From assembly GCA_965178125.1 (NCBI GenBank), contig OZ237735.1, positions 186,001-250,000 on the forward strand: a DNA stretch of 64,000 nt, written 5' to 3'. The notes under the pieces are model-generated. The model did no database searches. It was given only the letters and a program-made list of their open reading frames with translations, and was not told where the DNA came from. The stretch comes from Bilabrum cf. latius (lineage: Eukaryota). Made by a program: the position numbers and the translations under genes. Shown here in pieces: positions 1 through 64,000 of this stretch (positions are counted from its first letter, which is position 1; each line of letters starts with the position of its first letter).

Positions 1-16
1 CAAGGCAAGGCTCGAT

Positions 17-2848
17 TCACTCTATGATTCCCAGCGCCGCCAGCACGAGCGACGGCTGCTGCCTGGGCTGGTGGCACGTCCCCCTTGCTGCCGTGTAGAA
101 CTGCGTCAGGGCGTAGTCCTCGTCCCCCATGGCGCCCGTGTCCCCGCCCCACGCCTCCACGTACCTCAGGTGTTCCCTGGCAAAGGCCAGCTGGGAGAAC
201 ACGAACGGAGACCCGCTGGAGCACAGCAGGTACAGACTCATCGGCTGCAGCTCGTCCTGCCCCGGCTGCAGCCTGCTCAAGTCCACCCTGCACGTGACAC
301 CCGGCCTGGTCCCCGGGTATCGCTGCAGGTAGTAATCCCGATTCGATCGGAGCAGGGCGTGCCGAGTGTGCGTGAAGAGCATCCGCTTGTCGAAAGCAGT
401 CCTGGCCTGCTGCAGCAACCGTAAGAACGCCACGCTACGCTCATACGACCCCGCTGCAATGCGCTGCAGCTCCTCTCTGAGCCCCGCAGGCACCCGCACC
501 GCCGGCACCTGCAACGGCTTGCCTGCTTTCTGCAGCCTCCTCTGCAGGGCCAGCGCCTGCTTGTGCAGCCTCCTCCTCATCTTGCTGTCCTCCTCCGCCT
601 CTCCCTCGTACATGGGCCCCTCCCCTCCATCGGGGAGGTCCAGGGGATCCTCCCACGGACCTAGCCCGCTCCTGCTCCTGCTCGCATGCACGATGCCCTC
701 GAACCTGTCTCCCTTCACCTTGCTGCCCTCGGCGCGCTCGCACGCGTCCAGCCGCATGTGCGGCACCACACCGAAATCAGCAGGGCACAGCCGGCCGAGC
801 AGCTGCATGGTCACCGAGAGGAATGCATCCTGCTCGGCAAAACGTGCGGCGTAATGCGGAAACAAGCTGCCGTGCGCGTGCGCCGCAACGGCGTCGCACA
901 CCATGCACAGCAGCGACCCCCGATCCCTTTGCCTGCACCCCAACATGCGCAACCTGAAGTCCTTCAGCGCGGCCGCATCTGCATCCTCCTCTTTCTGTTC
1001 CCTGGATGACCCCGAGCTGGCACCCGGACCCCCAGCGGGGGACGCCCCGGCAGCTGCCGGCTTGCCAGACCCCCGGCCCTTATCCCCCCCCCCCTCCCCG
1101 CCCCCCTCCCCCTTGGGTAAGTCAGGCACTGTGGCTAGGAGGTCCGGGAACCTCGCCGCGATGCAGTCCGTGAGTGCGTGGCAAAAGGTGCGGTAGTCCG
1201 CCATGGCTGCCTTGAAATCGGCCGAGGGCGCAGAGGCGTCTGCCTCCACGGCCCCTTCCTCGCCTCCTGCTGCCCCGCTGCTCGCGGACCCAGCAGTCCC
1301 TATCCTGCCTCGGCCCCGGCTCCTGCGGTGGGCCCTCCCCGCTCGCCTGTCGTCCTCTTCGTCCTCTCTCTCATCCTGCCTCTCCTGCTGCTCCTGCACC
1401 CGCCGACTCGCCGCTGCCAGCTCGCTCACGCACTTGAGACCCGCCTCCCGCCGCGCCTCCGCCGTCGCCGCCAACCTAACTGCCTCCTCCGCTCGGGACA
1501 CGATCCCGCGTAGCCCCGCGGTCCGCCGCGCAGACGCGTCCATCGCCCGAGTCGCGCTCGCGGAGTGCACCCGTGCGTGCACCTCGGCGAACACAGACGC
1601 CGCCGTCCCAAAGCTGTGGAACACCGGCCGACGCAGCTGCCACTGTGGCCCTGGGCTCCCTGCCCCTACCCCAGCTTGCTCTCCTCCCTCTGCTCCTGCT
1701 GCCCCCGTCGTGGGGAAGAACGTGTTCCGGTCTTGCACCCTCCCGATTGGCGAGGCCGCCACGCACGGTAGCCTGCGCACCTTGGTAGGGCTCGCCAGAA
1801 CGTCCCGCGGATGCAGCGCAGTAGCACCTGAGCCAGAGCCAGAGCCAGAGCCTGAGCCAGTGCCACAGCCAGAGCCATTGCCAGAGCCAGGGCCAGGGCC
1901 AGAGCTCGGGGTGCTCGCACCGGAACAGGTGCTCGAGGCAAACTCCCGGGCTGGCAGGGCAGGGGGCACGAGCCGGAGCACCTGCGTGAGATAGTTCCGG
2001 GTTAGCTCCCGCATCGTCGCGCTCGTCTTCTCCTGCTCGGCCGCGGCGCCCCTCCTCAGCCTCGCCTGCTCCTCCACGACGCGCTGCACGGCCGGGTCCG
2101 AGGTGCTGGGGGCCGCGCCAGCGCCGGTGTCGGGTCCCCGTCCGATCTCCTGCAGTGGCCTCCCGGCGGAGTCCCGCAGCAGCGTGACGGCGGCTCCACC
2201 CGCTGCGAGCAGCCGGTGCTGCATGTGGATCTGGAACCACGCGGCCTCCGAGTAACGGCGCCGAAGCCTGCGGATCTCGCCATTGAACTGGTGGTCCAAT
2301 TCAATAGCAGCTTGGCTGCTCTCTCTAGCGGATTCGGAAGGCAGGCACGCGCACAGCACCTCCTTCCGGCTCTTGCTGGCGGCCGCCAAGCCTCCCATCA
2401 GCGCTCCCGCCTCCTGGCCTGCAAAGATCAGCTTGCATGCGTCCTGCACCATCTTTTCCTCCCGCTGCCGTCTCTCCGTTGCTGTCTACTCAACTTCGTC
2501 TCGCTACCGCACGCAGTAGGCCTGCAGTGATTGTATGCGCCTTTGGTCAGTTGTTGCGGCAATCCGCCTGTTCAAGTCCGTTTCTATTCTGAACCTCTCG
2601 CAAGCCGCGGCCGCGTCATGCCATTGAGCTAGAGGTAATGGTGCATCCGGCAGAGCTTGGCTTGGGTCAACCATATCTTCTTGTTCAGGAACGATAAACT
2701 CCTCGGTTGATGTGGCTGGCTCCGGCGCCTTTATGGGCGAGGGCTGTGGACTAGGCACAGAACCGTCGCCTTCTTTTGCAGCCAGATCACGGAAGCTAAA
2801 CTCTTCCAAATCGCTGTCATCCTCTAGGCAGTCCAAATCATCATCCAT
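17..2848 (-). CDS. VPS9-domain protein (Rab5-family GEF-like)
   Basis: ATG 2848 (MDDDLDCLEDD). Track ORFs 2504-2926 and 17-2452 share a frame and are separated only by TAGs at 2504 and 2486 (YCVR*RDEVE*TATERRQREEKMVQ). The C-terminus has a VPS9-like pattern (GQDELQPMSLYLL...SQLAF...GDEDYALTQFYTAA). Ends TGA. Confidence 0.75.
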
Positions 2849-2987
2849 GTTCAGCACCGAGCGATTCAATGCCGGCAGAATTTCGCAGGTTCGGGCTGGT
2901 GTATGTGACGAGTGTTCACTCATCACACTACCGGCGCAGCGTCGCTCCGCCGGGAGGGAGGATCCAACCAGCCTTCTGTGATAGAAA
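2849..2987. promoter_or_regulatory. Putative bidirectional promoter between the VPS9 gene and the protease
   Basis: 139-bp gap between divergent start codons. Inferred from geometry only. Confidence 0.45.
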
Positions 2988-4790
2988 ATGCTATCTGTGC
3001 TACCTTTGTTGCTCGTCTCTGGTGCATTTGCGGTACCAGCTGCTTACTCACCCCGGTATCACTTTACTGGGACGTTCAGACTTCCATATGCCGGTCTCAT
3101 TGAGAATTTCGAGGTCTGGACCAATGGCACAGAGCAGCGCATTAACTGGTACGGTGGGCTTGACGTTGATATCGCTACCCCACAGGTCAGTTATCAGACA
3201 TTTCCGGTGTACACTGGTTCGATAAACCGCCAGTGGTGCTTGCAATTTGGTGGTGGTGCACCCGTCCCGTTGCTGGTAAACATGAGCGAGGCGAACGGTT
3301 GGAAGCTTATCAACAGCACGAGCGAGCAGAATCATTACCAAAAAGTAGTTAAGAACGAGGAACGAGAATCTACCTATGATTTCTACTCTGCTGCGAAGGA
3401 CGGTACGCCGCAGCAGCTCCACATGCTCGGCTACGATTTTGTGCTGGGCTCTCACTACGACGAGTACATCATCGAGTACAAGGGTGTCACTCTGGGTCCA
3501 AAATCCACGGAGAATGCCACTCGCTTTGCGCCGCCAGGCCCGGATTGCGGTGGGTATCCCCCGATGGACCCCCGCCGCGGCGGGCCCGGGGACAGCAGCG
3601 ACTGGCGCTCGCGCAGGGTGGCCTCTCCTCTCGCCACGGTGAGAGCCTCCCTCGAGGAAGCGGCGGGCAGCGGGTCCAACCAGCCCCCCGCCGGCTGGCC
3701 CGACTGCTCCTCGCCCGACGCTCTCGCGCTGGCGGGCGGGGATTCGGAGCCGATTGAGTGCGCGTACGAGCGGTGGGCGGCCGAGCACGGCAGGGACCTC
3801 GCCGGCATGACGGCCCAGGAGCGCGCGCGGCGCCTCAGTCGGTTCCGCAGAGCCCATCGCGTGGTGACGTCGCACAACCGCAGGAGCCGCGCAGCTGCCT
3901 CTGCCTCCTCTCTTTCTTCATCTTCATCTTCGTCCTCGTCCCCTTCACAAGCGGGGGCTTCCTTCGATGTCCGCCTGACCCATCTGGCTGACTGGACCGA
4001 TGTTGAGCTGGCCACCCTCCGAGGCACCACCAGCCCGGCCAAGGCCCGCCCACCCACGGTCCCGGCCGCGGGTGTGCACCCGCCCCCGACCGCCGAGGAG
4101 CTGGCCACTTTGCCCACCAAGGTGGACTGGACCATCATCCCCGGGGTGGTGCTGCCCGTGCAGGACCAAGCCACCTGCGGCTCCTGCTGGTCCTTCGGTA
4201 CAATGGGGACCATCGCTGGCTCGCAGGCCATCAAGCACGGGTCGCTCACCCAGATGAGCCACCAGAGCGCCATGGACTGCACCTGGGCGGAGGGCAACTA
4301 CGGCTGTGACGGCGGGAACGACTTCCTGGCGTACAGCTGGTTCCTCGGGAACGGGAACGGGAGCATCCCCACCGAGACGACGTACGGGAACTACCTCGGC
4401 CAGGATGGGCGCTGCCACTACTACAACTCCTCCGTCAAGATGGGCGCGCAGATCACTGCGTACTACAACGTCACGTCGGGCAGCGAGACTGCCCTCATGT
4501 CCGCGGTGGCGCAGCGGGGGCCCATCAGCATCAGCATCGACGCCGCGCTCGAGACGTTCGACTTCTACTCGAGCGGCGTGTACGACGACCCTGCGTGCAA
4601 GTCGGGCCTGGACGACCTGGACCACACCGTGCTGCTCGTGGGCTACGGGACCTCCCAGTCCGGCCAGGACTACTGGAAGGTGAAGAACTCGTGGAGCACG
4701 CACTGGGGTGACGACGGGTACGTGCTCATCGCCCGCAAGGGCAACATCTGCGGGGTGGCCACGCAGCCCACGTACGTGGACGTGGCATGA
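2988..4790 (+). CDS. Secreted/lysosomal papain-family (C1A) cysteine protease with long N-terminal extension (26/29-kDa proteinase / CfaD-like) and I29-like prodomain
   Basis: Signal peptide MLSVLPLLLVSGAFA. Catalytic motifs QATCGSCWSF, LDHTVLLVGYG, KVKNSW. N-terminal segment YDFVLGSHYDEYIIEY. No internal TAG; ends TGA. Confidence 0.92.
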   Translation: MLSVLPLLLVSGAFAVPAAYSPRYHFTGTFRLPYAGLIENFEVWTNGTEQRINWYGGLDVDIATPQVSYQTFPVYTGSINRQWCLQFGGGAPVPLLVNMSEANGWKLINSTSEQNHYQKVVKNEERESTYDFYSAAKDGTPQQLHMLGYDFVLGSHYDEYIIEYKGVTLGPKSTENATRFAPPGPDCGGYPPMDPRRGGPGDSSDWRSRRVASPLATVRASLEEAAGSGSNQPPAGWPDCSSPDALALAGGDSEPIECAYERWAAEHGRDLAGMTAQERARRLSRFRRAHRVVTSHNRRSRAAASASSLSSSSSSSSSPSQAGASFDVRLTHLADWTDVELATLRGTTSPAKARPPTVPAAGVHPPPTAEELATLPTKVDWTIIPGVVLPVQDQATCGSCWSFGTMGTIAGSQAIKHGSLTQMSHQSAMDCTWAEGNYGCDGGNDFLAYSWFLGNGNGSIPTETTYGNYLGQDGRCHYYNSSVKMGAQITAYYNVTSGSETALMSAVAQRGPISISIDAALETFDFYSSGVYDDPACKSGLDDLDHTVLLVGYGTSQSGQDYWKVKNSWSTHWGDDGYVLIARKGNICGVATQPTYVDVA

Positions 4791-5005
4791 GTCGCGCGGG
4801 GCTCGGGTCTCGATCCGATCTTTGCGACCGCTCTCCCAATGATGAATGTGTCTCCCGTGCGTGACGAGTGCGATGTGTGCTCGGTGTTGGTTTGGTGCCT
4901 GTGCGACAAGCTGCAATAATCGTGTGCATGCAAGCGTGCATTCATGTTACACAGACAAATAGAAGAACCCGCTAGCTAGGGTGGCCCGCCCCCGCTTCTC
5001 TATAT

Positions 5006-8000
5006 TCACGTACCCGCCGCAGCGGCGGTCGAGTCCCCCGCGGCAGCACCCCCTGCAGCCGCCGCCCCGCTTCCCACTGCGTCCCCCGGCCCCGCCCCGG
5101 CACCCTGGCTCCTCTGCTGCGCCAGAGAAAGGAGACTCTCCTCCCCGTGCGCAGCAAGCGCCCGCTCGTCGTACTCGTCCGAGGACTTGAAGAAGATCCT
5201 GGCCGCGTACGTCGAGAACTGCAGCGCCCTGAACTCGTCGATCTGCGCCTGCAGCCTCCTCCCCCGGAACTGGAGAGTCTGCACGTCCTGCGCCTCCACG
5301 CGGGTCTTGGGCTGCCCGATCTTGCGCAGCTGCTCGGCGGCCTGCTGCCTCTCCTTGACGAACTTTTGCTCGACCGACTCGAACCAGTGGAGGCTTCCAA
5401 AGGCCCGGTTCTGCCGCAGCACCGAAAGGAAGAATGCCACGCCCATGGCGAATCCGTCGTCCACAAAGTACGCCACGCGGCCCTTGCCCGCCTTGTCCAG
5501 CGACTGCTTCGCGTCCCTGAGTGCCTTTGTGAAGGACAGTGTCAGCGCAGGCACGAGGTAAGCGAAGCCCTTCCAGTGGGACTCCTTCTGCTTGCGGCTC
5601 CTGTCGTCGTCCTTCCTGTCGTGGATGCCCTCCTTGATCGCGCCCTGGAAGATCTCAACCAGCAGCTGAAAGAAATCGATGTCCCGAGAGAAATTGCGGT
5701 GCAGCTCTTCCACCACAGCGTCCAGCACCCCGGCCGCCCCAAGCGTGTCCGCGCTCAGGTCGCGAGCCTCCGGGTCGCGGGGCCCGGCGCTGCTCTAATG
5801 CCCGCCCTCGCCCTCGCCCTCACCCTCGCCGGACTTGCCCTCCTCCTCGCCACCGGCCCCGGCTCCCGACGCCGCGCCGCCAGCGGCCCCCTCTGCACCC
5901 CCTGCCTTGTGGTGAGAGGCGCCCTGCACTCCCTGCGAGGCCCCCGCCCGCATGCCCACGAACCCTCCCCGCTGGGCCGCCTGCAGGAAGGACACTCGGC
6001 TGGCCGCCATGCCGCCCGCGCCCGCCTCGTCCTCCTCGTCGCTGTCCGAGTCCTCCCCCAGCCGAGCCGCCTGCTGCTCCTCGCGCTCCAGCCGCGTGGT
6101 GCCCGCCACTATCTTGGCGTCCAGCGCCATGTCGCCCAGGTTGGGCAGGAATTGGATGGAGCTGGCCGTGTGCCGCATCGTGGCGGATCGCACGGTGCGC
6201 ACGAAGGCCAGCGCGTTGCCTATCCGGGAGATGAGGATCCTGCACTTGTCGAGGGGAGACAGGGGGTCCTCCCTCTTGCCGTGCTTCTGCATGGTCTTGA
6301 CGAAGGCCTCGGCGTGGTCGACGGGGTACAGCCCGTCGAGCTTCCTCCTCGCCTTCTTGTACCACCTGCGCTCCTTGGACAGGTAGGACCGGGTGATGGC
6401 GTCGTTGAGAAACGCAGACATGAGCTGCACCTGCTTGGTCAGGTAGCGGTACGCGTTGGTGACCACTGTGTTGACGATGCCCAGCCCGTGCTGCCGGATG
6501 GACGAGGCCACCGAGTGGATGCTGACCGTGTTCATGTGCTTGGACCCGCGCTGGGACCTGCGCTCGATGAAGAGCTGGTCGTAGAGGCTGTAGTTGTAAT
6601 TGCTCACGAACACGCTGAGCTTGCGCATGATCTGCAGCACGTCCACGCTCGTGTCGAGTGAGCCCATGGGCAGGTGGCTCTCGGCCAGCTCCAGGCCGTA
6701 CTTGTCAGAGGCGAGCGCGGCCATCTCGCCGTACGTCTTCCAGTCGTGCAGCGCCACCGTCGTTGCCTCGTAGAAGCGCTGCTCCAGGAATGTCTGCACG
6801 CACTCCCGGATGCTGAGCTCCCGCTGCACGATGCGCAGAGGCGGCAGCGCCAGGATGTGCGTGGGGACCTTGAGCGCCCCGCGCGCCGCGCCCGAGGCCG
6901 ACTTGGGGTTGGGCGGAGACCTGTGCTGGATGAGGACGTAGTGCACGTGCACCCGGAGGTCGCTCTCCACTGCCATGCTCAGCGGCTGCACCAGCTCGTC
7001 CTGCACGCAGCCCCACATGAACTCCTATAGGCTCTCCACCATGCTGCCGCTGGACCGGCCGCCGCCGGCCGCAGAGGCGCCGGCGCCCGAGGCGGGCTCC
7101 GCGGCGCTGGCAGGCCCCGCCGGCCCCAGGTGGCAGGCCAGCATGAGCTGCGGCACACAGTCGGCGAAGGCCGCCAGCAGCATGGGCAGCCTCCGTGCGA
7201 GCTTTGGGGTCTGCCCGTGGTGCTTGAGGACGTGCGGCAGGATGTCCCTGACGTGGTACAGGGCAGAGCAGTCGCAGCTGTCCTGCACCACCTGCTGCAG
7301 CGTGCACAGGTTGGTGATCTCGAAGAAGCACTGCCCCAGCACGCGCCGGGCCCCCGCGTCGACCGGCGAGCTGGGCTGCGCCAGCACGCTGGAGCCGAGA
7401 GACAGCAGGCTCCTTCTCTGGCTCGAGTAGGACTCCGTGCCCAGCAGCAGGTCCTCCACCGCGGTGAGGGCAGTGACGATGGTGGCGGCCTCCCGGCTGC
7501 GCTGCTGCCTGTCCATGATCAGTTTGGCGGGCTGGAGGGCCTTGACGGCACGCGCGGCCGCCTCCCTTACGATGATGGGGAGGGAGAGGGCCATCTCCGG
7601 GGCGATCCTGCGGATGGTAGCCTCGAGGGCCTTGAGCGCCAGCACCACGCGCACGAGGCACACCACGTCGTTCACCTTGAAGGGCTTCTCCAGGTGGTGC
7701 TGCAGCGCCAGAAAGTCGTCCATGAGACGACGGCCGGCGCTGGCTGCCATCACCGCCTGCACCACCAGGTTGCCCCGCTCCCCCAGCACCGTCTCAGATT
7801 TATCCGGTGCGTCTGGCACCATGGGCGCCTCCGCGAACATCATGTCGGCCCGCAGCATCCAAGCGCTCACACGCACAAAGAGAGCCTGGGAGCGGGCCGG
7901 CAGCGCGGCGCACAGAGCTGCGTGGCACCTCTCCCTGTGCGCCTCAGGGTCCTCCGGCTGCAGCTTGCGGCTGCTCAGTGGTATCTTGCAGTGCTGCTCG

Positions 8001-9557
8001 AGGAACTCGTCGGGCAGAAAGACGGCCAGCCCATGCATGCCCACCACGGGTACCTTGCCCAGAGCGGACCACAGCTTGCGGAAGACGGTCTCGTCGGGGC
8101 GGGTGCCCGAGGGAGGCGTCAGTGCCCGCTCCAGCGCGTACAGCCCGCACGCGCCCACGTAGATGTGCCTCTCGTCCGTCTCCGTGTCGCTGCCGATCGC
8201 GTCCACGGCTGCCACCGCAAGCTGGGTCACGGCCGCCCGGAACTCACGGAGGAACTCGGCGGACCCCACGTCCACCACGGTGCCCTGCTCCGTGGGCCGC
8301 CGGAAGTTCTGCCGCAGCACCGTGCTCACGGCGCCCTGCTCGAAGAGGTCCCGACCGATGCCAGCTAGCAGACGCTCAAGGGCGGCGGCCTTTGTTGCGT
8401 CGATGCCCAGGGCGGCTTGGCGCTCTGCCCCGGCAATCCCCTGCGCCGCCCGCTTGTATCGGTCCCACGCATCGGCGAGGAGCTCGTTCTGGCTGCGTGC
8501 AGGTGGATGGGTGGGTGGATGATAGGCATGGTAAGGAGACGGGGTTTGGGGGGAGCGGGGCTCATGGTGGTAGCGGTGAAAATCAATCAGTGAGCGGATG
8601 AGCCAGGAGAGAGAGGGAGAGAGCAGCTGATGCATGCACGCCAATCGATGCAGGGCTCACTCGATCACGCAGTCGATGGCAATCAGGGCGTGGAAGAGGT
8701 CGGCAGCGCACCGAAATACCCGCGAGAGCCGCACGTCCTTCCAAGCCCCGTAGAGCGGCGAGTCTTTGTTGTAGAGCGAGGCCAGCTGGTGCACCAGGTT
8801 GCAGGTGATCTCCTCGGACCGCAGGATGAAGTTGCGGAGGTCCTGCAGCATAGGGACGGTCCTGCCCATGAAGGAGGTGAGCACGCCGTCGGACCACTCT
8901 CGGTCCGAGCCATCCGAGGCCAGCCCGAAGAGGGACAGGGGAGGGAGGAAGTCCTGCCGGGCCTTCCGGGCCAGCTCCTCCATCTCCTTGGAGAGCGCCG
9001 TGAACACCAGGAGGATCTGCGGACTCAGGGGGACGCCAGGAAGAGCGCGCATCTTGAAATGATTGGCCATTGGATGGTGATGCGGCATCGTTCGTGAACA
9101 AAACCAATCTGTACTCACCTTTCGAGTAATCGAGTGGCTGACATCGGCATCCACCAGGTCCGGGATCGACACGCGATCTTCTGGATGCAGGACAACACCA
9201 ATGGGATCAGTCTGCGCAAATGTGATTAAAAAGTAATACTGGTGCACGATCGTACAGTACTTAACTCCAACTTTGGTGTGCATCTGCAATGCCTTGTCCA
9301 GACTTACGCCGTCCGGTTGCACATGGTAGAGGCTTGCGGTAGCAGCTTCCAGCAGCTCTTCCAATTTGTCCTGCGAACGATTGATATGAAAGAGCACGCT
9401 TGCAGATATGCAGCAGAAGATCATAACTGCGCAGAATCTGCCACAATCGTAGGCTCACGGCGTGATCTTTCCCAAGATCGATTAGATCCTCCAGGTGGTC
9501 CGCAGTCGGATCATCCTGAGGCTCATTATTTTCGAAGGGCGAGAAGTTGCTGGCCAT
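5006..9557 (-). CDS. WASHC4: WASH complex subunit 4 (SWIP/KIAA1033 homolog), spliced
   Basis: Conserved blocks ESDLRVHVH, FYEATTVALHDWKTYGEM, SIRQHGLGIVNTVVTNAY, IGNALAFVRTVRS, YFVDDGFAMGVAFFL, FGSLHWFESV, ARIFF. Predicted introns 9371-9458, 9212-9271 (weak donor), 9017-9118, 8493-8660. In-frame TAGs at 7025 and 5795. Ends TGA. Confidence 0.9.
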
Positions 9558-10026
9558 CAGTCTCGGCCACAGCACTGAGAGAGAGACCAGTTGCCGCCAT
9601 CTCCTGGAACCAGGCTGCGGAACCGCCGGCGAATTGTCCGCGGCGCCGCGTGCCACAAGCGATCTTGTGGTTCTGGCGCCGTGAGTTAAGCTATAGCATT
9701 TGCACTGCGGTGGGCATGAATGATTCAGGCCCACGTGAGGCGCATTCAGTACCTGAGTTGTGGGGTGGCAGCCATTGCAGCTCAACCGGAAGCAATTCTA
9801 GGTTTACGTTTTACCTCCATACGTATCGCAACGACCGTGTCTCTGCAAGCCATCGACAGCCCAACCAAACGTGCGAATCGGCACCCGGCTGACGCGCTGA
9901 CGCGCACCATGGATAGTGGAACTAGCTATACAACTGGCGGCGGTTGTGGTCATTTGGTGTCTATTTACCCAAGTCTACGCCTTGTGCTCAACCACGCGGT
10001 GCAGTTGTGCTGCTAGCGACCTACCG

Positions 10027-11829
10027 TCAATCCACGACATGGACCTTACTCATGTGCCTGCTGAGTGAGTCTGCCCGCCCAAAGCGCTTCCCGCACACGC
10101 TGCACTCGTGCTTGCGCTCCCCAAGATGCACTGCGCTCATGTGAGTCTTGAGATGGCCTGATACTCCAAACCGCTTCCCGCACACGATGCACTCGTGCTT
10201 GCGCTCCCCAAGATGCACTGCGCTCATGTGAGTCTTGAGATTGCCTGCCTCCCCGAAGCGCTTCCCGCACACGCTGCACTCGTGATTGCGCTCCCCAAGA
10301 TGCACCGCGCTCATGTGAGTCTTGAGATGGCCTGATACTCCAAACCGCTTCCCGCACACGCTGCACTCGTGATTGCGCTCACCATAATGCACCAAGCTCA
10401 TGTGCTTCTTGAGATTGCCTGACACTCCAAAGCGCTTCCCGCACACGCTGCACTCGTGATTGCGCTCCCCAAGATGCACTGCGCTCATGTGAGTCTTGAG
10501 TGAGCCTGACACTCCAAAGCGCTTCCCGCACACGCTGCACTCGTGATTGCGCTCCCCAAGATGCACTGCGCTCATGTGAGTCTTGAGATGGCCTGATACT
10601 CCAAACCGCTTCCCGCACACGCTGCACTCGTGCTTGCGCTCCCCAAGATGCACCAAGCTCATGTGAGTCTTGAGATTGCCTGCCTCCCCGAAGCGCTTTC
10701 CGCACACGCTGCACTCGTGATTGCGCTCCCCAAGATGCACTGCGCTCATGTGAGTCTTGAGATTGCCTGACACTCCAAACCGCTTCCCGCACACGCTGCA
10801 CTCGTGCTTGCGCTCCCCAAGATGTACTGCGCTCATGTGCTTCTTGAGATTGCCTACCTCCCCGAAGCGCTTTCCGCACACGCTGCACTCGTGATTGCGC
10901 TCCCCGAAATGCACCGTGCTCATGTGCTTGTTGAGTGAGCCTGACACTCCAAACCGCTTCCCGCACACGCTGCACTCGTGCTTGCGCTCCCCAAAATGCA
11001 CTGCGCTCATGTGAGTCTTGAGATTGCCTGCCTGCCCGAACCGCTTCCCGCACACGCTGCACTCGTGATTGCGCTCCCCAAGATGCACCGTGCTCATGTG
11101 AGTCTTGAGATGGCCTGACACTCCAAACCGCTTCCCGCACACGCTGCACTCGTGCTTGCGCTCCCCGAGATGCACCGTGCTCATGTGAGTCTTGAGATCG
11201 CCTGCCTGTCCGAACCGCTTCCCGCACACGCTGCACTCGTGATTGCGCTCCCCAAGATGCACTGCGCTCATGTGCTGCTTGAGATGGCCTGACACTCCAA
11301 ACCGCTTCCCGCACACGCTGCACTCGTGCTTGCGCTCCCCAAGATGCACCACGGACACGTGATTCCTCAAGCTCCACATCGAGCTCAGCACCTTCCCGCA
11401 CACCTCACACTCATGCCCACCCCCACCTCCATTGGACCCTCCCTCCCCCCGGCGCCTCTTCGCCTTCCTTTCACCGGTCTCGCTGACTCCCCTGCCGCGC
11501 TTCTGCCCGGCCGAGTGAGGGGCTGGATGGGGCCCACTTACACTAGGGATTGGCGATTGCGTACCCTTAGTGACCGGCTGATAGAATCTGCCAGTGCTGC
11601 CCGACCTCGCAGGTGAGTCTCCACCAACGCCAGCGCCAGTCGATGCTGCAGTCTGCCTGACAGCAAATCCAGCCGAGCTGCCCATCTTGTGCCTATCTCG
11701 CTGCTGGGATGACACTGCATTGTCAGCATCACTGCTCCAATCATCGTCACTGCCCTCGCTGCCAGCGCCATCGCTGTCGCTGTCGCTCACGAGGTCAATC
11801 ACTTCTGGCTCGGCGTCCTTTCGCGCCAT
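10027..11829 (-). CDS. Tandem C2H2 zinc-finger array protein, 16 fingers (copy 1)
   Basis: ATG 11829 (MARKDAEPEVIDLVSDSD), basic KAKRRR, then 16 units of 29 aa (87 bp), HECSVCGKRFGxxGxLKxHMSxVHxGERx. Ends TGA. Confidence 0.92.
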   Translation of the reverse strand: MARKDAEPEVIDLVSDSDSDGAGSEGSDDDWSSDADNAVSSQQRDRHKMGSSAGFAVRQTAASTGAGVGGDSPARSGSTGRFYQPVTKGTQSPIPSVSGPHPAPHSAGQKRGRGVSETGERKAKRRRGEGGSNGGGGGHECEVCGKVLSSMWSLRNHVSVVHLGERKHECSVCGKRFGVSGHLKQHMSAVHLGERNHECSVCGKRFGQAGDLKTHMSTVHLGERKHECSVCGKRFGVSGHLKTHMSTVHLGERNHECSVCGKRFGQAGNLKTHMSAVHFGERKHECSVCGKRFGVSGSLNKHMSTVHFGERNHECSVCGKRFGEVGNLKKHMSAVHLGERKHECSVCGKRFGVSGNLKTHMSAVHLGERNHECSVCGKRFGEAGNLKTHMSLVHLGERKHECSVCGKRFGVSGHLKTHMSAVHLGERNHECSVCGKRFGVSGSLKTHMSAVHLGERNHECSVCGKRFGVSGNLKKHMSLVHYGERNHECSVCGKRFGVSGHLKTHMSAVHLGERNHECSVCGKRFGEAGNLKTHMSAVHLGERKHECIVCGKRFGVSGHLKTHMSAVHLGERKHECSVCGKRFGRADSLSRHMSKVHVVD

Positions 11830-12316
11830 TGTAGCAGTCAGCCTTGGCCACACGAGGACCGCAAACGTATTTGAAATAGTTCTGGGTGACTAAGTTCCAA
11901 AAAGGGTCTAGGCCTCGGGACTCCTCGCGCAATAACTCGTTGGATCCGTGCTTGAGTCCTCCTGTATGCACTTTATCACCCTTGCAGACAAGCCCAGCAA
12001 CACAGTACGCGGAGTTGTACAAGTTCCGAATCAAAATGACGCCTAGCAGTGGTGTGAAAATGGGATGGAACCGCTACAGCCAGTGACACTGGCCCTGCGT
12101 CTCAAGTCGACTCTCGACGCCGGCCGGGCGGGGCGGTTTTAATCTTCTTCTTGAAAGGCGGGGCGGTTGCAACAGACAGGCAACTTGAAGATTCGGGACG
12201 CCGGGACGTGGGAGGGTGTAGTGAATGCAGTAGGTCATTCACTGAGCCAAACGAATCCCATATGCAACCTGAATCATCCGCCTGCAAGTCCAAAGCAATC
12301 AAGGCCCCTTCCCAGC

Positions 12317-13897
12317 TCACACACCGGCCGGCATCACGTACAGCGGAGCATCAGACAGCTGCACGGTCACGCACTGCACCCCCTGCACCCCAGCGCTATC
12401 GCCCTGCCGCACAGCAGTGACCCCGCCCCGCACGCCAAGCCCCTCCCTATCGACCTTGCCCCCAAGTCCCTCGGCGCCCCCGCACGGCCCCGCGATCACT
12501 GCCCCCAGCGGGCCCCCCGTGTACGACAGCAGCAGGTACTTGCCCACGGCCCCCTGCAGCTGCACACTGGGGGCACTCGGGAGCGTCTCGTTCGAATTCA
12601 CGGGCATCCACGCGGCGAAGGCAGGCTGCTGCTTGCCCTCCAAAGGGGGGTACCTGAGTGCCACCCCGGGGGCGGTTGGGGTGCTCACGTTGAGGATGGA
12701 GGGGCGGCTGTACGGCCCCAGCTGGCGCAGGGCGGCCACTGCGGAGCGGTATGACGTCAGCGGCTGGAAGTCCGCGTGGGTCACGATGCCGAACCTGCAC
12801 TCTCTGTCTGTCGGGTCCGTGCAGTCCCTGTGCCAATCGTACCACACGTTCAGGGGCGAGCCCAGCGCGTGCAGGTAGAGCCACTCCCTGGCGATGTACT
12901 TGGACTGCGTCTCGTTGGACACGGGGTGCCAGCAGGACCCGAAATCGCAGGTGGTGTACCCCCACTCCCCCGAGGCAACGCGGGGCGCCTCTCCCTCACC
13001 GTGCCAGTGCGAGTCCACGAGCGCCTGCAGGCTGTGGAGCTCCTCCTCGACGTGCTCGGGAGGCGTTGACTGGTATAGGTGCTGCGTGACCACGTCAATG
13101 TACTGCAGGGGCTGCCCCGGACTGGCGAAGAACTCGTCCAGCCACGTGTAGAGCTCGTCGCCGTGCTGCGCAAGGGCGGGTGCGACCAGGCGCACCTTGG
13201 CCGTGGCGGGGTCGCTGCGAATGGCCTTGCCGATGGCCACGATGAGGGCAGCATCTGCCGTGCAGTTATTTGGCATTTTCTTCAGGTTTGGCTCATTCAC
13301 TTGCTCGAACCCATAGAATGCGTCGTGATCCTTGTAGCGCAGCGCCGCGGCGTGCATCACCTTTGCCAGGGCGTCGAGGCTGGATGGCTTGGTCGGGATG
13401 GGGTCATCAGGATACACGTGGGGATTTTGCGGGTGCAGAACCCCAGAGGTCTTGTACGTCGATCGACGCGAGCTTGTCGAACAGCTTATCGTAAAAGGAC
13501 CAATCGTACTGGCCTGGCGACTTCTCGATGACACCCCAGTCAAAGCCTACGACAGAAAGTGCAAATGGAAAAAGTATGCATCCTGGATCACACGTTCTAC
13601 TCGAGGCGGGCGAATCCCAGAGGGAAAAAAAAACTCTACGACTAGCTGCATGGATTGGTCAGAGTGTGTTACCACACCACGAGGATGCTACACTCATGGA
13701 TCCAATGTCACATGAGACTGACCTGTGCGAATCCTTTTGACCCCAAGGCCTTTGAATGAGTCGAACTCCACGTCGCTGGGCAGCTTGTCGTACAGTCCCC
13801 AATGGATGTTGATGGCTGCAGTTTCATGCAAAGTGAGGCTGTTATTCGCCGCACTTGCCGCAGCAAGTGCACTGAGTAGTATTATAAGCAGAGGCAT
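12317..13897 (-). pseudogene. Secreted clan GH-A (GH5/GH39-like) glycoside hydrolase, copy 1, with a +1 frameshift
   Basis: Near-identical to copy 2, with intron 13547-13722. Near 13440 it reads CTCTGGGGTTCTG versus CTCTGGCTTCTG in copy 2. The spliced length of 1405 nt is not a multiple of 3. It could be a G-run assembly error. Confidence 0.65.
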
Positions 13898-14073
13898 TCG
13901 GTGAATGGGCTGCCGAATCAACGAACTTGGAAAATGATGGAGGCCTCGGCGCCGTTGAATCCGGTATTAGCGCAGCCCGGCCGGGCTTCGCCGACGATAG
14001 ACAGCCGGATCAAACATGGGGATTGACACCCAAATGTACCAGAAACAGTGGGTTCGAAAAAGCAACAGGCACA

Positions 14074-15222
14074 TCAACCCACGTCGCTGTCTTTCGTCGA
14101 TGCACTCGTGCTCGCCAAGCCGCGGGCTGTGTGGTGCACTGTGCTCATGTGAGTCTTGAGATGGCCTGACACTCCAAACCGCTTCCCGCACACGCTGCAC
14201 TCGTGATTGCGCTCCCCGAAATGCACCAAGCCCACGTGAGTCTTGAGTGAGCCTGCCCGCCCGAAGCGCTTCCCGCACACGCTGCACTCGTGATTGCGCT
14301 CCCCAAAATGTACCGTGCTCATGTGCCTCTTGAGATTGCCTGACACTCCAAACCGCTTCCCGCACACGCTGCACTCGTGCTTGCGCTCCCCGAGATGCAC
14401 CAAGCCCATGTGAGTCTTGAGTGAGCCTGCCTGTCCAAAGCGCTTCCCGCACACGCTGCACTCGTGATTGCGCTCCACCAAATGCACCGCGCTCATGTGC
14501 CTCTTGAGATCGCCTGCCTCCCCAAACCGCTTCCCGCACACGCTGCACTCGTGATTGCGCTCCCCATGATGCACCGCGCTCATGTGCCTCTTGAGATGGC
14601 CTGCCTCCCCGAAGCGCTTCCCGCACACGCTGCACTCGTGCTTGCGCTCCCCATGATGCACCGTGCTCATGTGAGTCTTGAGTGAGCCTGCCTGCCCGAA
14701 GCGCTTCCCGCACACGCTGCACTCGTGCTTGCGCTCCCCGAGATGCACCACGGACACGTGCTGCCTCAAGCTCCACATCGAGCTCAGCACCTTCCCGCAC
14801 ACCTCACACTCATGCCCACCCCCACCTTCATTGGACCCTCCCTCCCTCCGGCGCCTCTTCGCCTCCCTTGCACCGGTCTCGCTGACCCCCCTGCCGCGCT
14901 TCTGCCCGGGCGAGTGAGGGGCTGGATGGGGCCCACTTGCACTAGGGATTGGCGATTGCGTACCCCTAGTGACCGGCTGATAGAATCTGCCAGTGCTGCC
15001 CGACCTCGCAGGTGCGTCTCCACCAACGCCAGCGCCAGTCGATGCTGCAGTCTGCCTGACAGCAGATTCAGCCGAGCTGCCCATCTTGTGCCTATCTTGC
15101 TGCTGGGACGACATAGCATTGTCAGCATCACTGCCCCAATCATCGTCACTGCTCTCGCTGCCAGTGCCATCGCTGTCGCTCACGAGGTCAATCACTTCTG
15201 GCTCGGCGTCCCTTCGCGCCAT
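14074..15222 (-). CDS. Tandem C2H2 zinc-finger array protein, 8 fingers (copy 2)
   Basis: Paralog of 10027-11829 with a near-identical N-terminus (MARRDAEPEVIDLVSDSD) and 8 fingers. Ends TGA. Confidence 0.9.
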   Translation of the reverse strand: MARRDAEPEVIDLVSDSDGTGSESSDDDWGSDADNAMSSQQQDRHKMGSSAESAVRQTAASTGAGVGGDAPARSGSTGRFYQPVTRGTQSPIPSASGPHPAPHSPGQKRGRGVSETGAREAKRRRREGGSNEGGGGHECEVCGKVLSSMWSLRQHVSVVHLGERKHECSVCGKRFGQAGSLKTHMSTVHHGERKHECSVCGKRFGEAGHLKRHMSAVHHGERNHECSVCGKRFGEAGDLKRHMSAVHLVERNHECSVCGKRFGQAGSLKTHMGLVHLGERKHECSVCGKRFGVSGNLKRHMSTVHFGERNHECSVCGKRFGRAGSLKTHVGLVHFGERNHECSVCGKRFGVSGHLKTHMSTVHHTARGLASTSASTKDSDVG

Positions 15223-15670
15223 TGTAGCAGTCAGCCTTGGCCACACGAGGACCGCAAACGTATTTGAAATAGTTCTGGGTGGCTTAGTTCCAAAAAGGGT
15301 CTAGGCCTCGGGACTCCTCGCGCAATAACTCGTTGGATCCGACCTCCTGTATGCACTTTATCACCCTTGTAGACAAGCCCAGCAACACAGTACGTGGTGT
15401 TGTACAAGTTCCGAATCAAAATGACGCCTAGTAGTGGTTTGAAAATGGGTTGACTGCAACAGCCAGTGACACTGGCCCTGCGTCTCAAGTCGACTCCCGA
15501 CGCCGCCGGCGGCGGAGCGGTTGCAACAGACAGGCAACTTGAAGATTCGGGACGCCGGGACGTGGGAGGGTGTAGTGAAGGCAGTAGGTCATTCACTGAG
15601 CCAAACAAATCCCATATGCAACCTGAATCATCCGCCTGCAAGTCCAAAGCAATCAAGGCCCCTTCCCAGC

Positions 15671-17439
15671 TCACACACCGGCCGGCATCACGTACAGCGG
15701 AGCATCAGACAGCTGCACGGTCACGCACTGCACCCCCTGCACCCCAGCGCTATCGCCCTGCCGCACAGCAGTGACCCCGCCCCGCACGCCAAGCCCCTCC
15801 CTATCGACCTTGCCCCCAAGCCCCTCCCTATCGACCTTGCCCCCAAGTCCCTCCCTATCGACCTTGCCCCCAAGCCCCTCCCTATCGACCTTGCCCCCAA
15901 GCCCCTCCCTATCGACCTTGCCCCCAAGTCCCTCCCTATCGACCTTGCCCCCAAGCCCCTCCCTATCGACCTTGCCCCCAAGCCCCTCCCTATCGACCTT
16001 GCCCCCAAGTCCCTCGGCGCCCCCGCACGGCCCCGCGATCACTGCCCCCAGCGGGCCCCCCGTGTACGACAGCAGCAGGTACTTGCCCACGGCCCCCTGC
16101 AGCTGCACACTGGGGGCACTCGGGAGCGTCTCGTTCGAATTCACGGGCATCCACGCGGCGAAGGCAGGCTGCTGCTTGCCCTCCAAAGGGGGGTACCTGA
16201 GTGCCACCCCGGGGGCGGTTGGGGTGCTCACGTTGAGGATGGAGGGGCGGCTGTACGGCCCCAGCTGGCGCAGGGCGGCCACTGCGGAGCGGTATGACGT
16301 CAGTGGCTGGAAGTCCGCGTGGGTCACGATGCCGAACCTGCACTCTCTGTCTGTCGGGTCCGTGCAGTCCCTGTGCCAATCGTACCACACGTTCAGGGGC
16401 GAGCCCAGCGCGTGCAGGTAGAGCCACTCCCTGGCGATGTACTTGGACTGCGTCTCGTTGGACACGGGGTGCCAGCAGGACCCGAAATTGCAGGTGGTGT
16501 ACCCCCACTCCCCCGAGGCAACGCGGGGCGCCTCTCCCTCACCGTGCCAGTGCGAGTCCACGAGCGCCTGCAGGCTGTGGAGCTCCTCCTCGACGTGCTC
16601 GGGAGGCGTTGACTGGTATAGGTGCTGCGTGACCACGTCAATGTACTGCAGGGGCTGCCCCGGACTGGCGAAGAACTCGTCCAGCCACGTGTAGAGCTCG
16701 TCGCCGTGCTGCGCAAGGGCGGGTGCGACCAGGCGCACCTTGGCCGTGGCGGGGTCGCTGCGAATGGCCTTGCCGATGGCCACGATGAGGGCAGCATCTG
16801 CCGTGCAGTTATTTGGCATTTTCTTCAGGTTTGGCTCATTCACTTGCTCGAACCCATAGAATGCGTCGTGATCCTTGTAGCGCAGCGCCGCGGCGTGCAT
16901 CACCTTTGCCAGGGCGTCGAGGCTGGATGGCTTGGTCGGGATGGGGTCGTCAGGATACACGTGGGGATTTTGCGGGTGCAGAAGCCAGAGGCCTTGTACG
17001 TCGATCGACGCGAGCTTGTCGAACAGCTTGTCGTAAAAGGACCAATCGTACTGGCCTGGCGACTTCTCGATGACACCCCAGTCAAAGCCTACGACAGAAA
17101 GTGCAAATGGAAAAAGTATGCATCCTGGATCACACGTTCTACTCGAGGCGGGCGAATCCCAGAGGAAAAAAAAAACTCTACGACTAGCTGCATGGATTGG
17201 TCAGAGTGTGTTACCACACCACGAGGATGCTACACTCATGGATCCAATGTCACATGAGACTGACCTGTGCGAATCCTTTTGACCCCAAGGCCTTTGAATG
17301 AGTCGAACTCCACGTCGCTGGGGAGCTTGTCGTACAGTCCCCAATGGATGTTGATGGCTGCAGTTTCATGCAAAGTGAGGCTGTTATTCGCCGCACTTGC
17401 CGCAGCAAGTGCACTAAGTAGTATTATAAGCAGAGGCAT
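15671..17439 (-). CDS. Secreted clan GH-A (GH5/GH39-like) glycoside hydrolase, copy 2, intact, 530 aa
   Basis: Signal peptide MPLLIILLSALAAASA. Intron 17089-17264 (GTCAGT...TAG) joins KRIRTG-FDWGVIEKSPGQYDWSFYDKL. Acid/base motif EQVNEPN and nucleophile motif SGEWGY. Spliced length 1593 nt; ends TGA. Confidence 0.85.
15790..16005. repeat. 27-bp coding minisatellite x8 (GGKVDREGL) in GH copy 2
   Basis: Unit CAAGYCCCTCCCTATCGACCTTGCCCC occurs 8 times. Copy 1 has a single unit near 12436-12462. Confidence 0.95.
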
Positions 17440-17937
17440 TCGGTGAATGGGCTGCCGAATCAACGAACTTGGAAAGTGATGGGAGGCTTCGGCGCCGTTA
17501 AATCCGGTATTAGGGCTTCGCCGACGATAGACAGCCGGATCAAACATGGTGATTGACACCCAATTGTACCAGAAACAGTGGGTTCGAAAAAGCAACAGGC
17601 GCATCAACCCACGTCGCTGTCTTTCGTCGATGCACTCGTGCTCGCTAAGCCGCGGGCTGTGTGGTGCACCGTGCTCATGTGCCTCTTGAGATTGCCTGAC
17701 ACTCCAAACCGCTTCCCGCACACGCTGCACTCGTGATTGCGCTCCCCAACATGCACCAAGCTCATGTGCTTTTGAGATGGCCTGCCCGCCCGAAGCGCTT
17801 CCCGCACACGCTGCACTCGTGCTTGCGCTCCCCGAAATGCACTGTGCTAATATGCGTCTTGAGTGAGCCTGCCTCCCCGAAGCGCTTCCCGCACACGCTG
17901 CACTCGTGCTTGCGCTCCCCATGATGCACGGTGCTCA

Positions 17938-19914
17938 GCGGCATACAGCAGGCGTAGCTCCGCCGTTAGCAATGCTGACTGGGGGCTAGAGTGCATCTCC
18001 CACTCTACTGAACCACTCTACTGCGTTTTATGCCGCTGCCTCTAGATCAGGTTGCTCACCCGTTTCCTATCGTGGGGTCGATGCCCCATGAGACCCTCGC
18101 TTGCCCCTGACCCCCGCTTGCCCCTGTTGGGGCTCAGACGCAGACCCCCGCTTACCCCTGACGGACCTCCGCCAGCAGAATGGTGCTGGCGGAGGTCCGG
18201 CTGTGTCCTTGCTCGCTTACAAGCCTGTTTGGATTCCGCCGCTGTTGTGGACGATCCTACTGCAGAGGAACAAGCAGCTGCATCGCCCCAATCGACGTCT
18301 TGCTGGCGGTCAACACACGGCGGATTGAGTCGCTTTCTCTTTCGTCCCGCTGACATTCCAGGTACAGTGCTGGTCTCCACCACATTGCCGGGAGCCTAAG
18401 ACTCAACGTCTCGGCCAGCCCCAGCAACAGCCCCACGCCCAGCGTCTCGGCCAGCCCCAGCAACAGCCCCATGCCCAGCGTCTCGGCCAGCCCCAGCAAC
18501 AGCCTCACGCCCAGCCCCACGCCCAGCAGGTATAACTTCCTTGCCGGCATCTGCGAGCGCATTGATAAGATAGTTCTTAGATGCCGTGTACAACGACGCG
18601 TGATCTCAGAGGCAAATTCGCGTGCATCCTGATTTCTACAGACCTTACCACACGAACAAGATGCAAAATGGTTCAGTATGCATTTATACAAGTTACTCCA
18701 CTCCATCAGGCTCCACTATTTACCACAAACGCAGGTTAATCGTCTCGATGTAATGACGGTGGCTTCTTGCTACCTTGCAAGGCAGGCGAACGCAATATTT
18801 GTCCAGAGCACAAATGCCTGATTGCTCTATGTAACAGCATTGATCTTATCTCGTAGTTTTGCGAGCTACTGTTGCAAAAATTGCTCAATTTTCCTGACTA
18901 CCAAGAGCGGTAGCACATCATCCGGATGTGCTCTTTCGTATCGAAGGAGAAGTAGCATGTGTTTTCTACTAGGCCGACCAATATCGATCTGATTTCGGCT
19001 AATAAACGAATTCAGCGACATGAATAATTTCCACGGGGGGATACTCTGCACTCTGATTCTTCTTGCTTTTTGAAGATGCGATCACTTCTAGTTATACCTC
19101 ATTCTAGCGCACAAAAGTGCACGTAACTATACCGGGGAGCTCGGCTCACCGGCACCCACAAATAATAGCAAAGAAGCATACAATAGTACCAAGTGAGAGC
19201 TTCCTAGCAAGACAATTGGACCAGATCAGTTGATCTAATCCGATTATCTTCTTGCCTCTCTCAACGGCTCCTTATTGTGTTCTTTATCTCCCTTTGAGAG
19301 AGGGCTGTGTGTTGTTGCCGTGTAGTGTCCGTTCAGCCACCTGGCTGGCTTCCCGGTTAGTGTGGGGCCGCCTCGGTGTGGACAGCCTGGCCTACCCCGT
19401 TGGTTTACGTTGTAGGTACTCCCTTCTTGTTGGTTTCTCCTGGGGCTTCGCCGAATGCACCCCAGGCTGCCTTTCGGCTCGCCGATGGCACCCGCTCACG
19501 CGGTTCGACGCGAACCACCACCACCTTGTGTAGTAAACAAGTGCAACCTAGAATGGGGCTCGTCACTGACCGCGCTACAGTTGACTAAACCTTGCGGTAC
19601 CGTTCGTCGTTGGGCTCATTCGGCCCAGTCTCCCCCAACCAGACGCACTATCCCAGCCTCCTACTCCCGCCCCTTCACTTCTCATCAACTCCGTGTGGCA
19701 GCCGGCTGACCCTTTAGCCGCCCGGTCCGGGCACAGTCCCGCGAACGTAGCTCTGGGAGCATGGGCAGCAATGCTGGCAGCCGTTATCGAATCTACCGCT
19801 AGTAAGCGGGACTTGTTCCGCTGCCAGTACACACCGCCAACAAACGCTCGGCGACGCTTGCGGTCTCGATCGTCGTGTCCACCACGTCCGCCTGGCAGGT
19901 CCGCGATTCCATAT
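17938..19914. other. Unrelated ~2-kb segment with a low-GC core (~18530-19290) interrupting ZF copy 3
   Basis: Similarity to the paralogs stops at 17937 and resumes at 19915. Two 60-nt lines in the core count at 37-38% GC, well below the GC-rich flanking genes. Confidence 0.7.
18408..18515. repeat. 36-bp tandem repeat x3
   Basis: GTCTCGGCCAGCCCCAGCAACAGCCYCAYGCCCAGC occurs three times. Confidence 0.9.
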
Positions 19915-20487
19915 CCCTAGTGACCGGCTGATAGAATCTGCCAGTGCTGCCCGACCTCGCAGGCGCGTCTCCACCAACGCCAGCGCCAGTCGATGCTGCA
20001 GTCTGCCTGACAGCAGACCCAGCCGAGCTGCCCATCTTGTGCCTATCTTGCTGCTGGGACGACATAGCATTGTCAGCATCACTGCTCCAATCATCGTCAC
20101 TGCTCTCGCTGCCAGCGCCATCGCTGCCGCTGTCGGTCACGAGGTCAATCACTTCCGGCTCTACATCCCTTTGCGCCATCGCAGTAATGAACACTGTCCG
20201 AAATGTGGATGCGCAATCCCTTGAAATAGTGTTGTATGGCTTTATTGCCAAGGGTCTAGGCTCGACTCCAAATGCTCCTTGCTCTCAAGTCTCGTCACCA
20301 GGCACGGCAATTTACCTTGCAGACAAACCCGGCGGCGTACAAGGCGGCGCCAAATCAGTTCAAAAGTTCTATGGACACCCAAGCTGATGAGCAAATGGTC
20401 TTTGAGAAGTGCCCTGTTTCGTTTGCCGGTTGTAACTGCGCACTGCATGATGACCACTTCTTGATGAGAGCTGGAAGAACCTGAACG

Positions 20488-23400
20488 ATGCGATTAGAAT
20501 ATGCTGTAGCTGCAGCAGTCGTCCTAGCGGGTACCAACGTGAGCGGCTGCTGGGTGCGCTTTGGGGCTCCCACGGCGGGGTCCATAAATGGGGTCGCACT
20601 GTGCAGGCCGACAGATGTCCTCAGCGAAGAGACAGCGGTGCTACCGGCATTGGGGATCTACGAAGTGCCTGCTTTAGTATTTCAGCTCAAGCTAGCTGGG
20701 GATAGATCCCAGTGCAGGTCAAGGCAGCGCCGGTGGGAGGATCACACGATGGGAGACTTTGAGACTGCATAGTTCAAAGTTGAGCACATGATTTGCAGTG
20801 GCGGTAGGCAGGATGGTCTATGCGCTGCATAGTTTCGCCTCGAAGGAGTCCCACCTTGCACGACGGTCCGGGCATCCGGTTCTATCGGCTCGGATGCCTC
20901 CCCAGCCAACACAACTTCTGTTGCTGCAAGCGGCTCTAAATCCAGCCCCAAGGACGGCAAGCAGTTCATAAATGCATCGTTTGCTACACCTGCTGAGGCA
21001 GGAAGCTACAGCTACCTGCGTTTCTTCGCGATGGCGTGTGCCAGGACAGGATCCTAGCACTCGGTGTTTCGAGCCATGGCGCGGGCGAGTGGCGACGCTC
21101 TCTTCGGGATCCACATGGGCGACGCCGTGTACTTGGATGAGAGAGCAAATTCCAGCGCCAGCTTCGTGCGCGCCTTCCGGTAGCAGCTGGAGAGCCCGAC
21201 CCAAGCAGAGATGCTCGCCCATCTGCCCATCGAGCACGTCTACTCGGACCACGACTTCGGAGGGAACAACGCGCACGGGGGCAGCGCGTCGGGGGACGCC
21301 GCCGTGGCCGCGCACATTGCCTTCCTGCCCGCCCCCGCCACCCCGACCCTCCCTCCGGCTGGAGACGCCGCCGGCTCCGAAGCACAGGCCTACCTGACGC
21401 ACCCGTGCCTGCACTGGAAGAAGGCGGGGCAGGTGCGCCTCGTGGTGCCAGGGGGGCCCAAGGGATAGCCAGGGAACAACGCCACCGTGCGGTTGCTGCG
21501 GAGGTCCTGGGTTGAGTCTGCCCCGGCCTGCAACTCGATGGTCCTGGAGGCCTCCTTGGCCAGGACCCGGCCGATTCAAGAGCAGGACGGGCCGGGCGGA
21601 CGCGTTGGGGCCAGTGCTGGCGCTGGCGGAGTTGCAGTCGGCCGGGCCGGCTCCACGGCATCGCGCGCGCACCGCGGCCCGCGAGGCATGCAGCGCGCCT
21701 TTTCGGTGAACAGAGTGCGTTTCATCGTGACGGATCTGAGGCGGTTCCGAGACAAGAACTACGCGCCTGATGCGGGATAGGACAAGGGAGCCGCCGCCAG
21801 CAGTGGGAGCACGGCCAGAAACATTAAGACCATGCTCGGGCAGGAGCAGAAAGAGTGGTTCCTCCGAGAAGTGCAGCGGTCCATCCTGTCTCATGTCCTC
21901 GTGGTGTGGGTGTCGGAGATCCCCTGGCTTTGCAGAGACGAGAAGTGGGGTTGGTTCAGGACAGAGAGGGACGAGCTCGTGCGGGCGCTAGTGGGCATGG
22001 GTGCGCATAGGCAGATGGTCATCCTGTCGGGGGATGCCCACATGCTGGGCATCGACGACGGGAGGCACTCCCCCGGGGGCATCCCCGTGCTGCACGCCGC
22101 CGCGCTGGACTCGCCCCCAAGTCTCAAAGGGGGCCCCTACTCCCACGGGGCCTCCCCTGGGCGGGGGCAGTTCGCGAGGCTGGAGGTGTGGGACGCGGGG
22201 ATCGATGTGGGCAGGATCCGAGAGGGCCTCCAGGAGGTGGCCAAAGAGGAGGGAAGGCGGTGGGCCTCCGTGGCGGACGCGGCCGCGGCCGCCGCCGAAG
22301 GCGAGATCAGCATATCCTTCGACGACGTGCCCCGATTCCATTGGGCCGACATGTACGCCAGCGGGGGTCAGGCATCGACCGGTGGCATCGACTCTCTCGC
22401 GGTGGACGGGACCTCCTCCATCCTGCCTGTTCCCTGGCACGTGATCCACGGGCAGCAGCACCGCGCCATGCTCACGGCGGGCGTGTGCCTCGAGTACCAC
22501 GGCTTTCAGGTGCATCGCAATGCGCTGCTGGGCGAGGCCAGCTCGGGTGACGTGGCGTAGGGGCAGCTGGGAGAGGATGTGCCGCCGGTGGCGGGGGCCT
22601 GGCACCCGGCGCAGGCCCCGCGCCTGGACAAGCCCAAGACCTGGGGGAATAAGAGCACGAGGGCATACCATGGAGTCTCCCGCGCGGTCCGTTATTCGAC
22701 CTGCGACATCCTCCCGAGCAAGGTGGCGGCCATGGCCACGGGCGTGAGGCTGCCTGCCTCTCCCGTGGCCCACGGCCGAGGCAAGGGGGAGGTACTCTCG
22801 AGGATGCTCCCGCCTCCCAGCCTCAAGGACAGAGTGAGGGGCACCTACGATTCGCCCCGCTCGGGCAAGCAGGCCGGGGCCGGCAGCCACGGCCCCATCC
22901 GATGGAAGGACTCGGGGCACACAGAGCTGGACGTGGACGAGTTCTGGGCCAGGGGAGGCGTCCGCGGGCTGGGACCAGACCTGCCCCTGGATGCCCCCGG
23001 GGCTCCCATGGACGGTGATGGGCTGTCCCCGCGGCAGCCGGGCATGTGGTCTTTCTCGCAGCTGGCCACTGCCGCGCGTCGGTGCGCTCTGGATGCTGAT
23101 GTGGGAGCCCGGTTCGCCCGCCGGATGCTCTGGAACCAGGCCTACGGCGGGCTCAGGGCGCTGCAGGACGGGCTGGCGGCAGCCATGGTGCAGGGGTACA
23201 GGCTGCAGTACTGGGTTTCCGGGGACCACACCTGCGCGGATGTGGTGCGAGCGTGCGCGACCGGTCGCCGAGTACCTACTGCCAGCTCGCCCGCCAAGCC
23301 GACGTCCTGGCAGAACACACTGGGCGAGCTGGCAGACCACGGCTGTGCGCCGAGGCCGCCCCTCGCCCTGTGGTCCGCGGCTGCGCGTGCTTCCGCGGCT

Positions 23401-25350
23401 CCCACCTTTGATCCCGTTGCCTTTGTGGATTCCTTGAATGGGTATGCGCTCTGGGCTACGTTCGGAGAGGACATCCTTGTCGCGGTTGCCCTTCTAGATG
23501 GCATTATGCTTGCCGCATGCGTGGGTGCAGCGGCCATTTGCTACGGCTGCTTCTGCATGCGGAAGAAGAGACAACCCCTGGTGCAGAAGGGCCGTGCGTC
23601 AGCTCAACAAACTCGCGAAGCGACGTCCGACAAGAGCAACGGGGTTGAGCTCACAGATGCGGGCAGCAACGCCGGCAGCACCAACCCCGGCGCCATGCTC
23701 GCGGTCGGGTTCATGTCGGGGACCAGCGCGGATGGTGTGGATGCAGCCGCGCTTCTGACCGATGGCCTCTTCCACACGCAGCTGCTGGCCACGGCAGCCC
23801 TCAGCTTCTCGGACGAGGAGCAGCAGCTGATCAAGGGAGCCATGTGGCAAGGATCATCAACCAGCGAGGCAGGGAGCAGTGCCAGCAAAAGCCCCAGCTT
23901 CGATGCCTCCTCGCCGCAGGCCTCTGCCGCCAGGGACATCGTCACTGGGGGATACATCGCTGCCGCACAGCGCCTCGCGGGCACACTGCAGCCAGCCATC
24001 GCGGAGTGGTGCGAGACTTGCTCGACGCAATCGGTGGAACAGCTGGTGCTGTCAAAGGAACGAGCGCACGTCGGCGCGATCCGGCGGGTGCTGCAAGAGG
24101 CTGCTGCTTTCAGTACCAAAGCCAAGGGCATGAAGCAAGGAGGAAGCAAAGGGAAGGCATCAGCGGGAGGCGGCAAACCAGACGGCTCCACCGCACCGAC
24201 ACCGCCGCAGACCGGCAGGAACACCGGAGAGGCCTCCACGTCCACGCCAACCCTCAAACTCACGCCAACCCTCAAACTCACGCCAACCCTCAAACTCCCC
24301 GGCGTGCTCCTGGGCATGCACGGCCAGACGCTGTACCACAACCCCGGGGTGGGAAGGTCGGTGCAGGTGGTTGACGCGCCGTCAGTGCTGGAGACATCGG
24401 GAGCGAGCGCGGGCGTGCACTCGTTCCGGTCTCTCGACGTGATGAGGGGCGGGCAGGGGGCGCCCCTGGCCCCCTTGTTCCACGCTGCCATCGCGGTGCA
24501 GGCTGCGGCCGAGGGCCGGCCCGGCGTGCGGCTGCCCCTCGCCGTTGTGAACCTCGGCGGAGTGGCCAACATCACGTTTGTTGGTGCACGGGCGGCCGAG
24601 CTGGTGGCGGGGTCCGCCTCGGATGCATCGCACGGCGGTGCGGGCGACTCACTCGTAGGGTTCGATTGCGGCCCGGGGATGGCCCTCCTCGACGACGAGC
24701 TGTCCGCGGCGGCGTGCTGCCCCTCCTCCTCCTCCCCATCCTCCTCGGTTTCGGTTTCGGTCCCTCGCTTCGATGAAGGGGGCTAGATCGCGATGAAGGG
24801 GACCCCCGATATGGAGGCAGTGGACGCCATCGTGGGGCACAATGCGGGCGGCGGAGGTGATGGCGATGAGGTGGGCGACGGTGCGGGGGGCTTGTTGTTC
24901 TTCCAGCAGTCCCCTCCCAAATCGCTCGACCGGAACCAGCTCAGAGCCATGGTGCGACGCCATTTGCCCGCACTGACGCACGGGGGCAGCGATTTCGATT
25001 CCGAGTTGGCGGACAGGTGCGCCACGCTCGCCGCCCTGACAGCGAGAGGGGTGGGGCTGGGCCTCGGGCACCTCCCTGCTCGGCCCGTGTGCGTCATAGT
25101 AGCGGGAGGTGGCAGGAAGCACGGCGCCGTGATGCGGGGGATCCGGAGGGAGGCCCAGGCCCAGGCTCACGGTGCGCGGGTGCTCACCGCCGAGGAGGCC
25201 GGGTGGGACGGGGACTAGCTCGAGGCGCAGTGCTTCGCATGGCTCGCCGTCAGGAGGATCCGCGGGCTGCCCACGAGCCTCCCGTGCACCACCGGGACTA
25301 GCCAGCCAACGTGCGGCGGGGAGGTGGTCGTTGCTAGCCGCGAGGAGTGA
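20488..25350 (+). CDS. PhoD-like metallophosphatase - transmembrane helix - anhydro-N-acetylmuramic acid kinase (AnmK) fusion, ~1620 aa
   Basis: One frame from ATG 20488 to TGA 25348, with TAGs at 20770, 20830, 21055, 21181, 21466, 21778, 22558, 24784 and 25216. PhoD motifs [43 protein letters not shown] segment [29 protein letters not shown] then RKKR. AnmK motifs [64 protein letters not shown]. Confidence 0.85.
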
Positions 25351-25546
25351 GTGACAGTGGGGAGAAAGCGGACGGCATCGCATGGCCGTCACCCGTCGAA
25401 GTGCGACGCGGCAATCGTTTGCGACCAAATCGTGCGACTACGGTTGCAACCACTTGTATTCGGTGGGCGTTGATCCATTCCCTATCCTTTCAGGGCCCAT
25501 TTTGTGATAGATTATATCCATTATTCATAAATTTGCGTACATATTC

Positions 25547-28500
25547 ATGCAACTTGTCATTGCAGTGTGTTGCGCGCTCTTTCTGGTCCAGATAGCTGAA
25601 GCAGTCATCCATGGTGCCCATCGGATTGAACAGGCGTCCGTCCTAGCTCAAGATATTGCCGAGGCTGAATCCATTGCAAGCAATGGCGAAGCCTTTGCGC
25701 CAGTCCGCGCCGGGTTGCCGTTGCAACGACTTGGCCCGAAAGATGCGCTCGGCGGAGGGGGGGCGTGGCTTCGGATGGACTCTGGAGCCACAACATACTT
25801 TGCTGGCGCGATCGGCTCCGATATCGGACTGGACGGAACGGTTGCAAGTACAGCCGGTAGTGTGCACATGCTCCAAACTTAGCTCCTATCAGCAGTCTCG
25901 GGCAACACGCCTGCCGCGCCGCTTCCTCGACAGATGGTATCCCACGCCGACACGCTGGCTGCAGACCAGAGGGGAAACCTGAGCACGCTCATAACCGCAA
26001 ATAATCTATTTGGAGCAGCTATTGCCCCGATCCCAGCCGAGGACAGGAGCGGGCTGGCGCGCGGAGGCGGCGCCGTCGCCGACACAAACGAGCTCACCCC
26101 CGAGCTCGCGATTGGCATCCCGGGCGCCAACGCGCTGGTGCTCGTCTCGGTGCACGAGACGTCCGGCGGGGTCATGCATGCGGGCAGCACCGTGCGCCTG
26201 TCCTCGGCGACGGAATCGGGGCTCTCCACCCGCACCCGCACGGGGGACGAGTTCGGCGCCAGTGCCGCTGCCCTGCACGACCACAGCAGGCTCACCGGCC
26301 TGCCTGTGATGGCCGGGGCCCCGCGGTAGGCCTTCTCCGAGTCAACCGCGGAGCAGATGGTCCTGGCGGTGGGGGCCCCTGGGGCGGGCCCTCGCCTCCC
26401 CCTGGACGTTGGGGGTGCAGATGGGTGCTCGTCACACTGCGGCGAGCTGTGGATCCTGAGGCTGCAGCGGTCAGACGCGGGGCACGCGCAGCCGGGGCTG
26501 CAGCCCGCGGGGAGTCCCTGGCGATGGGAAGTGACGAGCGAGTCAAGGATCGCGCCCTCCATGGCCGGTGCCCCCGCTGCCCTCTCCGCGCTGGCTGCCT
26601 CTGCCGGAAGCCAGCCCAGGTTCGGGGCCTCTGTAGCCTCGCTGGGGGACGTGGACAGCTCGGGGACGATGGAATTGGCCGTGGGAGCGCCGGGCGCAGA
26701 CGGCGGGGACGGAGCCGTGCTTGTTCTGTCCCTTTCGTCCAACGGGCAGCTCAACTCCGTGGACGCCACGCTCTCTCTGGCGGCCAGCGGGTCTGTCCTC
26801 GGGTCCCTGGGGCTGGGTGCCGCAGGATCGTCCGCCGCTCTGGGGTCTTCCGTCGCCGTGGTCCGTTCCCAGGACGTGGGCGTCTCGGATTCGACCCTGG
26901 TGCTCGCGGTGGGCGCCCCCGGAGCGGACGAGGGCCGCGGGGTGGTCGTGCTGGCGGTGCTGCAGGGGGCCGACATGACCCTCCCTCGAGCGGCATCGAT
27001 CGGCAGGGCCGGCGCGGGCGCCAGCATTGACTTCCCGGCGGATGCGGTGACGGGCGCTCGCCCGGGAGACCGTCGTGGCTCCTCGCTGTTTGCAGTGGCG
27101 TGGTAGGCAGCGGGAGGGGCCACGGACGCGGACGGTGACGCCAGCACGGCCGAGCTGCTGGTGGGGGCGGAGGGGCACGACGGGGGCTCGGAGGACTCGG
27201 GGGCGCTCTTCGTGGCGTCGATGACCTTCAGCGGTGTGACGAGTGGAACCCTGACCGTGGACGTGGAGCGGGTTCTCGAGCTGTCGGCGGATGGCGGGAT
27301 TGCCCGCACTGAGAGCTCTGCCGGCTCCGGGGACGGCGGTGCCCCGGGGGCTCTCTCCGCGAGCGGCGCGGCGTGGAGCGGCGGGCTGGGTGCTTCCTTC
27401 GCAGATCTGGGGAACACGGCTCTGGACGGGTCGGTGTCCTCTCGAGAGATCGCTGTCGGGATGCCCGAGAGCGGCGCGGGGGCGGCTGCAGCGGTGGGCC
27501 CCGGCCTGGTCGCCATGCCTGCGGGTGACTCCGCCTTGCAGTCACACGCCCCGCCCGACAGCACGGGGGCGGTGCTGATCGCTTCTCTCGTGCCCGCTGA
27601 CGTGAGCAGCGCGGGATACACCGGATCGCCTTCCACGCAGGCCGCGCCCCCTCGCGTGGTGTCCGTCACTGAGATCAGCGCGACGGCGGGCGGGCTCTCA
27701 ATGGCCGCCGTGCAGCACGCCCGCACGGCGGCCGCAACCGCACTGACGCCGCCCTCTGCCGCCTCTGCCCTGGTCCAGGACGAGGCCGGGTGGCCGCTGC
27801 TGCCGGGAGACGAGTTCGGGTCCAGCATCGCGAGCGCGGTGGTGAATTCCGACGACGGGACATCGTCCAACCACTGGCTAGCCGTGGGCGCGGCGGGTGA
27901 TGGAGGCCTGGGCAGGCAGGCCACGGGCAGGAGCACGGGGGCGGTGCACGTGCTGCGGATGACACCAGCCCCGGCTGGGATGCGGCACGTGGCATCGGCA
28001 CAGGCGTCTGCCGTGTTCCCAGAGACATCTGCCGGCGGCACTGCTTTCCACCAGTCCAGAGGGACCGCAGCTGGCGTGTCGCACCGGCTGCGTATCGCCA
28101 CTGACACGGTCCCGGAGCTGGCGGAGTATGCCGCCCGTGTGAAGGTGCTGGCGGACGACCGCGGGTTGGAGCGGTTCGCCTGGCGCTTCGGAGAGGCCGT
28201 GGCGCTTGGGGAGCTCCCGCGCGCGCCTTCCTCCTCGCCGCCGTCGATTGGGCAGCACTCCAGCTACACGGAGGAGGCAGCGGATCTGGCGCTATTCGTC
28301 GGTGTGCCCGGGGACTGGGACGAGGAGGGAGACAGGCGGGGCGAGTTTCGTGGCAGCCTGGTGGTCATCCGGCTGATTGCGGACGCAGACGGGGCCCCTG
28401 CGCTGCCGACTGCCGCGGCCGCAGCGGCAGCAGGCTTCGACCGCGTGATCCGCGTGGACGACGTGGCGATGAACTACAGCATGGGGCTCCAGGACAGAGA

Positions 28501-29872
28501 CTTCTTGGGTTCCTCCATCGCTCTCCTAGGGGACGTGAAGAGGACCGCGCACTCGCTGCAGGTGGCGCTGGGGGCGCCGGGCAGGGACGCTGGCGGGTCA
28601 CGCGGTCTGCAGAGCGCCCGCGGCGCGGTGTTCATCTTAACGCTGGGGCCCAACGGATACCCCGGGCTGCCGCGAGACACTGAAGTTCCCATCGATGACA
28701 CGTCCTCCAACCCTCCACCCATCGCCGGCGACCCGGATGCAGGATCGGTGGGTCGGCGGGACGTTCCCACGTCTCGTACGGTCACCCGGTACCCCGTCGT
28801 GCTAATCGACGGGAGCACCCCTAGCCTGGCTGGCAAGGTCACAACGGCGGCTTCTCTTGGCACGGCGCTGGCAGCGGTTGAAGTCGATGGGAACCCGCTC
28901 ACCGCTGAGTTCCTCGCAAGTGCACCGGGTGCAGGCGACCCCGAGGGCTCCGGAGTCGTGTTTCTGATGCGGTATGAGCCGGACAACGACGTGATTCGTC
29001 CGACGGACTACTTCAACGGGGCGACGCTGGAGCTGCTCGACGTCATGTCGGCGTCTGTTTCGGCCGTCTCAGGGACTGCGGCAGCCACGGCCGCGCTGCT
29101 GGGGCCCCAGCTAGAGATGGACGATGGGTTTGGGCACAGTCTTGCGGCGGTCGACGCGTCGGGGTCGGGATCCAGCCTCACGCTGGGCTCTTCGCAATCC
29201 TCGCCGGGGGACGGGACGAGGGTGTACGCCATCGTTGGTGCCAACGGACACGACGGCGCGTCGGGGCAGAGGCATGCAGGCGTGGCCTATGCCGTGGAGC
29301 TCCCGAGGACGGTACCTGCGGGCGTAGTGCCGTCCACCTCGCCCACCCCGAGCCCCACCCCGTCCATCACGCCGTCCCCGAACGCGTCCGTGTCGGCTCT
29401 CCCGGCCAACTGCTCGGACCCAGGACAGGTGCTGGCCAACCCTGAGTTTTGCGGGCAGTTCGAGGAGAACCCCGAGGACGCGGGGCTGACAGCGACGGAG
29501 CTGGCCGTGATCCTCGTGATCGTCTTTGTGATCCTCATCATTGTGGGCATCGTCGCGTACTGCCTGTACCAGCGGCACCAGAACATGGTCGAGGGGCGGG
29601 AGTACAAGGTCAAGAAGACCACGGACGAGGAGGCGCAGGCTTGGCTGTGGGGGGCCAAGCAGAAGGACGGGGCCGCACTCACGAACATATCTGAGAAGCT
29701 AGCGGAGGAAAAGAAGGGCATCAAGCGATCAGATGTTGGGGCTAGCATTCAGGCGGGCATCTATGACAACGTGGACGAGGAGGCGGCGGGCAGGGCCACG
29801 ACGACCGGACGGTCCAAGAGGAAGGGCAAGAAGCACAGGGCCGGGCGCAAGCGAGGGGCGGCGGCGGTGTGA
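25547..29872 (+). CDS. FG-GAP (integrin-alpha-like beta-propeller) repeat type I membrane protein, ~1441 aa
   Basis: Signal peptide MQLVIAVCCALFLVQIAEA. Many FGxS...LAVGAPG repeats, a PT-rich stalk, TM segment LAVILVIVFVILIIVGIVAYCLY, and a basic tail. TAGs at 25880, 26327 and 27104. Ends TGA. Confidence 0.85.
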
Positions 29873-30030
29873 GTCTGTCTGTCTCAGGATCAATCTTGTT
29901 GATGCTTTGTTCTTTGTTCCACCATAAACTCATCTCTAAATCAAAGATATAGCCAAAAGCCACATGACCTGGCATCAATGCAACGACTCGGAATCACCGA
30001 GCAGGATCCGCACCCCTGCGTGCCTCACCG

Positions 30031-33000
30031 TCAGTGTCGCTCCCTCTTCCCGCCAATGAGGCTCAAGAGGACTGGAATCACCAGCAGGGCATGAAACAGG
30101 CCCACGCTGAGCACCAGGAAGAGGCACACAAAGAAGCACCGGAAGATGTACGACGTGGACCCTGACAGCAGCGCCACTCCGAGCAGAGAGGACAGGCCTC
30201 CGTACAGCACCGGCCGTCCAAGGCTTACAAGCGACACGATCACGCGGGCTCTAGGCTCCGCTCCGCCCCACACCCACGTCTCTGGGATGTTGAGTGTCCT
30301 TTCCACCGCGCCGGCGAGCCCGCACATCTCCCCCCTCCCTGCATTGAGGCACGGCAGCGGCTTGCCCACGCCTGTTGGCCTGTCCCCATCTCCATCGCCA
30401 CTGATAACATAGTAAGGCGCGGCACTCTCGACGGCTTCAACTGCCGGTCTCCCGGCGGCAGCCGCGCTCCTCGCCCTCACTGCAGAGCCCCCCAGGTCCA
30501 CCCCGGCATCCTCACGGGGCGCGCTAGTTGCCCCTATTTCCTCTGGTTTCTCTTCTTCCCCGGCAGTACTGGAGGAACCGCTCGCGCCTCGACCGTTGAA
30601 GATGGCACCATTGGGCCCCTCAGCACCGTCAACCGCGCCCCCCGCTCTTCCATGCCCCTACCCCTGCCCCTCGCCACCAAGGGCATGGTGCTTCCTCTTG
30701 AGCATGAATGGTCCCGTCCACTCGTTGCCCCACGCCTAGTAGAAACCCTCGGCGGGGTGAGAGACCATGTCCAGACTGATGCCTAGCCCCAGGCATAGGT
30801 TGATTGCAGTCACCGAGTTCAGGTCGATGCCCTCCCCGCCCCACATGGCCATTCCGCCGAGCACCCCCACGTCGATGGACACGAGCATCATGCCCACCAG
30901 CAAGACAACAGGGAGGGAGGGCAGTAGCACGATCGCAACCAGGATCATGGCCGCAGCGCAAACCAGCAGGGTCTGGATGGTGGAGTACCTAACCGAGTTG
31001 AACTGCTCGAAGAACAGGAAAGGCTCGAACCACAGCCTCGCGGGAGCAGACGCTCGCTGTCCGACGGGCGCCCGGTGGTCTCCCACTCCTTCGTCTAAAG
31101 AGGCCCTCAGGTTCACCATTGCCTGGCCCATGTCCATTGATGAGTACAGCGGGGTCGTGCGCACCTCTACTTTGGAGGACACCACGCACGGCGCGCTCGT
31201 AGGATCCACGGATTCGTTCCTAGCCAGCGCTCCCTGCGCGGCACCCGCATCGGCGAGAAAGTTCGAAGCACCCTCGCTCCCCGGCACATACAGCCGCGAG
31301 CCATCCCCTGCCGGCGTGCCGTCTGCGTGCAAGTCAGCGGGATCCATTACCCCAGAGCAGACGGCCCGCCCTCGCGCCAGCGCAAAGCTCGGCCGCAGCA
31401 TCGGCCCGATGACATCCGTGCCCACGAGATCTGCCAGCACCTGCATGAACTGCGGCTGGGTCATGTCCTCGGGGTAGGATCGGATCAGGCGGAGCCCCTC
31501 AAACCACGGCAGCCAACTCTGGCCCACCCCGTTGCCGTCTAGCGAAGTGCCGAGCAGCTCGGCCAGCGAGCTGAGCCCGTCTCGGCAGGCCTGCAGCCGG
31601 AAGCAAGAGGGGGACGGCCAGCCGTCGGTCCCGAACCCAGCATCCACGGCAAATTCCACGGGCCGGCTTTCTACCCCCCGGAGTCTGGCGCGCATGTCCT
31701 ACGCACCATGCTGCTGGTCTACCGGAGAAGACAGGCCAACTAGCATCCTCAAATGGCCAGTGGCTGACTGGCCACGAGTCCTTGCTGCTGCTGCTGTTGC
31801 GATGCCTTGCAGCGCGTGTCTGGGATCCGTGCCGTCCGCACTGAGGTCAAGGGGGAGCTGCAGGCCCCCGAACTGCTCTTCCTGCGCCTCGAAGAAGTCG
31901 TGCACGTAAGAGTCGTCCGGCGCTAGCTGCTGCAGCTCCAGGTTTTCGCCAAGGTTGCGGATGGCTGACCCGAACACGGCCAGGTACACAACCCACAGCA
32001 CCAGCACTGCCACCCTCACCTCGGCTCGCATGAGGAACGGGGCTAGGCTGCTGGCACATGCCCTGTCGCACGCCCCCGACAGGACGGGGACGTCGTGGCT
32101 CTGCCCGTGCTGCGAGCCGCTGGGCTAGTCGTACAGTTGCTGCTCGTCCTCTCGCACGTGCTTTGCCTCAGTGATGGCAGACTCCAGAGACACGAACGGA
32201 GTGTTTCGGAAGCAGGTGCAGAGCAGCCTGTCTTCGGGGACGAATGATCGCCCGGGGAAGTCCATTCTCACCGCTACGTCCTACTGAAGCTGCCCGGTAC
32301 CGTTCATGTCTTGCTCGCCATCATCCTCTGCTACCAGCATGGGCCCGTCCTCTCCTTCCATCCCATTCAAGGATCCGTTGAAAGACCCCGGAGCCACCGC
32401 GGGAGCAGCGGCATCGTTGAGAGCATAGCCTCCATTGATGCTGGACCCGGCCTGATGACCTCGGTCGTGATCCTGATCCTCCTGCAACATGGCGTAGCTC
32501 TTGGAAACAGACCCGTCTCCATCAATGTCAGACCCAGGGGCACAGCAGCTGAAGGTACACGGCAGACGAACATCCCTGCTGCAATCAAAACGAGCGGTGG
32601 CGCCGACCACAGAGCCATCCCTCCGCACGGCCGGGTCCGAGCACGGAAAGCTGGCGAAACAGCCCCGCGGCTGCCCGTCGGCCTCTTGCACGCAACTCAG
32701 CATGCACGACGGACATATGGCCACGTCGTCATCGTGCTCCGGGCCCAGGCCGGCACCCACAGGGTGTGCCACCCGCCCGCAGCACATCGCCGATCGCCCC
32801 TGCGCCTCCCTGCGTGCGTCCAGCACCATCCAAGCCGTGAAGAAGGTGATCTGCAGCACGTAGTCACACAGGACTGTGGCCACTGCATACAGGCAAAAGT
32901 TCTGCACGCCCCGCTGCTGGGTGAGCAGCCCACCCACGGCGAACGCCAAGCAGTCCGTGATGCTCGTCACGGTGATCGCCACGCCGGCCTCGCGCATGGT

Positions 33001-34395
33001 GACGGCCAGCCGCTTGCGCAGGCCCCACCGCCTGGGCATGCGGCTGAGAGCTGCCTGCAGAACGAAGGCGTCATCGATGCCCAGCCCGATCGCCAAGAAG
33101 GGCAGACTCGCGTTCAGCAGCACGAACTTGATCCCCACGATGGCGCACAGCCCAAAGGCGAGGGGCACAGCCAGCCCCGCGCTGATGACTCCCGCCTGCA
33201 CCAGGGCCTGCCTAGAGACGAGAGTGTCGATCGAACCGGAGGCCATCGTGGCGAACATGCACATGAGTGCCGCGGTGGACACCACCAGTGGTATATCCGT
33301 TGAGCTGGACTCCTCGATGCCGTCGTCCAGCGAGCGCCCGGCGAGGTAGACCAGCTCCACGCCCACCCGAGGTGCTTCTGCGCTCAGCTTGGATGAGCTG
33401 GCCGAGCTGCTGGAGTCTCCGCCTGATAGTGGCGATGCCACTGGGAGCGCAGGGAGAGAAGATCTCTGCAGCTTCTTCCTCCACTTCTCCATGGTCTCGA
33501 TGAAGCCGAGCTCCCAGTGCTGCACCCGCATCGAGGCCGGCGACCTGATCGAGCCTGTCGGGCCGTCCCCACTCCCGCTGATCGGGTCCGTCCAGTCGTC
33601 CAGCGTGACCTAATAATCCATGCGGAGTGCACTCGCCCCCACCATGAGAGCATCTCCCTCGAGCTCGGGGCGGCCCGCAGACATTGGCAGGTAGGCCACC
33701 GCGTGGTTTGCGTCCTGCTGCAGGCACACCGGGAAGGTGGCCGGAATCGCAGCCTACGCGGAATCGGTGCCGGGCAAGTAGCCACCATCTAGAATAGAGT
33801 CCAAATTTTTCCTGGCGTCGTCGACAACCGAGCTATTGAATGCGCACAGAGGAGCTCCACTAGCAGAGCAATCGCCACCGCTGCCAGGCTGACACACATC
33901 ACGCATTGTGGTCTTTGGTATCTCGCCAGCAGCTTGCACTGCAGTGGCCAATACATCATCGTGAATTGCCATTGCTAACGCAATCCCTTCCGCTGTCCAT
34001 ATCCCACCAGAGAACCCCTCTGCATCTTCTGTCTTCTGCACATTTCCCGCACCCTGTATTCCTGTCGATTTCAGGATCCAAGACTCAGCCCTGGTGCTAT
34101 TGTAGGGAAACAAAACTCGCACGACTTTGCGGTCTACCTTTGCGCGGGACAGTTTCGGGCTGAATAGGTATTGCGAGGAGGTGGCCACCTCCTGGTGGAG
34201 CATCCCAGCGCTACCCAGCATCACCACCAATAGGCACGAGACAATTACGCACCAAGGGCGCTAACCAACCGCAATGTACTCGCCCCATGCCTCGAACCCG
34301 TGCTGTATGGAGTGCTTTACGATGTGGGAAGCCTTGCTCCAGCCCGGGGGGCAGCAGCCGCCGTCGCGTGGATGCGCAGCGATTTCCCGCAGCAT
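30031..34395 (-). CDS. Patched/NPC1-family sterol-sensing-domain (RND) membrane protein, ~1454 aa
   Basis: ATG 34395. SSD motifs LPFLAIGLGIDDAFVL and EAGVAITVTSITDCLAFAVG. Second half has LAPDDSY, FLFFEQF, LGLGISLDMVSH, SYIFRCFF, GLFHALLVIPVLLS. TAGs at 34261, 33754, 33610, 32281, 32125, 31699, 30736 and 30658. Ends TGA. Confidence 0.9.
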
Positions 34396-34628
34396 TGGCA
34401 ACTGCCGAATAACAATTGGAGTAGCAGGCTCTTTAGCTTGCGCAAAGGGGCACGCAGGGATCGCTCAAAGGACACGAAGTGCTCCTGTGTTCCTGTCACG
34501 CTGACGACGATTCGGCAGCTGGTTGGACGCGTGCAACAGAACAGTGTGACGTGTCGTCATCGCGTGTTCGCCCCGCTCCTAGAAGGAATCCGAGCGCTGG
34601 AGGTCTCGTTTCATTGGATTCAAAGCAC

Positions 34629-37291
34629 TCACGTGGATGCTGCGATCGCCGCCCCGGTCTGCTCGCCGTGCATGGCCCTCTGCCTCATGCGAGCCAGCAT
34701 CTCCGCCTCGGCGGCCTGCTCCCGCAGCTTCTGCTCTTTCTCAGCTTCCACGATGGCTGCCTCCTTGGCGATTTCCTTTTCATCTACCTCCTCTATAAGA
34801 ATCTCGGCTCCGTCAGGCACTGCGTAGTACTGCAGCGTGCGGCGATCGTCCTCCATCACAGAGGGGAAGGCGTTCGGCTGGTCCCTGTAGCAGACCCTCT
34901 GCATGGAAGGGGCCACCTTGAAGGCGCGGGAGGCCATCTGCTTCACCTGCAGCACTTGCATCGTCAGCGGCAGCCTCTTTTGGATCGGTTCCGCAGTGCA
35001 GGAGCGGGCCGCCATGCTCCGTATGGTGACCCGTACCGTGCGGTCCTCCAGCCGAGAGCTGCTCTGCAACACGGCAGACTGGGCCACCACCTCGGGGTGC
35101 ACCGCAAGCAGGGTCAGGCCCCGCGGGTGCTCCTTCAGCAAGCCCGCCAGACGGGCCTGAGCCACAGAGGCCGGCGACAGGCCGGCGCACTCTCCTGTCG
35201 CAAGGGACAGACCTCCCGCTCCGTTCACGGCGGCCACCAAGCAGCTGGCCTGGCCTGCCACCATCGCAGTCGGGTCAGCCGCGCCTGGCCCGGGCCTGCC
35301 CTTGCCCGGTGCCCGCGCGCCCGCCCCGCTCTCCAGCGCCGCGACGATTTCCTCCCCCACCGCACCCACGGCAGCCGCTCGAAGCTCGGCGTGCGCCGCA
35401 GCGATCGTCGCCGCTGGGGTCACCAACTCCTGGGAGCCGGCGGCGGCGCCCTCCCCCGCCCCGCCCGCTGCCGCACCCTCGGGGGCGGCCGATGAGCCAG
35501 GTGCCGCCGCCGCCGCTTTGCCCACCCCCTTGTTCCCCAGCATCCTGGCTGCCTCCCTGGCGTACACCTTCTCCGCGTCTGTCCTTTCCCTCCCCCGCAC
35601 CTCGCTGCCGTTGAGCACCAGCAGCCCTGGCAGCCTCGCGATCACGTGCTGCCGCGCGGCGGATGGGCCCATCTCCGCCTCCTCGAACACCTTGGCGTCC
35701 TTGAGGCGCAGGCGGGAGAGCGCGGGGAAGGCCACGAGGGCGTCTACGGCTGCCCAGCTGCCGATGGGGTTGTTGCTCAGGCAGAGGGTGTGGAGGCGGT
35801 GGAAGGGCAGGCCCGTGGCCTCAGCGGGCACCGAGATTCCGCCCACGCCAGGCACCACCACGGCAGCAGGTTCGGTGCTGGCACCGCTGGAAGCGGCCCC
35901 GGCACGCGCAGCCGCAGCTGCAGCCGGATCCGCCACCCTCGCGCACCGTATGGCGTACTGCACGGCTGACTCGGAGGGTGGCTGGAGGGGCAGCGGCGGG
36001 AGCGCATCCATCCCATGTGAGTATGCCATCTGCGTGAGCTTGTTTCCATTCAGCTGCAGCTGCCCCAGGCACGGCAGCGTCCTCAGGCGCCAGGCCTCTC
36101 TCCAGTCCGAGATGGAGTTGTCGTTCAGGCTGAGTCGCTCTAGCAAGGGGAAGGCCTCGGCGAGGAGCGCGGCGCCGTCCTCCCCTGATTCCGATTCCGA
36201 TTCCTTCTGTTCCGCTCCACCTGCGCTGCGCACCGCGGGCGGGGCCAGCGACTCGACTCCGCAGCTGCACAAGTGCGCCTCGACTAGCCGGGGCATGTGA
36301 CGAGCGGCCCTCACCAGCGTGTCCCAGCCCACGCCTGTCCCGCTGAGGATGAGGACTTGCAGGCGGGGAAACTTGCCGTCCAACAGCTCGGCCGTGGCAC
36401 TGTCTTCCCTGGGTAAGTTTTCCATCGCGTTGTCTGCCAGGTTGAGGACCTGCAGGCCCGGCAGCTGCGCCCCGATACGAGCAATGTCCTCCCATCCGCG
36501 GAGCAAATTCTCGCGGAGGTCCAGCTCCCGGATGCGCGGAGCAGCAGAGCCCAGCAGGCCCTCCTCTACGCGTGACACGGCACAGCCTTTCAACGAAACG
36601 TTGAACAGCCGCTTCAGCGCCTGGAATTCCCTGCGAGTCGGAGAGGGAAGGCTGGCAGGAAAAGGCTAGCACAAGTCGGGGAGGTAAGCCGGGTGCCGGG
36701 TGTGCCCGCTTCAGGAAGTGAATAGCTCGAACGGGGCGCCGTGGCGGCCTAATAGTGCACGCAAAACAACCGAAGCAAACTATAGGTCCTCACCTGACCT
36801 TGTCTCGCCCCACGAACACCACTTCAATATCGCCACCCGACTCTGCGTCCGTCACCGTTCCGCCAGCCTCAGCGCTATGATCGCTGTATTTCTTGTCCAT
36901 CGCAGCCACGATCTCATATCCTTTAGATAACAGAGGCAATTTCATGAAGGAGCCCTGTCCTGCGACGCACGTGAAGTACCTGTGCTGCTTCCCGTCCGTT
37001 TTCGAAACGACCGAGCCGTCGTGCTTTCCCCTACCTGGGTCGTCCCATTCAACACCTACGCGCGCAGGAAATGCTAGAAACACATGAAATATGCAATAAG
37101 TCGCGTAAATTCTCAAAGTGAGGAGCCATTGCCGCCACTCTCTCACCAGCGTACACCGTATCGGCGTTTTTTGAAGTTGCGACGCCGCCAACGTACCGAA
37201 CTGTCCCGCGGCAGCCACCTGCATCGACCACCCGGTCGCCCACGCTAAAGGTTGCGATGGTCTCTTTCGAAACGCCCCCGACCGCAGCCAT
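34629..37291 (-). CDS. TBCE: Tubulin-specific chaperone E (CAP-Gly + LRR + ubiquitin-like), 802 aa
   Basis: Introns 37056-37146 and 36631-36793 reconstruct the CAP-Gly motif GTVRYVG...YAGVEWDDPGRGKHDG. LRRs follow, then IARLPGLLVLNGSEVRGRERTDAE and a UBL domain (KRLPLTMQVLQVK...RTLQYYAVPDG). Ends TGA. Confidence 0.9.
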
Positions 37292-37386
37292 GATTCGAGA
37301 ATGCTAAATCCATCCAATAATACAGTCTTCTGTCCGAAATGGCTCGGTACAAACAAGATCTGTCACGATTCCAATCAAGCTTAAAA
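37292..37386. promoter_or_regulatory. Putative bidirectional promoter between TBCE and AGL
   Basis: 95-bp AT-richer gap between divergent start codons. Inferred from geometry only. Confidence 0.5.
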
Positions 37387-40300
37387 ATGAGTTTTGTACT
37401 TCGATTGGACGAGTATGGCTAGCCTCAATTCAAAGGTCTATTGCTTGTTCCCGAGAATGGACGGGTGTTGGTGTCAGTTCCGCCCAATCGGCGCATGGAT
37501 TCTGTAAGAGTTGCACCTGCACGAGTTACGAATACGACCGTTCTGAGCTCGCAAACATTGCAATGCACAGTGTTTGTTCCCACTATCCGCTTTTAACTCA
37601 TTGCAGAAATCTCTTCGTCTTTGGACAAATTCCCCTGTCAGCACTTCGACCTCGTATCGCCGCAACGCGTACCGGCCCATCGGTGGTTGTACCGCCGCCT
37701 CGCCTGATGGGGAATGGCAGGCACTTTTGGAGCTGCATAGGCCGGGGGCATTTGAATTTTTCCTTGAGTACGAACCGATCCGGGACTTGTGCCTAATTGC
37801 GCACTCCCCTTCCCGAACTTCTGCGCACGACAGCCACCCGTACGATGATCTGGCATGGGTATAGCGAGCTGAATCTGACGCTCACGAGGCGTATGGCGAT
37901 TCTGCCGTGGACAATTCGCCAGTTGCAAAGGTTTTGGGCTCGTGCGTGCTCGCTCAAAACTCGCCGCTCCCAGGAAGGGGCCCCTCTGCATCCGCACGGT
38001 CAGACCCCGTCAGGTTCGTCTGCACGCCGAATCTTCGAATACGAGGGGCACAGCAGGAAGGATCGGACGCGGACGAAGAGGCGCTGCCGTACGCCGGGAT
38101 CACGTTGCAGACGCAGGTCACTCGCTGCCTGGGCCCTCTCCGGCACTGGGCGTGGACACTGGCCGACCCCGTGCGCTCGGGCTACACGATGGTCCACTTC
38201 ACCCCCGTGCAGAAGCGGGGGGCGTCTGGGAGCGCGTACTCGATCTGGGACCAGCTGACCCTCGACCCGGAGCTGTTTCGCGGCGATTCTGACGTCATCG
38301 CTGCCGCAGACCGTGCGGCATCCGAGACGCTCAGGCAGATCGCAGCGTTACCTGCCGATGCGGGCGTCCGAGCGGCAGTGGAGGCAGCGGCAGCAGAGGC
38401 CCAGATGGACTTGAAAGACCTGGGCATGGAGTCGTCTTCGTCCTCACTCGAGCCCCTTGCGTGGCTGACTTCGAGCGAAGGCGGCAGCGACCAGAGCGCG
38501 GCAGCATCAGGATCAGGATCAGGGTCAGGATCAGGATCAGGATCAGGGGCATAGTTAGGGTCAGGGTCCGGGTAGGCAGCCGTGGTGCCGGCGGGGATCA
38601 GAACGCGCGTGGTGCGCAAGGCATTCAGCGGCATCTACGATTGGTTGAAGCACGGTGAGCCTCGCAAGATCCACTGGGCCGAGCAGACTAGGAGGGGCAG
38701 GTCAGGTGGCATGTCTCCTCACGCCAGTGCCTCCACTCGCGAGATGGCCGACTACGATCCTGACCTCAACGGAGAGGTGGAGGCCATCAAGATGCGCAAG
38801 CTGGCGGGTGCACTGGATCAGCTGGAGCGCCGTGGGCGGGCGCTCTCGATGGTGGACATCGTGCTGAACCACACGGCGGCAGACTCGGCGTGGCTGGGCA
38901 GACACCCGGAGGCAGGCTACTCGCTGACGAACTCGCCTGCCCTGCGAGCTGCTGCCGCGCTGGACACGGATCTGATGCGGTTCAGCCACGAGGTGGCGCA
39001 GGGGCAGTACCAGGGCGATGGCGCCAGCCCGAAGCTGTGCAACGCCGATGCGGTCAACAGGGTGGTGGACGTGGCGCGGGATGTGGTGCCCAAGAGGCTG
39101 CGGCTGTGGGAGTACTACGTGGCGGACACTGTGACGGAACAAAGGGCGTTCCTGGCCTGGGTCGGGGCCGGGACCTCTCACGATTGTTTCGGGCCCCGTG
39201 GGGGGCGCCCCTCGCCGGATGTTGCAGGGGCGGGCTCCCTCGTGTTCTCCATGCATGCCGTGCCATTTGAGGCCAGGGAGGACGCAGTCATCTGCGACCC
39301 TCTTTACGGAAGGGGGGGCATGCAGCGCGGAGCCAGGGCCCTGGATCGCGTGCGGAGTCGTACCGAGGGTTTTAGCGATTGGGACTTCGGGCCCAGTCTG
39401 CCTGACGGCGAGGTGGACAAGCTCGTTGAGGCACTCTATGGCTCGGGGGCCGTGTGGAACGACGGATCGGGAGGTAGGTTTCCTGTGCACGTGGCTCCCG
39501 ATGAGCTGGTGGCAGAGATTTAGAAGCACTTTGGACACGCGATGCAAGGAGCAGGGCCAGTGGTGGACCTGGCCCAGCTCCGGCGAGCCATCGACCAGGG
39601 TGCCGATGCTGCAGACGACGAGACCTTCGCGGCGGCTGCCAGGTCCCTCTCGGTGGTGCAGCGATGCGTGGCTGCGGTGAATGTCCGGCTGTACAAGGCT
39701 TACGATGCGGACATCGACAAGGCATTTGGTGCCGTGCGTGGCACTGCGCTGCACGCCTGGCTGGGCGAAAAGAGCGGTCGGGAGTCTCTCAGCCTGCGCT
39801 ACCCGCTCGTGTACTCGTACTTTGCGCGGGTGGGCCGGACACCCAGCGTGGAAGTAGGGGGCGGTGCTGGTGACTCCGAGTCCAAGGTGGCGGGGCGAGC
39901 GGGGGCCAGCTCCCGCCGGCGCGTGCGGGCGGGTCCCTCCGCGGTGGGGGATGAATTCGAGGTGCCAGTGGACGAGACCGGCGTTGAAGGACACTGTATG
40001 GCCTGCAATGGATTCATCTGGGGCGGCGAGTCTGGCATTGATTTCACCCTACCGTACGATGCCATTCCGTAGTACGTGAAGGTGCTGAATCGGCGCAAGA
40101 CCATGCGGTTCCGCCAGCGCAAGTGGAGGTCCCGTCGCGGATCCCCAGGTGTGGAGGAGCGCTCGGACCCTGATGCGGACAGCACTGGGAGGGCCAGCAG
40201 CAGCGCGGAGGAGGGAGGTGACCAAGAGGACGACGAGCCAGAGACGCCAAAGAAGGAGACGGCCGATTTCAGCATCCCGCATGACTCTGCCTGGGATGCC

Positions 40301-43300
40301 CGGGCAGCGCGGGAGGCAGGACACAGCCACGGGCCTGGCGTGCTCCGGCGCATCAAGACGCCCACGCAGTCCGAGATGGACGAGTTGTCCGGGCAGGCGT
40401 TCGGGCAGGTCATCGGTGTGCGTGGATCCGGTGCTGCTGGCCAGGATAGTCCAAGACGGTCGGGCTCCGCTGCTGATGCGTAGTCTTCGTCTACAGGTCG
40501 GCGCGATCCTTTCAGCGTGAAGCTTAGGCGGATCAGCAGTTTTTATGAGGATGCTGGAGCCGAGAGCAAGTCTAATGACGATCCCTGGTCCTACCCGTTC
40601 CCCTACGCCTTCTCGAGTGGCTTGGCTAGCGAGCCGCTGCAGTGGGAAGGTGGTAACGCTGTTGGTGCCGCCGAGGCAAAGCAGGGAGGAAGCGCGGAAG
40701 GTGACGACGAGTCACCAGACGACAGCGACGACTCGATCGCGCGCACGCCGGCGGGCTCCCGCAGGAGCACACCGACCAGGTTCAAGCGGGTTCGGGTCTT
40801 GTCTCGAGGTGACCAGATGCTCCATCTGCCGGCAGAGCTCGGCATCCCGGTGCTGAACTCTTCCACCCCGTACATGCGTAGGTCCCTCGTGATCTGGGGC
40901 GACTGCGTCAAGTTACGGTACGGCCGATTTCCCATGGATTCCCCATGGATCTGGGCGCATATGACAGAGTACGCGCAGCGCATGGCCTCTCTGTTCCACG
41001 CCTTTCGCATCGACAACTGCCACGGGACGCCCATCCATGTCGCCGAGGCAATCCTGGATGCGGCTCGAGCCGTGCGGCCCAGCCTGTACGTGAACGCTGA
41101 GCTCTTCACGGGGAACCGGGACATGGACATCGCTTACATCTCCAGGCTCGGCATCAACTCTCTCGTCCAAGAGGCGGTGCAGACTGATAGTGCCGGGGCC
41201 ATGGTGGGGAAAGTGGCGCAGGGCGGCGGTCGGCCGGCGGGCACGCTGCAGGACCCCAACCTGGCGGTGAAGGAGCTGCTGCCTGCTAACGTGCCCGGAG
41301 TGCTGTTCGACTGCACGCACGACAACGAGGCTCCAGCCAAGATCCGCACCGGTCGGTGGTCCTTGCCCACCCTTGCAGCAACCTCCATGTGCGCGGGGGC
41401 TTGCGGCTCCGTTCGCGGCTTCGACGAGTGCGTGCCCGTCAACCCGAGTGTGGTATCTGACCACAGATTGTACGCCCGTGTGCCGCCGTGGGAAGAGATG
41501 CTGGCGTCGTGCGACCCCTCCTATCCCGAGTCACAGCTCAGGCGGGACGTCCTCGAAGCGATCACTGGTGCAAACAAGCTCGAGCCGCTGCCTCAGTTCC
41601 GGGGCCAACTGGCAGCCGCTCTCAACCGAGGTGCGCCAGCGGCCCTCCACGCCTTCCGCCTTGCCTTTACTAGGCTGCGCATGTACCTCTCGCGAGCTGG
41701 CTTCAACGAGGTGCACGTTGAGTGCCATGGGGGAGAAGGCCTGCCCGGCGCCGACGTACAGGTGGTGTATCGAGCTCACCCGGGTAACACGAGCACATAC
41801 GTGCTGCTTGCTCGGCAGGCGTGGGAGAAGGCTTCTCTGTCCGGTAGCGACCGCTCCATGGAGCCGATCCAGATGCGTGTGGATGGGCGGCTCACCTCAG
41901 TGGTGCTCGCGGGTCGGTGCGACGTGCAGGAGTGGGCCGTGCGCAACAAGGCGACGGTGGGCGCGCGCGCGGCTCGATCGGCTAGGGTTCGGGCTGCCGC
42001 TGAGCGGTTGGGGCGTGACGCGACGCATGGAAGCGAATCGCGTGGGCACGCTCTGCCTGGCTCTTCCAAGGCGTCTTTCACGGCGTGGCGGCACGATGCC
42101 GGCGTGATCAACGGCTACTTTGCGCCCTCGGTCGTTGCAATCGAAAAGAATTTCGCGAATCGAGTTGGAATCGTCTTGGATGAGCTCGATGCCGAGGGTG
42201 GCGAGGGTAAAAGATGCAGCCACGCAGTGTTTGGCTCCGGAGACCGCGCCTACGACGGATTCGTCGGATCGCTTGGCATGGTGCGAGACGTGAAGTGCAC
42301 AGAGGCGGGCAAGGGCTCGCTGCAGAGCACGGTGGTATCCGACCTCTTCCTTGATCGAGCGCACTTTTAGCCAGGGAGCGTGCTGCTGCTTAGGGTAGAC
42401 ACCGCTGAGAGCCCGAAGCTTGGCTCCGTCACGGACGGCGGCGATGCGAAAGGATCCAAAGAGGCGACTTCTGCTGCTGGGACTCCGCCTTCGTCGTCGG
42501 AGAGTAAAGGCACGCAGCCAGAGACCCTGCCGCTCCGTGAGCTGCACGATCGACTTGTGGACAACAGCGACGTGACCCTATCTGACCTGTGCGTGCTGCT
42601 GTATCGCGCGGAGCCCGAGGAAAAGGACGACTCTGGTGGGGCCAGGGGCTGCTACGGGTTGCCTTCGTCTGGCTTGCTTCCGTGGGCGGGCGTTATGGGC
42701 CTGCTCCGACCGCTGGTGCACGTTTCGAGGTGGAACGACACGGGACACCCGCTCTGTGGGAACCTGAGGGACGGCATGTGGCTCGCTGAGTACACGATAG
42801 ACCGCCTGCGGCGCCGCAGCAGCCTGGGTCCCGCGGCCGACTGGCTGCAGCAGTGGTGCGAGCGTGTGCGAGCCATGCAGCCAGGGCTCCGGCCCCAGGC
42901 CTTCGAGCGGGTCATGCGTGCGTTCATCGGGGTGTCTCTGGCCGCTGTGTTTGAGAGGATGAAGGAGTCACCGCTGCTGCGGCTGGCGAAGCAGCGAGCT
43001 GACAGGCTCTTGAGCGCCCTGCGCGATGGTGATGAGTCGATGCGGACCCAGCGAGGCCGCAGCGGGCTGGCGGTGGATGTGGAAGCCACGACTACGTTTG
43101 ATATGGGGGATGCTGGAAATGGCGTGCACGGCGCCGGCGATTCCACTCCTGCTGCAGCTACTGGTTCGAGTGTCGCACAAGAACCGGAGCCCAGAGCCAG
43201 CGCATCCCCCTCTGTGGGATCCCATGCGTCGATCGACACGATCGTTGCCATGAACCAGGGCTTCTTCTTCCGGCTTAAAGGCGGGACACTCGGTGACGGC

Positions 43301-45196
43301 AGCGAGGTGGGCAGCCTTCTGATCCCGTACGACCACAGCTTGCTGCTGACGTCGATCATGCTGTTTGCCGAGCAGCCCAGTGCTCCGCTGGTGGACGCCA
43401 GGCTCCCGGTGCTGCCTGTTGCCGACGCGTCAGGGGATAGGTTTTCTGGCTGTGCTGGATCGCTCGCGGCAGGCGTGGATCATTTTTGCACCGGGTTCAT
43501 GCGCAGCTGGGGTAGGGACACGTTCATCGCGCTGCGGGGACTGCTGCTAGTGCCTGGCCGGTGGGATGAAGCCAAGCAGACGATTCTCTCGTTCGCCGCT
43601 GTCCTGCGGCACGGCCTCATACCGAATCTGATGGACGGCGCCAGGAACCCGCGGTACAATGCGAGGGACGCCACATGGTTCTGGCTGCAGTCGGTCAAGG
43701 ACTACTGCCTCATGGCGCCAGAGGGCACCGGCCTGCTGTCGGCAAGGGTCAGGCGAAGGTTTCCGTCGGATGCTCAGTCGGACTACTACGCTGACGGGCT
43801 CATCGGCGGGCTGCAGGTGCCGAGAGACGGCTGGGGAGAGCCGGTACCTCTGCGTGAGATCGTGCTGGAGTGCATCGGGAGGCACGCGCGGGGCATTGAC
43901 TTTGTGGAGTGGAATGCAGGCAAATCCATTGATGCTCACATGAAACCGGAGGGGTTCCGCGTGACGGTGCGCATGTGCAAAGAGACGGGGCTGCTCCTTG
44001 GCGGGTCCTTGCACAACTGCGGGACCTGGATGGACAAGATGGGAGAGGCTCCAAACCACGGCACGGACGGTGTCCCGGCCACCCCTCGGGACGGTGCGCC
44101 TGTGGAGATCACGTGTCTGCAGTACTCGGTTCTATCTTGGCTCGCCCGATTGGCTGCAGGTGGGGACGAGAACTGGGCAGCGGTGCATTCGGTGAGTCTG
44201 GACAAGCACGGCGACGGCCGCGGCAGCGAGGATCTGCCTGCGTGGGCCGGGGCTGATGACGCTGCCACTGCCCTTGTGCTTCAGGAGCCCGTCTGGGACG
44301 CTGCCATCCGTCGTGCCGGGGAGCAGCTCCGCGCCAGAGGTGAAGACGGGCGGGAGTTGAAAGGGGAAGGGGGCACCGGCTCTGACTCGTCCAAGAAGGC
44401 AAGCAACGGAAGTGCCGCGGCATCGGATGGGGCCAGTCTGCCTCTCGTCAGCTGGGCTGCGCAGGTGCTCCGCTCCTTCGAGCGGTGCTACTGGGTGCCC
44501 TGTCTGCGCGGGTCCTTCTCGTCAGATCGATCGAATGGCGGGGAGCAGCCGGAGGACGGGTGCTTCTGCTCCGATGCGGAGTGTGCGGTCAATCAAGACG
44601 TCGTAAACGCGCGGGGCATCTACAAGGACACGTTCGGGGGCGCCGCGGCCGGCGGCTGGACCGACTACCAGCTGCGGCCCAATTTCATGGTCGGGATGGC
44701 GGTCGCGCCTGAGCTCTTCACGCCGTGGCGCGCGAGGCGGGCGCTGGGCACGGCGGAGCGGCAGCTGCTGGGGCAGGCCCCTGGACAGGTAGGCGTGTCC
44801 ACCCTGTGTCCCTCCGATTGGGCCTACCGCCCCGACTACGACAACAACGACGACTCGAGTCGCGAGACGGGCAAGGGCTGGAACTACCACCAGGGGCCGG
44901 AGTGGGTGTGGCCCTTTGGGTACTACCTGAGGGCCAGGCTCAGGTTCCAGCCGGTGCGGGCGGGGGCGGACCTCGGGGAGGGCTCGTGGTGCCAGGAGGA
45001 CGCAGTGCAGTGGGTGAGGGCTCGGCAGGAGAGGCACCGCCAGATGGTGGAGACGAGCCCGCACGGGGGACTGCCGGAGCTGACCAACGGCGGCGGGAAG
45101 TACTGCCCTGGCAGCTGCGTGGTGCAAGCTTGGAGCTCCTCGGCTCTCCTCGACGCTCTCCTCGACGCACACGCGCTTCCCGAAACCGGCAAGTGA
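37387..45196 (+). CDS. AGL: Glycogen debranching enzyme (4-alpha-glucanotransferase/amylo-1,6-glucosidase), ~2568 aa
   Basis: ATG 37387; intron 37504-37606 (GTAAGA...TTGCAG). Motifs HFTPVQKRGASGSAYSIWDQL, DIVLNHTA, WGDCVKLRYG, FRIDNCH, AELFTG, DCTHDN, RSWGRDTFIALRG, TWMDKMG, QLRPNF, NYHQGPEW, GLPEL, QAWS. TAGs at 37420, 37862, 38552, 38573, 39521, 40070, 40481 and 42368. Ends TGA. Confidence 0.93.
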
Positions 45197-45306
45197 GGGC
45201 TATTTGCTGGCGGTTGCAACCAAGGAACCGTGCTCGACTCTATGTGTGCCTGTATGCCCGGATTCACTCAGAATGTTTCGCAAGAGCTATGATATGAATC
45301 AATAAT

Positions 45307-48300
45307 ATGAGCGATCATAGGTTTGGGGCCGGGGTCGCTCCCATAAAGGACCTGAGGCGGCACCTAATCGCAGCCAGGTCAGTTGCGATAGCAAGTCAGA
45401 AAGAGCTCGAGCAAGTCAGCAAAGCCGATGCTTTGCATAAAGGTAGTACCCCACCAAGGACGAGTACTCTTTCCGAAAAACTATCGTTTGACCAAGACTA
45501 CAAGCATGGCCTTTGTGCGCCACCGAGTGGATTTCGAAGCCGAGACGGTGCTATTGGCACCAGACAGCAAAGTACCCAACTCAGCTAGCTGCTCGACAAA
45601 CGAGCCAGGCTACAAGTATCACTAGACTCTATCCAACATGCAGCGGGACTTCTACATCCAATAGCAGAAGAGCCGGCTGCTAGCAGACAGGCTGCCAACG
45701 GCCATTCGAGGCGCCCAATTGATCGACTGTAGCCGCAAACAAAGCCGAGGACTCTGCAAATTGGCTTGACTTCTTAGCTAGAGTCAAGCAAATAGGCAGA
45801 ACGCAAAGAGGAAGATCAGAACGCCGAAGTGTAGGCGAGAGAGTACCCGCTCCACCAGGCTCTTGTTGAGGCAACGGCAGGTGCTGCCGAGCTTAGGCAT
45901 GAGGCAATGACTGAGCACGTCCGAGCTGAAAGCAGGCTGAGGCCCTCTACCGTACTAAAACCTAGCTCGTCTGCCTCTTTTCATGCTCTTGATCCAGTCC
46001 AAGCCATGGAACGCTCAACTGCGTCTCGCCTGGTGCTGGCTCGAGTTCGTCGGGTCATACCAGTGCGCTTCTTGCAGCTCCCTATGAGCAAGTTCGTTCG
46101 CACGTGCATCAACCTGTAGGACTGGAGGCCAAGCGATCCGATCGTCGCCCAGCTTCTAGTTGACTTGCCGCCGGCAGGCGTGACCTCGCTGAATGTGAGT
46201 CACTCTGCCCCCGATTTGAGTCCGGCTGCCTGCGGCTAGCTGCTCAAGCATTTGTCGGGGTCGCTCAAGGTGCTCTGCGCCGATCATTGCGCGGGAATTC
46301 ACCCGTCTTCCCTGGCCTAGCTGCGGCCCAAGCGGATCGCAAGGCTCAGGGCGCTGTCGGTGTCCCACAGCCAAGGATTCGACGACCGGTGCGCGGCACT
46401 GGTCGCGCGACAGTGCGCTGCACTCGAAGTGCTGGCCTGTCGCGGATGCTCGTAGCTCACAGACGGGGGCCTGGCCCGCATGGTTGCAGGTTGTTCAAGC
46501 TCCCTTCTCGCTGCTAGCCTGGGCCTGTCGGCCGCCGTGTCGCGGGGCACGTGCGAGCAGCTCCAGGGCTGCAGAGGGCTTCAGGTACTCGACCTGAGCG
46601 ACTCGGAGCTGCTGGACGATAGGTGTATTGAACTGATGTGCGGCCAGAAGGGCCACCCCTTCCTGCGATACCTAGGACTGGCCAGGTGTGATTAGATATC
46701 AAGCGAGGGCGTGCAGTATTTGAGCGGGACGCGTCGCACCTTCGGCTACGAGGTGAATCCCAAGCCGAAGTATCCCAGGCTGGTGCAGGTGGACTGCTCT
46801 GGATGTAATCGCATCACAGATGACCTTTCTTCTTAGTGAGATCCGCGCCTTGGATACGATGGCCGTGCTGTCCCCTGACACGACTTGCGTGCACCCACCT
46901 TACCACAGCAAGCACTGCCTCTATGCTGCCTCGCTGACTCCATTTACTCTGCACGCAGTCTGCTTCGTGGATCGCCGAATATCAGGTCTCTAGACACCAG
47001 TGGGAGCACCCAAATGAGCGACACGTTCCTCGGCCCGCTCTCCCACCTGCGCAAGATCGAGGTTCTTCGGCTTGCAGATTGCCGGGAGGTCTCGGACACG
47101 GGCTTGGCCAGGTTCCTGGGGGCATCGGCCGCCGCTACCTTCGGCAAGGTCGCGGAGGCGCTGAGTGATGGTGCCGCCATGCTACGAGAAGCGCAGGCAG
47201 ACGCTGCAGTGACCGCGCGCGAAATTTCCATGGGTCTAGCGGGTGACCTGGCGAGGACCATTGCGGGTGGTGGCTCGGGCGAATCGCCAGCCAGTGGCGC
47301 GGCCTTGGATGCCACCCTTCTGAAAGATGTGGCGCTCCGAGCACGGGCGCTGGATCGGCTGTACAAGACCATTGGAGCGCAGTATCACAGGCTAGCAGGC
47401 CTGCCCTTTGATCCCCGGCATGAGCCGACCAATGCTGAGTTTGAGTCCCAGCCGCCGGAAGGTCCCTAGTACGTGCCCTGCCTGAGGTCCAGGCTCAAAT
47501 GGCTCGATTTAACCGGGTGCGCTCGGTTGTCTGACCACAGCATGGTTCTGATAGCACATCATTGCCCCAAGCTGGGCGCCATCAGCTGCTCGGGTGCACC
47601 GGGAATCACGGACGCTGGGCTGGTTGCCCTGTCTCGGGCCCCAGCTGCATCCAGGGCGCAGGTAGTCCGGTTTGAGGACTGCAGGTCCATCACGGGATTG
47701 GGAGCTGCGCGGCTGCTTGCATCCATGCCGCTCGTCACAATCGTTTCGTTCAAGGGCAGTTCCAACGTGGGAAACGAGGTCGGTGCCTCCATTCAGAACC
47801 TGCACAGGCTGCGGGACCTCGATCTGTCCGGCTGCCTGCGCGTGTCCGACCCCTGCATCGTGGGGCTGCCGAGAGGCCTGCGCCACATCCGACTTCGTGG
47901 AATTCCGAACATTACAGATGACGGGGTGCAGCGGGTTTTGCTCAGCGGAAGGTACCTGGAATCCATCCACCTCGGTCATTGCGGGAGGGTGACTGACGGG
48001 GCCTTCGTGCCTCTGCTCGAGCGCGGAGGCCGGTCGCACAAGGGGCAGACACTGTGTCCCCTTCTGCATACCATCGATGTCAGTGGGTGTCGTTGCTTGA
48101 ATCCCAGCGTCCTGCGAGCCTTGGCTGCCTTGCGCCGCAAGCTGGGGGTCTTCGCCAGGCACCGCTCCTTTGGCGAGTTCCTGCCCGGTTCGTCCGGCGA
48201 GTAGGACGCCCGGACATCTGGGAGCTTCGACCCGGATGCAGTCACCCTGAGCCCCAACCATTCCGAGTCGATGCAACCTTCACAAACCTTGGCTCCGCTG

Positions 48301-51300
48301 CAATCCGATTCGAGACTGCTCGACACAGCTGCGAGTCAGTTTGTCCTGTCACTGGACAGTGTAGGCCAGACGGCCAGCGGGTCCGGAGGTCATGCGGCGG
48401 ACGGTTTCATAATTGCATCATCGATCCCCGACAAGCCAGAATCGAAAGGAGAGGGCAACGGGTAGCCAAAGCACAGTGCAGGCTTCTGCACGGTCGCGCG
48501 ATGGGGCCTCCCTCCATCGGACCAGGTGTCGGGGGTGTCTCGAGGAGGCAAGCAGAGCTTCGGACTGCCAAGCAGGCCCGTGTCTTCGACCCGTTGGGCT
48601 AACCCTGTCCCCGCAAGCGAGTATTCGGAGGCATGCAGAGCTGAGCTGGGCTGTGAGCCGAGCAGTCTCGAGTTTGGAACCCGCCCGCCAGGCAGGGGTA
48701 GGATCGGCCCATTAGGGGCCAAGACGAGTGCCCCAGCCCCTGGAGTGCTCGTGCAGCTGCCTGAGGACGCAATCGTAGACTGGATGCCGTGGGCAAGATC
48801 CGTATGGTCCGAGCAGTCTCCAGCTGCTTCCAGCGTGCGACTACCAGGGAACAACGTGGGAGATCCGAGGTGCCCGTGGTACACCGCCACGTGCGCACAA
48901 ACGTTCGGCACTAGCTCCGTCGATCCGCTTGGCAGGGCATTTAGGTAGCAGCTGGACGGTGACGCGAAGCTGGGATAGCTTGCCCGAATCCACATCAACC
49001 GGCTGCCAGATGACTTTGAGGGCATCACTTGGGATTCACGCCTTGTGCAGCGGTAGTGCCGCAAGGAGTTTCGATCCATGTCAAGGCGCGAGAGGCGCGC
49101 GGTGCGTCTGCTGGAGCGGTTCTGGATGCACTCAGCGCAGGCTCTGGCCCGCAAAGGGGTTGAATGGGCTGTAAAGAAGCATAGAAACGTGATGGCGCGG
49201 ACAATTCAGTGCGTTACCAGGGCTTGGATCGCGAGGCGGGTAGTGGCCGGGATCCGGCGTGCTGGAGCCAAGCTAACACGGTGGGCGAGGTGGCGGCTCG
49301 TCCAGCGTAAGGATGCAAAGAAAGTGCTGAGAGCGCGCAGATTTAGGTGGAAGAAGCTCGTGCAGCGTTCTCTTGATCGGCTTGCCGCCCACTGCGAGCA
49401 GACGCTCTCCGAGAGACACCAGCCAAGCATTGTGGGACGCAACAGGCGGTGTCGCGTGATCGGGTCCCGGCTGCGCTTGTCACTGGCATGGATGAGCCTG
49501 CAGAGATGGTGGAGGACTCGGGTCAGCAGCAGCAGGCAGGCGATGCGAGCGCTCGAGTTCTTTGACTCGAACGAGATGCGGAGCCGCTTCCGGCGGTGGA
49601 GGCGCAGTGCCAGGCAGGCTCGAATCACCCGCGTGACCCTATCGAAGATCTTCCTGCACACTGTGTCTGTGCGCACCAGGAACTGTTCTTTTCACAGGTC
49701 GCGCGCAGATAGAGTGGAGAGCATGTACAGGCAATCTCTGAAGAAGCGGTGGCTCGGCAGGCTGGCTCGGGCGGCGGCCCAGGCGCGAACCAGGAAGCTG
49801 CGGGCCATTGGCATGCACAAGCGCCTGGGCATGCTGTCGTCGGCCACGCGACGTGCATTTGACGCGCTGAGGCAAGGCATCCGGATCGAGTCCAGGCAGC
49901 TCTGGCTGGAGCAAGAGGCGGACAAGACTGGGGCCAAGCGCCGCAAGAGGCGCGTGTTCCGTGCCATCCAATCCCTGGTGCACCGCACCCTGGAGGATCG
50001 GAAGAAGTTCATCATGTCCGTCTCCTTCTCCCACAGGCTCCTCAAGAAGCATGCATTCCAATCTATCGTTGGATTTGCTCGAGATGCTCGTGTCCGCAGA
50101 CGGCAAGCAGCCGCCATGCTGGTCAACTCCGAGAATGGGCTCATGCTGCGGTGCCTGCTTGCAATGCGGGCCAGGGTAGCCTTCCAGAGGCATCAGCAGA
50201 AGATCTTCCACAAAGCCGCTACACTCCAGCGCATGCAGCTGTGTAGACGATCTTTCCGTCGCATCCTGCAGTTCAACGATCAGGAGCGCAAGAGCATCGG
50301 CGGGATGGTGCGTTGGCTGCAGCGATCGGCTCTGCGGATTGGCTTTGCCGAGCTGCGAGACGGCGTGCAGATCGCGCAGCAACAGTTCTTGGAGAAGCTC
50401 CAGGGGGCAGAGAGGCTGCACTCGTCCGCCACTCGGCTGCAGTCGTGGTGGAGGGGCCGCAGGTCGGTAATGAGCGTGTACAGGAAGATCGCGAACCTCC
50501 GTCGGATCGCGGGGATGGTGGAGGAGGCCTGGCACTCGAGGAAACTCCGGAGAGCGGCGCGCCGAATCGCAGGTTTGGCAAAGACTGAGCTGTTCTGGCG
50601 GCACGAGCGCGAGCGGTTGCAGCTGGAGCAGTGTGACGTGGAGTCCAGACGACTCGAGCAGTGGGTTGGAGCGGCGAACCGCATCGGCACGGGCTATTTG
50701 GACTATCGCAAGAGGTTGGTTGCATGGCAGTTTAGGCAGGCGCAGCGGCTTCAAGCTAAGAAAGATAGGCTTGAGCGCCAGGCCTAGGAGAAGGCAGCTG
50801 CGCTCAGACAGCAAGAGAAGATCCGCGAGTTCCACCGGCGCGCCCCCGCGGCAGTGGAGCGCATCATTGCGGCGTGGAGAGGGTATGCGGAGAGAGAGCT
50901 TCGGCAAACCCTAAGAGCTCTTCAGTTGCAGCAGTGGAGCGCCACTCGCATCCAGCGCAACTACAGGCGAAGACTGGCCCGGTATCGAGCGGGGGCCATC
51001 CTGCGGTTGCGCGACGACCAGCTGCGGCGGCAGTCCCGACTGCAGCAGGAGGCGGCAGCTGCCAGGACTCTTGGATACAGGCACAGGGTGGAGCAAGGGG
51101 AGTTCCTGGAAGGGTTGAAATCATTTCCGTGGTTCATTAGCCTCTAGGACGTAATGGTGGTTCCGGAGCTCTCGCTGCAAGGCGCGTTGGACGGGTTTCT
51201 CGGCCTGTTTGGGTGCAGGCCTGCGCGCCAGTCCCGGGCGGTGTTCGCTGGATACGATCACGAGCGGCTGCATCGAGTCGCAATCTAGACCCCGCTGCAA

Positions 51301-54300
51301 GAGCTGTAGGGTGAGATTGGCAGAGACATGGAGATTGCCTTCTATGCCCTCGGTAAGACGGTTGAGATGGCGTGTGTGACCGGCGTCTCTAGCCGGGCGA
51401 GAGAGCGCAAGCTGCGGCAGCTGGCGCTCGAGCAGATCTCGGTGACGGTGCCCGATCTAGAACCTGGCGATGGTGCCCGGATAGTAGATCCCAGCAGCAC
51501 ACATCTCGGCAGAACCGGCACCGTGCTTCAGAGGCAGCCGGGCGTGCGATTCGGAGGCAAAGCCACCCTGAAGATGGACGACTCGGGTCAGCTGCTACAG
51601 GCGTACCTTACGCACGGGGGCCAGTCCGACATGACTGCCTAGGACTCGCTGCATCCTGTCCCAGGAGAGTTCGACAGCACCGGCAGCTCTATGGTGCCTG
51701 CTCGCCGGTAGCGCCTGCCCTGGTACACCCAGGACCAGCTGGTCGCCATGCGCGGCAGTCTTCTGCAGCATGCGGAAGCTATCCGACATAAAGAAAGGAC
51801 GAGGACAGCGGCGATCCGCATTCAGTCTGCGGCTCGCATGTGGCTCGCTCAGGCCCTGGCCGACAGAACCAAGCGACTCCGCGAGCTTGATCCAACCGCC
51901 GGGCAGCTCGGCGATTTGACCCTCTACGAGGAAGAGGACGTGTAGGCAGTCATCAAGACGAAGCCCGCCACAGGTTGGACTTGCGCAGGCTTGTTTGGGT
52001 GCCTAAGGCAGGCAGCCACCGCCGCTGGGCGCCGGGCAGTCAGGCGCCAGAACGAGATGCGGCACCTGATGCGCGCCAGGAGGCGCTGGATCCGCGACAT
52101 GGTGTTCCGCCGCAACCTGGCGGTGTCTGCAAGCGTGCCTGCAAAGGACATCGAGAGGGTTCTCCAGTCCCGCCAGCGGCTCGAAGCGATGGAACGTGCC
52201 GACGAGATGACGGAATGGCACCAGCTGGCGGAGTCCTACACGCGGGTAGACGTAGGCAGTGCTCTGGCCCCCGCCCCACCGGCCACCGGTGCTCGAGTCG
52301 ATCACTGGGCTGCTGCAAAGGACTCCCGTCCGGGCACCGGGCACAGCACGGCACCAGGCACTGCGACGGCCGCTGGGGAGTTTCCGTTGTCAGCTGGAGT
52401 TCAGGATCGTGTGGGATTCGGAACAAACGACGCTGGGGATGATGATGATGCATCCCGAGATGATCGCGGCGACGTATCGCTGCAAGCGACTTCGCTCGCG
52501 CCAAGTCGCCTCACAGAGGATGGGATTGGCAGCGGACTTGCTCGCGGCGAGCAGCCGTCCAACACGTGGTCTCGTCTCGCCAAGCCTCGTCCATTCGCAG
52601 GCTTCGACGACTTTGCTATGTCCGAGGATGACGGCCCCACGATGGTCGCTGACCTCACCACAGTCGGCGCTCTGGACAGGAACGGCCTGCGGCGGCGGTT
52701 CTAGCAGCGCGATCCCAATGCATAGGACAGCACCGAGTACAAGGAGCTGAGGCTTGAAGGCGACACCAGCTCTGCCAGGCTGCAGACGGCCACCGAGCGG
52801 CAGATGGTGGTGCAAACGCCACAGGCAGCACTGCGACACATTGGTGGCTCAGCCAACGTGCACATGCCGGCTAGTCGAGCACGCACGGCCCCAGCCATGG
52901 GGCGTGCCCCCAACATGTCCGCGGATGCCAGCATTGGCGCAGGTGCCATGCACCTGATCTCAGCCACGGAATCCAAGCGGTTGGCGGCACAGGCTCTCAG
53001 GCAGGTGAGGACAGCTGAGCATGGCACCCGAGAGCAGGCGCAGGGTGGGTCGCCGGGCAGTAGTCGTCCGGGCAGCGCGGCCTCGCAGACTGGGCTGCAC
53101 GGCATCGGCACCCCGTCCATTCTTCTCGATGCTCCGGGCATTGCGACCGATAGTTTGGAGCATGCTGTGGGCAAGAGGTCGAGCGTATTGGGTGGCGAGA
53201 CCCAGGTTGATCCCGAATCCGTAGCAATGAGCGGGTTCATCGCTGGGCACAGCCTGGAGCAGGCCGCTTCACTCGCCTCGATGCCTCGGGCGCCCGCCGT
53301 GCCATGGTCAGCGGCGGGCCGGGCACGAGGCGAAGTACCCATCAAACCATTTGGCGAGCTGGCACTGGCGCCGAGCGGTGGAGGGAACAAGGAGTGCACT
53401 GTGGCATCGAGCACACCGTCCAATCGGGTAGAAGGCTCTGCTGCATTTGCGGGATTCAGGGTGGGCACCGGTGCAGCCATCGGAGCTAGCGCTCCACTGC
53501 CTCGCAGCGCCATCGGCACCCCGCCTGAGGTGCTTCTGCTGCGGTGGAGGGAGAGAACGGCCATGGCCGTGCTGTGGCACAGGATGCGATACATTTTCCT
53601 TGCTTCGTTCTGCTACCCAGTCGCCAATCAGCTGCAGCTGCGGCACGAGATTGAGGCTGCCAGAGCCAGCGGCAGGCGCGCGATCAGGTGCCAGTCTCCA
53701 CGAAGGCCGGCGCTGACGCTGGAGGACGACGTGCAGCCTGCGGCGCACACACATGCGATACAGCCAGCCGTGGCTGCAGCCCCGCCCCTGGATCTCGGCA
53801 AAGCAGCAGGGACTGCAGGGGCAGCCGCAGGAAGCAGCCGCAGGCTCGCGCCAGGCGATGGATCCGCTGCCGATCTGCGCTCCACCGCAAACCTGCACGA
53901 CTTGGACCACAGGTCGGGCGAGGCCGTCTCTGGAGCTGCCCTGTGCTGCGCTGGGCCGGAGTGGCAGGAGGGTCACGTGACCTACCGCACATGGGTGGGC
54001 AGCTACAGGTTCACCGACCTGCGGCACTCTCCGCACGTGTCCGCCGGCGGGGATTCCCTCTACCACGGGGAGTGGAGCGAGGTAGGCGCGGCACAGGGGC
54101 ACCCGCATGGCAGGGGCTACGTGCACTTCTTGTCGGACCACCCTCGCTTCAACCCCGACTTCAACCGGTGGCCGGAGTACTACGAGAGGCTGCGGCACGC
54201 TAGAGATCGGCTGCTGGCCACAAGGGCGGACCGACCGTACGGCGAGCTGTTCACTGGTGCCAAGCCAGACGCAGATGTGCGGTCCAAGATGGCGAGGCTC

Positions 54301-57300
54301 ATCGCAAGGGACGAGGCCTTGTCTATCGCCATCGCGGCGCAGGCCGAGGCTGTCACTGTGGGGGCAGAGCCGCGAGCACTGGCCCTGGACGCGGTGGCTA
54401 GCTTGGCACGGAGGCTGGAGGCAGCGGCACGGAGGGACAGGAGGCAGCTGGAGCGCGCTGCCAAGCGAGGACACGAGCAGCCCTCCCACGAGCAGCCCTC
54501 CCACGTGAGGGGCCGCCAGCTGGAGGCTGCTATCCAGCGGGAACAAGAGGCGCGGGCCAGGAGGCTCGAGTGGCTGCGGCTGCGGGACTATGCGAGAAGG
54601 CAGCAGTATCTGGAGGCGGTGCGGCGCGCGGACGAGATCGCTCGTGCTGCGATCGGGGACAATCCGCAGCTGCTCCGCGACGCGTGGGGCGCGGGGGGCG
54701 GAGCCAGCCCGCAAGCAGCGGTGCGGCGCGCCTACAGCCAGAACCTAGACGATGTGCCCACCCCTCGACCCTAGTCTGCAGCACAAGACTACCAGTCATA
54801 GGACGGACTAGACGGTGGTGACGCATCACCGGCAGAAGAGGCCAGGCGACAGGCGGTGGAGCAGGTCCAGGGCCCGGGCTAGCTTGGCTACAGGCAGCAC
54901 GAGTTCGAGCCGCCGAGCGGTCTCGAGCTTAGCCCACTGTGTAACGACATCTCGTACGACCAGCTCGAGGGTGAGTTCAGGCACGGCTACGTGGGCGGGC
55001 TGGTGTCCATCTGGTACCGTGACGGCAGCGAGTACAACGGAGCGTACGTGTCCACGCTCCCGGACCCTCCCCGAGCCTCGATGCCTGACACGCCCTCCAC
55101 GTTCGATGAGGAACTGAAGCTGGCGCCCGGCATGCGCACCGGCAGGCATGCCATCGCGGACGCGGGCGGGCGGCTGTTCGAGGTGGCCATGCGGGCAGTG
55201 GGCCCAATCCCAGAGCGCCTGCTGCCTGCCTCGCTGCGCGGATCCAAGCACGTCGAGAAGTGGCTGGACGCATCTTCGCCCCAGCCTCGCCCGGTGCAGG
55301 CCGGTGGCAAGGCAGCAAGCGATCCTCTCGACCTGAACAAAGTACCTGCTGCAGCGGCCGGGCGCTGGTCTCCGAGCAGCGATCAGTCGTCCGTGTCGGA
55401 TCCTGACATGCCGGACGACCGCTAGTCTGGCTCTTTGATGTCCTCTGGCGGCCACCAGAACCTGCCCTCAGACTTTGAGCCCATCCCGCCCATGTCCATG
55501 TCCACTGACGGGGCGTCCGTGGGGTCTGACGAGCCGGGCAACCAAGGCGTCGGGCCGCTCGTCACTTCGTCGCTGCGTCAGGGATCGGCCGCAAGCCCAA
55601 CATTCACGCAAGGGCTCGGCACCGTTATTCCTAGCGGCGCCTCTCATCAGAGCCTGCAGAGCCTTCAGGGCCTCGCCCTCAACGAACGCCCCGCCAGTGC
55701 GTCGGTGGTTGTGGTCACGGGCCAGCCGCTGCCTGTTTCCCCCGATGATCCGGGGGAGGTGGACCTTCGCAGGGCCACCAGGCCGCGGGTGCGGTTCCCG
55801 CTCTTCTCGTGGCTCGGTAGCCTGTGCACCGCCATGGTGCGGCCCTCGCCTCCGATAAGGGGCCGGCTGGACGGTCACTGGGGCGTGTGGGTCACGAGAG
55901 ACGGCTGGCGCTTCGAGGGGCCCGAGGTGGACAACCACTTCAACGCGCTGCTGTGCACGGCGAGCAGGGCGGTGGTGCGGTCCCCTGACGGGCACGCCTA
56001 CGACGGTGCCATGTGCCTTGGCAAGCGCCACGGGAGGGGCGTGATGCGGTATGACAGCGGGACAACGTTCGACGGCTGGTGGCGGGATGGGGTGCCCTCC
56101 GGTCCTGGGGTCGTGACGCGCCCCTCTGGCCACCAGCTGGTCGGCTCCTTCGAGCACGGGCTGCCCCACGGCATATGCGTCGAGACGGACAGTGCCGGGG
56201 GGTTGTTCGTGGGCGAGTTCATGCACGGCTCCAAAACCGGCTTTGGGATCTTGCGGTCCGGACTGGTCGCAGCGGAGCCAGTGGGCGGCGTGCAGCTGCC
56301 TGCGTCCCTCAACACAGGAGCAGCAGCTGTGGATGCGCTGGTGAGAGAAGTGCACCTGGGGCACTTTGCCGGCAACCGTCCGCACGGGACGGGAGTCCGG
56401 CTGTACCGAGACGGGTCCTTGTTCTGGGGGGAGTGGCAGCACGGCAAGCGGAGCGGGTACGGTGTGTGGGAGTGGCCATCGGGGCAGAGGTACGACGGCA
56501 GCTTCGTCGACGACCAGAGGCACGGGGAGGCCGTCGTGTCCACGCCTGCTCCCAAGACGCTGGTGCGGGCCCCCGTCCTGCACGATGATGCCACTGTCCC
56601 GACGGCTGCTACGGCTGCTGCTTGTGCCAGTGGACCGGGGGGCCTGTTTCAGGAGCATGGCGCGGAAGACGGAGCAGCAGCTGATGCGCGACCCAGGGAG
56701 CAGGCGGGCCGCGATCCCACCGAGCCACCAGGTGCCTCCTCGTCCCCCTCCAGCGGCAGCACGGCCGGGAGAGAAGCCAGCCGGACGAGAGCCGTGCTGC
56801 GGCGACCACACAGACCGACATGGTCCGCCCGCACCGTGGACGAGACGGCCATTCGGTGGGTGCTGGACTCGGTGCAGAGCCGGGGCGGGTCGGTCGCCGC
56901 GCTGAGCGCGCGCATCGGCACCGAGGTGCGGCGGGCGCTGGACGCGTCCAGGCGGCTATACCGGGACGAGAGGCGCTGGGAGCGGCGCGTGGCGACAGAG
57001 TGGGAGCGGGACAGCAAGGTCCGCACGTTGGCTGAGCTATCGAGCGAGGCGGCCACGGAGCAGTTCAAGAGCAGCTTCCCGCTCGAGGTGCCGCTGCCGT
57101 CCCGGGGGCCAGTGCCCACCACTGCGTTCAGGGAGGAGGGCGAGTCCGGGGAGAGGGGGGGGGATGGCGACCCCCAGCACGGTGGCGATGGGGCGGCGGA
57201 AGAGGCCGAGTCGCCGCTGGCGGGCCAAGCAGAGCACTCGGCTGGTCCTCTCCCAGACAAAGCTGGCAGCGGCCCAAGCCAGGCCCCCGGCAGCGCTGCG

Positions 57301-59592
57301 ACAAGCCCAGCCCAATCGCCCGAGGCCCAGCTGCACCCGCTGCAGCCCGAGCCCGAGGCTAGCCAGGAGCAGCAGGGGGCGCTGGTCTGGAGGAGCCTGC
57401 TCGCCGGGACCACGGCGGCGGTGCTGCCCCGCCTGCCGCCCGGGGTGGACCCTGAGGACCCGGAGGTGAGGGAGATCGCGAGTCGGCTGCAGCAAGCCAA
57501 CCCGGAGGTGGCTGGCACGCGCGGGATTCTGCTGTCCAAGCAGGACCTCCAGCGCGAGTACGACAGCATGAAGCGGGATCGCGCCGACCTGAAGAAGCTG
57601 AAGGATCGCGCGGACCGCCTGGGAGCCCAGAGCGCCGGGGCCAGCGCGCAGATCCAGGAGGCGGAAGCCGACCTCTCCCGGGCCAGGGGCAAGCTGAACT
57701 ACGCCAAGCACGCCCTCGGGGAGTACTGGCACGAGAACGACCCTAGGAGGACCAAGGCAGAGTACGACGCCAGGGTCGCCGAGCTGGCGGGTCTCTCGGT
57801 GGAGCAGTGGGAGGAGCTGCGGTCCCTCAAGGAGCCGCTGCTGGGGCCCGCCCGGCTGCTGCGGCCCGTGGGCCGGGCGCTCGCCGTGCTCACAAACTCG
57901 CCCGAGGGCTGGTCCAAGGTAAAGCTGTGGTTCGCTGACTCGGACTGGTGCCGCCGGCACGGGATCGAGGTGGACATTGCGGTGGACGAGGACTACTACC
58001 AGGAGGAGGAGGAAGAAGAGGAGGAGGAGGAGAAAGGGGCCTCCCAGTCCGCTGCATCGGGACACGAAGCCGAGCCCGGCGCGGGGACGCACGAAGGGCT
58101 CGAGAGCCGAGCCGGTGCCCATCGGCGGAAGAAAGCCCCGCACTTCCGGGCGCGCCTCGTGCACGAGTTGCAGCGGCAGCACCTGAGCCCTTACGTGGTG
58201 GGCCGGTCCTCGAGCAAGCTGGACGAGGCGCAGCGGCTGCTCTACGGGGACCCGCAGCTGAGGCCAGACTCGGAGGAGGTGCTGAGGCTGCCGGCCGCGG
58301 CCCAGGCCGTCATCGGTTTCCTGCGTGCCCTGCACGCGCACGCCCTGGCGGCGGCCCCCGCCTACAGGCTGTGGATGGCCTACACGTCGGCGCGCACGGG
58401 CGTGGGCCTCTACTCGGGTTCGACCCTGCGCGCCGTGGAGGAGGCCGGGGCCCTCGCGGGCAGGGCGCGCCAGGCCGGGGAGAGGGCGCGCGCGGCGCAA
58501 AAGGCGCTGGAGCACCGGGAGCGAGGGCTCTCCCGCTGGGCGCGCGAGTGCGGCGAGGCGCGGGAGATCGTGCGCGCCTACCACGGCGACGACGGGCTCG
58601 TCGAGGTGGACGCGGACATGACCCCGCGGGGGTTCTCCGTGCCCGAGGGCGTCCTTCCAAGGGTGCAGCGCACTGGGGTGCGGGCGCGGGAGGACGAGTA
58701 CGTCCCCGCGCTGCGACAAGAGGACCGCGCCGAGATGGTGGCCGCCCGCGCGGGGGTGCTGCGGGACCTGGAGGGGGAGCAGCGGCGGGCCGAGGCGCGG
58801 AGGGTGCGCGAGTTCGATTCCCAGAGCGAGGCGCTTCTGGCGGGGCGCGGGGAGGGGCGGGGGCCGCAGTCCGGGATGGTGCTGGTGCGGGACGCGGACA
58901 GCGGGTGGTGGTACTGGTTCGACCCCATCGGGGGGGACACGGTGTGGGCGAGCCGCAGAGAGGTAGAGGGGGGTGCCGCCGCCGCCGCCGCCGCCGCCAC
59001 GGGTGGCGGGGAGGATGTGGGGCAGCTGGATGAGGACGAGGTGCGGGAGCTCAAGAAGCTGGCCCGACGTGCGCTGCGTGAGGGCAAAGAGGCTGCCGAG
59101 GCCGTCGCTGCAGCAGGGGGTGCTGGTGCTGCTGCGGCGCCCGCCTCGGAGCTTGCCAGGAGCAGGGCGGCCATCCGGGCGAGGAGGGGCGAGGACAGGG
59201 GCGCGGACAGCCAAGATGGTGGCGGCGGCGTCAGGGGGCCCCCGAGGGGCCGCGCGGCACGGGCCGGCGAGCATCTGGCCCGTCGCGTGGCGCACGAGAG
59301 CAAGGTTGCGGAGGCGATCGCGGTGATGCGGCTGGACCCCGCCGAGCTGGACCAGGGGCGCATCCTGAGGGAGAGGGGCGAGCGGAGGATGGAGCAAGAG
59401 GTGCTGGAGCCGGACGAGGGGGAGCAGTGGGGGCTGCCGGGGGCCGTGCGGCTCGGCGCGACATGGGACGATGCGGCCGGGCCCGGGCCCGGTCCACGGC
59501 GCGAGGACGGGGACGAGCAGAGGAGGAGGGACGTGGGGGGCCTCATGCGGATCTCGGGGCCCGGGATGGAACGTCTGAAACCCCTTGGATGA
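45307..59592 (+). CDS. Giant multidomain protein, ~4720 aa: Cys-containing LRRs, IQ/Sfi1-like basic repeats, KOW-like motif, MORN repeats, coiled coil with dynein-stalk-like insert, WW-like motif
   Basis: All track ORFs from 45307 to 59592 in this frame are separated only by TAG (29 counted). The one in-frame TGA (46837) falls inside a predicted intron 46836-46958 (GTGAGA...CTGAC...GCAG) that restores ITDDLSSYLLRGSP. IQ motifs ATRLQSWWRG, ATRIQRNYRR, AIRIQSAARM. MORN motifs YDGAMCLGKRHGRG, FWGEWQHGKRSGYG. Confidence 0.75.
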
Positions 59593-59788
59593 TTCGTGCA
59601 AACCCGCGGTTTTTAAATCCATGCGCGAGCACAGAAGAGAGGCCGCGCGCGCGCGACAATGCCGAATCGATTTTGTTGTTGCGAGTGGTTTCGGTGCTAG
59701 TCTGGTTTTGCACGAACGGGGGATCGAAACGGAAACAGGAGTGCTCCACACACGCGTCTGCCCTTGAATCGCCGCGCAGCGCTCGAGC

Positions 59789-61612
59789 ATGCTCCCACAA
59801 AAGCGAGGGCGTGTCGATGGAAATACAAATACGGGACATGCGCGAGAAAATTCTTCCTAGCCGTCGTCCGGAGCGGCTCAGGACCATTCCGGGTCCAAAC
59901 GGCATCGCTCCGAATCCGGGGCGAGCGGGCGCTCGTCCGGCGGAAATTAGGCTGGATAGAATGAAACTAGTCAGGCGCAGCAAGTAGCCGCTGCTGCGGC
60001 ACGGCGAGCCGCCGCCGCGGCGCGGAGCGCCGGGAGAAAGAGCTAGCTGGACCAGCTCGCGAACGCGGCGGAACGGGTGAGCGCCGCAGAGTCTAGCACG
60101 CACGGGCGGCGCTCCGCATCGGCGAGAGCGATTGCTTCTGCGTACGGAAGCGAGGCTCCCACTCACGTGACCAGGGCCTCCACGGGCTCGCTGCAGCAGA
60201 CGAGGATCAGCCGGAGCTACCTCGACGAGCAGCAGGCGCCGGAGCCTCCCTCGGCCCAGCCGCAGCGCGGCCGCAACGCCGGCGCGGCGGCGGCCGCGGC
60301 CGCCGCCGCGGCTGCCGCCGCTGGCGCGGTAGCGGCGCGCCAGGCGCGGCAGACCTCCTCAGGCGGCGGGGGCTCGGCCGTGACCATGCCGAGCCTCTCG
60401 CGCATCCCGGCCGCCCCGATGCCGCCCCCCGGCAGCGGCGGCAGGCATCATGGCTCCTCGTCCTCCGCGGGGCAGCAGGGCGGCGCGGACGCCGACGCGG
60501 ACGCGGCGGCCCTCCGGCGGCGCGGGCGTCCCCGCGGGAGCAAGATCGCGGACGGCACGACGTGCCCCCAGTGCCAGAAGCCCTTCAGCACGCACTCCAA
60601 CCTGATCAAGCACATCCGGGCGGTCCACGAGAAGAAGCGCAAGTTCGAGTGCCCCAAGTGCAAGAAGCGCTTCGCGCAGCACATCGACATGGCCAGGCAC
60701 GTGGACGCCGTGCACAACCAGATCAAGGCCTTCCGGTGCCCGCTGTGCGACAAGGGCTTCGGGTACTCGAGCAACCTCAACAAGCACGTCGAGGCGGTGC
60801 ACAAGGAAAAGGTAGAGGTGCGCAGGGGCAAGGGGAAGCGGGCCGAGTTCGTGCGCAAGGACACGGGGGAGAAGCTGCCCATGCCCGTGGGCGCCGCGGC
60901 CACCATCACCACGGACCCGCTGCGCAAGCCGGCCCCCGTGTGGAACTCGGACGAGGGCAAGGCGCTGAATGTGGGCAAGCTCGACCTGTCCACCCCGGCG
61001 GGGGCGGCCGCCAGCGCGGCGCAGATCGCGGCGGCGCGGGCGGCCGGCCGCTCGACCTCCTCGAGCTCGTCCTCCTCCTCGTCCTCCTCCGCCATGGGGG
61101 GCGGAGCCAACAACGCCGCGGCGTCGGCGGCCCTCGTGGCGGCCATGGCGGCGTCGGGCGGCAGCAGCGGGCTGACCGGCCTGCCGCACTCGTCACACGC
61201 GTCCAACCCCCAGTTCGCGGCGGCCGCGGCGGCTGCGGCGGCCGCGGCTGCTCGTCACACCAAGGCCCGAGCGGCCGAGACGGCGGCCCGGCAGGCGGCC
61301 AAGAACGCCGCGGCGGCGTCCCAGCGGCAGCAGCAGCAGCAGCAGTCGTCGTCTTCGCTGGGGGGAGAAGGAGGGGTGTTGTCGTCTGGGTCGAGCCGCC
61401 TCCTCAGCATGCCGCCCCCGCAGTCGCAGACGGGCGTCAGGGCAGAAGGGATGGTCCCCGTGGTGGGGGCGGGGTCCTTGTCGATGCCCCCTCCCTCCGG
61501 GGCGGGGTCCTCCTCCTCCTCGGCGGCCCAGTCCAGGGTGGTGGACGTGGCAGCGGCGGGCGCGGCGATGGGGGCGAGGGCCGTGGAGGAGCAGGTCGCC
61601 AGGGAGTTCTGA
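59789..61612 (+). CDS. AT-hook + 3x C2H2 zinc-finger transcription factor, ~607 aa
   Basis: ATG 59789 is reached by reading through TAGs at 59858, 59948, 59957 and 60044. AT-hook RRRGRPRG, three fingers (CPQC, CPKC, CPLC), and A/S/Q-rich tracts. Ends TGA. Confidence 0.82.
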
Positions 61613-61891
61613 TGAGAGGGTGAGGGGCGATGGGGGCGAGGGCCGTGGAGGAGCAGGTCGCCAGGGAGTTCTGGTGAGTGGGTGAGGGGCCACTCGGTGA
61701 CACCCCGCGCCACCGCGTGTGGCACAAGTAGCTGGGGGGGCCTTGGGCCAGGGGTCTTGGATGGCCGCCCAGTCCGCGGTGCGGCCCGAGGCTGCGGGCG
61801 GCCGTGTCGCTGCTCCGACTGCTGGCACGCCTGTTCTGGTTTGCTGCCGAATGAAATGTACCTGACCAAACTGAATGGATTCTACGTTTCA

Positions 61892-62473
61892 TCATTCGTT
61901 TTGAATGGCTCTGCAGCGCTCGCGCCGTCTGGCCGGGCCGAAACGAAAAATGGGATCTGCAAGCCTCCACCCGCCCCTCGTGCGCTGCAGGAACCGGACC
62001 TTGGCCCCCGGGCTCAGCACCCGCAGGTGCGTGGACGCCACCAGCTCCGCGCCCCCGCCCAGCGCGTGCCCCTCCACGAGCGACACCGTGGGGATGCACA
62101 GCCCGCGCAGCCGGTCCAGCGCCCGCGTCATCACCCGGCTCATCGCGTCGCCCACCTCCGGGGTCGGGCCCACCGAGGATAGGTCGGCGCCCGAGCAGAA
62201 CGTGCCGTCGGCGCCGCGGAGCACGACGGCCCGCGGGTGCAGCCGGCCGACGGCGCCCAGGTCCGTGGCAGAGGCGCACTCTGCGAGCGCATCGATGATG
62301 CCATCCAGCTCGCACATCATGGATCCGCTGATGGCGTTCTTCCGGCGCGGGTTGCACAGGCAAAGCACAACTGCAACCGACGGCAGCTGCTTGCGGGGTC
62401 CGGCGAGCCACGCGACCCTGTACCCGCGCACGGTGCCCCCTGCGAGAGACCGCAGCACGCTGCGATGCGCCAT
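61892..62473 (-). CDS. Enoyl-CoA hydratase/crotonase-fold protein (ECHDC1-like); C-terminus unresolved
   Basis: NPRRKNAISGSMM, FCSGADL, PTVSLVEGHALGGGAEL, AKVRFLQ. Similarity ends near 61975, so the gene is truncated or has a further exon I could not place. Confidence 0.7.
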   Translation of the reverse strand: MAHRSVLRSLAGGTVRGYRVAWLAGPRKQLPSVAVVLCLCNPRRKNAISGSMMCELDGIIDALAECASATDLGAVGRLHPRAVVLRGADGTFCSGADLSSVGPTPEVGDAMSRVMTRALDRLRGLCIPTVSLVEGHALGGGAELVASTHLRVLSPGAKVRFLQRTRGGWRLADPIFRFGPARRRERCRAIQNE

Positions 62474-62638
62474 CGAGCAAAAGGGGGGATGGAAACGGTG
62501 GGGGGGGGGGCAGTTGCCAGGGATGGGGGAAACCTCGATGGGCTGGGTGGTCCCGGATGGGAAGCGGCGTCTACGACCGGTGCTGCCTGTGATTGCGCGT
62601 GGTGGTCTGGATGCGGTGCGCAGGCCCGATCACCACAA

Positions 62639-62715
62639 GCCCTCTTAGCTCAGTCGGTAGAGCGGACGACTCTTAATCGTCAGGCCGCTGGTGAGAGCGT
62701 CGGCGGTGGACGCCA
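62639..62715 (+). pseudogene. Degenerate tRNA-Lys(CTT)-like sequence
   Basis: D-arm TAGCTCAGTCGGTAGAGC and anticodon stem-loop GACGA-CTCTTAA-TCGTC are intact. The T-loop lacks TTCGA and the acceptor stem has mismatches. It ends in CCA. Confidence 0.7.
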
Positions 62716-62739
62716 TGGACAGGTCAGAACGAAGCATAT

Positions 62740-63206
62740 GATCAGCGCGAACGTCTCTGAGTTCTTCTCGGTGGAGGTGCATTTGAAACCACGCAGCTCT
62801 GACGCCCGCACCCCTGCCTCTTGCACTGCTGGGCGAAAAGGCCTCCGCCGGTGGAGGAAGGCCGACGCAAGCTTTGCGCTCTGATCTGCGGCGGAAAGCA
62901 GGCGAACCATGTCTGTGTAGCCGCCCCCAGAACATCAGGCAACTTGGCTCGAAGCAAGCAATCGGTCGTGCTGCCAAAGAGTCTTGGCCCCAAGACCCGG
63001 ACGGGCACCCCGCCTGGCAGCATTGGCCACCAGCAGCCCGCCGGGCCAGTGGCAGGGCTCCCTCCGCAGGGCCGGCCAGGAGCAACGCAAACGATCAGCG
63101 CGAACGTCTCTAAGAGTTCCTCTCGGTGGAGAAGCATTTGAAACCATGCAACTCCTACGCCCGCACCCCTGCCTCTTGCGCTGCTGAGCGAAAAGGCCTC
63201 CGCCGG
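62740..63206. repeat. Pair of ~112-bp diverged direct repeats (62740-62851 and 63093-63206)
   Basis: GATCAGCGCGAACGTCTCT...GCATTTGAAACCA...CGCCCGCACCCCTGCCTCTTGC...GCGAAAAGGCCTCCGCCGG occurs twice. Confidence 0.9.
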
Positions 63207-63475
63207 CCTCAGGGGGAGCCTCACCTCTCGTGCGCGCTCTAGGATTGCACTGTACTTGCACGCAATCCCAAAATAAGTTTTCTCTGCATAATTCCATTTT
63301 CTTTTTGTGAAGCAAAGTCGCCACCGCCCGCGCGGCACGGCTGTGCACGTGGGCCCCCCCCCTCTCGCAGCCGGCCCCTGTCTGCCACGTCCTCCACCCA
63401 CCCCCTACTGGCCCGGACTGGGCTGGCCTGGGCTGGCCTGGCATCGTGCCTTCTCCTCGGCATGTGGCGCAAGAC

Positions 63476-64000
63476 TCACAGCCGGCCCGCCTCCCGCAAA
63501 GCCTCCAGGTTGGCCTCCCCTCCCCACAGCGACAGGAACGCCTCCCTCTCCCCGTCGCTGCTCTCCTGCTCCCCGCGCTGCCGTTCCCTGCCGGACCCGC
63601 CCACCATCGACCGCTCCCGCCCCCTCCTGCCTCCCCTGGCCGCCGCCTCGATGGCTCGCATGGCCCCCCACAGGGGGGCGGGGTGCGACCCCGGGCCCCC
63701 CAGCAGCCGGTCCAGCTCGGCACGCACCGCCGCTGGCAGCAGAGCGTCCGCCATGCCGCCGCCGCTGCCGATGTCCCCCGCCCGCCCGCCCGCGGCACTG
63801 CCGCCGGAAGCACCACCGGTGCTCGGCAGCCTCGAGGAGGAGGAGGAGGAGGGGGCTGGTGCTGCTGCCAGCGGTGCTGCTGCTCGTGCTGCTGCTGCGT
63901 CGTCGGTCCCTGCCGCCGCCGACAGCAGCGCCTCCCCGCCCCCATCGCTCTCCCGCGCCGACGACCCCGCCCGCTCTCCTCTTCCTCCCGCTCCATCGCC
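63476..64000 (-). CDS. Part of an unknown low-complexity protein entering from beyond the window
   Basis: Open frame from the window edge to TGA at 63476, A/G/S-rich like the neighbouring genes. The TGA overlaps GTGAGT, so it may instead be an intron donor. Confidence 0.45.
   Translation of the reverse strand, partial: GDGAGGRGERAGSSARESDGGGEALLSAAAGTDDAAAARAAAPLAAAPAPSSSSSSRLPSTGGASGGSAAGGRAGDIGSGGGMADALLPAAVRAELDRLLGGPGSHPAPLWGAMRAIEAAARGGRRGRERSMVGGSGRERQRGEQESSDGEREAFLSLWGGEANLEALREAGRL

Follow-up and report, generated by a model that had tools for sequence, protein, structure and literature searches.

Does TAG specify an amino acid in this DNA and, if so, which one? The window, by which we mean the whole 64-kb stretch of DNA that was analysed, has a G+C content of 64.5% and is nuclear DNA from a protist whose genome is GC-rich and intron-poor. 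In an ORF scan of the window the large genes are split into pieces under the standard code, and reading through TAG joins these into uninterrupted frames, 1008 to 4237 codons long. The best explanation, to which we give a probability of about 0.9, is that UAG is read as glutamine, UGA is in use as a stop and UAA is no sense codon.

Gene models and in-frame stop codons

We examined twelve gene models, in which two introns were placed from contig joints. The features are given below; L001, mentioned there, is a metagenome relative that is ~55-60% identical to the window and shares the order TBCE-like (-), AGL (+), giant protein (+) with it.

17..3043, minus strand: VPS9-like long ORF (name weak), 2 in-frame TAG, TGA end
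2988..4790, plus strand: papain-family cysteine protease (Pfam Peptidase_C1, E = 3.6e-62), no TAG, TGA end
5006..8656, minus strand: WASHC4 (WASH complex subunit 4/7), main exon, 2 in-frame TAG, TGA end
within 8657-9454, minus strand: WASHC4, upstream exon, N-terminal piece and intron letters
20485..25350, plus strand: PhoD-like phosphatase / AnmK kinase fusion ORF, 9 in-frame TAG, TGA end
25511..29872, plus strand: large membrane-anchored repeat protein (FG-GAP-like, name weak), 3 in-frame TAG, TGA end
30031..34464, minus strand: Patched-like / sterol-sensing-domain protein, 8 in-frame TAG, TGA end
34629..36599, minus strand: tubulin-cofactor-E-like protein (TBCE-like; LRR and ubiquitin-like; Pfam and Atlas match), coding part without TAG
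37387..37503, plus strand: AGL (glycogen debranching enzyme), exon 1, TAG at 37420-37422, contig joint
37607..45196, plus strand: AGL, exon 2, 7 in-frame TAG, TGA end
45307..46835, plus strand: giant protein, exon 1 (LRR region), 10 in-frame TAG, ortholog present in L001
46959..59592, plus strand: giant protein, exon 2 (LRR, IQ-like basic repeats, MORN repeats), 19 in-frame TAG, TGA end
59768..61612, plus strand: C2H2 zinc-finger protein with an AT-hook-like RGRPRGS motif (Pfam zf-C2H2, E = 5e-15), 4 in-frame TAG, TGA end

Among the genes named in the first-pass annotation, Pfam gives matches of WASHC4 to WASH-7_mid (E = 1.3e-100), WASH-7_C and WASH-4_N, of the fusion ORF to AnmK (E = 2.6e-36) and PhoD (E = 4.2e-9), of the Patched-like protein to Sterol-sensing (E = 1.6e-35) and Patched (E = 6.4e-32), and of AGL to hDGE_amylase (E = 1.7e-95) and GDE_C (E = 1.2e-93); AGL also matches PDB 8zeq (E = 4e-225). 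The TBCE-like protein is 64% identical to its L001 ortholog, which lies in the syntenic position. Two names are weak, with Pfam scores under the family cut-offs (VPS9, E = 0.24; FG-GAP, E = 0.0025), while the reading frames of both genes are not in doubt. The two introns lie at the contig joints 37503^37607 (run X5) and 46835^46959; both have GT..AG ends, and the frames of AGL and of the giant protein, respectively, are continuous across them.

The claim that TAG is a sense codon was based on 65 in-frame TAGs in eight genes, and our recount gave identical figures for each gene (VPS9-like 2, WASHC4 2, PhoD-AnmK 9, FG-GAP-like 3, Patched-like 8, AGL 8, giant protein 29, C2H2/AT-hook zinc-finger 4). 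The same eight gene models, ~16,700 codons, contain no TAA, no internal TGA and no frameshift, again as had been claimed. TAG is absent from the other four models, which have 2370 codons together. In frame 0 of all twelve models TAA does not occur and TGA occurs solely as the last codon, whereas the two other frames (+1 / +2) contain 259/227 TGA, 89/85 TAG and 30/29 TAA, that is, 486, 174 and 59 in total. The coding frame is thus purged of TGA and TAA yet not of TAG, a pattern that chance or decay would not yield. The frames had further been said to continue into conserved domains, and Pfam domains indeed extend across the TAGs or lie beyond them: TAG 544 of WASHC4 is inside WASH-7_mid (466-840) and WASH-7_C (971-1157) lies C-terminal to TAG 954, TAG 1578 of the fusion ORF is inside the AnmK domain (1472-1613), the sterol-sensing domain (416-562) is downstream of three TAGs, and in AGL the catalytic domains come after the TAGs.

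UAA, gene ends and the codon table

According to the accounts cited here (PMC5304391, PMC11687900), UAA and UAG are as a rule reassigned jointly, and TAA is rare throughout the window (125 trinucleotides on one strand, 117 on the other), where no confident gene ends with it. Both points would suit a code of the ciliate or Amoeboaphelidium type (table 6), in which UAA and UAG both mean glutamine and a GC-rich sample of 64 kb would lack in-frame TAA just because this codon is so infrequent. The glutamine codons, however, allow the expected number to be estimated. The CAA:CAG ratio is 100:579 for the window and 27:71 for L001, which has 36 in-frame TAGs in 3434 codons; at these ratios ~11 and ~14 in-frame TAAs are expected beside the 65 and 36 TAGs. 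None is observed in either (P of zero about 1e-5 and about 1e-6), although TAA is found off frame. TAA is not a sense codon, and we consider joint reassignment very unlikely. The ORFs of at least 150 codons that end with TAA (n = 30) all overlap other genes or sit in a gene-poor stretch. Because TAG is sense and TAA is not, the code matches the pattern of NCBI table 15, a known variant.

A second alternative is that TAG has a dual meaning and also ends genes, as has been reported for the codes of Condylostoma, karyorelict ciliates and Blastocrithidia. The gene ends available to judge this number 12, a sample that rare TAG or TAA ends could escape. Nevertheless, the statement that genes end with TGA holds in 12/12 models and none of them needs a TAG end, the C-terminus of AGL at its TGA coincides with the end of its homologs, and a TAG as near as 43 codons to a gene end is still within the AnmK domain. 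We therefore give a dual meaning little chance.

The amino acid specified by UAG

Two protein sequences from one 12,383-nt contig, P0139 and P0140, are 91-92% identical to the window and match exon 2 of the giant protein; at the five window TAG sites that they cover they have Q, S, Q, Q and Q. Given how frequent Q is in the background, four or more Q among five would arise with a probability of 2e-5. P0140 stops exactly before the window TAG at 51286-51288, and P0144 exactly before the window CAG at 51535-51537. This ~92% relative is known from protein sequences alone, and that its breaks are TAG and not another stop is what we infer from them.

The comparison with L001 points the same way. 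At the reliably aligned TAG sites of L001 the window has Q in 9 of 15, encoded by CAG every time, and one such site is a column (DATWFWLQ) in which 11 of 12 other AGLs have Q. In a BLOSUM-based log-likelihood for the L001 TAG sites, Q lies above the next-best residue, E, by 8.3 units and above R by 13, and true CAG codons have the same partner profile as the L001 TAGs, with Q at 42%.

Other sites are less uniform. Lineages with UAG=Leu and UAG=Ser exist (PMC11687900), and Glu, Arg, Leu or Ser might be considered in place of glutamine. Opposite the window's own TAGs, L001 alone has A, E, R, R, A and H (Q in 0/6, not top-ranked), a set that does not separate the candidate residues; the column of WASHC4 TAG 544 has E 6, D 5, Q 3 and R 3 among 17 homologs; and opposite AnmK TAG 1578, two bacterial AnmKs of known structure have W, in alignments of low identity. 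Against these observations stand the ~92% relative, with Q at four sites out of five, and the CAG partners and likelihoods from L001, and we find a residue other than glutamine extremely improbable. In AGL, the TAG sites coincide with variable or gapped columns among 120 homologs, which carry no residue signal, and lie outside the aligned blocks of the PDB alignments. WASHC4 has no solved relative in the PDB, and the homolog search with the Patched-like protein returned a single match, with which no column analysis is possible.

By analogy with other UAG-only reassignments, glutamine would be inserted by a tRNA-Gln with the anticodon CUA, one base from CUG, which would read UAG and not UAA, and eRF1 would have lost or weakened its recognition of UAG and kept that of UGA. 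ARAGORN found no tRNA-Gln(CUA), and no tRNA at all, in the window, L001, L009, L025 and L027. An Rfam scan of the window yielded a single tRNA-like element, which is truncated and resembles Lys(CUU). The window contains no eRF1 gene.

TAG codons in independent runs and intron-less contigs

Systematic assembly error, as well as splicing or editing at the TAGs, had been named in the first-pass annotation as outcomes that would speak against a sense codon. Contigs of the runs X1, X5, X6 and X8, which come from four studies, show no differing letter at the covered sites, and the TAGs are not assembly errors. The listed pieces of X5 cover at least 21 of the 37 TAGs of the compared stretch, and those of X6 cover 8/8 AGL TAGs. 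A 7912-nt contig of X5 lacks the 103-nt GT..AG intron of AGL and contains all 8 AGL TAGs with 0 differences, and another contig of X5, which is without the giant gene's 123-nt intron, likewise retains the TAGs. Since these contigs are without the GT..AG introns yet with the TAGs, the TAGs appear to be present in spliced mRNA, neither edited nor spliced out. The label of run X5, 'RNA? (probably DNA)', is a guess, and transcripts were judged from the two intron-less contigs and from differences in depth from gene to gene; the public runs that contain the window sequence include no RNA run on record. That the TAGs are artefacts or decay (C-to-T assembly errors, pseudogenes, RNA editing or splicing) finds no support beyond the uncertain label of X5, and its chance is negligible given four runs identical letter for letter, ~16,700 intact codons, intron-less contigs that retain the TAGs and two relatives with the same pattern at different as well as common sites.

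Relatives and lineage

The ~92% relative and L001 show the same interrupted frames as the window, and two AGL TAG positions are common to the window and L001. By sequence comparison, the TAG change is evidently inherited, common to at least two further relatives and not private to one strain. L009 is a relative with the standard code, and in more distant members of the window's AGL clade TAG still ends genes. This clade comprises 13 sequences, none of them named, in a FastTree tree of 42 rows.

The best named match of WASHC4 is that of the stramenopile Cafeteria roenbergensis (44% identity), which is sister to the window in the WASHC4 trees with an SH-like support of 99 (FastTree) and an SH-aLRT of 98 (LG+C20), a placement from one gene, with two long branches of similarly skewed composition. 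Judging from these trees, the lineage is probably not a ciliate, and its nearest named relative is apparently Cafeteria, by this one gene. The window contains no rRNA, and the ESM Atlas matches of the TBCE-like protein and the cathepsin inform on function alone and carry no lineage signal.

Two other origins were rejected. Amoeboaphelidium genomes have 40% G+C (PMC10608142, Table 1) vs 64.5% here, which rules out an aphelid origin, and no Amoeboaphelidium protein, named as such in NCBI, is among the homolog matches. Identity with Rhizaria sp. exLh is ruled out by its UAG=Leu and its dominant stop UAA. Our tentative view, held with rather less than even confidence, is that the window may belong to an undescribed GC-rich clade of heterotrophic stramenopiles near the bicosoecids, in which UAG would have passed to glutamine independently under GC pressure, with TGA as the sole terminator and TAA out of use and perhaps unassigned.

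Comparison with known UAG reassignments

The reassignment had been thought possibly undescribed. Table 15 as such is a known code; in the literature we found no published account of UAG=Gln for such a protist. The reassignment in such an organism thus seems unreported, and what is new is the lineage and the GC-rich setting, not the code. Nuclear code changes outside ciliates are reported from only about a dozen lineages, and those of UAG without UAA from fewer (PMC5304391, PMC11687900).

In the fornicate Iotanema spirale, UAG is described as glutamine, UAA as the dominant stop and a tRNA-Gln(CUA) is predicted (Panek et al. 2017, PMC5304391). As here, UAG alone is reassigned to glutamine in a non-ciliate protist and UAA is not sense. 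Unlike Iotanema, which belongs to the anaerobic metamonads in another supergroup, the window has TGA at every gene end seen, no TAA end and 64.5% G+C. The ciliates Hartmannula sinica, Trochilia petrani and Protocruzia tuzeti are reported to have UAG=Gln alone (table 15; McGowan et al. 2024, PMC11687900), with 93.5-100% of their aligned gene ends being UAA (PMC11687900). They share with the window the codon table, the spread of TAG across most genes and the lack of any sign of dual meaning, but the window is apparently non-ciliate and its stop is TGA.

Amoeboaphelidium protococcarum, an aphelid parasite of algae, has UAA and UAG as glutamine (Karpov et al. 2013, via PMC5304391, PMC6299283). It resembles the present case as a non-ciliate, found together with algae, that has a stop-to-Gln change, and differs in that both UAR codons are reassigned there and UAG only here. 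Rhizaria sp. exLh (UAG=Leu) and Scotinosphaera (UAG=Ser) likewise have a nuclear UAG uncoupled from UAA, to Leu or Ser instead of Gln (PMC5304391; PMC11687900); exLh is said to avoid UAG in highly expressed genes (PMC5304391; PMC11687900), beside which the four TAG-less genes of the window may be set.

On the tentative stramenopile view, the standard-code lineages with TAG ends in public metagenomes would be surviving sisters, from which the steps of the change could be followed. The graded relatives in public data (~92% identical, ~55-60% identical and standard-code cousins) make the order of events testable, namely the loss of TAG stops, the gain of a tRNA(CUA) and the change in eRF1.

In the usual account AT pressure drives UAR-to-Gln changes, and a window with 64.5% G+C in which TGA is the sole stop seen is at odds with it. 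Gene callers that use the standard code fragment the proteins of this lineage, as in the database fragments P0139-P0146, and its assemblies and bins need table 15.

In-frame TAG codons in long, conserved genes

The window has a G+C content of 64.5% and is eukaryotic nuclear DNA, its genes being of great length and nearly free of introns. Pfam searches identified WASHC4, the glycogen debranching enzyme AGL, a Patched-like sterol-sensing protein, a PhoD-AnmK fusion, a tubulin-cofactor-E-like protein, a papain-type protease, C2H2 zinc-finger genes and a giant LRR/IQ/MORN protein, while the names VPS9 (E = 0.24) and FG-GAP (E = 0.0025) of the first-pass annotation can be kept only tentatively. Under the standard code the large genes are split into fragments, which fuse, when TAG is left open, to uninterrupted frames, the longest having 4237 codons. 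Twelve exact gene models were built, two of them using introns seen as joints in contigs:

37504-37606, + strand, AGL intron, 103 nt, GT..AG contig joint
46836-46958, + strand, giant-gene intron, 123 nt, GT..AG contig joint that joins two giant ORFs

The exact models reproduce the 65 in-frame TAGs counted earlier from the sequence alone (VPS9-like 2, WASHC4 2, PhoD-AnmK 9, FG-GAP-like 3, Patched-like 8, AGL 8, giant gene 29, C2H2/AT-hook zinc-finger 4). As had also been noted, no in-frame TAA occurs, and TGA appears solely as the last codon, which it is in 12/12 models. The two off-frames of the same models contain 486 TGA, 174 TAG and 59 TAA; selection purges TGA and TAA from the reading frame and does not purge TAG. 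Domains that span TAGs or lie 3' of them comprise WASH-7_mid, WASH-7_C, the sterol-sensing domain and the AGL catalytic domains, and the AnmK domain (1472-1613) extends across the TAG at 1578.

The TAGs in independent runs and apparent transcripts

DNA of the window is present in sequencing runs from several studies. Assembly error had been named in the first-pass annotation as an alternative; when contigs of four runs were aligned to 37400-57399, no alternative letter, insertion or deletion was reported in any of them, and the in-frame TAGs are not an artefact. A 7912-nt contig from one run, X5, lacks the 103-nt GT..AG intron of AGL and spans all eight AGL TAGs, and a second X5 contig lacks the 123-nt intron of the giant gene. 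Of the 37 TAGs on 37400-57399, 21 lie within the listed X5 pieces, and pieces from another run, X6, cover 8/8 of those in AGL. Depth between genes varies in X5 (28 vs 5-12) and is even, at 12.4, in a third run, X1. Given the precise absence of two introns and the unequal depth between genes, the X5 contigs are apparently spliced transcripts, with the TAGs present in mRNA. The run is labelled 'RNA? (probably DNA)'; if it is DNA, the letters are still independently confirmed, but the argument against RNA editing is lost.

The X5 AGL contig reaches 45405, beyond the giant-gene start codon at 45307, and the region 45197-45405 is either an AGL 3' UTR overlapping the 5' end of the giant gene or the product of two transcripts merged in the contig.

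TAG is read as glutamine

The meaning of TAG was examined in a relative, L001, a metagenome contig of 11,274 nt and 58% G+C that has the gene order TBCE-like (-), AGL (+), giant gene (+) in common with the window. Its AGL, 60.6% identical to that of the window, is a single 2484-codon frame that holds 25 in-frame TAGs and ends in TGA, the longest piece under the standard code being 390 codons. Opposite the reliably aligned L001 TAGs, the window has glutamine at 9/15 sites, every one encoded by CAG, and one of these nine lies in a column with Q in 11/12 other AGLs. True CAG codons have a like partner profile (Q 42%); GAG, AAG, TTG, TAC, TGG and others are paired with Q at 0-6%. In a BLOSUM-based likelihood, Q leads E by 8.3 log units. 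Two AGL TAG positions are common to the window and L001. The window's own TAG sites, compared with L001 alone (A, E, R, R, A, H), are uninformative, as are distant AGL homologs, whose alignment is variable or gapped at these sites.

With the giant-ORF segment of residues 1290-2489 as query, HMMER was run against 1.84 billion representatives. Three of the matches, P0140, P0144 and P0139, come from one 12,383-nt contig and are 91-93% identical to the window. They cover five TAG sites of the window and show Q, S, Q, Q, Q there; judged by sequence comparison, this search settles the question of TAG meaning for glutamine. P0140 ends immediately before the window TAG at 51286-51288 and P0144 immediately before the window CAG at 51535-51537, the pattern that would be expected of a standard-code gene caller on a relative with sense TAG. 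From comparison of the proteins alone, we infer that the stops of these fragments are TAG. Short fragments of ~55% identity (P0145, P0142, P0143) tile the giant-ORF region with small gaps between them. The WASHC4 TAG column holds E 6, D 5, Q 3 and R 3 among 17 homologs, and, as a contrary result, an AnmK TAG lies opposite W in two solved bacterial AnmKs of low identity.

UAG alone is reassigned and its use is uneven

The CAA:CAG ratio is 100:579 in the window ORFs and 27:71 in L001, so that about 11 and about 14 in-frame TAAs, respectively, would be expected if TAA were synonymous with TAG. None was observed in either, and therefore UAG alone is reassigned. No confident gene in the 64-kb window ends in TAA, which may serve as a stop rarely or not at all. 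TAG accounts for 10% of the glutamine-type codons of the eight genes, with a peak in giant-gene exon 1 (45307-46835, + strand), where GC3 is also lowest (0.61). Four genes, with 2370 codons in all, have no TAG, although the rate in the remaining genes predicts about 9, a difference suggestive of avoidance in some genes:

2988-4790, TAG-free gene
10027-11832, TAG-free gene
15671-17200, TAG-free gene
34629-36599, TAG-free gene

A pair of genes for a multi-C2H2 zinc-finger protein and a GH5-like glycosidase is tandem-duplicated (10027-17200 and 17604-18605, both - strand). The copies have near-identical protein sequences, and in one GH5-like copy the 9-residue repeat GGKVDREGL is expanded. The zinc-finger gene also has a third, degenerate copy, which contains in-frame TAGs; the coding parts of the intact copies contain none.

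Probable mechanism and novelty of the code

Most likely, a tRNA-Gln has had its anticodon altered from CUG to CUA, which would let it recognise UAG but not UAA, in keeping with the lack of sense TAA, and termination by eRF1 at UAG would have been lost. For other lineages in which UAG alone is reassigned, these mechanisms have been either found or proposed (PMC5304391, PMC11687900). The codon table of the window is NCBI table 15, which is also that of Iotanema spirale and the ciliates Hartmannula, Trochilia and Protocruzia (PMC11687900). The codon table is already known; what is new is the lineage, its GC-rich setting and the observation of TGA as sole terminator. The earlier suggestion of a possibly undescribed reassignment stands: searches of open-access main texts yielded no stramenopile or GC-rich flagellate with a reassigned nuclear UAG, two stray matches proving unrelated, although a prior description may exist.

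One tRNA-like element lies in the window:

62639-62701, + strand, tRNA-like element, 63 nt, Rfam 34.5 bits, Lys(CUU)-type anticodon loop, shortened T-arm

ARAGORN makes no tRNA call at this position, and the element could be either the pseudogene of a tRNA or a repeat derived from one; it is not a UAG reader.

Lineage of the organism

The AGL tree places both the window and L001, with strong support, in a clade of 13 unnamed metagenome sequences, separate from fungi, animals, Amoebozoa and Capsaspora. Apart from the window and L001, the members of the clade have the standard code, and the AGL of one contig, L009, has a TAG as its end at the homologous C-terminus. The top named WASHC4 match is Cafeteria roenbergensis (44%), the stramenopile Tetraparma also being among the 17 matches, and Cafeteria is sister to the window in both WASHC4 trees (SH-like 99, SH-aLRT 98). 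Since the window and Cafeteria branches are both long and have a common skewed composition, these trees place the organism only probably, at about even odds, among stramenopiles near bicosoecids. Two other identities were rejected: Amoeboaphelidium has genomes of 40% G+C (PMC10608142) and a reported code of UAR=Gln (PMC5304391, PMC6299283), and Rhizaria exLh has UAG=Leu with UAA stops (PMC5304391).

A WASHC4 filed under Symbiodinium sp. KB8 (P0130) is nearly identical to that of Cafeteria roenbergensis (P0126), with branches of 0.017 and 0, which on sequence similarity suggests a bicosoecid contaminant in the KB8 assembly. The AGLs of the unnamed clade (L009 2816-11575, the contig L027 and the database matches P0001-P0008) have 1900-2900 residues and exceed the animal and fungal enzymes (~1530 residues) by up to about 1400, the extra length coming from low-complexity insertions.

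What the first reader, a model, noticed from the sequence alone, without database searches (positions are those of the whole stretch)
10027..15222. PRDM9-like hypervariable zinc-finger minisatellites with variation at DNA-contact positions
Seen: the 87-bp finger units are almost identical in DNA, but helix positions -1 (V/Q/E/R), +3 (H/N/D/S) and +6 (T/K/R/Q) are shuffled. Finger number differs between otherwise near-identical paralogs (16, 8, at least 3). Known: these positions set C2H2 base specificity, and a homogenised scaffold with variable contacts is the hallmark of PRDM9 and young KRAB-ZFP arrays. Inference: a rapidly retargetable DNA-recognition system in a protist, possibly in conflict with transposons or viruses, or specifying recombination sites.
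Basis: partly seen in the sequence, partly recalled or inferred. Interest (0 to 1): 0.78.

Follow-up and report, generated by a model that had tools for sequence, protein, structure and literature searches.

The report
Fast-evolving zinc-finger gene arrays, tandem paralogs
Three neighbouring copies of a gene for a many-fingered DNA-binding protein are built from 87-base repeats that reshuffle much faster than the DNA beside them, mostly at the residues that read DNA bases, a pattern best known from animal genes such as PRDM9.

Summary
Gene A (10027-11829, minus strand) has 16 C2H2 fingers and gene B (14074-15222) has 8. A third copy, C, is a truncated, frameshifted remnant with about 3 fingers. 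Each finger is an 87-bp unit with C-x2-C-x12-H-x4-H spacing. Units are 84-99% identical in DNA, against 56-61% in an unrelated 3-finger gene of the same window.

Across 21 internal fingers, variation is enriched at helix positions -1, +3 and +6: only 3 of 3654 codon triples are as variable. The linker and a site between the two histidines also vary.

In the youngest duplicate pair the flank differs by 0.97% (19 of 1964 aligned bases) and the array by 11% (30 of 266). The arrays therefore turn over by unit exchange.

The N-terminal 138 residues (146-residue query) are disordered and have no detectable homologue. They carry a SUMO-interaction-like motif and a basic patch. No PR/SET or KRAB domain is present, so this is not PRDM9 or a KRAB-ZFP.

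Strain polymorphism, expression, family size, targets and the organism could not be determined. My reading is a young lineage-specific Krüppel-type poly-zinc-finger family behaving as a coding minisatellite. The conflict and recombination roles remain untested.

The parts
10027..11829 (-). ZF gene A: ATG at 11829, stop at 10027-10029; 600 aa with 16 fingers and no intron needed
   Evidence: ORF list; coordinates of the start motif and fingers; Pfam zf-C2H2 E 1.6e-77
10027..11415 (-). Array A: 16 units of 87 bp. Finger 1 (11329-11415) is a divergent non-repeat-type finger and finger 16 (10027-10110) is a divergent terminal finger. Fingers 2-15 are of two unit types that alternate in A2-A9, implying a 174-bp dimer.
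11416..11829 (-). N-terminal region of A (138 aa from the ATG). It is predicted disordered and no homologue was found.
   Evidence: AlphaFold2 single sequence: residues 31-135 pLDDT <50 with no secondary structure; Pfam none at E<=10; no hit in two protein searches
11770..11805 (-). SUMO-interaction-like motif: a V-I-D-L-V core followed by a Ser/Asp run. The core with its flanking E (E-V-I-D-L-V) is found in all three paralogs (B 15166-15198; C core 20138-20155).
   Evidence: Alignment of the three N-termini; coordinates; PIAS1 SIM given as VIDLT with core (I/V)DLT in PMC4907222 (passages). SUMO binding was not tested.
11443..11502 (-). Basic patch (K-R-x...K-A-K-R-R-R), a probable nuclear localisation signal just before finger 1
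   Evidence: Read from the translation. The function is inferred.
14074..15222 (-). ZF gene B: 382 aa from the ATG, 8 fingers (array 14119-14814)
   Evidence: Pfam zf-C2H2 E 5.1e-40
17604..17950 (-). ZF copy C, 3' fragment: remnant of one finger plus 3 fingers. The middle finger has a 1-bp deletion (frameshift). Its stop codon is homologous to B's.
   Evidence: Three-frame translation; alignment with B's 3' end
17951..19902 (.). About 1.95 kb unrelated to A or B, separating the two fragments of copy C. It contains 36-bp and 17-bp tandem repeats. No domain, terminal inverted repeat or second copy in the window was found.
19903..20179 (-). ZF copy C, 5' fragment: the first 92 codons homologous to A and B, then reading into unrelated sequence to a stop at 19799
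   Evidence: The junction at 19902/19903 is also present in contigs of two other public runs.
12317..13900 (-). Glycoside-hydrolase-like gene GH1 (clan GH-A TIM-barrel type) with a signal-peptide-like start. One contig lacks a 176-nt GT..AG intron at about 13547-13722. GH1 is part of the duplicated cassette.
   Evidence: Pfam Cellulase E 6.6e-4, below cut-off; Atlas feature hits to GH39/GH5 clusters at 0.95-0.97; joint in run X6
15671..17250 (-). GH2, 99.0% identical to GH1 over the aligned part. It has a 27-bp coding minisatellite (15789-16015, 8.4 copies) where GH1 has a 189-bp gap.

Best explanation
This is a small, young, tandemly arranged family of Krüppel-type C2H2 poly-zinc-finger genes. 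A has 16 fingers, B has 8, and C is a truncated and frameshifted pseudogene. The genes were duplicated together with a neighbouring secreted-glycosidase-like gene as a cassette of about 3.4-3.5 kb.

Shown: each array is a coding minisatellite of 87-bp units of two types, which reflects an ancestral 174-bp two-finger repeat. The arrays change by exchange, duplication and loss of whole units and of short tracts within units (unequal crossing-over and gene conversion). They diverge about ten times faster than the flanking DNA. Amino-acid differences concentrate at helix positions -1, +3 and +6, while the zinc ligands and scaffold stay under purifying selection.

Inferred: the proteins are a disordered N-terminus (a SUMO-interaction-like motif, an acidic Ser/Asp tract and a basic nuclear-localisation-like patch) followed by the array. 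They are most likely nuclear, sequence-specific double-stranded-DNA binders. Their specificity is re-tuned by array turnover, and their effector function runs through short linear motifs rather than a folded domain. The targets and biological role are unknown. Repression of mobile or viral DNA is one possibility, not a finding.
For: - Finger pattern is intact in 24 of 24 fingers of A and B.
- Pfam zf-C2H2 and zf-H2C2_2 score far above cut-off.
- AlphaFold2 gives beta-beta-alpha fingers at pLDDT 62-84.
- The closest solved chains are DNA-bound poly-ZF proteins: ZFP568 E 2.8e-51, Aart, CTCF and PRDM9 fingers E 3.5e-24. Each alignment has one extra residue per finger between the histidines.
- The linker has the canonical length of 7 residues (L-G-E-R-K/N-H-E).
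- Unit DNA identity is 84-99%, against 56-61% among the fingers of the unrelated 3-finger gene at 60563-60802, which has the same spacing.
- Contact-site enrichment: 3 of 3654 triples and 9 of 22 state changes on 3 of 29 codons.
- Contact pN is about 2.1 times whole-unit pS; the rest of the unit is 0.27 times.
- There are 15 distinct -1/+3/+6 combinations in 21 fingers, and all four combinations of codon variants occur even between codons 15 and 18, which are 9 bp apart.
- Two-unit blocks are re-duplicated within A: A4-A5 against A13-A14 is 97.1% identical.
- Flank 12157-14134 against 15511-17664 has 19 mismatches in 1964 aligned bases. The adjoining array 14135-14400 has 30 substitutions in 266 bases.
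- In the last finger of B against C, 3 of 4 substitutions are in the +3 and +6 codons.
- Finger 1 of A against B is 97% identical, and two of its three differences lie in the +6 codon.
Against: - No evidence of transcription or of a protein was obtained.
- Array variation between strains was not measured, so 'hypervariable' rests on paralogs in a single assembly.
- The N-terminal region of A against B shows Nd 16 and Sd 3 (omega 1.7, 136 codons). This cannot be told from neutral drift and would also fit decaying genes.
- One of the three copies is already a pseudogene.
- Any functional multi-finger array differs most at contact positions, so that enrichment alone does not show rapid or adaptive change.
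- Per-codon pN/pS at the three contact codons is only 0.72-1.25 by Nei-Gojobori. That figure is unreliable because of multi-base codon differences.
- Non-contact sites (the residue between the His, and the first and last linker residues) are nearly as variable as +6.
- Val at -1 in 11 of 21 fingers is an unusual base-contact residue (my recollection, not tested).
- DNA binding, SUMO binding and nuclear localisation are all inferred.
Confidence: 0.7

Rival explanations
1. Neutral minisatellite churn in genes that are losing function. The repeats recombine because they are repeats. The contact-site variety is old variation among ancestral units being reshuffled, and no adaptive retargeting is taking place.
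For: - Copy C is truncated and frameshifted.
- N-terminal omega for A against B is 1.7, with only 3 synonymous changes, so it cannot be told from neutrality.
- No homologue of the N-terminus exists anywhere searched.
- The proteins are absent from the 15-billion-protein collection by exact look-up.
- The same locus shows another expanding minisatellite, the 27-bp repeat in GH2.
Against: - Scaffold codons show pN at 0.27 of pS across units.
- All zinc ligands are intact in 24 of 24 fingers, and the ORFs of 1.8 and 1.15 kb are open.
- Differences between recently separated fingers fall in contact codons: 3 of 4 in the last finger of B against C.
Confidence: 0.2
2. A KRAB-ZFP-like defence: the proteins bind transposons or endogenous or infecting viral DNA and recruit silencing through SUMO-dependent partners, in an arms race that drives the array turnover.
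For: - The mode of evolution matches that described for KZFP clusters and PRDM9: tandem paralogs, unit turnover and contact-site change.
- A SIM-like motif is conserved in 3 of 3 paralogs.
- The closest solved chain is the KRAB-ZFP ZFP568.
Against: - There is no KRAB or other repressor domain.
- No target was identified.
- No mobile element or viral gene was seen beside the genes in the ORFs scanned.
- No relative was found in viral contig collections.
- SUMO binding is untested.
Confidence: 0.15
3. A PRDM9-like specifier of meiotic recombination sites.
For: Only the array's minisatellite behaviour and the contact-site variation.
Against: - No PR/SET methyltransferase, KRAB or SSXRD domain is present. 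These domains are named as required for PRDM9 function in abstracts listed.
- There is no room for extra upstream exons: about 490 bp lie between the stop of GH1 and the ATG of A.
- Three paralogs exist rather than one gene.
Confidence: 0.03
4. The fingers bind RNA or protein rather than double-stranded DNA.
For: - The H-x4-H spacing differs from the H-x3-H of the closest DNA-binding structures.
- Val at -1 occurs in 11 of 21 fingers.
- Pfam also reports zf-C2H2_jaz, with no separate stretch passing on its own.
Against: - The Krüppel-type consensus (C-x2-C-G-K-x-F ... L ... H) and the 7-residue G-E-R/K-containing linker are those of DNA-binding arrays. The best PDB matches are all DNA complexes or DNA-binding factors.
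- Variation sits where base contacts are made.
Confidence: 0.08

Closest known systems
PRDM9 zinc-finger coding minisatellite (vertebrates)
   Same: - A tandem array of near-identical finger-coding units.
- Unit number and order change quickly.
- Amino-acid change is concentrated at the DNA-contacting helix positions.
- Unit exchange rather than point mutation explains many differences.
- PRDM9 fingers match in sequence at E 3.5e-24.
   Different: - No PR/SET, KRAB or SSXRD domain.
- The unit is 87 bp (29 aa, H-x4-H), not 84 bp.
- There are three tandem paralogs.
- Allelic hypervariability and a meiotic role are not shown.
KRAB zinc-finger proteins and other lineage-specific poly-ZF clusters of animals (recalled: ZAD-ZNF of insects, FiNZ of fish)
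   Same: - Tandem gene duplicates with differing finger numbers.
- A pseudogenised member.
- Diversification at contact residues.
- Krüppel-type finger consensus.
- The best solved match is the KRAB-ZFP ZFP568, E 2.8e-51.
   Different: - The N-terminus is an orphan disordered region with only short motifs, not a KRAB, ZAD or FiNZ domain.
- Only 2 intact genes were seen.
- The genome context looks like a GC-rich unicellular eukaryote, not an animal. This is an inference.
- Targets are unknown.
Ordinary conserved multi-finger C2H2 transcription factors (for example the 3-finger gene at 60047-61609 in this window)
   Same: The same ligand spacing (C-x2-C-x12-H-x4-H) and the same 87-bp period.
   Different: Its fingers are only 56-61% identical in DNA and show no sign of recent unit duplication. 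The arrays of A and B are 84-99% identical.

Membership tests
C2H2 (Krüppel-type) zinc-finger proteins | Cys2-His2 ligand pattern in every repeat | tested here: met
   C-x2-C-x12-H-x4-H in 16 of 16 fingers of A and 8 of 8 of B
C2H2 (Krüppel-type) zinc-finger proteins | Profile match above the curated threshold | tested here: met
   PF00096 at 252 bits (A) and 134 bits (B) against a cut-off of 25.2; PF13465 at 283 and 150 bits against a cut-off of 40
C2H2 (Krüppel-type) zinc-finger proteins | Beta-beta-alpha fold | tested here: met
   AlphaFold2 single-sequence model: two short strands plus a helix in each of 4 fingers, pLDDT 62-84
C2H2 (Krüppel-type) zinc-finger proteins | Seven-residue TGEKP-type linker between fingers | tested here: inconclusive
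   The linker is 7 residues, L-G-E-R-K/N-H-E. The length and the G-E-basic core match, but T and P are absent. The TGEKP consensus is recalled.
PRDM9 | PR/SET methyltransferase domain | tested here: not met
   No SET-family hit among the families listed for A or B or on the N-terminal regions at E<=10
PRDM9 | KRAB and SSXRD domains | tested here: not met
   No Pfam family on 3 of 3 N-terminal regions; no homologue in 1.84 billion representatives
PRDM9 | Zinc-finger array encoded by a minisatellite with change at contact residues | tested here: met
PRDM9 | High allelic diversity of the array within a species; meiotic function | not testable with these tools
   No genome is held.
KRAB zinc-finger proteins | N-terminal KRAB domain | tested here: not met
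KRAB zinc-finger proteins | Binding to transposable elements | not testable with these tools
   No genome and no binding data
Coding minisatellite | Head-to-tail units of 10-100 bp with high identity, in frame, with copy number differing between copies | tested here: met
   87-bp units; 14.6, 7.1 and 3.2 copies by TRF; 16, 8 and about 3 fingers
SUMO-interacting-motif proteins | Hydrophobic core (V/I)-x-(V/I)-(V/I) flanked by acidic or phosphorylatable residues | tested here: met
   A V-I-D-L-V core followed by a Ser/Asp run in 3 of 3 paralogs. PIAS1 SIM VIDLT is given in PMC4907222.
SUMO-interacting-motif proteins | Binding to SUMO | not testable with these tools
   No SUMO sequence of this organism is in hand

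The most novel reading that the evidence does not exclude
This is an independently evolved, non-animal counterpart of the KRAB-ZFP/PRDM9 principle. A unicellular eukaryote keeps a family of poly-zinc-finger genes whose coding minisatellites are re-targeted by unit shuffling under diversifying selection. Effector function is supplied by a short SUMO-interaction motif instead of a folded domain, and the proteins are aimed at mobile or viral DNA. This would contradict the published view that such diversification of C2H2 fingers is exclusive to metazoans (PMC5588721, abstract and passages).
Probability: 0.15. Interest if true: 0.8.

Novelty: new variant of a known kind. Interest (0 to 1): 0.5.

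Why it matters
Rapid diversification of C2H2 finger arrays has been described as a metazoan speciality. Najafabadi et al. [quoted passage not shown]

The window shows the same evolutionary machinery in what looks like a GC-rich unicellular eukaryote: homogenised units, unit turnover and contact-site change. It is attached to an N-terminus with no known domain. If the genes are expressed and polymorphic, they would be a simple system of two intact genes for studying how a coding minisatellite re-targets a DNA-binding protein. They would also be an independent test of the arms-race explanation outside animals.

If the genes are silent, the locus is just a decaying young duplicate and of little interest.

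Tried and rejected
- **Family size.** No whole genome is held for the window, so family size was not measured.
- **Homologues of protein A.** Whole protein A gave 2311 matches at E<=0.001 among 8000 scored candidates. The 120 listed are generic poly-ZF proteins, nearly all from animals, with best identity 53%. None covers the N-terminus.
- **Homologues of the N-terminus.** Residues 1-146 gave none in the word-index search (lengths 334-1064 only) and none at E<=0.001 among 1.84 billion representatives.
- **Exact look-up.** 4 of 4 versions of proteins A and B are not in the collection.
- **Organism.** It was not identified. A search with the WASH-subunit ORF using 'longer' lengths found nothing. 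Two Atlas look-ups gave family but no useful taxon.
- **Other collections.** Metagenome scans by peptide patterns and by a 26-base unit core found nothing. Viral contig scans found nothing.
- **Earlier findings of this scan.** None.
- **Sequencing runs.** 9 runs from 5 studies hold part of 11330-14130, and no RNA holder is listed.
- **Reads.** Array length in other strains was therefore not examined. Apparent differences in finger 1 in runs X3, X6 and X8 equal paralog B's sequence, so they are cross-mapping and not alleles. Parts of the stretch without cover in some runs are not interpreted.
- **Per-codon pN/pS.** The values at the contact codons (0.72-1.25; 1.13) were set aside as unreliable, because several codon pairs differ at 2-3 bases.
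- **A-C and B-C dN/dS.** These rows include non-homologous columns and are not used.
- **The 1.95-kb stretch inside copy C.** No Pfam family (one hit at E 0.23), no terminal inverted repeats and no second copy in the window. 'Transposon insertion' is therefore not supported.
- **RNA families.** Rfam gave only one tRNA.
- **Literature.** Six searches listed no paper describing such arrays outside animals. I saw titles and abstract starts only, and supplements were not consulted.
Full report
**What is there**

The minus strand between 10027 and 20179 carries three copies of one gene.

- Gene A (ATG 11829, stop 10027) encodes 600 residues with 16 fingers.
- Gene B (ATG 15222, stop 14074) encodes 382 residues with 8 fingers.
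- Copy C is in two pieces. A 3' piece (17604-17950) holds a finger remnant and three fingers. A 5' piece (19903-20179) holds the first 92 codons. About 1.95 kb of unrelated DNA lies between them.

Every finger of A and B (24 of 24) has the spacing C-x2-C-x12-H-x4-H, followed by a seven-residue linker. This gives a 29-residue, 87-bp period. Tandem Repeats Finder reports the three arrays with 14.6, 7.1 and 3.2 copies at 84-88% matches. Pfam zf-C2H2 and zf-H2C2_2 score far above their cut-offs.

**Is the pattern more than chance?**

I took the 21 internal fingers (A2-A15, B2-B8). I left out the divergent first fingers A1 and B1 and the divergent last finger A16.

- *Most variable positions by amino-acid entropy:* +3 (1.87 bits), -1 (1.65), the first linker residue (1.49), the residue between the two histidines (1.46), +6 (1.40), +1 (1.22) and the last linker residue (1.20). 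Position +2 is invariant Gly.
- *Enrichment:* of all 3654 ways to pick three of the 29 codons, 3 have an entropy sum as high as -1/+3/+6, and 4 have as high a nonsynonymous diversity.
- *State changes:* counting minimum state changes, 9 of 22 amino-acid changes sit on these 3 codons (binomial p 1.9e-4). The nonsynonymous-to-synonymous state ratio is 9:1 there against 13:12 elsewhere (Fisher p 0.039).
- *Diversity ratios:* nonsynonymous diversity at the three contact codons is about 2.1 times the synonymous diversity of the whole unit. For the other codons it is 0.27 times.

The base-contacting set (6, 3, 2, -1) is as given in PMC5588721 (passage). Three non-contact positions are almost as variable. 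And any working multi-finger array is expected to differ most at contact positions.

**How alike are the units?**

Mean DNA identity is 89.7% within A, 83.7% within B and 86.1% between A and B. Some pairs reach 98-99%, and A2, A8 and A10 are identical outside the helix codons.

As a control, the unrelated three-finger gene at 60563-60802 has the same ligand spacing and period, but its fingers are only 56-61% identical in DNA. Codon bias therefore does not explain the likeness.

The units fall into two types marked by linked synonymous differences. One type carries V-S at -1/+1 with linker Asn. The other carries Q/E/R-A with mostly linker Lys. The types alternate in A2-A9, which points to an ancestral 174-bp two-finger repeat. 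Two-finger blocks have been re-duplicated inside A: A4-A5 against A13-A14 is 97.1% identical.

There are 15 different -1/+3/+6 combinations among the 21 fingers. All four combinations of codon variants occur even between the +3 and +6 codons, which are 9 bp apart. This requires exchange within units or repeated mutation.

**The strongest evidence for fast array turnover comes from the paralogs**

The locus is a tandem duplication of a cassette made of the zinc-finger gene and a glycosidase-like gene. The order on the minus strand is C, GH2, B, GH1, A.

- The stretch 12157-14134 (GH1 plus B's 3' untranslated end) aligns with 15511-17664 with 19 mismatches in 1964 aligned bases (0.97%). The directly adjoining last three fingers (14135-14400) differ at 30 of 266 bases (11%) and by a 1-bp deletion in C.
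- In the last finger, 3 of the 4 substitutions are in the +3 codon (His to Asn) and the +6 codon (Thr to Arg, two bases). The new helix equals that of another unit (B6), as expected from a conversion patch.
- The next two finger pairs are not even of the same unit type.
- A and B are 95.3% identical in the N-terminal coding part and 94.8% upstream, and their first fingers are 97% identical. Fingers 2-8 compared position by position are only 79-92% identical, and the finger number is 16 against 8.
- B resembles A at its 5' end and C at its 3' end. This fits an unequal crossover inside the arrays. It is an inference, and the different divergence of the two halves (about 5% against about 1%) needs a later conversion or a second event.

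**The protein**

Upstream of the array lie 138 residues without any Pfam match at E<=10 in 3 of 3 paralogs. They have no relative in a word-index search and none at E<=0.001 among 1.84 billion representative proteins.

A single-sequence AlphaFold2 model gives no secondary structure and pLDDT below 50 for residues 31-135. It gives beta-beta-alpha fingers at pLDDT 62-84.

The region holds a V-I-D-L-V core followed by a Ser/Asp run, with the core conserved in all three paralogs. The SUMO-interacting motif of PIAS1 is given as VIDLT with core (I/V)DLT in PMC4907222 (passages). A K/R-rich patch precedes finger 1. SUMO binding and nuclear import are inferences.

There is no room for further upstream exons. 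About 490 bp separate the stop codon of GH1 from A's ATG.

The closest solved chains are DNA-bound poly-finger proteins: ZFP568 (E 2.8e-51), Aart, CTCF and PRDM9 fingers (E 3.5e-24). Each alignment needs one extra residue per finger between the histidines.

Between A and B the N-terminal region has 16 nonsynonymous and 3 synonymous differences (omega 1.7 over 136 codons). That is fast, but it cannot be told from neutral drift.

**Copy C**

Its middle finger has a 1-bp deletion, and its 5' piece reads into unrelated sequence to a stop at 19799. The stretch between the pieces has no domain, no terminal inverted repeats and no other copy in the window.

The junction at 19902/19903 is real. Contigs of two other public runs (X6, X8) carry the N-terminal part followed by 30 letters identical to window 19873-19902.

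**Context**

The window is 55-73% G+C. It carries:

- a WASH-complex subunit gene split by introns (5798-9454);
- a papain-family protease;
- an AnmK-like domain;
- a eukaryotic glycogen debranching enzyme;
- a MORN-repeat protein;
- an LRR plus ubiquitin-like protein;
- a second, ordinary C2H2 gene.

This fits a compact, GC-rich unicellular eukaryote. The organism was not identified.

**Public reads**

Nine runs from five studies hold part of 11330-14130.

- One run (X5) has a 1143-base contig identical to the window.
- Another (X3) differs by single bases and by a 27-bp deletion at 12130.
- One contig of X6 joins 13545 to 13722. It skips 176 bases with GT..AG ends on the minus strand, which is either a spliced GH1 transcript or an intron-less copy.
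- Several contigs share finger-1-like sequence but continue into other DNA, a hint of further family members.

**Comparison with what is known**

The mode of evolution is that of the PRDM9 minisatellite and of young KRAB-ZFP arrays. The abstracts listed describe the PRDM9 case and its required KRAB, SSXRD and SET domains. Membership in either family fails on the defining effector domains.

Najafabadi et al. 2017 state that C2H2 diversification is exclusive to metazoans and that non-metazoan C2H2 proteins evolve slowly (PMC5588721, abstract, passages). A survey of conserved C2H2 families in 124 eukaryotes says nothing about such arrays in protists (PMC3701560, passages). Six literature searches listed no report of a comparable non-animal case (titles and abstract starts only).

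**Verdict**

The functional part (conflict with mobile DNA, recombination) and allelic hypervariability are untested, and the PRDM9 label holds only as an analogy.

Noticed in passing
window 15789-16015 (GH2) against 12435-12470 (GH1): A 27-bp in-frame minisatellite (8.4 copies, 97% matches) encodes a repeated nine-residue motif near the C-terminus of GH2. GH1 has a 189-bp gap there. It is a second expanding coding repeat in the same cassette.
   Followed up: partly
window 13547-13722: One contig of public run X6 skips 176 bases with GT..AG ends on the minus strand. This suggests an intron between a signal-peptide-like first exon and the main exon of GH1, or an intron-less copy in that organism.
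   Followed up: partly
window 60047-61609 (+): A separate C2H2 gene has three fingers of the same C-x2-C-x12-H-x4-H spacing and 87-bp period, but only 56-61% DNA identity between fingers. It is flanked by poly-Ala, poly-Ser and poly-Gln tracts. The H-x4-H, 29-residue finger may be a lineage habit.
   Followed up: partly
window 12130: Run X3 lacks 27 bases in the intergenic stretch between A and GH1 and differs at scattered single bases, which shows strain-level variation at the locus.
   Followed up: no
window 5798-9454 (-): The WASH complex subunit (Pfam WASH-4_N and WASH-7_mid) is spread over at least three ORFs, so it has introns. It lies directly downstream of gene A.
   Followed up: no
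window 22561-24783 (+): A long ORF has an anhydro-N-acetylmuramic acid kinase (AnmK) domain, E 1.1e-19, in a eukaryote-like context.
   Followed up: no
window 11406-11417 (contig ends in runs X3, X5, X6, X8): Several contigs match finger 1 and then continue into sequences not in this stretch. This possibly marks further members of the family elsewhere in those genomes.
   Followed up: no
window 18393-18527 and 18092-18169: 36-bp and 17-bp tandem repeats lie inside the unrelated 1.95-kb stretch that splits copy C.
   Followed up: no
window 62639-62701 (+): A single tRNA gene is the only Rfam match at gathering score in the window.
   Followed up: no

Follow-up and report, generated by a model that had tools for sequence, protein, structure and literature searches.

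The 64,000-nucleotide stretch of DNA analysed here, referred to as the window, is probably nuclear DNA of a compact, intron-poor, GC-rich (65%) eukaryote in which UAG has changed from a stop to a glutamine codon and UAA has not followed. The best reading of the data is a code of the table 15 type (UAG = Gln) in which UAA either serves as a rare stop or goes unused. That UAG is sense and UAA is not had been proposed from a sequence-only reading of positions 20488–61612, and it is borne out by the complete absence of in-frame TAA from 16,306 codons of the window and 3,434 codons of L001, an environmental relative, against a joint expectation of 15–25. In-frame TAA, which would mean an ordinary table 6 code, was found in neither the window nor the less GC-rich L001, within these data. 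The proposed assignment of UAG to glutamine is likewise supported, by orthologue alignment with L001.

Within 20488–61612, the first gene, on the plus strand, encodes a PhoD-like phosphatase part and a C-terminal anhydro-MurNAc-kinase (AnmK)-like part (20488–25350; Pfam PF09423 and PF03702; 1620 codons, 9 TAG, 0 TAA), the AnmK match extending to profile position 363 of 367 at residue 1612. It is followed by a plus-strand gene without a Pfam family (25547–29872; 1441 codons, 3 TAG, 0 TAA), with a coding-potential score of 423.8, and by a minus-strand gene for a Patched/NPC1-like membrane protein (30031–34401; PF12349 and PF02460; 1456 codons, 8 TAG, 0 TAA), which in a PDB alignment with PTCH1 is colinear over residues 350–1450, across the intervening in-frame TAG. 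The next minus-strand gene (34629–37362; intron(s), 1 TAG) matches Pfam CAP_GLY in an exon, LRR_4/8/9, and Ubiquitin_2 at its end, a domain order (CAP-Gly, LRR, ubiquitin-like) from which we take it to be a tubulin-cofactor-E (TBCE)-like gene. A eukaryote-type glycogen debranching enzyme lies on the plus strand (37574–45196; 2540 codons, 7 TAG, 0 TAA), with four Pfam GDE domains in order and a TGA at the conserved C-terminus; its PDB alignments are colinear over residues 166–2531 and extend to chain residue 1531 of 1532. A plus-strand LRR/MORN gene of 4720 codons consists of exon 1 (45307–46835; 10 TAG), defined by a spliced joint and an orthologous frame in L001, a 123-nt GT..AG intron (46836–46958) and exon 2 (46959–59592; 19 TAG, 0 TAA), which contains the MORN repeats. 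A plus-strand C2H2 zinc-finger gene (59789–61612; Pfam zf-C2H2; 607 codons, 4 TAG, 0 TAA) has a second TGA directly after its stop. Each of these genes ends in TGA, as do three genes elsewhere in the window: WASH complex subunit 4/7 (SWIP; 5006–9454, minus strand; 2 TAG, 0 TAA), a further minus-strand gene (17–2926; 2 TAG, 0 TAA) and a plus-strand papain-family protease (2988–4790; 0 TAG, 0 TAA). SWIP is one gene in two ORFs (8657–9454 and 5006–8644), the upstream ORF matching positions 58–179 of the WASH-4_N profile and the downstream ORF positions 180–572, then WASH-7_mid and WASH-7_C.

Seven mechanically delimited frames in 20488–61612 contain 9 + 3 + 8 + 7 + 11 + 19 + 4 = 61 in-frame TAG, no TAA, no internal TGA, 74 CAA and 399 CAG, with TGA at every end. 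The 61 sense TAG and zero sense TAA previously reported for this region were therefore reproduced as counts, but the true TAG codons number 60 and the seven ORFs represent six genes. Because 45307–46839 and 46885–59592 form one gene with an intron, the TAG at 46834–46836, which spans the splice donor, and the TGA at 46837–46839 are not codons. After this correction, 60 sense TAG remain in six genes (~12,300 codons). Across the whole window, 12 frames totalling 16,306 codons hold 69 in-frame TAG and no TAA or TGA. Four of the 69 TAG, all outside 20488–61612, are doubtful: two in 10027–12003, upstream of the Met where the paralogue alignment begins, and two in 12317–13693, in a misread frame adjoining a likely splice acceptor. 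The other two sense frames of the same DNA contain 33 and 27 TAA. Table 6 stop-to-stop frames, bounded by TGA only, gain no internal TAA, and their extra TAA and TAG are confined to a few codons 5' of the start, so counting TAA as a stop does not account for the zero. Frames of 607–4720 codons stay open solely when TAG is read as sense, and the domain order of the debranching enzyme and of the Patched-like protein is unbroken across their TAG.

L001 is a single 11-kb contig, syntenic with the window over three genes, with 61% identity in the debranching enzyme and 68% in the tubulin-cofactor-E-like gene. Its 3,434 codons (GC3 0.63, CAA/CAG 0.38) include 36 TAG and no TAA, and its frame at 9908–11275, orthologous to LRR/MORN exon 1, contains 9 TAG. 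The three syntenic gene pairs hold 55 TAG codons, of which 27 are in columns that count as well aligned, with identity in at least 4 of the 10 flanking columns; the 28 in gaps or poor alignment were dropped. Of 23 well-aligned TAG sites, 10 have Gln as partner (9 CAG, 1 CAA), the remaining partners being Glu (3), Arg (3), His (2), Ala (2), Ser (1), Val (1) and Gly (1), and two further columns are TAG/TAG. CAG shows the same spectrum of partners (Gln 49 of 112, TAG 9, Glu 11). Summing BLOSUM62 scores over the TAG partners gave Gln as the best residue (53), followed by Glu (29) and Arg (17), with Leu among the worst (−48). This comparison of aligned sequences supports TAG as a glutamine codon. 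The same pattern in L001, together with two TAG sites common to it and the window, indicates that the UAG change is older than their split. Alignment to solved structures gave isolated observations: TAG codon 1577 of 20488–25350 faces Trp in two bacterial AnmK structures, a single, distant comparison, and one TAG of the Patched-like protein faces Thr in a weak block. None of the seven TAGs of the debranching enzyme fell in aligned blocks of its PDB alignments.

The earlier claim that TAA never ends a confident gene holds throughout the window, where TGA ends 14 of 14 genes (TAA 0, TAG 0; 12 of these ends are independent if each of two tandem-duplicate pairs is counted once). L001 has a single complete gene end, again TGA. 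The TGA falls where the family profile or solved chain ends in four cases: the debranching enzyme, the protease, the AnmK part and the WASH subunit. The 14 TGA ends are weak evidence on UAA, because GC-rich standard-code contigs are also mostly TGA-ended (13 ORF ends in the same scan: TGA 10, TAG 2, TAA 1). None of the 15 gene ends in the window and L001 offers an example of UAA as a stop, which is compatible either with a rare stop or with non-use. One candidate TAA-ended gene, the minus-strand ORF 19784–20284, was rejected; it corresponds to the N-terminal portion of a third, degenerate zinc-finger gene copy, and provides no evidence for a TAA stop because paralogue similarity ceases before the TAA.

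A reading in which UAA is unassigned is unlikely, though it deserves some weight. It would combine an eRF1 limited to UGA, as in table 6 organisms, with a sole CUA-anticodon tRNA-Gln, and UAA, which would be neither decoded nor able to end translation, would be avoided within reading frames and at gene ends alike. The absence of TAA in frame and at the ends of all 14 window genes (12 independent) and the one of L001 is in line with it, and TAA is not rare in non-genic window DNA (83 TAA versus 243 TGA, ratio 0.255), a neutral ratio on which 0 of 12 TAA ends would have P ~0.03 (hand calculation). The same 0 of 12 has P ~0.3 if TAA ends ~9% of genes, the rate in GC-rich standard-code contigs, and the UAG-only lineages described in PMC5304391 and PMC11687900 keep UAA as a stop.

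In a code of the table 15 type, the reading that we prefer, TAG would be decoded by a tRNA-Gln(CUA), which differs by a single mutation from the CUG isoacceptor. There is precedent in PMC5304391 and PMC11687900, which describe UAG-only reassignments and the ability of a CUA anticodon to read UAG but not UAA. The eRF1 and tRNA that discriminate the two codons, proposed in the sequence-only reading, would be a logical consequence of such a code. UAA would escape such a tRNA through the presumed inability of C34 to pair with the A of UAA, while eRF1 would no longer compete effectively at UAG. UAA would remain a stop, rarely used because GC pressure would favour UGA. TAG would arise mostly by C-to-T change of CAG and, like CAA, may accumulate where genes are AT-richer, towards their 5' ends, or less conserved. 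No tRNA was detected by ARAGORN in the window, L001, L007, L043 or L080, and the one Rfam tRNA match, a truncated Lys(CUU)-like sequence in the window, is not a CUA suppressor.

Along the genes, TAG is skewed towards the 5' end, with 31 of 60 in the first quarter (KS P = 7e-6) and counts per fifth of gene length of 30, 11, 12, 7 and 4. Since CAA (30, 20, 13, 16 and 11 per fifth) and GC3 (rising from 0.68 to 0.85 along the gene) share this gradient, composition explains the skew. The thinning of TAG towards 3' ends, and the presence of a TAG two codons after the TGA stop in two window genes, could also be taken to mean that UAG has a dual role set by position, acting as a sense codon within genes and as a stop towards their 3' ends, on the pattern of Condylostoma and Blastocrithidia. 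This is very improbable, as none of the 14 genes ends at TAG, the thinning parallels the CAA and GC3 gradients, and in L001 the 25 TAG of the debranching-enzyme gene occur throughout its length, 6 of them in the final quarter and the most 3' one 81 codons from the stop. Condylostoma, Parduczia and Blastocrithidia do resemble the window in having stop-type codons inside genes, and TAG here thins toward 3' ends; the window differs from them in that there is no in-frame TGA or TAA and no TAG-ended gene, and the thinning follows GC3.

The absence of TAA was compared with expectation by setting TAA/TAG equal to CAA/CAG (0.185). For the six window genes, 11.1 TAA are expected and none is seen (P = 1.5e-5); with the smallest NNA/NNG ratio found among the codon pairs (0.10), 6.0 are still expected (P = 2.5e-3), and stratification by position along the gene raises the expectation to 16.4 (P = 7.5e-8). 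For L001, 13.7 TAA are expected from CAA/CAG and 9.3 on the lowest NNA/NNG ratio, and again none is seen. The joint Poisson probability for the window and L001 is 1.7e-11 (11.1 + 13.7 expected), or 2.3e-7 on the lowest ratios (6.0 + 9.3). As a positive control, seven debranching-enzyme contigs of table 6 type, taken from the same scan, gave TAA/TAG counts of 5/8, 12/10, 6/6, 11/8, 13/18, 4/6 and 4/3, with the two codons about equally frequent. UAA is thus not sense, and TAA is no hidden glutamine codon here. Ordinary table 6, with both UAA and UAG read as Gln and TAA kept too rare to be seen by GC bias, would draw on the high GC3 of most window genes (0.75–0.88) and their scarcity of A-ending codons, and on L043 and L044 (GC3 0.72), which show 1 TAA to 7 and 6 TAG. 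It is scarcely tenable given that 6–16 TAA are expected in the window and 9–14 in L001, with its GC3 of 0.63, and none occurs in either (joint P 2e-7 to 2e-11), and that the first fifth of the window genes, where CAA/CAG is 0.38, has 30 TAG yet no TAA.

The intron of the LRR/MORN gene was seen in sequencing run X5, where a contig joins 46835 directly to 46959, skipping 123 nt bounded by GT..AG, with sides of 255. The skipped sequence (GTGAGA...ACGCAG) holds the TGA that seemed to end ORF 45307–46839 and supplies, as its first base, the last letter of the false TAG at 46834. Splicing gives a TAT codon at the junction and a frame that stays open up to its one TGA, at the end. In X12, the intron interval is replaced by 104 unlike letters; X11 and X12 are relatives ~8–10% divergent from the window. 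Treating X5, X7 and X8 as RNA is a guess, no RNA run being listed as such among the runs that contain the sequence, and the automatic label of X5 is 'RNA? (probably DNA)'. X5 is most likely RNA because the GT..AG-spliced form is present, a reading based on the spliced joint together with a depth step. A single X5 contig of 7912 nt spans 37607–45405, covering the debranching enzyme, with 0 differences and no joint, and 25 of the 30 TAG codons of 37574–52000 lie inside zero-difference X5 contigs. Short-sided joints (sides 21–38) in the debranching-enzyme region, from other contigs, were set aside. Since contigs that are most likely RNA keep TAGs unchanged, the TAGs do not appear to be edited away. 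It is hardly credible that there is no code change and that the TAGs are explained by RNA editing, assembly errors, pseudogenes or missed in-frame introns: introns do exist and at least five counted TAGs are doubtful as codons (46834, two in 12317–13693 and two in 10027–12003), but ~12,300 codons in six genes hold 60 TAG and no TGA or TAA, 25 of 30 checked TAGs persist in X5, the presumed debranching-enzyme transcript has no joint, and L001 adds 36 more TAG, two at shared positions.

Reassignment nearly always affects UAA and UAG jointly, as in table 6, which is used by many ciliates, hexamitin diplomonads, some ulvophytes and Amoeboaphelidium protococcarum. UAG-only reassignments to leucine are known from the rhizarian exLh and some phyllopharyngean ciliates, and the published lineages with UAG-only reassignment to glutamine are, as far as known, AT-rich. 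Like table 6 organisms, the window organism reads UAG as Gln and uses UGA as a stop; the difference lies in TAA, which is sense in table 6 and here numbers 0 against 15–25 expected. Amoeboaphelidium, described in PMC6299283 as an aphelid and algal parasitoid with TAG and TAA both encoding Gln, has a genome of 40% GC (PMC10608142, Table 1) versus 65% here, and was rejected as the source of the window for this reason. The closest match is the UAG = Gln-only type (table 15), given in PMC5304391 and PMC11687900 for the fornicate Iotanema spirale and the ciliates Hartmannula sinica, Trochilia petrani and Protocruzia tuzeti, which share UAG = Gln, a UAA that is not sense, and an expected tRNA-Gln(CUA) decoder. 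UAA is given as their dominant or preferred stop in PMC5304391, and for H. sinica and T. petrani PMC11687900 places it at 93.5–100% of aligned C-termini, whereas all 14 window genes end in TGA and none in TAA. UAG is also decoupled from UAA in Scotinosphaera, where it is reassigned to Ser (PMC11687900), and in exLh and the phyllopharyngeans; the amino acid differs, Gln being best here.

The Iotanema and ciliate UAG = Gln lineages are metamonads or ciliates, while the window organism, at 65% GC, appears nearest to stramenopiles by its WASH subunit. In homologue comparisons made with a region of this protein, and in FastTree trees, the nearest homologues were those of stramenopiles and not of ciliates or metamonads; the subunit had no PDB match. 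A protein-atlas comparison of the protease recovered only the protease family, in arthropod-dominated clusters, and did not help placement. Scans of genome contigs with the debranching-enzyme alignment A1 and the WASH subunit found no relative, and a literature search, with supplements outside its scope, brought up no account of a UAG = Gln lineage that is GC-rich or belongs to the stramenopiles. It is a rather speculative extension, and improbable as a whole, that these sequences represent a deep, GC-rich, heterotrophic stramenopile clade, with at least two genus-level lineages and species-level relatives in public runs, that carries the first nuclear code change known in the supergroup: 62 sense codons, UGA as sole functional stop, and UAA unassigned through a sole CUA tRNA-Gln and a UGA-restricted eRF1.

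The rare lineages in which UAA and UAG are split offer the principal natural tests of how the two codons are distinguished by release factors and tRNAs. The lineage described here would have reached such a decoupling from a base composition at the other extreme, with UGA doing all observed termination. It bears on whether UAG was captured owing to its rarity as a stop, and on whether UAA can fall out of use altogether. If this organism and its relatives are annotated with the standard code or with table 6, genes will be truncated or misread, and metagenomic gene callers will split its proteins. The sequence of the window organism occurs in runs filed under several organism labels, so mis-annotated fragments may already be present in public protein sets.

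The GC content of the 64-kb window is 58–71%. Under the standard or bacterial code the window is split into many ORFs; if TAG is instead translated as an amino acid, it contains a few very long frames that encode typical eukaryotic proteins. These include a papain-family protease (2988-4790), WASH complex subunit 4/7 (5006-9454, minus strand), several C2H2 zinc-finger proteins, a PhoD-like plus AnmK-like protein (20488-25350, plus strand), a Patched/NPC1-like protein (30031-34401, minus strand), a CAP-Gly/LRR/ubiquitin-like protein (34629-37362, minus strand) with a domain order presumably matching that of tubulin cofactor E, and a eukaryote-type glycogen debranching enzyme (37574-45196). The genes are separated by spacers of 110–200 nt and have few, short introns. 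A contig from X5, a public sequencing run containing identical or near-identical sequence, connects position 46835 directly with 46959, leaving out 123 nt bounded by GT..AG. The spliced sequence reads as a single open frame, 4720 codons long, that includes 29 TAG and closes with one TGA; ORFs 45307-46839 and 46885-59592 therefore form one gene, encoding an LRR/MORN protein.

Two further genes contain introns. ORF 8657-9454 matches the initial part of the WASH-4_N profile and, together with ORF 5006-8644, makes up one WASH subunit gene, split around 8645-8656 by an additional intron. In the cofactor-E-like gene, a CAP-Gly exon (36710-37362 region) lies apart from the LRR body, indicating another intron; the orthologue on L001, a metagenome contig from an environmental relative, has matching GT..AG introns, read from the sequence by eye. 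The single open frame at 20488-25350 has a PhoD-like phosphatase part as well as a hydrophobic segment, with an anhydro-N-acetylmuramic-acid-kinase-like domain at the C-terminus; this apparent combination is unusual for a eukaryote and may represent one gene or possibly two.

The sequence-only reading had reported 61 sense TAG and no sense TAA between 20488 and 61612. Counting in the seven frames of this span reproduced 61 in-frame TAG and 0 TAA, alongside 74 CAA and 399 CAG, with TGA at every end. One TAG was lost on inspection: given the 123-nt intron, a splice donor accounts for both the 'TAG' at 46834 and the 'TGA' at 46837, leaving 60 sense TAG codons in six genes. The absence of TAA stood unchanged. 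When the frames were bounded by TGA only (table 6, stop to stop), their 5' ends moved outward by a few codons without any internal TAA being gained, so the zero is not produced by counting TAA as a stop. Across 12 window frames (16,306 codons) there were 69 TAG, 0 TAA and 0 TGA in frame, and 33 and 27 TAA occurred in the two alternative same-strand frames of this DNA. Four TAGs outside 20488-61612 are probably not codons.

Several observations indicate that TAG is translated. In both the debranching enzyme and the Patched-like protein, the domain order is unbroken across TAGs. A 7912-nt X5 contig spans the whole debranching-enzyme gene with 0 differences and no joint, and of the 30 TAG codons in 37574-52000, 25 are present unchanged in X5 contigs. 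Labelled 'RNA? (probably DNA)' by the run-layout tool, X5 was taken as RNA because of the spliced GT..AG joint, a depth step from ~28 to ~5 at a gene boundary, and contig ends lying close to the ends of genes; should this be correct, RNA editing of TAG is excluded.

To assign the amino acid, metagenome contigs were scanned with the debranching enzyme, giving 567 matched stretches, 546 of them relatives; 80 were kept. One of these, L001 (11.3 kb, 58% GC), comes from a true relative: it encodes a debranching enzyme of equally unusual length, with 61% identity across 2357 aligned residues, and both flanking genes are orthologous to those of the window (68% and 34% identity). Its three frames contain 36 in-frame TAG and no TAA, so that the TAG-sense, TAA-absent pattern, confirmed in the window, extends to this relative. 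The three window/L001 gene pairs hold 55 TAG codons, 27 of them in well-aligned columns; the 28 at gaps or in poor alignment were dropped. Their partners were Gln in 10 cases (CAG 9, CAA 1), Glu 3, Arg 3, His 2, Ala 2, and Ser, Val and Gly 1 each, with 2 further columns having TAG in both sequences. CAG codons in the same alignments showed a similar partner spectrum (Gln 49 of 112, TAG 9). The summed BLOSUM62 score over TAG partners was best for Gln (53), followed by Glu (29) and Arg (17), with Leu and Trp strongly negative. One contrary site, from a single distant comparison, is TAG codon 1577 of 20488-25350, which lies opposite Trp in two bacterial AnmK structures.

We considered a dual-meaning code, in which UAG is sense inside genes and a stop near the 3' end. 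The TAG distribution resembles the 3' depletion of such codes: 31 of 60 TAGs fall in the first quarter of genes (Kolmogorov–Smirnov P = 7e-6), and counts per fifth of gene length from 5' to 3' are 30, 11, 12, 7 and 4. However, CAA and GC3 follow the same gradient, with CAA/CAG dropping from 0.38 to 0.09 along window genes, TTG/CTG falling about threefold, and GC3 in the nine long window genes rising from 0.68 (first fifth) to 0.85 (last fifth). None of the window's gene ends is TAG, and in L001 TAG is evenly spread, occurring as near as 81 codons before the stop. On these grounds the skew was taken as compositional.

Table 6, with both UAA and UAG as Gln and TAA made rare by GC bias, was also considered. 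If TAA were Gln, TAA/TAG should roughly track CAA/CAG, and on this basis 11.1 TAA are expected in the six genes, against 0 seen (P = 1.5e-5). Even with the NNA/NNG ratio of the codon pair where it is lowest (0.10), 6.0 are expected, and stratifying along 5'-to-3' gene position raises the figure to 16.4. L001 is a stronger test since its GC3 is only 0.63; its 36 TAG and CAA/CAG of 0.38 predict 13.7 TAA, and 0 were seen. For window and L001 together, P is ~2e-11 (~2e-7 with the most conservative ratios). As a positive control, the same scan found TAA and TAG in frame in similar numbers in seven debranching-enzyme contigs (L016, L047, L048, L055, L056, L057 and L073), which read as table-6 organisms should. 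Appreciable in-frame TAA was thus looked for in ~20,000 codons without success, and as far as these tell, table 6 under GC bias is rejected for the window lineage. Among other contigs, L043, L044, L066 and L080 had in-frame TAG/TAA of 7/1, 6/1, 5/0 and 6/0; from these small numbers, they may represent additional UAG-biased or UAG-only lineages.

Each of the window's 14 gene ends is TGA, as is the sole complete end in L001, in agreement with the earlier statement that TAA never ends a confident gene. The one TAA-ended ORF in the window with any coding score (19784-20284) was discounted as an example of a TAA stop, being the front part of a degenerate zinc-finger gene copy. Two pairs of ends derive from a recent tandem triplication, leaving 12 independent ends. 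Non-genic window DNA has TAA:TGA of 83:243, and on this neutral ratio 0 of 12 TAA ends has P ~0.03. ORFs of the GC-rich standard-code contigs L007, L008 and L037 end in TGA (10), TAG (2) and TAA (1); at their TAA rate, P is ~0.3. The ends are therefore compatible with UAA as a rare stop and as an unused codon alike. The standard-code debranching enzyme of L007 (8921-17683, GC 67%) is of similarly unusual length, is 43% identical, ends in TAG, and has a PstS-like phosphate-binding domain upstream in the same frame; a matching database protein, P0008, likewise carries PF01547/PF12849.

With zero in-frame TAA in both the window and L001, the decoupling of UAG from UAA proposed from the sequence is supported, and the code is best described as table-15-like. 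UAG alone is reported as Gln in Iotanema spirale and the ciliates Hartmannula sinica, Trochilia petrani and Protocruzia tuzeti, and as Leu or Ser in a rhizarian, some phyllopharyngeans and Scotinosphaera (PMC5304391, PMC11687900). These sources give UAA as the dominant stop in the UAG-only lineages covered, and propose a CUA-anticodon tRNA unable to read UAA together with eRF1 changes weakening UAG recognition (PMC5304391, PMC11687900). The window likewise has UAG as Gln without sense UAA, but UGA is the only stop seen, the setting is GC-rich, and the likely home is the stramenopiles rather than fornicates or ciliates. The proposed mechanism would fit this lineage: UAG would be read by a CUA-anticodon tRNA that cannot read UAA, while eRF1 changes would weaken UAG recognition. 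We know of no nuclear code change in stramenopiles. A literature search, with supplements and most subscription journals outside its reach, returned neither a stramenopile code change nor a GC-rich lineage with UAG as Gln.

The best matches of the debranching enzyme are environmental proteins of similar unusual length, and named matches are lower-scoring and mostly opisthokonts. When WASH subunit residues 560-860 were searched, the top named matches came from stramenopiles throughout, with oomycetes first (47–49% identity), followed by Triparma, Aureococcus, Cafeteria and Ochromonas, and then animals at ~40%. In a FastTree analysis of 38 WASH sequences, the window clusters with four environmental sequences and Cafeteria; the window and Cafeteria branches are both long and compositionally odd, and the program flagged a risk of long-branch attraction. 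When Cafeteria was left out, the window still grouped with the environmental sequences and fell outside both ochrophytes and oomycetes. This one gene tentatively suggests a heterotrophic stramenopile outside both groups. Identical or near-identical sequence is present in runs filed under several organism labels, and runs X11 and X12 contain a relative differing at ~8–10% of bases; the lineage has thus been sequenced on repeated occasions, perhaps as a member of co-cultures.

Near the end of the window, a tRNA-like element (62639-62701, plus strand; Rfam tRNA 34.5 bits) lacks most of the T arm, receives no ARAGORN call and is probably a tRNA remnant; its anticodon loop is CUU (Lys), and it was rejected as the expected CUA suppressor. 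An adjacent enoyl-CoA hydratase-like fragment (61895-62629, minus strand), in a frame with low coding score, is possibly one exon of a gene. The tandem triplication (9950-20300) has a unit of ~3.4–3.5 kb containing a C2H2 zinc-finger gene, with finger repeats of 87 nt, and a GH5-like gene. Two copies occupy 10027-13693 and 14074-17200, and a third copy of the zinc-finger gene, at ~17600-20284, is degenerate. Over long stretches the GH5-like copies show 99–100% identity, and they have 3' flanks in common; their 189-nt length difference stems from expansion, in the second copy, of a 27-nt tandem repeat (15735-16058, ~9 copies) encoding the peptide GLGGKVDRE.

Follow-up and report, generated by a model that had tools for sequence, protein, structure and literature searches.

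In bacteria, AnmK is a soluble enzyme that takes part in cell-wall recycling. The bacterial AnmK (PF03702; PDB 3cqy and 3qbw) has about 370 aa, is cytoplasmic, and contains the ASKHA-type motifs GTSxDG, HGQT, GGQGAP, NxGGxAN, DxGPG, and GGG, and the fungal levoglucosan kinase (PDB 4zxz and 4yh5), which is likewise soluble, belongs to the same superfamily and performs the same type of reaction on a 1,6-anhydro sugar. Other long AnmK fusions (P0001–P0004, 26–33% identity) combine AnmK with SIS/MurQ-like, TPR, or Orn/DAP decarboxylase modules; they show that AnmK fuses to other modules, and PhoD is absent from their listed Pfam domains. PhoD (PF09423; B. subtilis PhoD, PDB 2yeq) uses a Tat signal in bacteria, and the bacterial relatives of the PhoD domain described here are fused to PAP2, to prolyl oligopeptidase, or to nothing, with an AnmK fusion in 0 of 46. 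In eukaryotes, ticks have acquired a bacterial anmK, the enzyme of which retains anhMurNAc kinase activity (bioRxiv 10.64898/2026.03.13.711553), and anmK together with murQ was proposed to degrade peptidoglycan in anaerobic ciliates (PMC13198582). According to the accessible parts of these two sources, a bacterial-type AnmK is kept under selection in a eukaryote in both cases, as it is here, and acts on a cell-wall sugar (shown for ticks, proposed for ciliates); it is presented there without a phosphatase, a transmembrane part, or a membrane anchor, unlike the protein of this locus.

In this work, a PhoD domain and an AnmK domain were found in one frame in the window, i.e., the whole 64-kb stretch of DNA that was analysed. 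The protein searches revealed no PhoD+AnmK protein and no publication naming AnmK and PhoD together was found; the architecture appears to be undescribed, as the preliminary description had supposed. The ORF is a real, intron-free gene, in which known enzyme families form a new domain architecture. It probably encodes a single type I membrane protein of about 1620 residues, with PhoD outside or in a lumen and an AnmK-family kinase in the cytosol, and a plausible function in the salvage of anhydro-sugar and phosphate.

The ORF (20488–25350, forward strand) is a single frame of 1620 codons, which closes at the TGA at 25348–25350. An in-frame TGA (20482–20484) sits just 5' of its first ATG, and such an in-frame stop directly before the start is common to the window gene and its ortholog on L001, an independent metagenome contig. 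The frame contains nine in-frame TAG codons (nt 20770, 20830, 21055, 21181, 21466, 21778, 22558, 24784, and 25216) and no TAA or TGA, and the part from 22561 to 24786 is free of all stop types (table 11 ORF 22579–24786, 735 aa). The preliminary description had proposed one frame with a signal-like N-terminus, PhoD, a transmembrane helix followed by RKKR, and a complete AnmK, which had no stop of any kind from 22579 through the helix into AnmK and was readable only with TAG as a sense codon; all of this is borne out by the ORF, the Pfam matches, and the hydropathy. It had also hinted at a ciliate-type code, which stands for TAG as sense but not beyond TAG, TAA never being in frame.

Every long ORF of the window contains in-frame TAG, ends with TGA, and lacks in-frame TAA and TGA. 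One such ORF has 19 TAG in 4238 codons, and across six ORFs that are very long or have Pfam support, the frequency of TAG is 3.3 per 1000 codons and that of TAA is 0. In L001, a TAG falls on the Gln of the HGQT motif, in a column where 93 of 119 homologs have Q and the other 26 have H; the window has Q there. At window residues 95, 327, 657, and 850, one of the two orthologs has TAG and the other Q. Furthermore, the fragment P0171 of a relative stops just short of the position of window Q674. No tRNA genes were found in the 64-kb window, hence no suppressor tRNA was seen within it. Judging from these codon positions, the nuclear code of this GC-rich eukaryote is one in which TAG is read as Gln. 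The length of an ORF alone is no proof of a gene here, because antisense frames of the GC-rich window also attain 960–1367 codons when just TGA and TAA are counted as stops. By codon-usage scoring in 240-nt steps, the target frame was preferred in most steps between about nt 20610 and 25290, an antisense frame winning narrowly at steps 21448 and 23248; the score of the target frame was weak at aa 1–120 and dipped at aa 921–1000.

The N-terminus (aa 1–20; 20488–20547, forward strand, as are all parts of the gene) resembles a signal peptide, as judged by eye from hydropathy and the alignment to L001. Residues 5–23 are moderately hydrophobic (Kyte-Doolittle 1.49), and the start Met and the LAG..SGCW.RFGAP block align to L001, the h-region of which is more hydrophobic. 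It is followed by a Cys-rich region of the ectodomain (aa 21–170; 20548–20997), which holds the TAG codons 95 and 115 and is 42% identical to L001, with C21, C39, C76, C103, C112, and C124 conserved; its codon signal is weak, and its structure model is partly strand-rich with low confidence. The PhoD-like metallophosphatase domain (aa ~171–585; 20998–22242) was recognized from PF09423, motifs, the AF2 model, and Foldseek. Its Pfam score is 37.2 bits (cut-off 27) at aa 410–519, covering profile positions 154–265 of 343 only, and that of L001 is 38.0 bits; the NCBIfam PhoD equivalog score is far below the cut-off (15.3 versus 1000). The putative metal-ligand motifs of the window, SGDAHM among them, align with the consensus SCARTGSNG, GDxHY, WDDHDYGxND, and SGDAHM of 28 bacterial relatives, and L001 has them unchanged. 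The window has GDAVY in place of the bacterial consensus GDxHY. In the AF2 model of aa 170–580, pLDDT is mostly 72–94 per 10-residue block, two low-confidence loops aside, and the top PDB match of the PhoD model in Foldseek was 2yeq_A PhoD (E 1.2e-9, TM (target) 0.43), with purple acid phosphatases next. The domain is 69% identical to L001, and the proteins nearest to it belong to the bacterial PhoD family, with an identity of about 40%, a level which actinobacterial PhoD proteins reach over about 180 aa. The window domain shares the fold of bacterial PhoD and has motifs that align with those of the metallophosphatase site, but it has a predicted eukaryotic Sec-type signal and large loop inserts, and a lineage-specific stalk of 410 aa, a transmembrane anchor, and a kinase come after it. 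By comparison with L001, the ectodomain has many conserved cysteines and an NSS sequon.

The stalk, or juxtamembrane linker (aa 586–995; 22243–23472), belongs to no known family. Among 1.84 billion proteins it had only four matches, all from close relatives, and it yielded neither a lead in the Atlas nor a match to a PDB sequence. It is 50–53% identical to L001 (dN/dS ~0.2) and about 92% identical to P0005. Most of its structure model has low confidence; a helical hairpin is modelled at 856–925. P0005, like P0171, P0172, and P0173, is a piece of the gene cut by standard-code gene callers. A single transmembrane helix (aa 996–1023; 23473–23556) is predicted from hydropathy and the model, and its position is kept in P0005 and L001. 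Residues 996–1014 have the highest hydropathy of the protein (Kyte-Doolittle 2.42) and lie in its only strongly hydrophobic segment, which reaches residue 1023 and is modelled within a helix at 986–1026. Acidic residues precede the helix, and basic residues come directly after it in the putative stop-transfer sequence MRKKR (aa 1024–1028), which is followed by a variable, presumably cytosolic spacer (aa 1029–1068; both at 23557–23691). A type I single-pass topology fits the sequence; PhoD would be outside or lumenal and AnmK cytosolic, in line with the earlier proposal.

The AnmK family domain (aa 1069–1620; 23692–25347) was identified by Pfam, NCBIfam, a PDB match, and motifs. The Pfam score is 126.4 bits (cut-off 24) in the window and 151.9 bits in L001, there over profile positions 90–364 of 367, and the N-terminal GTSxDG part of the domain aligns to the PDB AnmK. 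The best NCBIfam model (NF007141, 252.9 bits) remains under its equivalog cut-off of 352, the score being reduced because of long inserts. These are two low-complexity stretches (aa 1121–1269, about 150 aa, and aa 1406–1470, about 65 aa), which the window domain has in addition to the bacterial one; a tandem repeat of TPTLKL (three copies, 24244–24297) is in the first. The motifs GTSADG, HGQT, GGQGAP, NLGGVAN, DCGPG, and AGGG are present in the window, and all motif classes also in L001. In columns conserved in at least 90% of 119 homologs, the window matches 81 of 96 and L001 82 of 96. The domain is complete and, on its motifs, is predicted to be an active kinase. It shares the full-length domain with bacterial AnmK but stands at the C-terminus, on the predicted cytosolic side, of a membrane protein of 1620 aa.

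We hypothesize that the protein works on the two sides of a membrane. A cleavable signal peptide would send the N-terminal ~975 residues (Cys-rich region, PhoD, and stalk) across the membrane, the helix at aa 996–1023 and then MRKKR would anchor the protein, and the flexible spacer of about 40 residues would tether the AnmK-family kinase to the cytosolic membrane face. The outer PhoD domain may hydrolyse phosphate mono- or diesters, either in the lumen of an endolysosome or extracellularly. Using ATP, the inner domain would open and 6-phosphorylate a 1,6-anhydro sugar entering the cytosol and thereby trap it at the membrane. AnhMurNAc is the most likely substrate, since the domain lies closer to bacterial AnmK (3cqy, E 1.7e-20) than to levoglucosan kinase (E 5.3e-8). 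The likeliest context would be the salvage of amino sugar and phosphate from the remains of bacterial cell walls. The preliminary description had likewise thought of phosphate and anhydro-sugars from digested bacterial prey, with food vacuoles as the candidate site. Lysozyme-type hydrolysis gives MurNAc, not anhMurNAc, and therefore prey would supply little substrate without a lytic transglycosylase.

A gene for a GH-A clan (GH5/GH39-like) glycosidase with weak Pfam Cellulase matches lies at 15671–17197 on the reverse strand, and a second copy at 12317–13690, also on the reverse strand. The glycosidase is 61% identical (252/413) to the immediate upstream neighbour of the L001 ortholog, a gene in divergent orientation; the window and L001 loci are orthologous, because microsynteny with the GH-like gene is shared. 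Only tentatively can a more specific version of trans-membrane salvage be offered, in which a lumenal PhoD phosphodiesterase of the digestive compartment would strip phosphate from teichoic acids or other bacterial wall polymers and the tethered kinase would capture an anhydro-muropeptide sugar on its passage through the membrane, and which, with the neighbouring glycosidase, would form a mini cluster for eating bacterial or algal walls that arose from two separate bacterial gene acquisitions. Rather unlikely is a real fusion with no cell-wall link, in which PhoD would act on organic phosphorus as an ecto-phosphatase of the plasma membrane and AnmK would phosphorylate another 1,6-anhydro sugar, for instance levoglucosan, or have a regulatory or scaffold role. 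PhoD-type enzymes fill the organic-phosphorus role in many microbes, and PhoD relatives are general phosphatases or phosphodiesterases that are often fused to membrane modules such as PAP2. Moreover, the AnmK family includes levoglucosan kinase, the AnmK score is under the equivalog cut-off, and the conserved GH5/GH39-like neighbour points to plant or algal glycans and not to murein. On the other hand, bacterial AnmK is much the closer match (36–42% identity to the alphaproteobacterial enzymes), and most AnmK-conserved columns are retained, which argues against another sugar.

The single polypeptide with a tethered kinase was further compared with relatives. P0005 is 86% identical (631/734) over aa 701–1432 and has no stop, with linker, transmembrane helix, spacer, and the N-terminal half of AnmK in one frame. 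L001 has one frame of 1645 codons with signal peptide, PhoD, linker, transmembrane helix, RRKK, spacer, and AnmK, and its nine TAGs are at positions different from those of the window. Identity between the two orthologs is 54% over the whole length, synonymous sites are saturated (pS ~0.7), and dN/dS is 0.14–0.28 for the linker and three AnmK segments, dS not being computable for PhoD. No stop occurs ahead of AnmK in the upstream coding region of any of the three lineages. These alignments show a fusion frame conserved in at least three related lineages and under purifying selection. The spacer is 21% identical to L001, differs in length, and is low in complexity; in each of the three lineages it keeps the frame and has no stop. 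Its GC content is 0.58–0.70 versus 0.48–0.57 in intergenic DNA, and the chance of a spacer of about 40 codons staying open is about 0.6 per lineage, as estimated from a base composition of about 68% GC.

The contigs of four runs also cover the locus; X1 is DNA-like and X5–X7 are RNA-like, as inferred from the depth pattern, the record not listing X5–X7 as RNA. The RNA-like contigs are unspliced and extend from 22 nt 5' of the ATG through the junction to the stop. In X5, the automated type guess of which is "probably DNA", the two contigs have depths of 20.8 (20466–24272) and 19.1 (24268–25352), although contigs cannot prove one single transcript. The break at 24268–24272 is at the TPTLKL repeat and is a repeat artefact, not a transcript end, because the DNA-like X1 breaks there as well as X5. 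The gaps in X5 coincide exactly with the two intergenic spacers. The next gene begins at 25499 with an X5 depth of 102, and its X6 and X7 contigs likewise begin at 25488 and 25499.

It is very improbable that there are two products, with AnmK mainly soluble, either made from a promoter or start inside the gene (Met 1070, nt 23695) or released by proteolysis in the spacer, and the tether of little functional meaning. M1070 is 6 residues ahead of MSGTS, a distance found in 15 of 115 stand-alone AnmKs (median 12); since M1070 sits where many of them begin, this species may use it as an additional start. The poor conservation and low complexity of the spacer also favour separation, as do X7 pieces at 23432–23689 and 23708–23861 with an 18-nt gap between them, but this gap is uninformative at a depth of about 3. 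The preliminary description had set its fusion against separate genes in relatives, separate transcripts, and an AnmK start at the Met near 23695. P0005 and L001 are single-frame instead, and L001 has Leu in place of M1070, its only nearby Met being within the conserved MSGTS or 22 residues before the aligned position. The RNA-like contigs cross the junction, the PhoD-containing and the AnmK-only contig of X5 are equal in depth, with no excess of AnmK transcript, and the frame link is retained across saturated divergence. The mainly bacterial relatives of both domains and the chance long frames of GC-rich DNA could point to an artefact, be it a mis-assembly, a lost stop, a pseudogene, or eukaryotic DNA to which a bacterial contaminant was joined. 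An artefact is effectively refuted by the same architecture in three independent assemblies (that of the window, a JGI metagenome contig, and a relative's Logan contig), by contigs of four runs from three studies that are colinear with the window and show no joints in 19600–26200 in any run, by TAG-as-Gln usage and codon bias that agree with the adjacent eukaryotic genes, and by dN/dS of about 0.2.

Because standard-code gene callers fragment the gene, today's protein databases do not show the architecture. The nearest relatives of the PhoD and AnmK domains are from different phyla, and the gene would add a clear example of a eukaryote that has joined two bacterial-type domains and retained them under selection. 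If the proposed function is true, it would mean that nutrient salvage is organised in a new way, one polypeptide hydrolysing on one side of the membrane and trapping the product metabolically on the other.

When the region is translated with table 11, it is split into pieces, the largest of which spans 22579-24786 (735 aa). With TAG read as sense, a single frame runs on the forward strand from the ATG at 20488 to the TGA at 25348-25350 and encodes a protein of 1620 aa. An in-frame TGA at 20482-20484 precedes the ATG, and the nine internal stops are all TAG, with no in-frame TAA or TGA. Pfam recognised PhoD at aa 410-519 with 37.2 bits (cut-off 27) and AnmK with 126.4 bits (cut-off 24), and the NCBIfam AnmK models matched at aa 1274-1616 with scores below their equivalog cut-offs. 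In the hydropathy analysis, the N-terminus was moderately hydrophobic and the only strong transmembrane (TM) segment was at aa 996-1014 (score 2.42), reaching residue 1023 and ending next to the basic MRKKR. The preliminary description of one frame joining a signal-like N-terminus, PhoD, a TM helix with the basic RKKR and AnmK was accurate. The length of the ORF was rejected as an argument for the gene, because antisense frames here also extend over 960-1367 codons if TGA and TAA are the only stops. Between about nt 20610 and 25290, a codon-usage score trained on six other ORFs preferred the target frame at most steps; an antisense frame won narrowly at steps 21448 and 23248, and the score was weak at aa 1-120 and dipped at aa 921-1000. 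The GC content across 23380-23740 was 0.58-0.70, compared with 0.48-0.57 in six intergenic spacers, and never fell to the intergenic level. It is very probable that the locus encodes a single PhoD-TM-AnmK reading frame.

The window has a GC content of about 65% and carries eukaryotic genes, namely a papain-type cathepsin, WASH complex subunit 7, C2H2 zinc-finger genes, a Patched/sterol-sensing-domain protein, an LRR and ubiquitin-like protein and a glycogen debranching enzyme. All long ORFs in the window, for example 46879-59592 (+), 37547-45196 (+) and 30031-34464 (-), contain in-frame TAGs, lack in-frame TAA and TGA and end with TGA, the TAG counts per ORF being 19 in 4238 codons, 7 in 2550, 8 in 1478 and 9 in 1622. 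Per 1000 codons, six reference ORFs contained 3.3 TAG, 0 TAA, 34.9 CAG and 5.6 CAA. The reference ORFs, about 17,000 codons in all, contained no in-frame TAA; roughly 9 would be expected from the CAA/CAG ratio if it also encoded Gln. In the distant ortholog on the metagenome contig L001, a TAG falls on the HGQT motif of AnmK, a column with Q in the window and in 93 of the 119 homologs and with H in the other 26. At window residues 95, 327, 657 and 850, furthermore, a TAG in one ortholog is aligned with a Q in the other. As judged from these alignments, TAG is Gln in the host. In this GC-rich eukaryote with few introns, TAG seems to be the only reassigned stop codon. A tRNA scan of the window found no tRNA genes. 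Amoeboaphelidium has been reported to read both UAR codons as Gln (PMC5304391). The giant ORF at 46879-59592 (+), with 4238 codons and 19 TAG, had no Pfam match in the first 1500 residues scanned; by eye, it has N-terminal LRR/F-box-like repeats, IQ-like basic repeats and MORN-like repeats.

The order of the domains is conserved in relatives. P0005, a 715-aa standard-code ORF on a Logan contig, is 86% identical (631/734) to aa 701-1432 and therefore covers the linker, the TM helix, the basic RRKR, the spacer and the first half of AnmK. Its spacer has a 3-codon deletion, and P0005 ends at the position of the window TAG at codon 1433. For a PhoD C-terminal piece, P0171, the recorded length of the longest contig is the same as for P0005 (7274 nt). 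Contig L001 was reached via two further fragments, P0172 and P0173 (48% identity with the linker). Its ortholog (1783-6693, +) is one frame of 1645 codons with a TGA stop and nine TAGs at positions that differ from those of the window, and its parts follow one another as in the window: a putative signal peptide, PhoD, the linker, the TM helix, RRKK, the spacer and AnmK. The two proteins are 54% identical over the full length, N-terminus and start Met included. Synonymous sites are saturated between them (pS about 0.7). The linker had a dN/dS of 0.21-0.24 and the AnmK core one of 0.14-0.28; in the spacer, TM, N-terminus and PhoD, a pS of at least 0.75 puts dS beyond computation, and PhoD had a pN of 0.21 and a pS of 0.77. 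The spacer, 21% identical and of a different length, has diverged as a flexible tether would be expected to, and is still open and in frame. A separate AnmK starting at an internal Met (M1070, near 23695) had been named as a finding that would speak against the fusion; this residue is Leu in L001 (..[15 protein letters not shown]..), and such a start therefore has no counterpart there.

A GH5/GH39-like glycosidase gene (L001 128-1459, -) lies directly upstream of the L001 ortholog and is divergent from it, with the two start codons about 320 bp apart. Its window homologs, at 15671-17197 and 12317-13690 (both -; 61% identity, 252/413), are also upstream of the target gene, and since GH-like homologs lie upstream of the fusion gene in both, the two loci are orthologous. 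The glycosidase and PhoD-TM-AnmK genes, neighbours in both lineages, may be linked in function. In the window, zinc-finger fragments (17604-18602 and 19685-20179, -) are inserted between the glycosidase gene and the target gene. In the stretch 10027-20179 (-), a unit made up of a C2H2 zinc-finger gene (10027-12030 and 14074-15354, -) and the glycosidase gene is repeated, and the glycosidase at 15671-17197 contains about 8 copies of a GLGGKVDRE repeat. In X1, a DNA-like sequencing run, the depth rises to 73 at 19600-19820, as in a multi-copy family.

Contigs of X1 are colinear with the window. In a second run, X5, contigs span 20466-24272 (depth 20.8) and 24268-25352 (depth 19.1). Cover is missing at 20370-20465 and 25353-25498, which coincide exactly with the intergenic spacers. 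The next gene starts at 25499 in X5, with a depth of 102, and at 25488 and 25499 in X6 and X7, with about five-fold the depth of the target; in X1, its depth is 12.4 vs 9.15 for the target. These contig ends and depths suggest that X5-X7 are transcriptomes, although they are not recorded as RNA, the automated guess for X5 was 'probably DNA', and contigs are no proof of one continuous molecule. Parts of the target gene without cover in the low-depth X6 and X7 were left out of the evidence. The break at 24268-24272 is common to X5 and X1 and sits in a three-fold TPTLKL repeat. None of the four runs had joints across 19600-26200, so the TAGs are not spliced out. The RNA-like contigs of the target gene begin 22 nt before the ATG and end 2 nt past the TGA, and those of the next gene start 48-59 nt ahead of its ATG. 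Both genes would have extremely short UTRs if the contig ends mark the real ends of the transcripts. Very short UTRs have been reported for other eukaryotes with reassigned stop codons. The next gene (25547-29872, +), about 5 times as abundant as the target in X5-X7, codes for a protein of 1441 aa that has a signal-like N-terminus, a C-terminal TM helix, a basic tail and repeated 'LAVGAPGAD'-type motifs, perhaps FG-GAP/integrin-alpha-like; no Pfam match was obtained for it.

The PhoD domain occupies about aa 171-585. Its closest relatives belong to the PhoD family (about 40% identity over about 180 aa), the named ones being actinobacterial and many carrying a PAP2 fusion. At the motifs [21 protein letters not shown] and SGDAHM, the window and L001 are identical and agree with the consensus of the family. 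An AF2 model from a 34-row alignment was confident for this domain except for two loops, and its top PDB fold match was B. subtilis PhoD (2yeq_A, E 1.2e-9, TM-score 0.43), with purple acid phosphatases and SMPDL3 next in rank. The linker (aa 586-995) had 4 matches in 1.84 billion representatives, all fragments of relatives, and no ESM Atlas lead; the ectodomain including the linker had no PDB sequence match, and the AF2 confidence at aa 600-855 was too low for interpretation. The AnmK domain (aa 1069-1620) is closest in the PDB to bacterial AnmK (3cqy, E 1.7e-20; 3qbw, 4.6e-18), whereas levoglucosan kinase was a weaker match (5.3e-8). Besides P0005, the top database matches were proteins of about 370 aa with 36-42% identity, the named ones being alphaproteobacterial. 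The motifs GTSADG, HGQT, GGQGAP, NLGGVAN, DCGPG and AGGG are present in the window, and at the 96 columns that are at least 90% conserved among 119 AnmK homologs, the window matched 81 and L001 82; at 11 of 15 mismatched columns, both have the same residue. Low-complexity inserts at aa 1121-1269 and 1406-1470 are poorly conserved. In the one conserved polypeptide encoded by the locus, a single hydrophobic helix stands between an intact PhoD-type domain and, after it, an intact AnmK-type domain.

PhoD was found in 0 of 4 proteins of 891-2835 aa that share words with the AnmK part, as judged by their Pfam domains, and AnmK in 0 of 46 PhoD matches; 'AnmK' and 'PhoD' stood together in no paper of the literature searched. 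All of these searches have limited sensitivity. Further members may be hidden, because standard-code gene calling fragments the genes of TAG-recoders. Public AnmK fusions (P0001-P0003) join AnmK to SIS/MurQ-like (1065 aa) or TPR (896-1076 aa) regions and are 32-33% identical to the window domain. Acquisition of anmK has been reported for other eukaryotes: the tick enzyme is reported to keep anhMurNAc kinase activity (bioRxiv 10.64898/2026.03.13.711553), and degradation of peptidoglycan has been proposed for anmK and murQ of anaerobic ciliates (PMC13198582).

Acidic residues precede the helix and basic residues follow it, and the ectodomain has many conserved cysteines and an NSS sequon. Together with the signal-like N-terminus, these features point to a type I membrane topology, in which the ATP-dependent kinase would be on the cytosolic side and the phosphatase outside or in a lumen. 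The architecture proposed in the preliminary description holds, the topology is probable, and the physiological role is a hypothesis. From family knowledge, the ectodomain is predicted to hydrolyse phosphate esters or diesters, and the tethered kinase to open and 6-phosphorylate a 1,6-anhydro sugar at the membrane, which would trap it in the cytosol. We hypothesize that the substrates might be bacterial wall debris. B. subtilis PhoD acts on teichoic acid. Lysozyme yields no anhydro sugars, which calls for caution over the substrate supply. As a role for the protein, salvage of bacterial walls is possible but less than probable. The full explanation, topology and catalytic roles included, is probable. 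The protein joins known enzyme families in a domain architecture that is new and that at least three lineages of a single clade have kept.

What the first reader, a model, noticed from the sequence alone, without database searches (positions are those of the whole stretch)
46441..46710. Context indicates TAG = glutamine rather than Leu or Trp
Seen: TAG occupies the polar slot before I/L-T/S-D in Cys-LRRs (GCS*LTDGGL at 46453, RCD*ISSEGV at 46693), where sister repeats in the same protein have Q, R, E, N or S (GSTQMSD, GCNRITD). The Patched-like loop at 30658 reads GGG CAG GGG TAG GGG. PhoD has FR*QL and VPS9 has R*RDEVE*T in a charged helix. No TAG lies inside an obvious hydrophobic TM stretch of the membrane proteins. 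Inference: Gln fits best and TAG is one transition from CAG. Glu or Lys cannot be excluded by eye.
Basis: partly seen in the sequence, partly recalled or inferred. Interest (0 to 1): 0.85.

Follow-up and report, generated by a model that had tools for sequence, protein, structure and literature searches.

The report
TAG codon read as glutamine
In this GC-rich eukaryotic genome the usual stop codon TAG sits inside long, intact, conserved genes and most likely codes for glutamine, a rare but already known kind of change to the genetic code.

Summary
Observation confirmed: TAG lies in frame at 46453 and 46693, and at 61 places in seven genes. TAG is a sense codon. In 15,949 in-frame codons there are 60 TAG, 0 TAA and 0 TGA, and every frame ends in TGA. 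Spliced, 100% identical contigs of run X5 keep 21 TAGs.

The support comes from orthologues.
- A syntenic metagenome relative, L001 (61% identity), has 36 in-frame TAGs. In well-aligned columns these face window Gln in 7 of 13, including a Gln invariant in 38 of 38 AGL proteins.
- In fragments of a ~91% identical relative, window TAGs face Gln in 7 of 15 (P=1.2e-6).
- Gln is the maximum-likelihood residue in both sets, with Lys next, 12-19 log units lower.

Against: window TAGs face Gln in L001 only 1 of 14 times, and deep-homologue columns are variable or Ala.

TAA is not a sense codon. The pattern is UAG-only to Gln, as in Iotanema and some ciliates. No tRNA(CUA), eRF1 or peptide evidence was available.

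The parts
46453..46455 (+). In-frame TAG in a Cys-LRR repeat (GCS-TAG-LTDGGL). L001 has His (CAC) here.
   Evidence: kept unchanged in spliced X5 contig record 2
46693..46695 (+). In-frame TAG in a Cys-LRR repeat (RCD-TAG-ISSEGV)
   Evidence: kept unchanged in X5 record 2
45307..46835 (+). Exon 1 of one giant LRR/IQ/MORN gene. The spliced CDS is 4723 codons with 29 TAG and no other stop.
   Evidence: joint 46835>46959
46836..46958 (+). 123-nt GT..AG intron (phase 2). The apparent 'TAG TGA' end of the 45298 ORF is its donor site.
   Evidence: X5 contig skips it, with 255 nt on the shorter side. The junction reads ..ITDDLSSYLLRGSPNIRSLD...
46959..59592 (+). Exon 2 of the giant gene, with 19 TAG, ending in TGA. 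TAG 50785 faces Gln in the relative. TAGs 47467, 48202, 51145, 52702, 52723 and 54772 face K, P, S, K, W and E.
37387..45196 (+). Glycogen debranching enzyme (AGL) gene: exon 1 at 37387-37503, a 103-nt GT..AG intron at 37504-37606, exon 2 to the TGA. It has 8 TAG (37420, 37862, 38552, 38573, 39521, 40070, 40481, 42368). Three of them (37420, 39521, 42368) are also TAG in L001.
   Evidence: Pfam and PDB matches; splice joint and 0 differences in X5 record 1
20488..25350 (+). PhoD-like + TM + AnmK ORF with 9 TAG. TAGs 21181, 21466 and 25216 face Gln in the ~86-94% identical relative. TAGs 21778 and 24784 are shared stops/TAGs there.
30031..34395 (-). Patched/sterol-sensing-domain protein with 8 TAG. 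TAGs 33610 and 30736 face Gln in the relative, and 32125 faces Gly.
5006..8635 (-). WASHC4 (WASH complex subunit 4/7 domains) with 2 TAG. TAG 7025, inside WASH-7_mid, faces Gln in an 86% identical fragment (P0125).
17..2923 (-). 968-aa ORF with 2 TAG (2504, 2486) and only a sub-threshold VPS9 match
25547..29872 (+). FG-GAP-like membrane protein with 3 TAG after the first Met
34629..36425 (-). LRR + ubiquitin-like (TBCE-like) gene with no TAG after the first Met. Its L001 orthologue has 2 TAG, facing window Q and G.

Best explanation
The organism is a GC-rich (about 65%), intron-poor eukaryote. It reads UAG as a sense codon for glutamine. UAA is not used as a sense codon, and UGA is the only terminator seen.

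Shown here:
- TAG lies inside intact, conserved genes.
- TAG is kept in spliced, transcript-like contigs.
- TAG is shared with related organisms.
- TAG is exchanged mainly with CAG/Gln between relatives.

Inferred, not shown: decoding by a tRNA-Gln with anticodon CUA, together with an eRF1 that no longer recognises UAG, as in other UAG-to-Gln lineages.

TAG makes up about 9% of Gln codons here and about 27% in the relative L001. Many window TAGs sit at weakly constrained sites, where TAG arises from any one-step neighbour codon.
For: 1. TAG is a sense codon. There are 60 TAG, 0 TAA and 0 TGA in 15,949 in-frame codons, against 163/53/474 in 31,874 off-frame triplets. All 17 of 17 frames end in TGA.

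2. Six X5 contigs are 100% identical, and two of them splice out GT..AG introns. Together they cover 21 TAGs unchanged. The relative's contig in X8 runs through the first intron, so the joined forms look like cDNA.

3. L001 is syntenic (TBCE-like / AGL / Cys-LRR; AGL 61% identical). It has 36 in-frame TAG, 0 TAA and 0 TGA in 3,414 codons.

4. L001 TAG faces window Gln in 7 of 13 reliable columns, with the rest E2, H, A, S and G. The window codon is CAG in all 7. One of these columns is Gln in 38 of 38 other AGL proteins.

5. Likelihood over the 20 residues, using the same alignment's substitution counts: Gln -33.2, Lys -52.6, Glu -53.3 and background -51.0 for 16 reliable pairs. For all 42 pairs it is Gln -109.6 against Lys -125.1.

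6. Window TAG against ~84-95% identical fragments: Gln in 7 of 15, P=1.2e-6 at a Gln frequency of 0.042. Likelihood is Gln -48.7 and Lys -61.2. In the four conserved proteins (PhoD/AnmK, Patched, WASHC4, AGL) it is 6 of 8.

7. Relatives' ORFs stop opposite a window Gln in 3 of 4 unshared ends.

8. Mean hydropathy around TAG is -0.53, the same as around Gln (-0.53), against -0.28 for all sites.

9. TAA is not a sense codon. If TAA followed the CAA:CAG ratio, 10.5 would be expected in the window and 13.7 in L001. Both have 0 (P=6e-5 and 9e-6).
Against: - Window TAGs face Gln in L001 in only 1 of 14 aligned columns and 0 of 3 reliable ones, which are E, R and H.
- In the giant protein, 6 of 7 changed TAG sites face K, K, S, W, E and P in the close relative.
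- TAG sites are much less conserved than ordinary Gln. Gln or a shared TAG is seen at 12 of 20 TAG sites, against 90% self-conservation of CAR-Gln. The background model (-47.4) therefore fits the 15 close pairs slightly better than pure Gln (-48.7).
- Deep homologues do not show Gln. Both AnmK TAG columns are Ala in 11 and 12 of 14 bacterial AnmKs. PDB AnmKs show W, W and A. The WASHC4 column is K20, E15, R15 and Q3 among 129 alignments. The two occupied AGL columns under window TAGs are T 19/38 and P 32/38.
- There is no tRNA(CUA) in the window, and no genome, eRF1 or peptide data.
- The type of run X5 is not on record. One T>C place in X5/X6 was not displayed.
Confidence: 0.88

Rival explanations
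1. TAG is decoded ambiguously. It could be read by near-cognate tRNAs (Gln plus Tyr or Lys), or be both sense and occasional stop. It would then be tolerated mainly where the residue hardly matters.
For: - Window TAGs are enriched at variable sites. Only 5 of 18 aligned window TAG columns are 'reliable', against 1923 of 3193 columns overall.
- 8 of 15 close-relative partners are non-Gln, and K, K, S, W and E are all one-step neighbours of TAG.
- TAG sites turn over faster than ordinary Gln.
Against: - In constrained proteins the partner is Gln in 6 of 8.
- L001 places TAG at a Gln that is invariant in 38 of 38 AGLs.
- The in-frame TAG frequency (0.38%) is close to the off-frame one (0.51%). 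That is what a freely tolerated codon at unconstrained sites would give, and it explains the mixed partners without ambiguity.
- No gene end at TAG was seen.
Confidence: 0.07
2. TAG codes for one other amino acid: Glu, Lys, Leu, Ser, Tyr, Trp or Ala.
For: - Glu is the second commonest partner, 5 of 38 pairs.
- Lys appears twice.
- Both AnmK TAG columns are Ala in bacteria.
- UAG=Leu, Ser and Glu codes exist elsewhere (PMC5304391 abstract; PMC11687900 passages).
Against: - Likelihoods are 12-20 log units below Gln in both data sets.
- Leu and Tyr are 0 of 38 pairs, Trp 1, Ala 1 and Ser 3.
- At AnmK 25216 the 89% identical relative has Gln, not Ala.
Confidence: 0.04
3. The TAGs are not translated. 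They could be introns, RNA-editing sites (U to C), pseudogene lesions or assembly errors.
For: Two real introns exist, and one apparent TAG (46834) is indeed a splice donor. The type of run X5 is not on record.
Against: - There are 0 TGA and 0 TAA in 15,949 codons.
- 21 TAGs are unchanged in spliced, 100% identical contigs.
- TAGs occur in the same genes of L001 and of the ~91% relative, several at the same site.
- Independent runs of 5 studies hold the stretch or parts of it.
Confidence: 0.01

Closest known systems
UAG-only to Gln nuclear code (NCBI table 15 pattern): Iotanema spirale, Protocruzia tuzeti and two phyllopharyngean ciliate lineages
   Same: UAG is read as Gln while UAA is not a sense codon (PMC5304391 abstract and Background; PMC11687900 Discussion passages). 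Here there are 60 TAG and 0 TAA in frame, and Gln is the best fit.
   Different: In I. spirale UAA is the primary terminator (PMC5304391 abstract). Here 17 of 17 frames end in TGA and none in TAA. The genome is about 65% GC with very long, nearly intron-free genes, so it does not look like a ciliate or a fornicate. The lineage itself was not determined.
UAR to Gln code (NCBI table 6): many ciliates, some ulvophytes, hexamitin diplomonads, oxymonads, Amoeboaphelidium
   Same: A stop codon of the UAR pair is read as Gln.
   Different: TAA would also be a sense codon. It is absent from 15,949 window codons and 3,414 L001 codons, where 10.5 and 13.7 would be expected at the CAA:CAG ratio.
UAG to Leu (rhizarian exLh), UAG to Ser (Scotinosphaera), UAR or UAG to Glu (Blastocrithidia, some ciliates)
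   Same: UAG is reassigned, and in the first two UAA is kept as a stop (PMC5304391; PMC11687900 passages).
   Different: The partner residues here are Leu 0, Ser 3 and Glu 5 of 38, against Gln 18. The likelihoods are far below Gln.
Code 15 in crAss-like phages
   Same: TAG is read as Gln (PMC9523058, search listing and abstract only).
   Different: That is a phage system with a suppressor tRNA in a host that uses the standard code. Here the genes are eukaryotic chromosomal genes with spliceosomal introns.

Membership tests
UAG-only to Gln nuclear code (table 15 pattern) | In-frame UAG inside conserved, intact protein genes | tested here: met
   61 TAG in 7 genes (AGL, WASHC4, Patched, PhoD/AnmK and others) with no TGA or TAA
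UAG-only to Gln nuclear code (table 15 pattern) | UAG positions correspond to Gln in orthologues | tested here: met
   7 of 13 (L001 TAGs, reliable columns), 7 of 15 (window TAGs against ~91% relatives), and 38 of 38 Gln at one invariant column. Gln is the ML residue. Weak for window TAGs against L001: 1 of 14.
UAG-only to Gln nuclear code (table 15 pattern) | UAA is not a sense codon | tested here: met
   0 TAA in 15,949 + 3,414 in-frame codons; P=6e-5 and 9e-6
UAG-only to Gln nuclear code (table 15 pattern) | UAA still works as a terminator | tested here: inconclusive
   0 of 17 frames end in TAA; all end in TGA. There are too few genes to tell 'rare' from 'unused'.
UAG-only to Gln nuclear code (table 15 pattern) | A tRNA-Gln with anticodon CUA | not testable with these tools
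   No tRNA(CUA) in the window, L001 or L007, and no whole genome is held.
UAG-only to Gln nuclear code (table 15 pattern) | eRF1 altered so that UAG is not read as stop | not testable with these tools
   eRF1 is not in the window and no genome is held.
UAG-only to Gln nuclear code (table 15 pattern) | Gln found at UAG sites in the protein | not testable with these tools
   Needs MS/MS.
UAR to Gln code (table 6) | Both UAA and UAG used as sense codons | tested here: not met
   TAA 0 against TAG 60 (window), and TAA 0 against TAG 36 (L001)
Context-dependent stop/sense codes (Condylostoma, Blastocrithidia type) | The reassigned codon also ends genes | tested here: inconclusive
   No frame needs TAG as its end. 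All run on to TGA. True C-termini were not mapped.

The most novel reading that the evidence does not exclude
The window, L001, the ~91% identical relative and two further fragments (from ENA and JGI contigs) may form a so far unreported clade of GC-rich, intron-poor eukaryotes, outside ciliates and fornicates. In this clade UAG was captured for Gln, UAA dropped out of use and UGA became the only terminator. The nearest sampled relative, L007, still ends its AGL gene with TAG and has none in frame. The two lineages would be at different stages: TAG is 9% of Gln codons in one and 27% in the other. That would be a reassignment of a commonly used stop codon in a GC-rich genome, which does not fit simple codon-capture by disuse.
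Probability: 0.4. Interest if true: 0.72.

Novelty: new member of a known kind. Interest (0 to 1): 0.6.

Why it matters
UAG and UAA almost always change meaning together. UAG-only reassignment in nuclear genomes is known from only a handful of lineages (PMC5304391; PMC11687900).

A further lineage that is GC-rich and has UGA as the only terminator seen is useful material. It comes with a sister that uses TAG three times as often and a more distant relative with the standard code, so it can show how a stop codon is captured.

There is also a practical side. Any annotation of this genome under the standard code breaks genes at every TAG. The relative's proteins in the public collection are visibly cut into fragments at TAG.

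Tried and rejected
- No whole genome is held for the window, so no genome-wide tRNA, eRF1 or orthologue tabulation was possible.
- ARAGORN found no tRNA in the window, L001 or L007. Rfam found only a 63-nt tRNA-Lys(CUU)-like piece.
- The PDB search with WASHC4 gave 0 hits.
- PDB AGL alignments were uninformative, because all 7 window TAGs of the long exon lie outside the aligned blocks.
- The Atlas search of the AGL C-terminus gave only the family, with no useful taxon. Its first try failed on a frame slip.
- No RNA holder is listed for the stretch. The X5/X6 run types are guesses.
- Only 40 of 1,844 differences of the ~92% identical relative (X7/X8) were displayed. A direct TAG-to-CAG codon count on that DNA was therefore not possible, and protein fragments were used instead.
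- Other loci with TAG or TAA read through (L043, L044, L047, L048, L055 and others) are not close relatives and were not used.
- The excess of shared TAG sites between window and L001 is not significant: 3 seen, about 1.1 expected from the counts, by my own Poisson estimate.
- Literature searches found no paper on a GC-rich non-ciliate with UAG=Gln. Subscription journals are not covered, supplements were not consulted, and the organism was not identified.
Full report
**The observation**

One is at 46453-46455 in ..GCS-TAG-LTDGGL.. and the other at 46693-46695 in ..RCD-TAG-ISSEGV... The other contexts quoted are also present: 30658 on the minus strand, 21181, and 2504/2486.

The window is about 65% G+C. 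It carries eukaryotic genes (Pfam):
- glycogen debranching enzyme (AGL)
- WASHC4
- a Patched/sterol-sensing protein
- a PhoD-like + AnmK ORF
- a TBCE-like gene
- C2H2 zinc-finger arrays
- a giant LRR/IQ/MORN protein

The 'VPS9' label rests on a sub-threshold match (E=0.22).

**TAG is a sense codon**

Under the standard stops the longest frame is 1388 aa. With TAG read through, the longest frames are 4237, 2549, 1621, 1477, 1469 and 1454 aa.

| Where counted | Codons or triplets | TAG | TAA | TGA |
|---|---|---|---|---|
| In frame, 12 confident gene segments | 15,949 | 60 | 0 | 0 |
| The two other frames of the same DNA | 31,874 | 163 | 53 | 474 |

All 17 of the 17 large stop-to-stop frames end in TGA. 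One of these ends is not a gene end but a splice donor (see the next section).

**Transcript-like evidence**

Run X5 (type not on record) holds contigs that are 100% identical to the window and skip two GT..AG stretches: 37504-37606 (103 nt) and 46836-46958 (123 nt). X6 shows the first of these. The contig of a relative in X8 runs through 37400-44908 without that joint. The joined forms therefore look like cDNA.

Two consequences follow:
- The Cys-LRR ORF of the finding and the 4237-aa ORF behind it are one gene of 4723 codons with 29 TAGs.
- The AGL gene has a first exon at 37387-37503 with a further TAG at 37420.

The six listed X5 records cover 21 TAGs, including 46453 and 46693, with 0 other letters. 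If X5 is RNA, this excludes editing and introns for those 21 sites. One T>C place in X5/X6 was counted but not displayed, so I cannot place it.

**Relatives**

A scan of metagenome contigs with the AGL protein gave two useful loci.

- **L001** (11.3 kb, 58% GC) is collinear with the window: TBCE-like on the minus strand, then AGL, then Cys-LRR. Its AGL is 61% identical. It carries 25 in-frame TAGs in 2484 codons and ends in TGA. Over the three genes there are 36 TAG, 0 TAA and 0 TGA in 3,414 codons.
- **L007** (67% GC) holds an AGL of 2920 codons with the same long-insert architecture. It has no in-frame TAG and uses TAG as its terminator.

In a tree of 40 AGL proteins the window and L001 are sisters (support 100), and L007 joins them next (support 100). 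L007 has a long branch, and the rows have unusual composition.

**Which amino acid: L001 against the window**

The three gene pairs gave 3,193 aligned columns. I called 1,923 of them reliable, meaning no gap and at least 50% identity in the six columns on each side.

| Comparison | Columns | Gln | Other residues |
|---|---|---|---|
| L001 TAG facing window, all aligned | 28 | 10 | not listed here |
| L001 TAG facing window, reliable | 13 | 7 (window codon CAG in all 7) | E2, H, A, S, G |
| Window TAG facing L001, all aligned | 14 | 1 | not listed here |
| Window TAG facing L001, reliable | 3 | 0 | E, R, H |

Two columns carry TAG in both genomes. A third shared TAG lies in AGL exon 1.

I scored each of the 20 residues using the substitution counts of the same alignment:

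| Data set | Gln | Lys | Glu | Background |
|---|---|---|---|---|
| 16 reliable pairs | -33.2 | -52.6 | -53.3 | -51.0 |
| All 42 pairs | -109.6 | -125.1 | -134.2 | -120.7 |

Ordinary Gln is 2.8% of residues and is self-conserved in 52% of reliable columns. That is close to the 7 of 13 seen for L001 TAGs.

In an alignment with 38 further AGL proteins, the only invariant column under a TAG is Gln in 38 of 38. The window has Gln there and L001 has TAG.

**Which amino acid: the window against very close relatives**

The public protein collection holds fragments predicted from contigs of a relative about 91% identical to the window. They are cut at its own TAGs.

Window TAGs that these fragments span:

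| Faces | Sites |
|---|---|
| Gln | 50785, 21181, 21466, 25216, 33610, 30736, 7025 |
| K, P, S, K, W, E | six sites in the giant protein |
| Gly | 32125 |
| Asp (GAT in X7/X8) | 37862 |

That is Gln in 7 of 15. At a Gln frequency of 0.042 this gives P=1.2e-6. Likelihoods are Gln -48.7 and Lys -61.2.

In the four conserved proteins the count is 6 of 8. In the giant, weakly constrained protein it is 1 of 7.

Five fragments end exactly at a window TAG, so the TAG is shared: 48463, 51286, 54799, 21778 and 24784. The last is also shared with a 68% identical ENA fragment. Four fragments end where the window has a sense codon, and that codon is Q, Q, Q and S.

Three pairs with more distant fragments give Q, E and G.

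Adding the 16 reliable, 15 close, 4 ORF-end and 3 more distant pairs gives 38 pairs:

| Residue | Q | E | S | G | K | H | W | L | Y |
|---|---|---|---|---|---|---|---|---|---|
| Count of 38 | 18 | 5 | 3 | 3 | 2 | 2 | 1 | 0 | 0 |

**Results that do not point to Gln**

- Deep homologues are uninformative or point elsewhere. Both AnmK TAG columns are Ala in 11 and 12 of 14 bacterial AnmKs. PDB AnmKs show W, W and A at one of them, and levoglucosan kinase shows E at the other.
- A PhoD homologue shows N and R.
- The WASHC4 column is K20, E15, R15, S8, D8 and Q3, with 29 gaps, among 129 alignments.
- The two well-occupied AGL columns under window TAGs are T 19/38 and P 32/38. The latter may be off by one column, because a Pro follows.
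- At AnmK 25216 the close relative nevertheless has Gln, so that column changed within this lineage.
- TAG sites are less conserved than ordinary Gln: 12 of 20 are Gln or a shared TAG, against 90% self-conservation. For the 15 close pairs the background model (-47.4) is marginally better than pure Gln (-48.7).

My reading of this is inference. The in-frame TAG frequency (0.38%) is near the off-frame one (0.51%). TAG is therefore freely tolerated, and most TAGs in a large, weakly constrained protein arise at unconstrained sites from any one-step neighbour. K, E, S, W and Q are all such neighbours. At constrained sites TAG alternates with CAG.

An ambiguous decoding of TAG cannot be excluded from sequence alone.

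- In nine Cys-LRR repeats the slot before [ILVM][TS] holds R4, E, S, C and the two TAGs.
- L001 has His at the 46453 slot.
- Hydropathy around TAG equals that around Gln: -0.53 for both, against -0.28 overall.
- 0 of 61 TAGs lie in TM-like windows, but only 0.75 would be expected.

These points are compatible with Gln but would not have decided it.

**TAA and termination**

If TAA were a sense codon in the CAA:CAG proportion, 10.5 would be expected in the window and 13.7 in L001. Both have 0 (P=6e-5 and 9e-6). No frame ends in TAA (0 of 17). TAA is therefore either a rare terminator or unused. The window is too small to say which.

**Mechanism**

Shown here:
- TAG is in frame and transcribed.
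- TAG sites are conserved among relatives.
- TAG is exchanged with Gln codons.

Inferred from what is established for other UAG-to-Gln lineages (PMC5304391, Background read): a tRNA-Gln(CUA), which reads UAG but not UAA, plus an eRF1 that has lost UAG recognition. Neither could be tested. The window, L001 and L007 hold no tRNA(CUA), and no genome is held.

**Comparison and novelty**

UAG-only to Gln is reported for Iotanema spirale, Protocruzia tuzeti and two phyllopharyngean ciliate lineages (PMC5304391, abstract and Background read; PMC11687900, Discussion passages). UAR to Gln is reported for many others, including Amoeboaphelidium.

The pattern here matches the first kind and fails the defining feature of the second, because TAA is not a sense codon.

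It differs from I. spirale in using TGA, not UAA, as the terminator. It also differs in genome style: high GC and very long, nearly intron-free genes.

Three full-text searches found no report of such an organism. The organism was not identified, and the library lacks most subscription journals.

I rate it a new member of a known kind.

**Verdict**

Noticed in passing
window 62639-62701 (+): A 63-nt tRNA-like piece with a CUU (Lys) anticodon loop and a truncated T arm (Rfam tRNA, 34.5 bits). ARAGORN does not call it. It is probably a tRNA-derived fragment or pseudogene, not a suppressor.
   Followed up: partly
window 10027-18605 (-): A tandemly duplicated module: a C2H2 zinc-finger array gene plus a GH5-like gene (10027-13693 and 14074-17200), then a third, frame-disrupted zinc-finger remnant (17604-18605). 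The 5' leaders are near-identical and carry TAGs ahead of the Met.
   Followed up: no
window 15674-17200 (-): The second GH5-like copy carries about 8 tandem copies of a 9-residue unit (GGKVDREGL) near its C-terminus, where the first copy has one.
   Followed up: no
window 20488-25350 (+): One ORF joins a PhoD-like phosphatase, a TM segment and an AnmK domain. The AnmK part is 33-40% identical to bacterial AnmKs and shares the motif GWDGD.LEAQCFA almost letter for letter, which suggests a bacterial origin for that domain.
   Followed up: partly
window 37387-45196 (+); L001 2413-9867; L007 8921-17683: The AGL proteins of this group are 2,500-2,900 aa, about 1,000 aa longer than the usual ~1,500 aa. 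The large insertions between conserved blocks are shared by the window, L001 and L007.
   Followed up: partly
window 37504-37606 and 46836-46958 (+): These are the only two introns seen in 20 kb: GT..AG, 103 and 123 nt. Both are spliced out in X5 contigs. The genes are otherwise uninterrupted for up to 12.6 kb.
   Followed up: yes
window TAGs 37420, 39521, 42368 (AGL) and 24784 (AnmK): These TAGs are kept as TAG in L001 (61% identical), or in two other relatives for 24784. Shared TAGs with L001 number 3, against about 1.1 expected, which is not significant.
   Followed up: partly
window 37400-57399, runs X7/X8: Two further runs, one labelled protist metagenome, hold a relative about 92% identical over the whole 20 kb. 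Only 40 of 1,844 differences were displayed.
   Followed up: partly
loci L043, L044, L047, L048, L055, L063, L068, L080: Other AGL-bearing metagenome contigs whose frames open only when TAG (and often TAA) is read through. They are unrelated organisms with reassigned stops, possibly ciliates, and were not examined.
   Followed up: no
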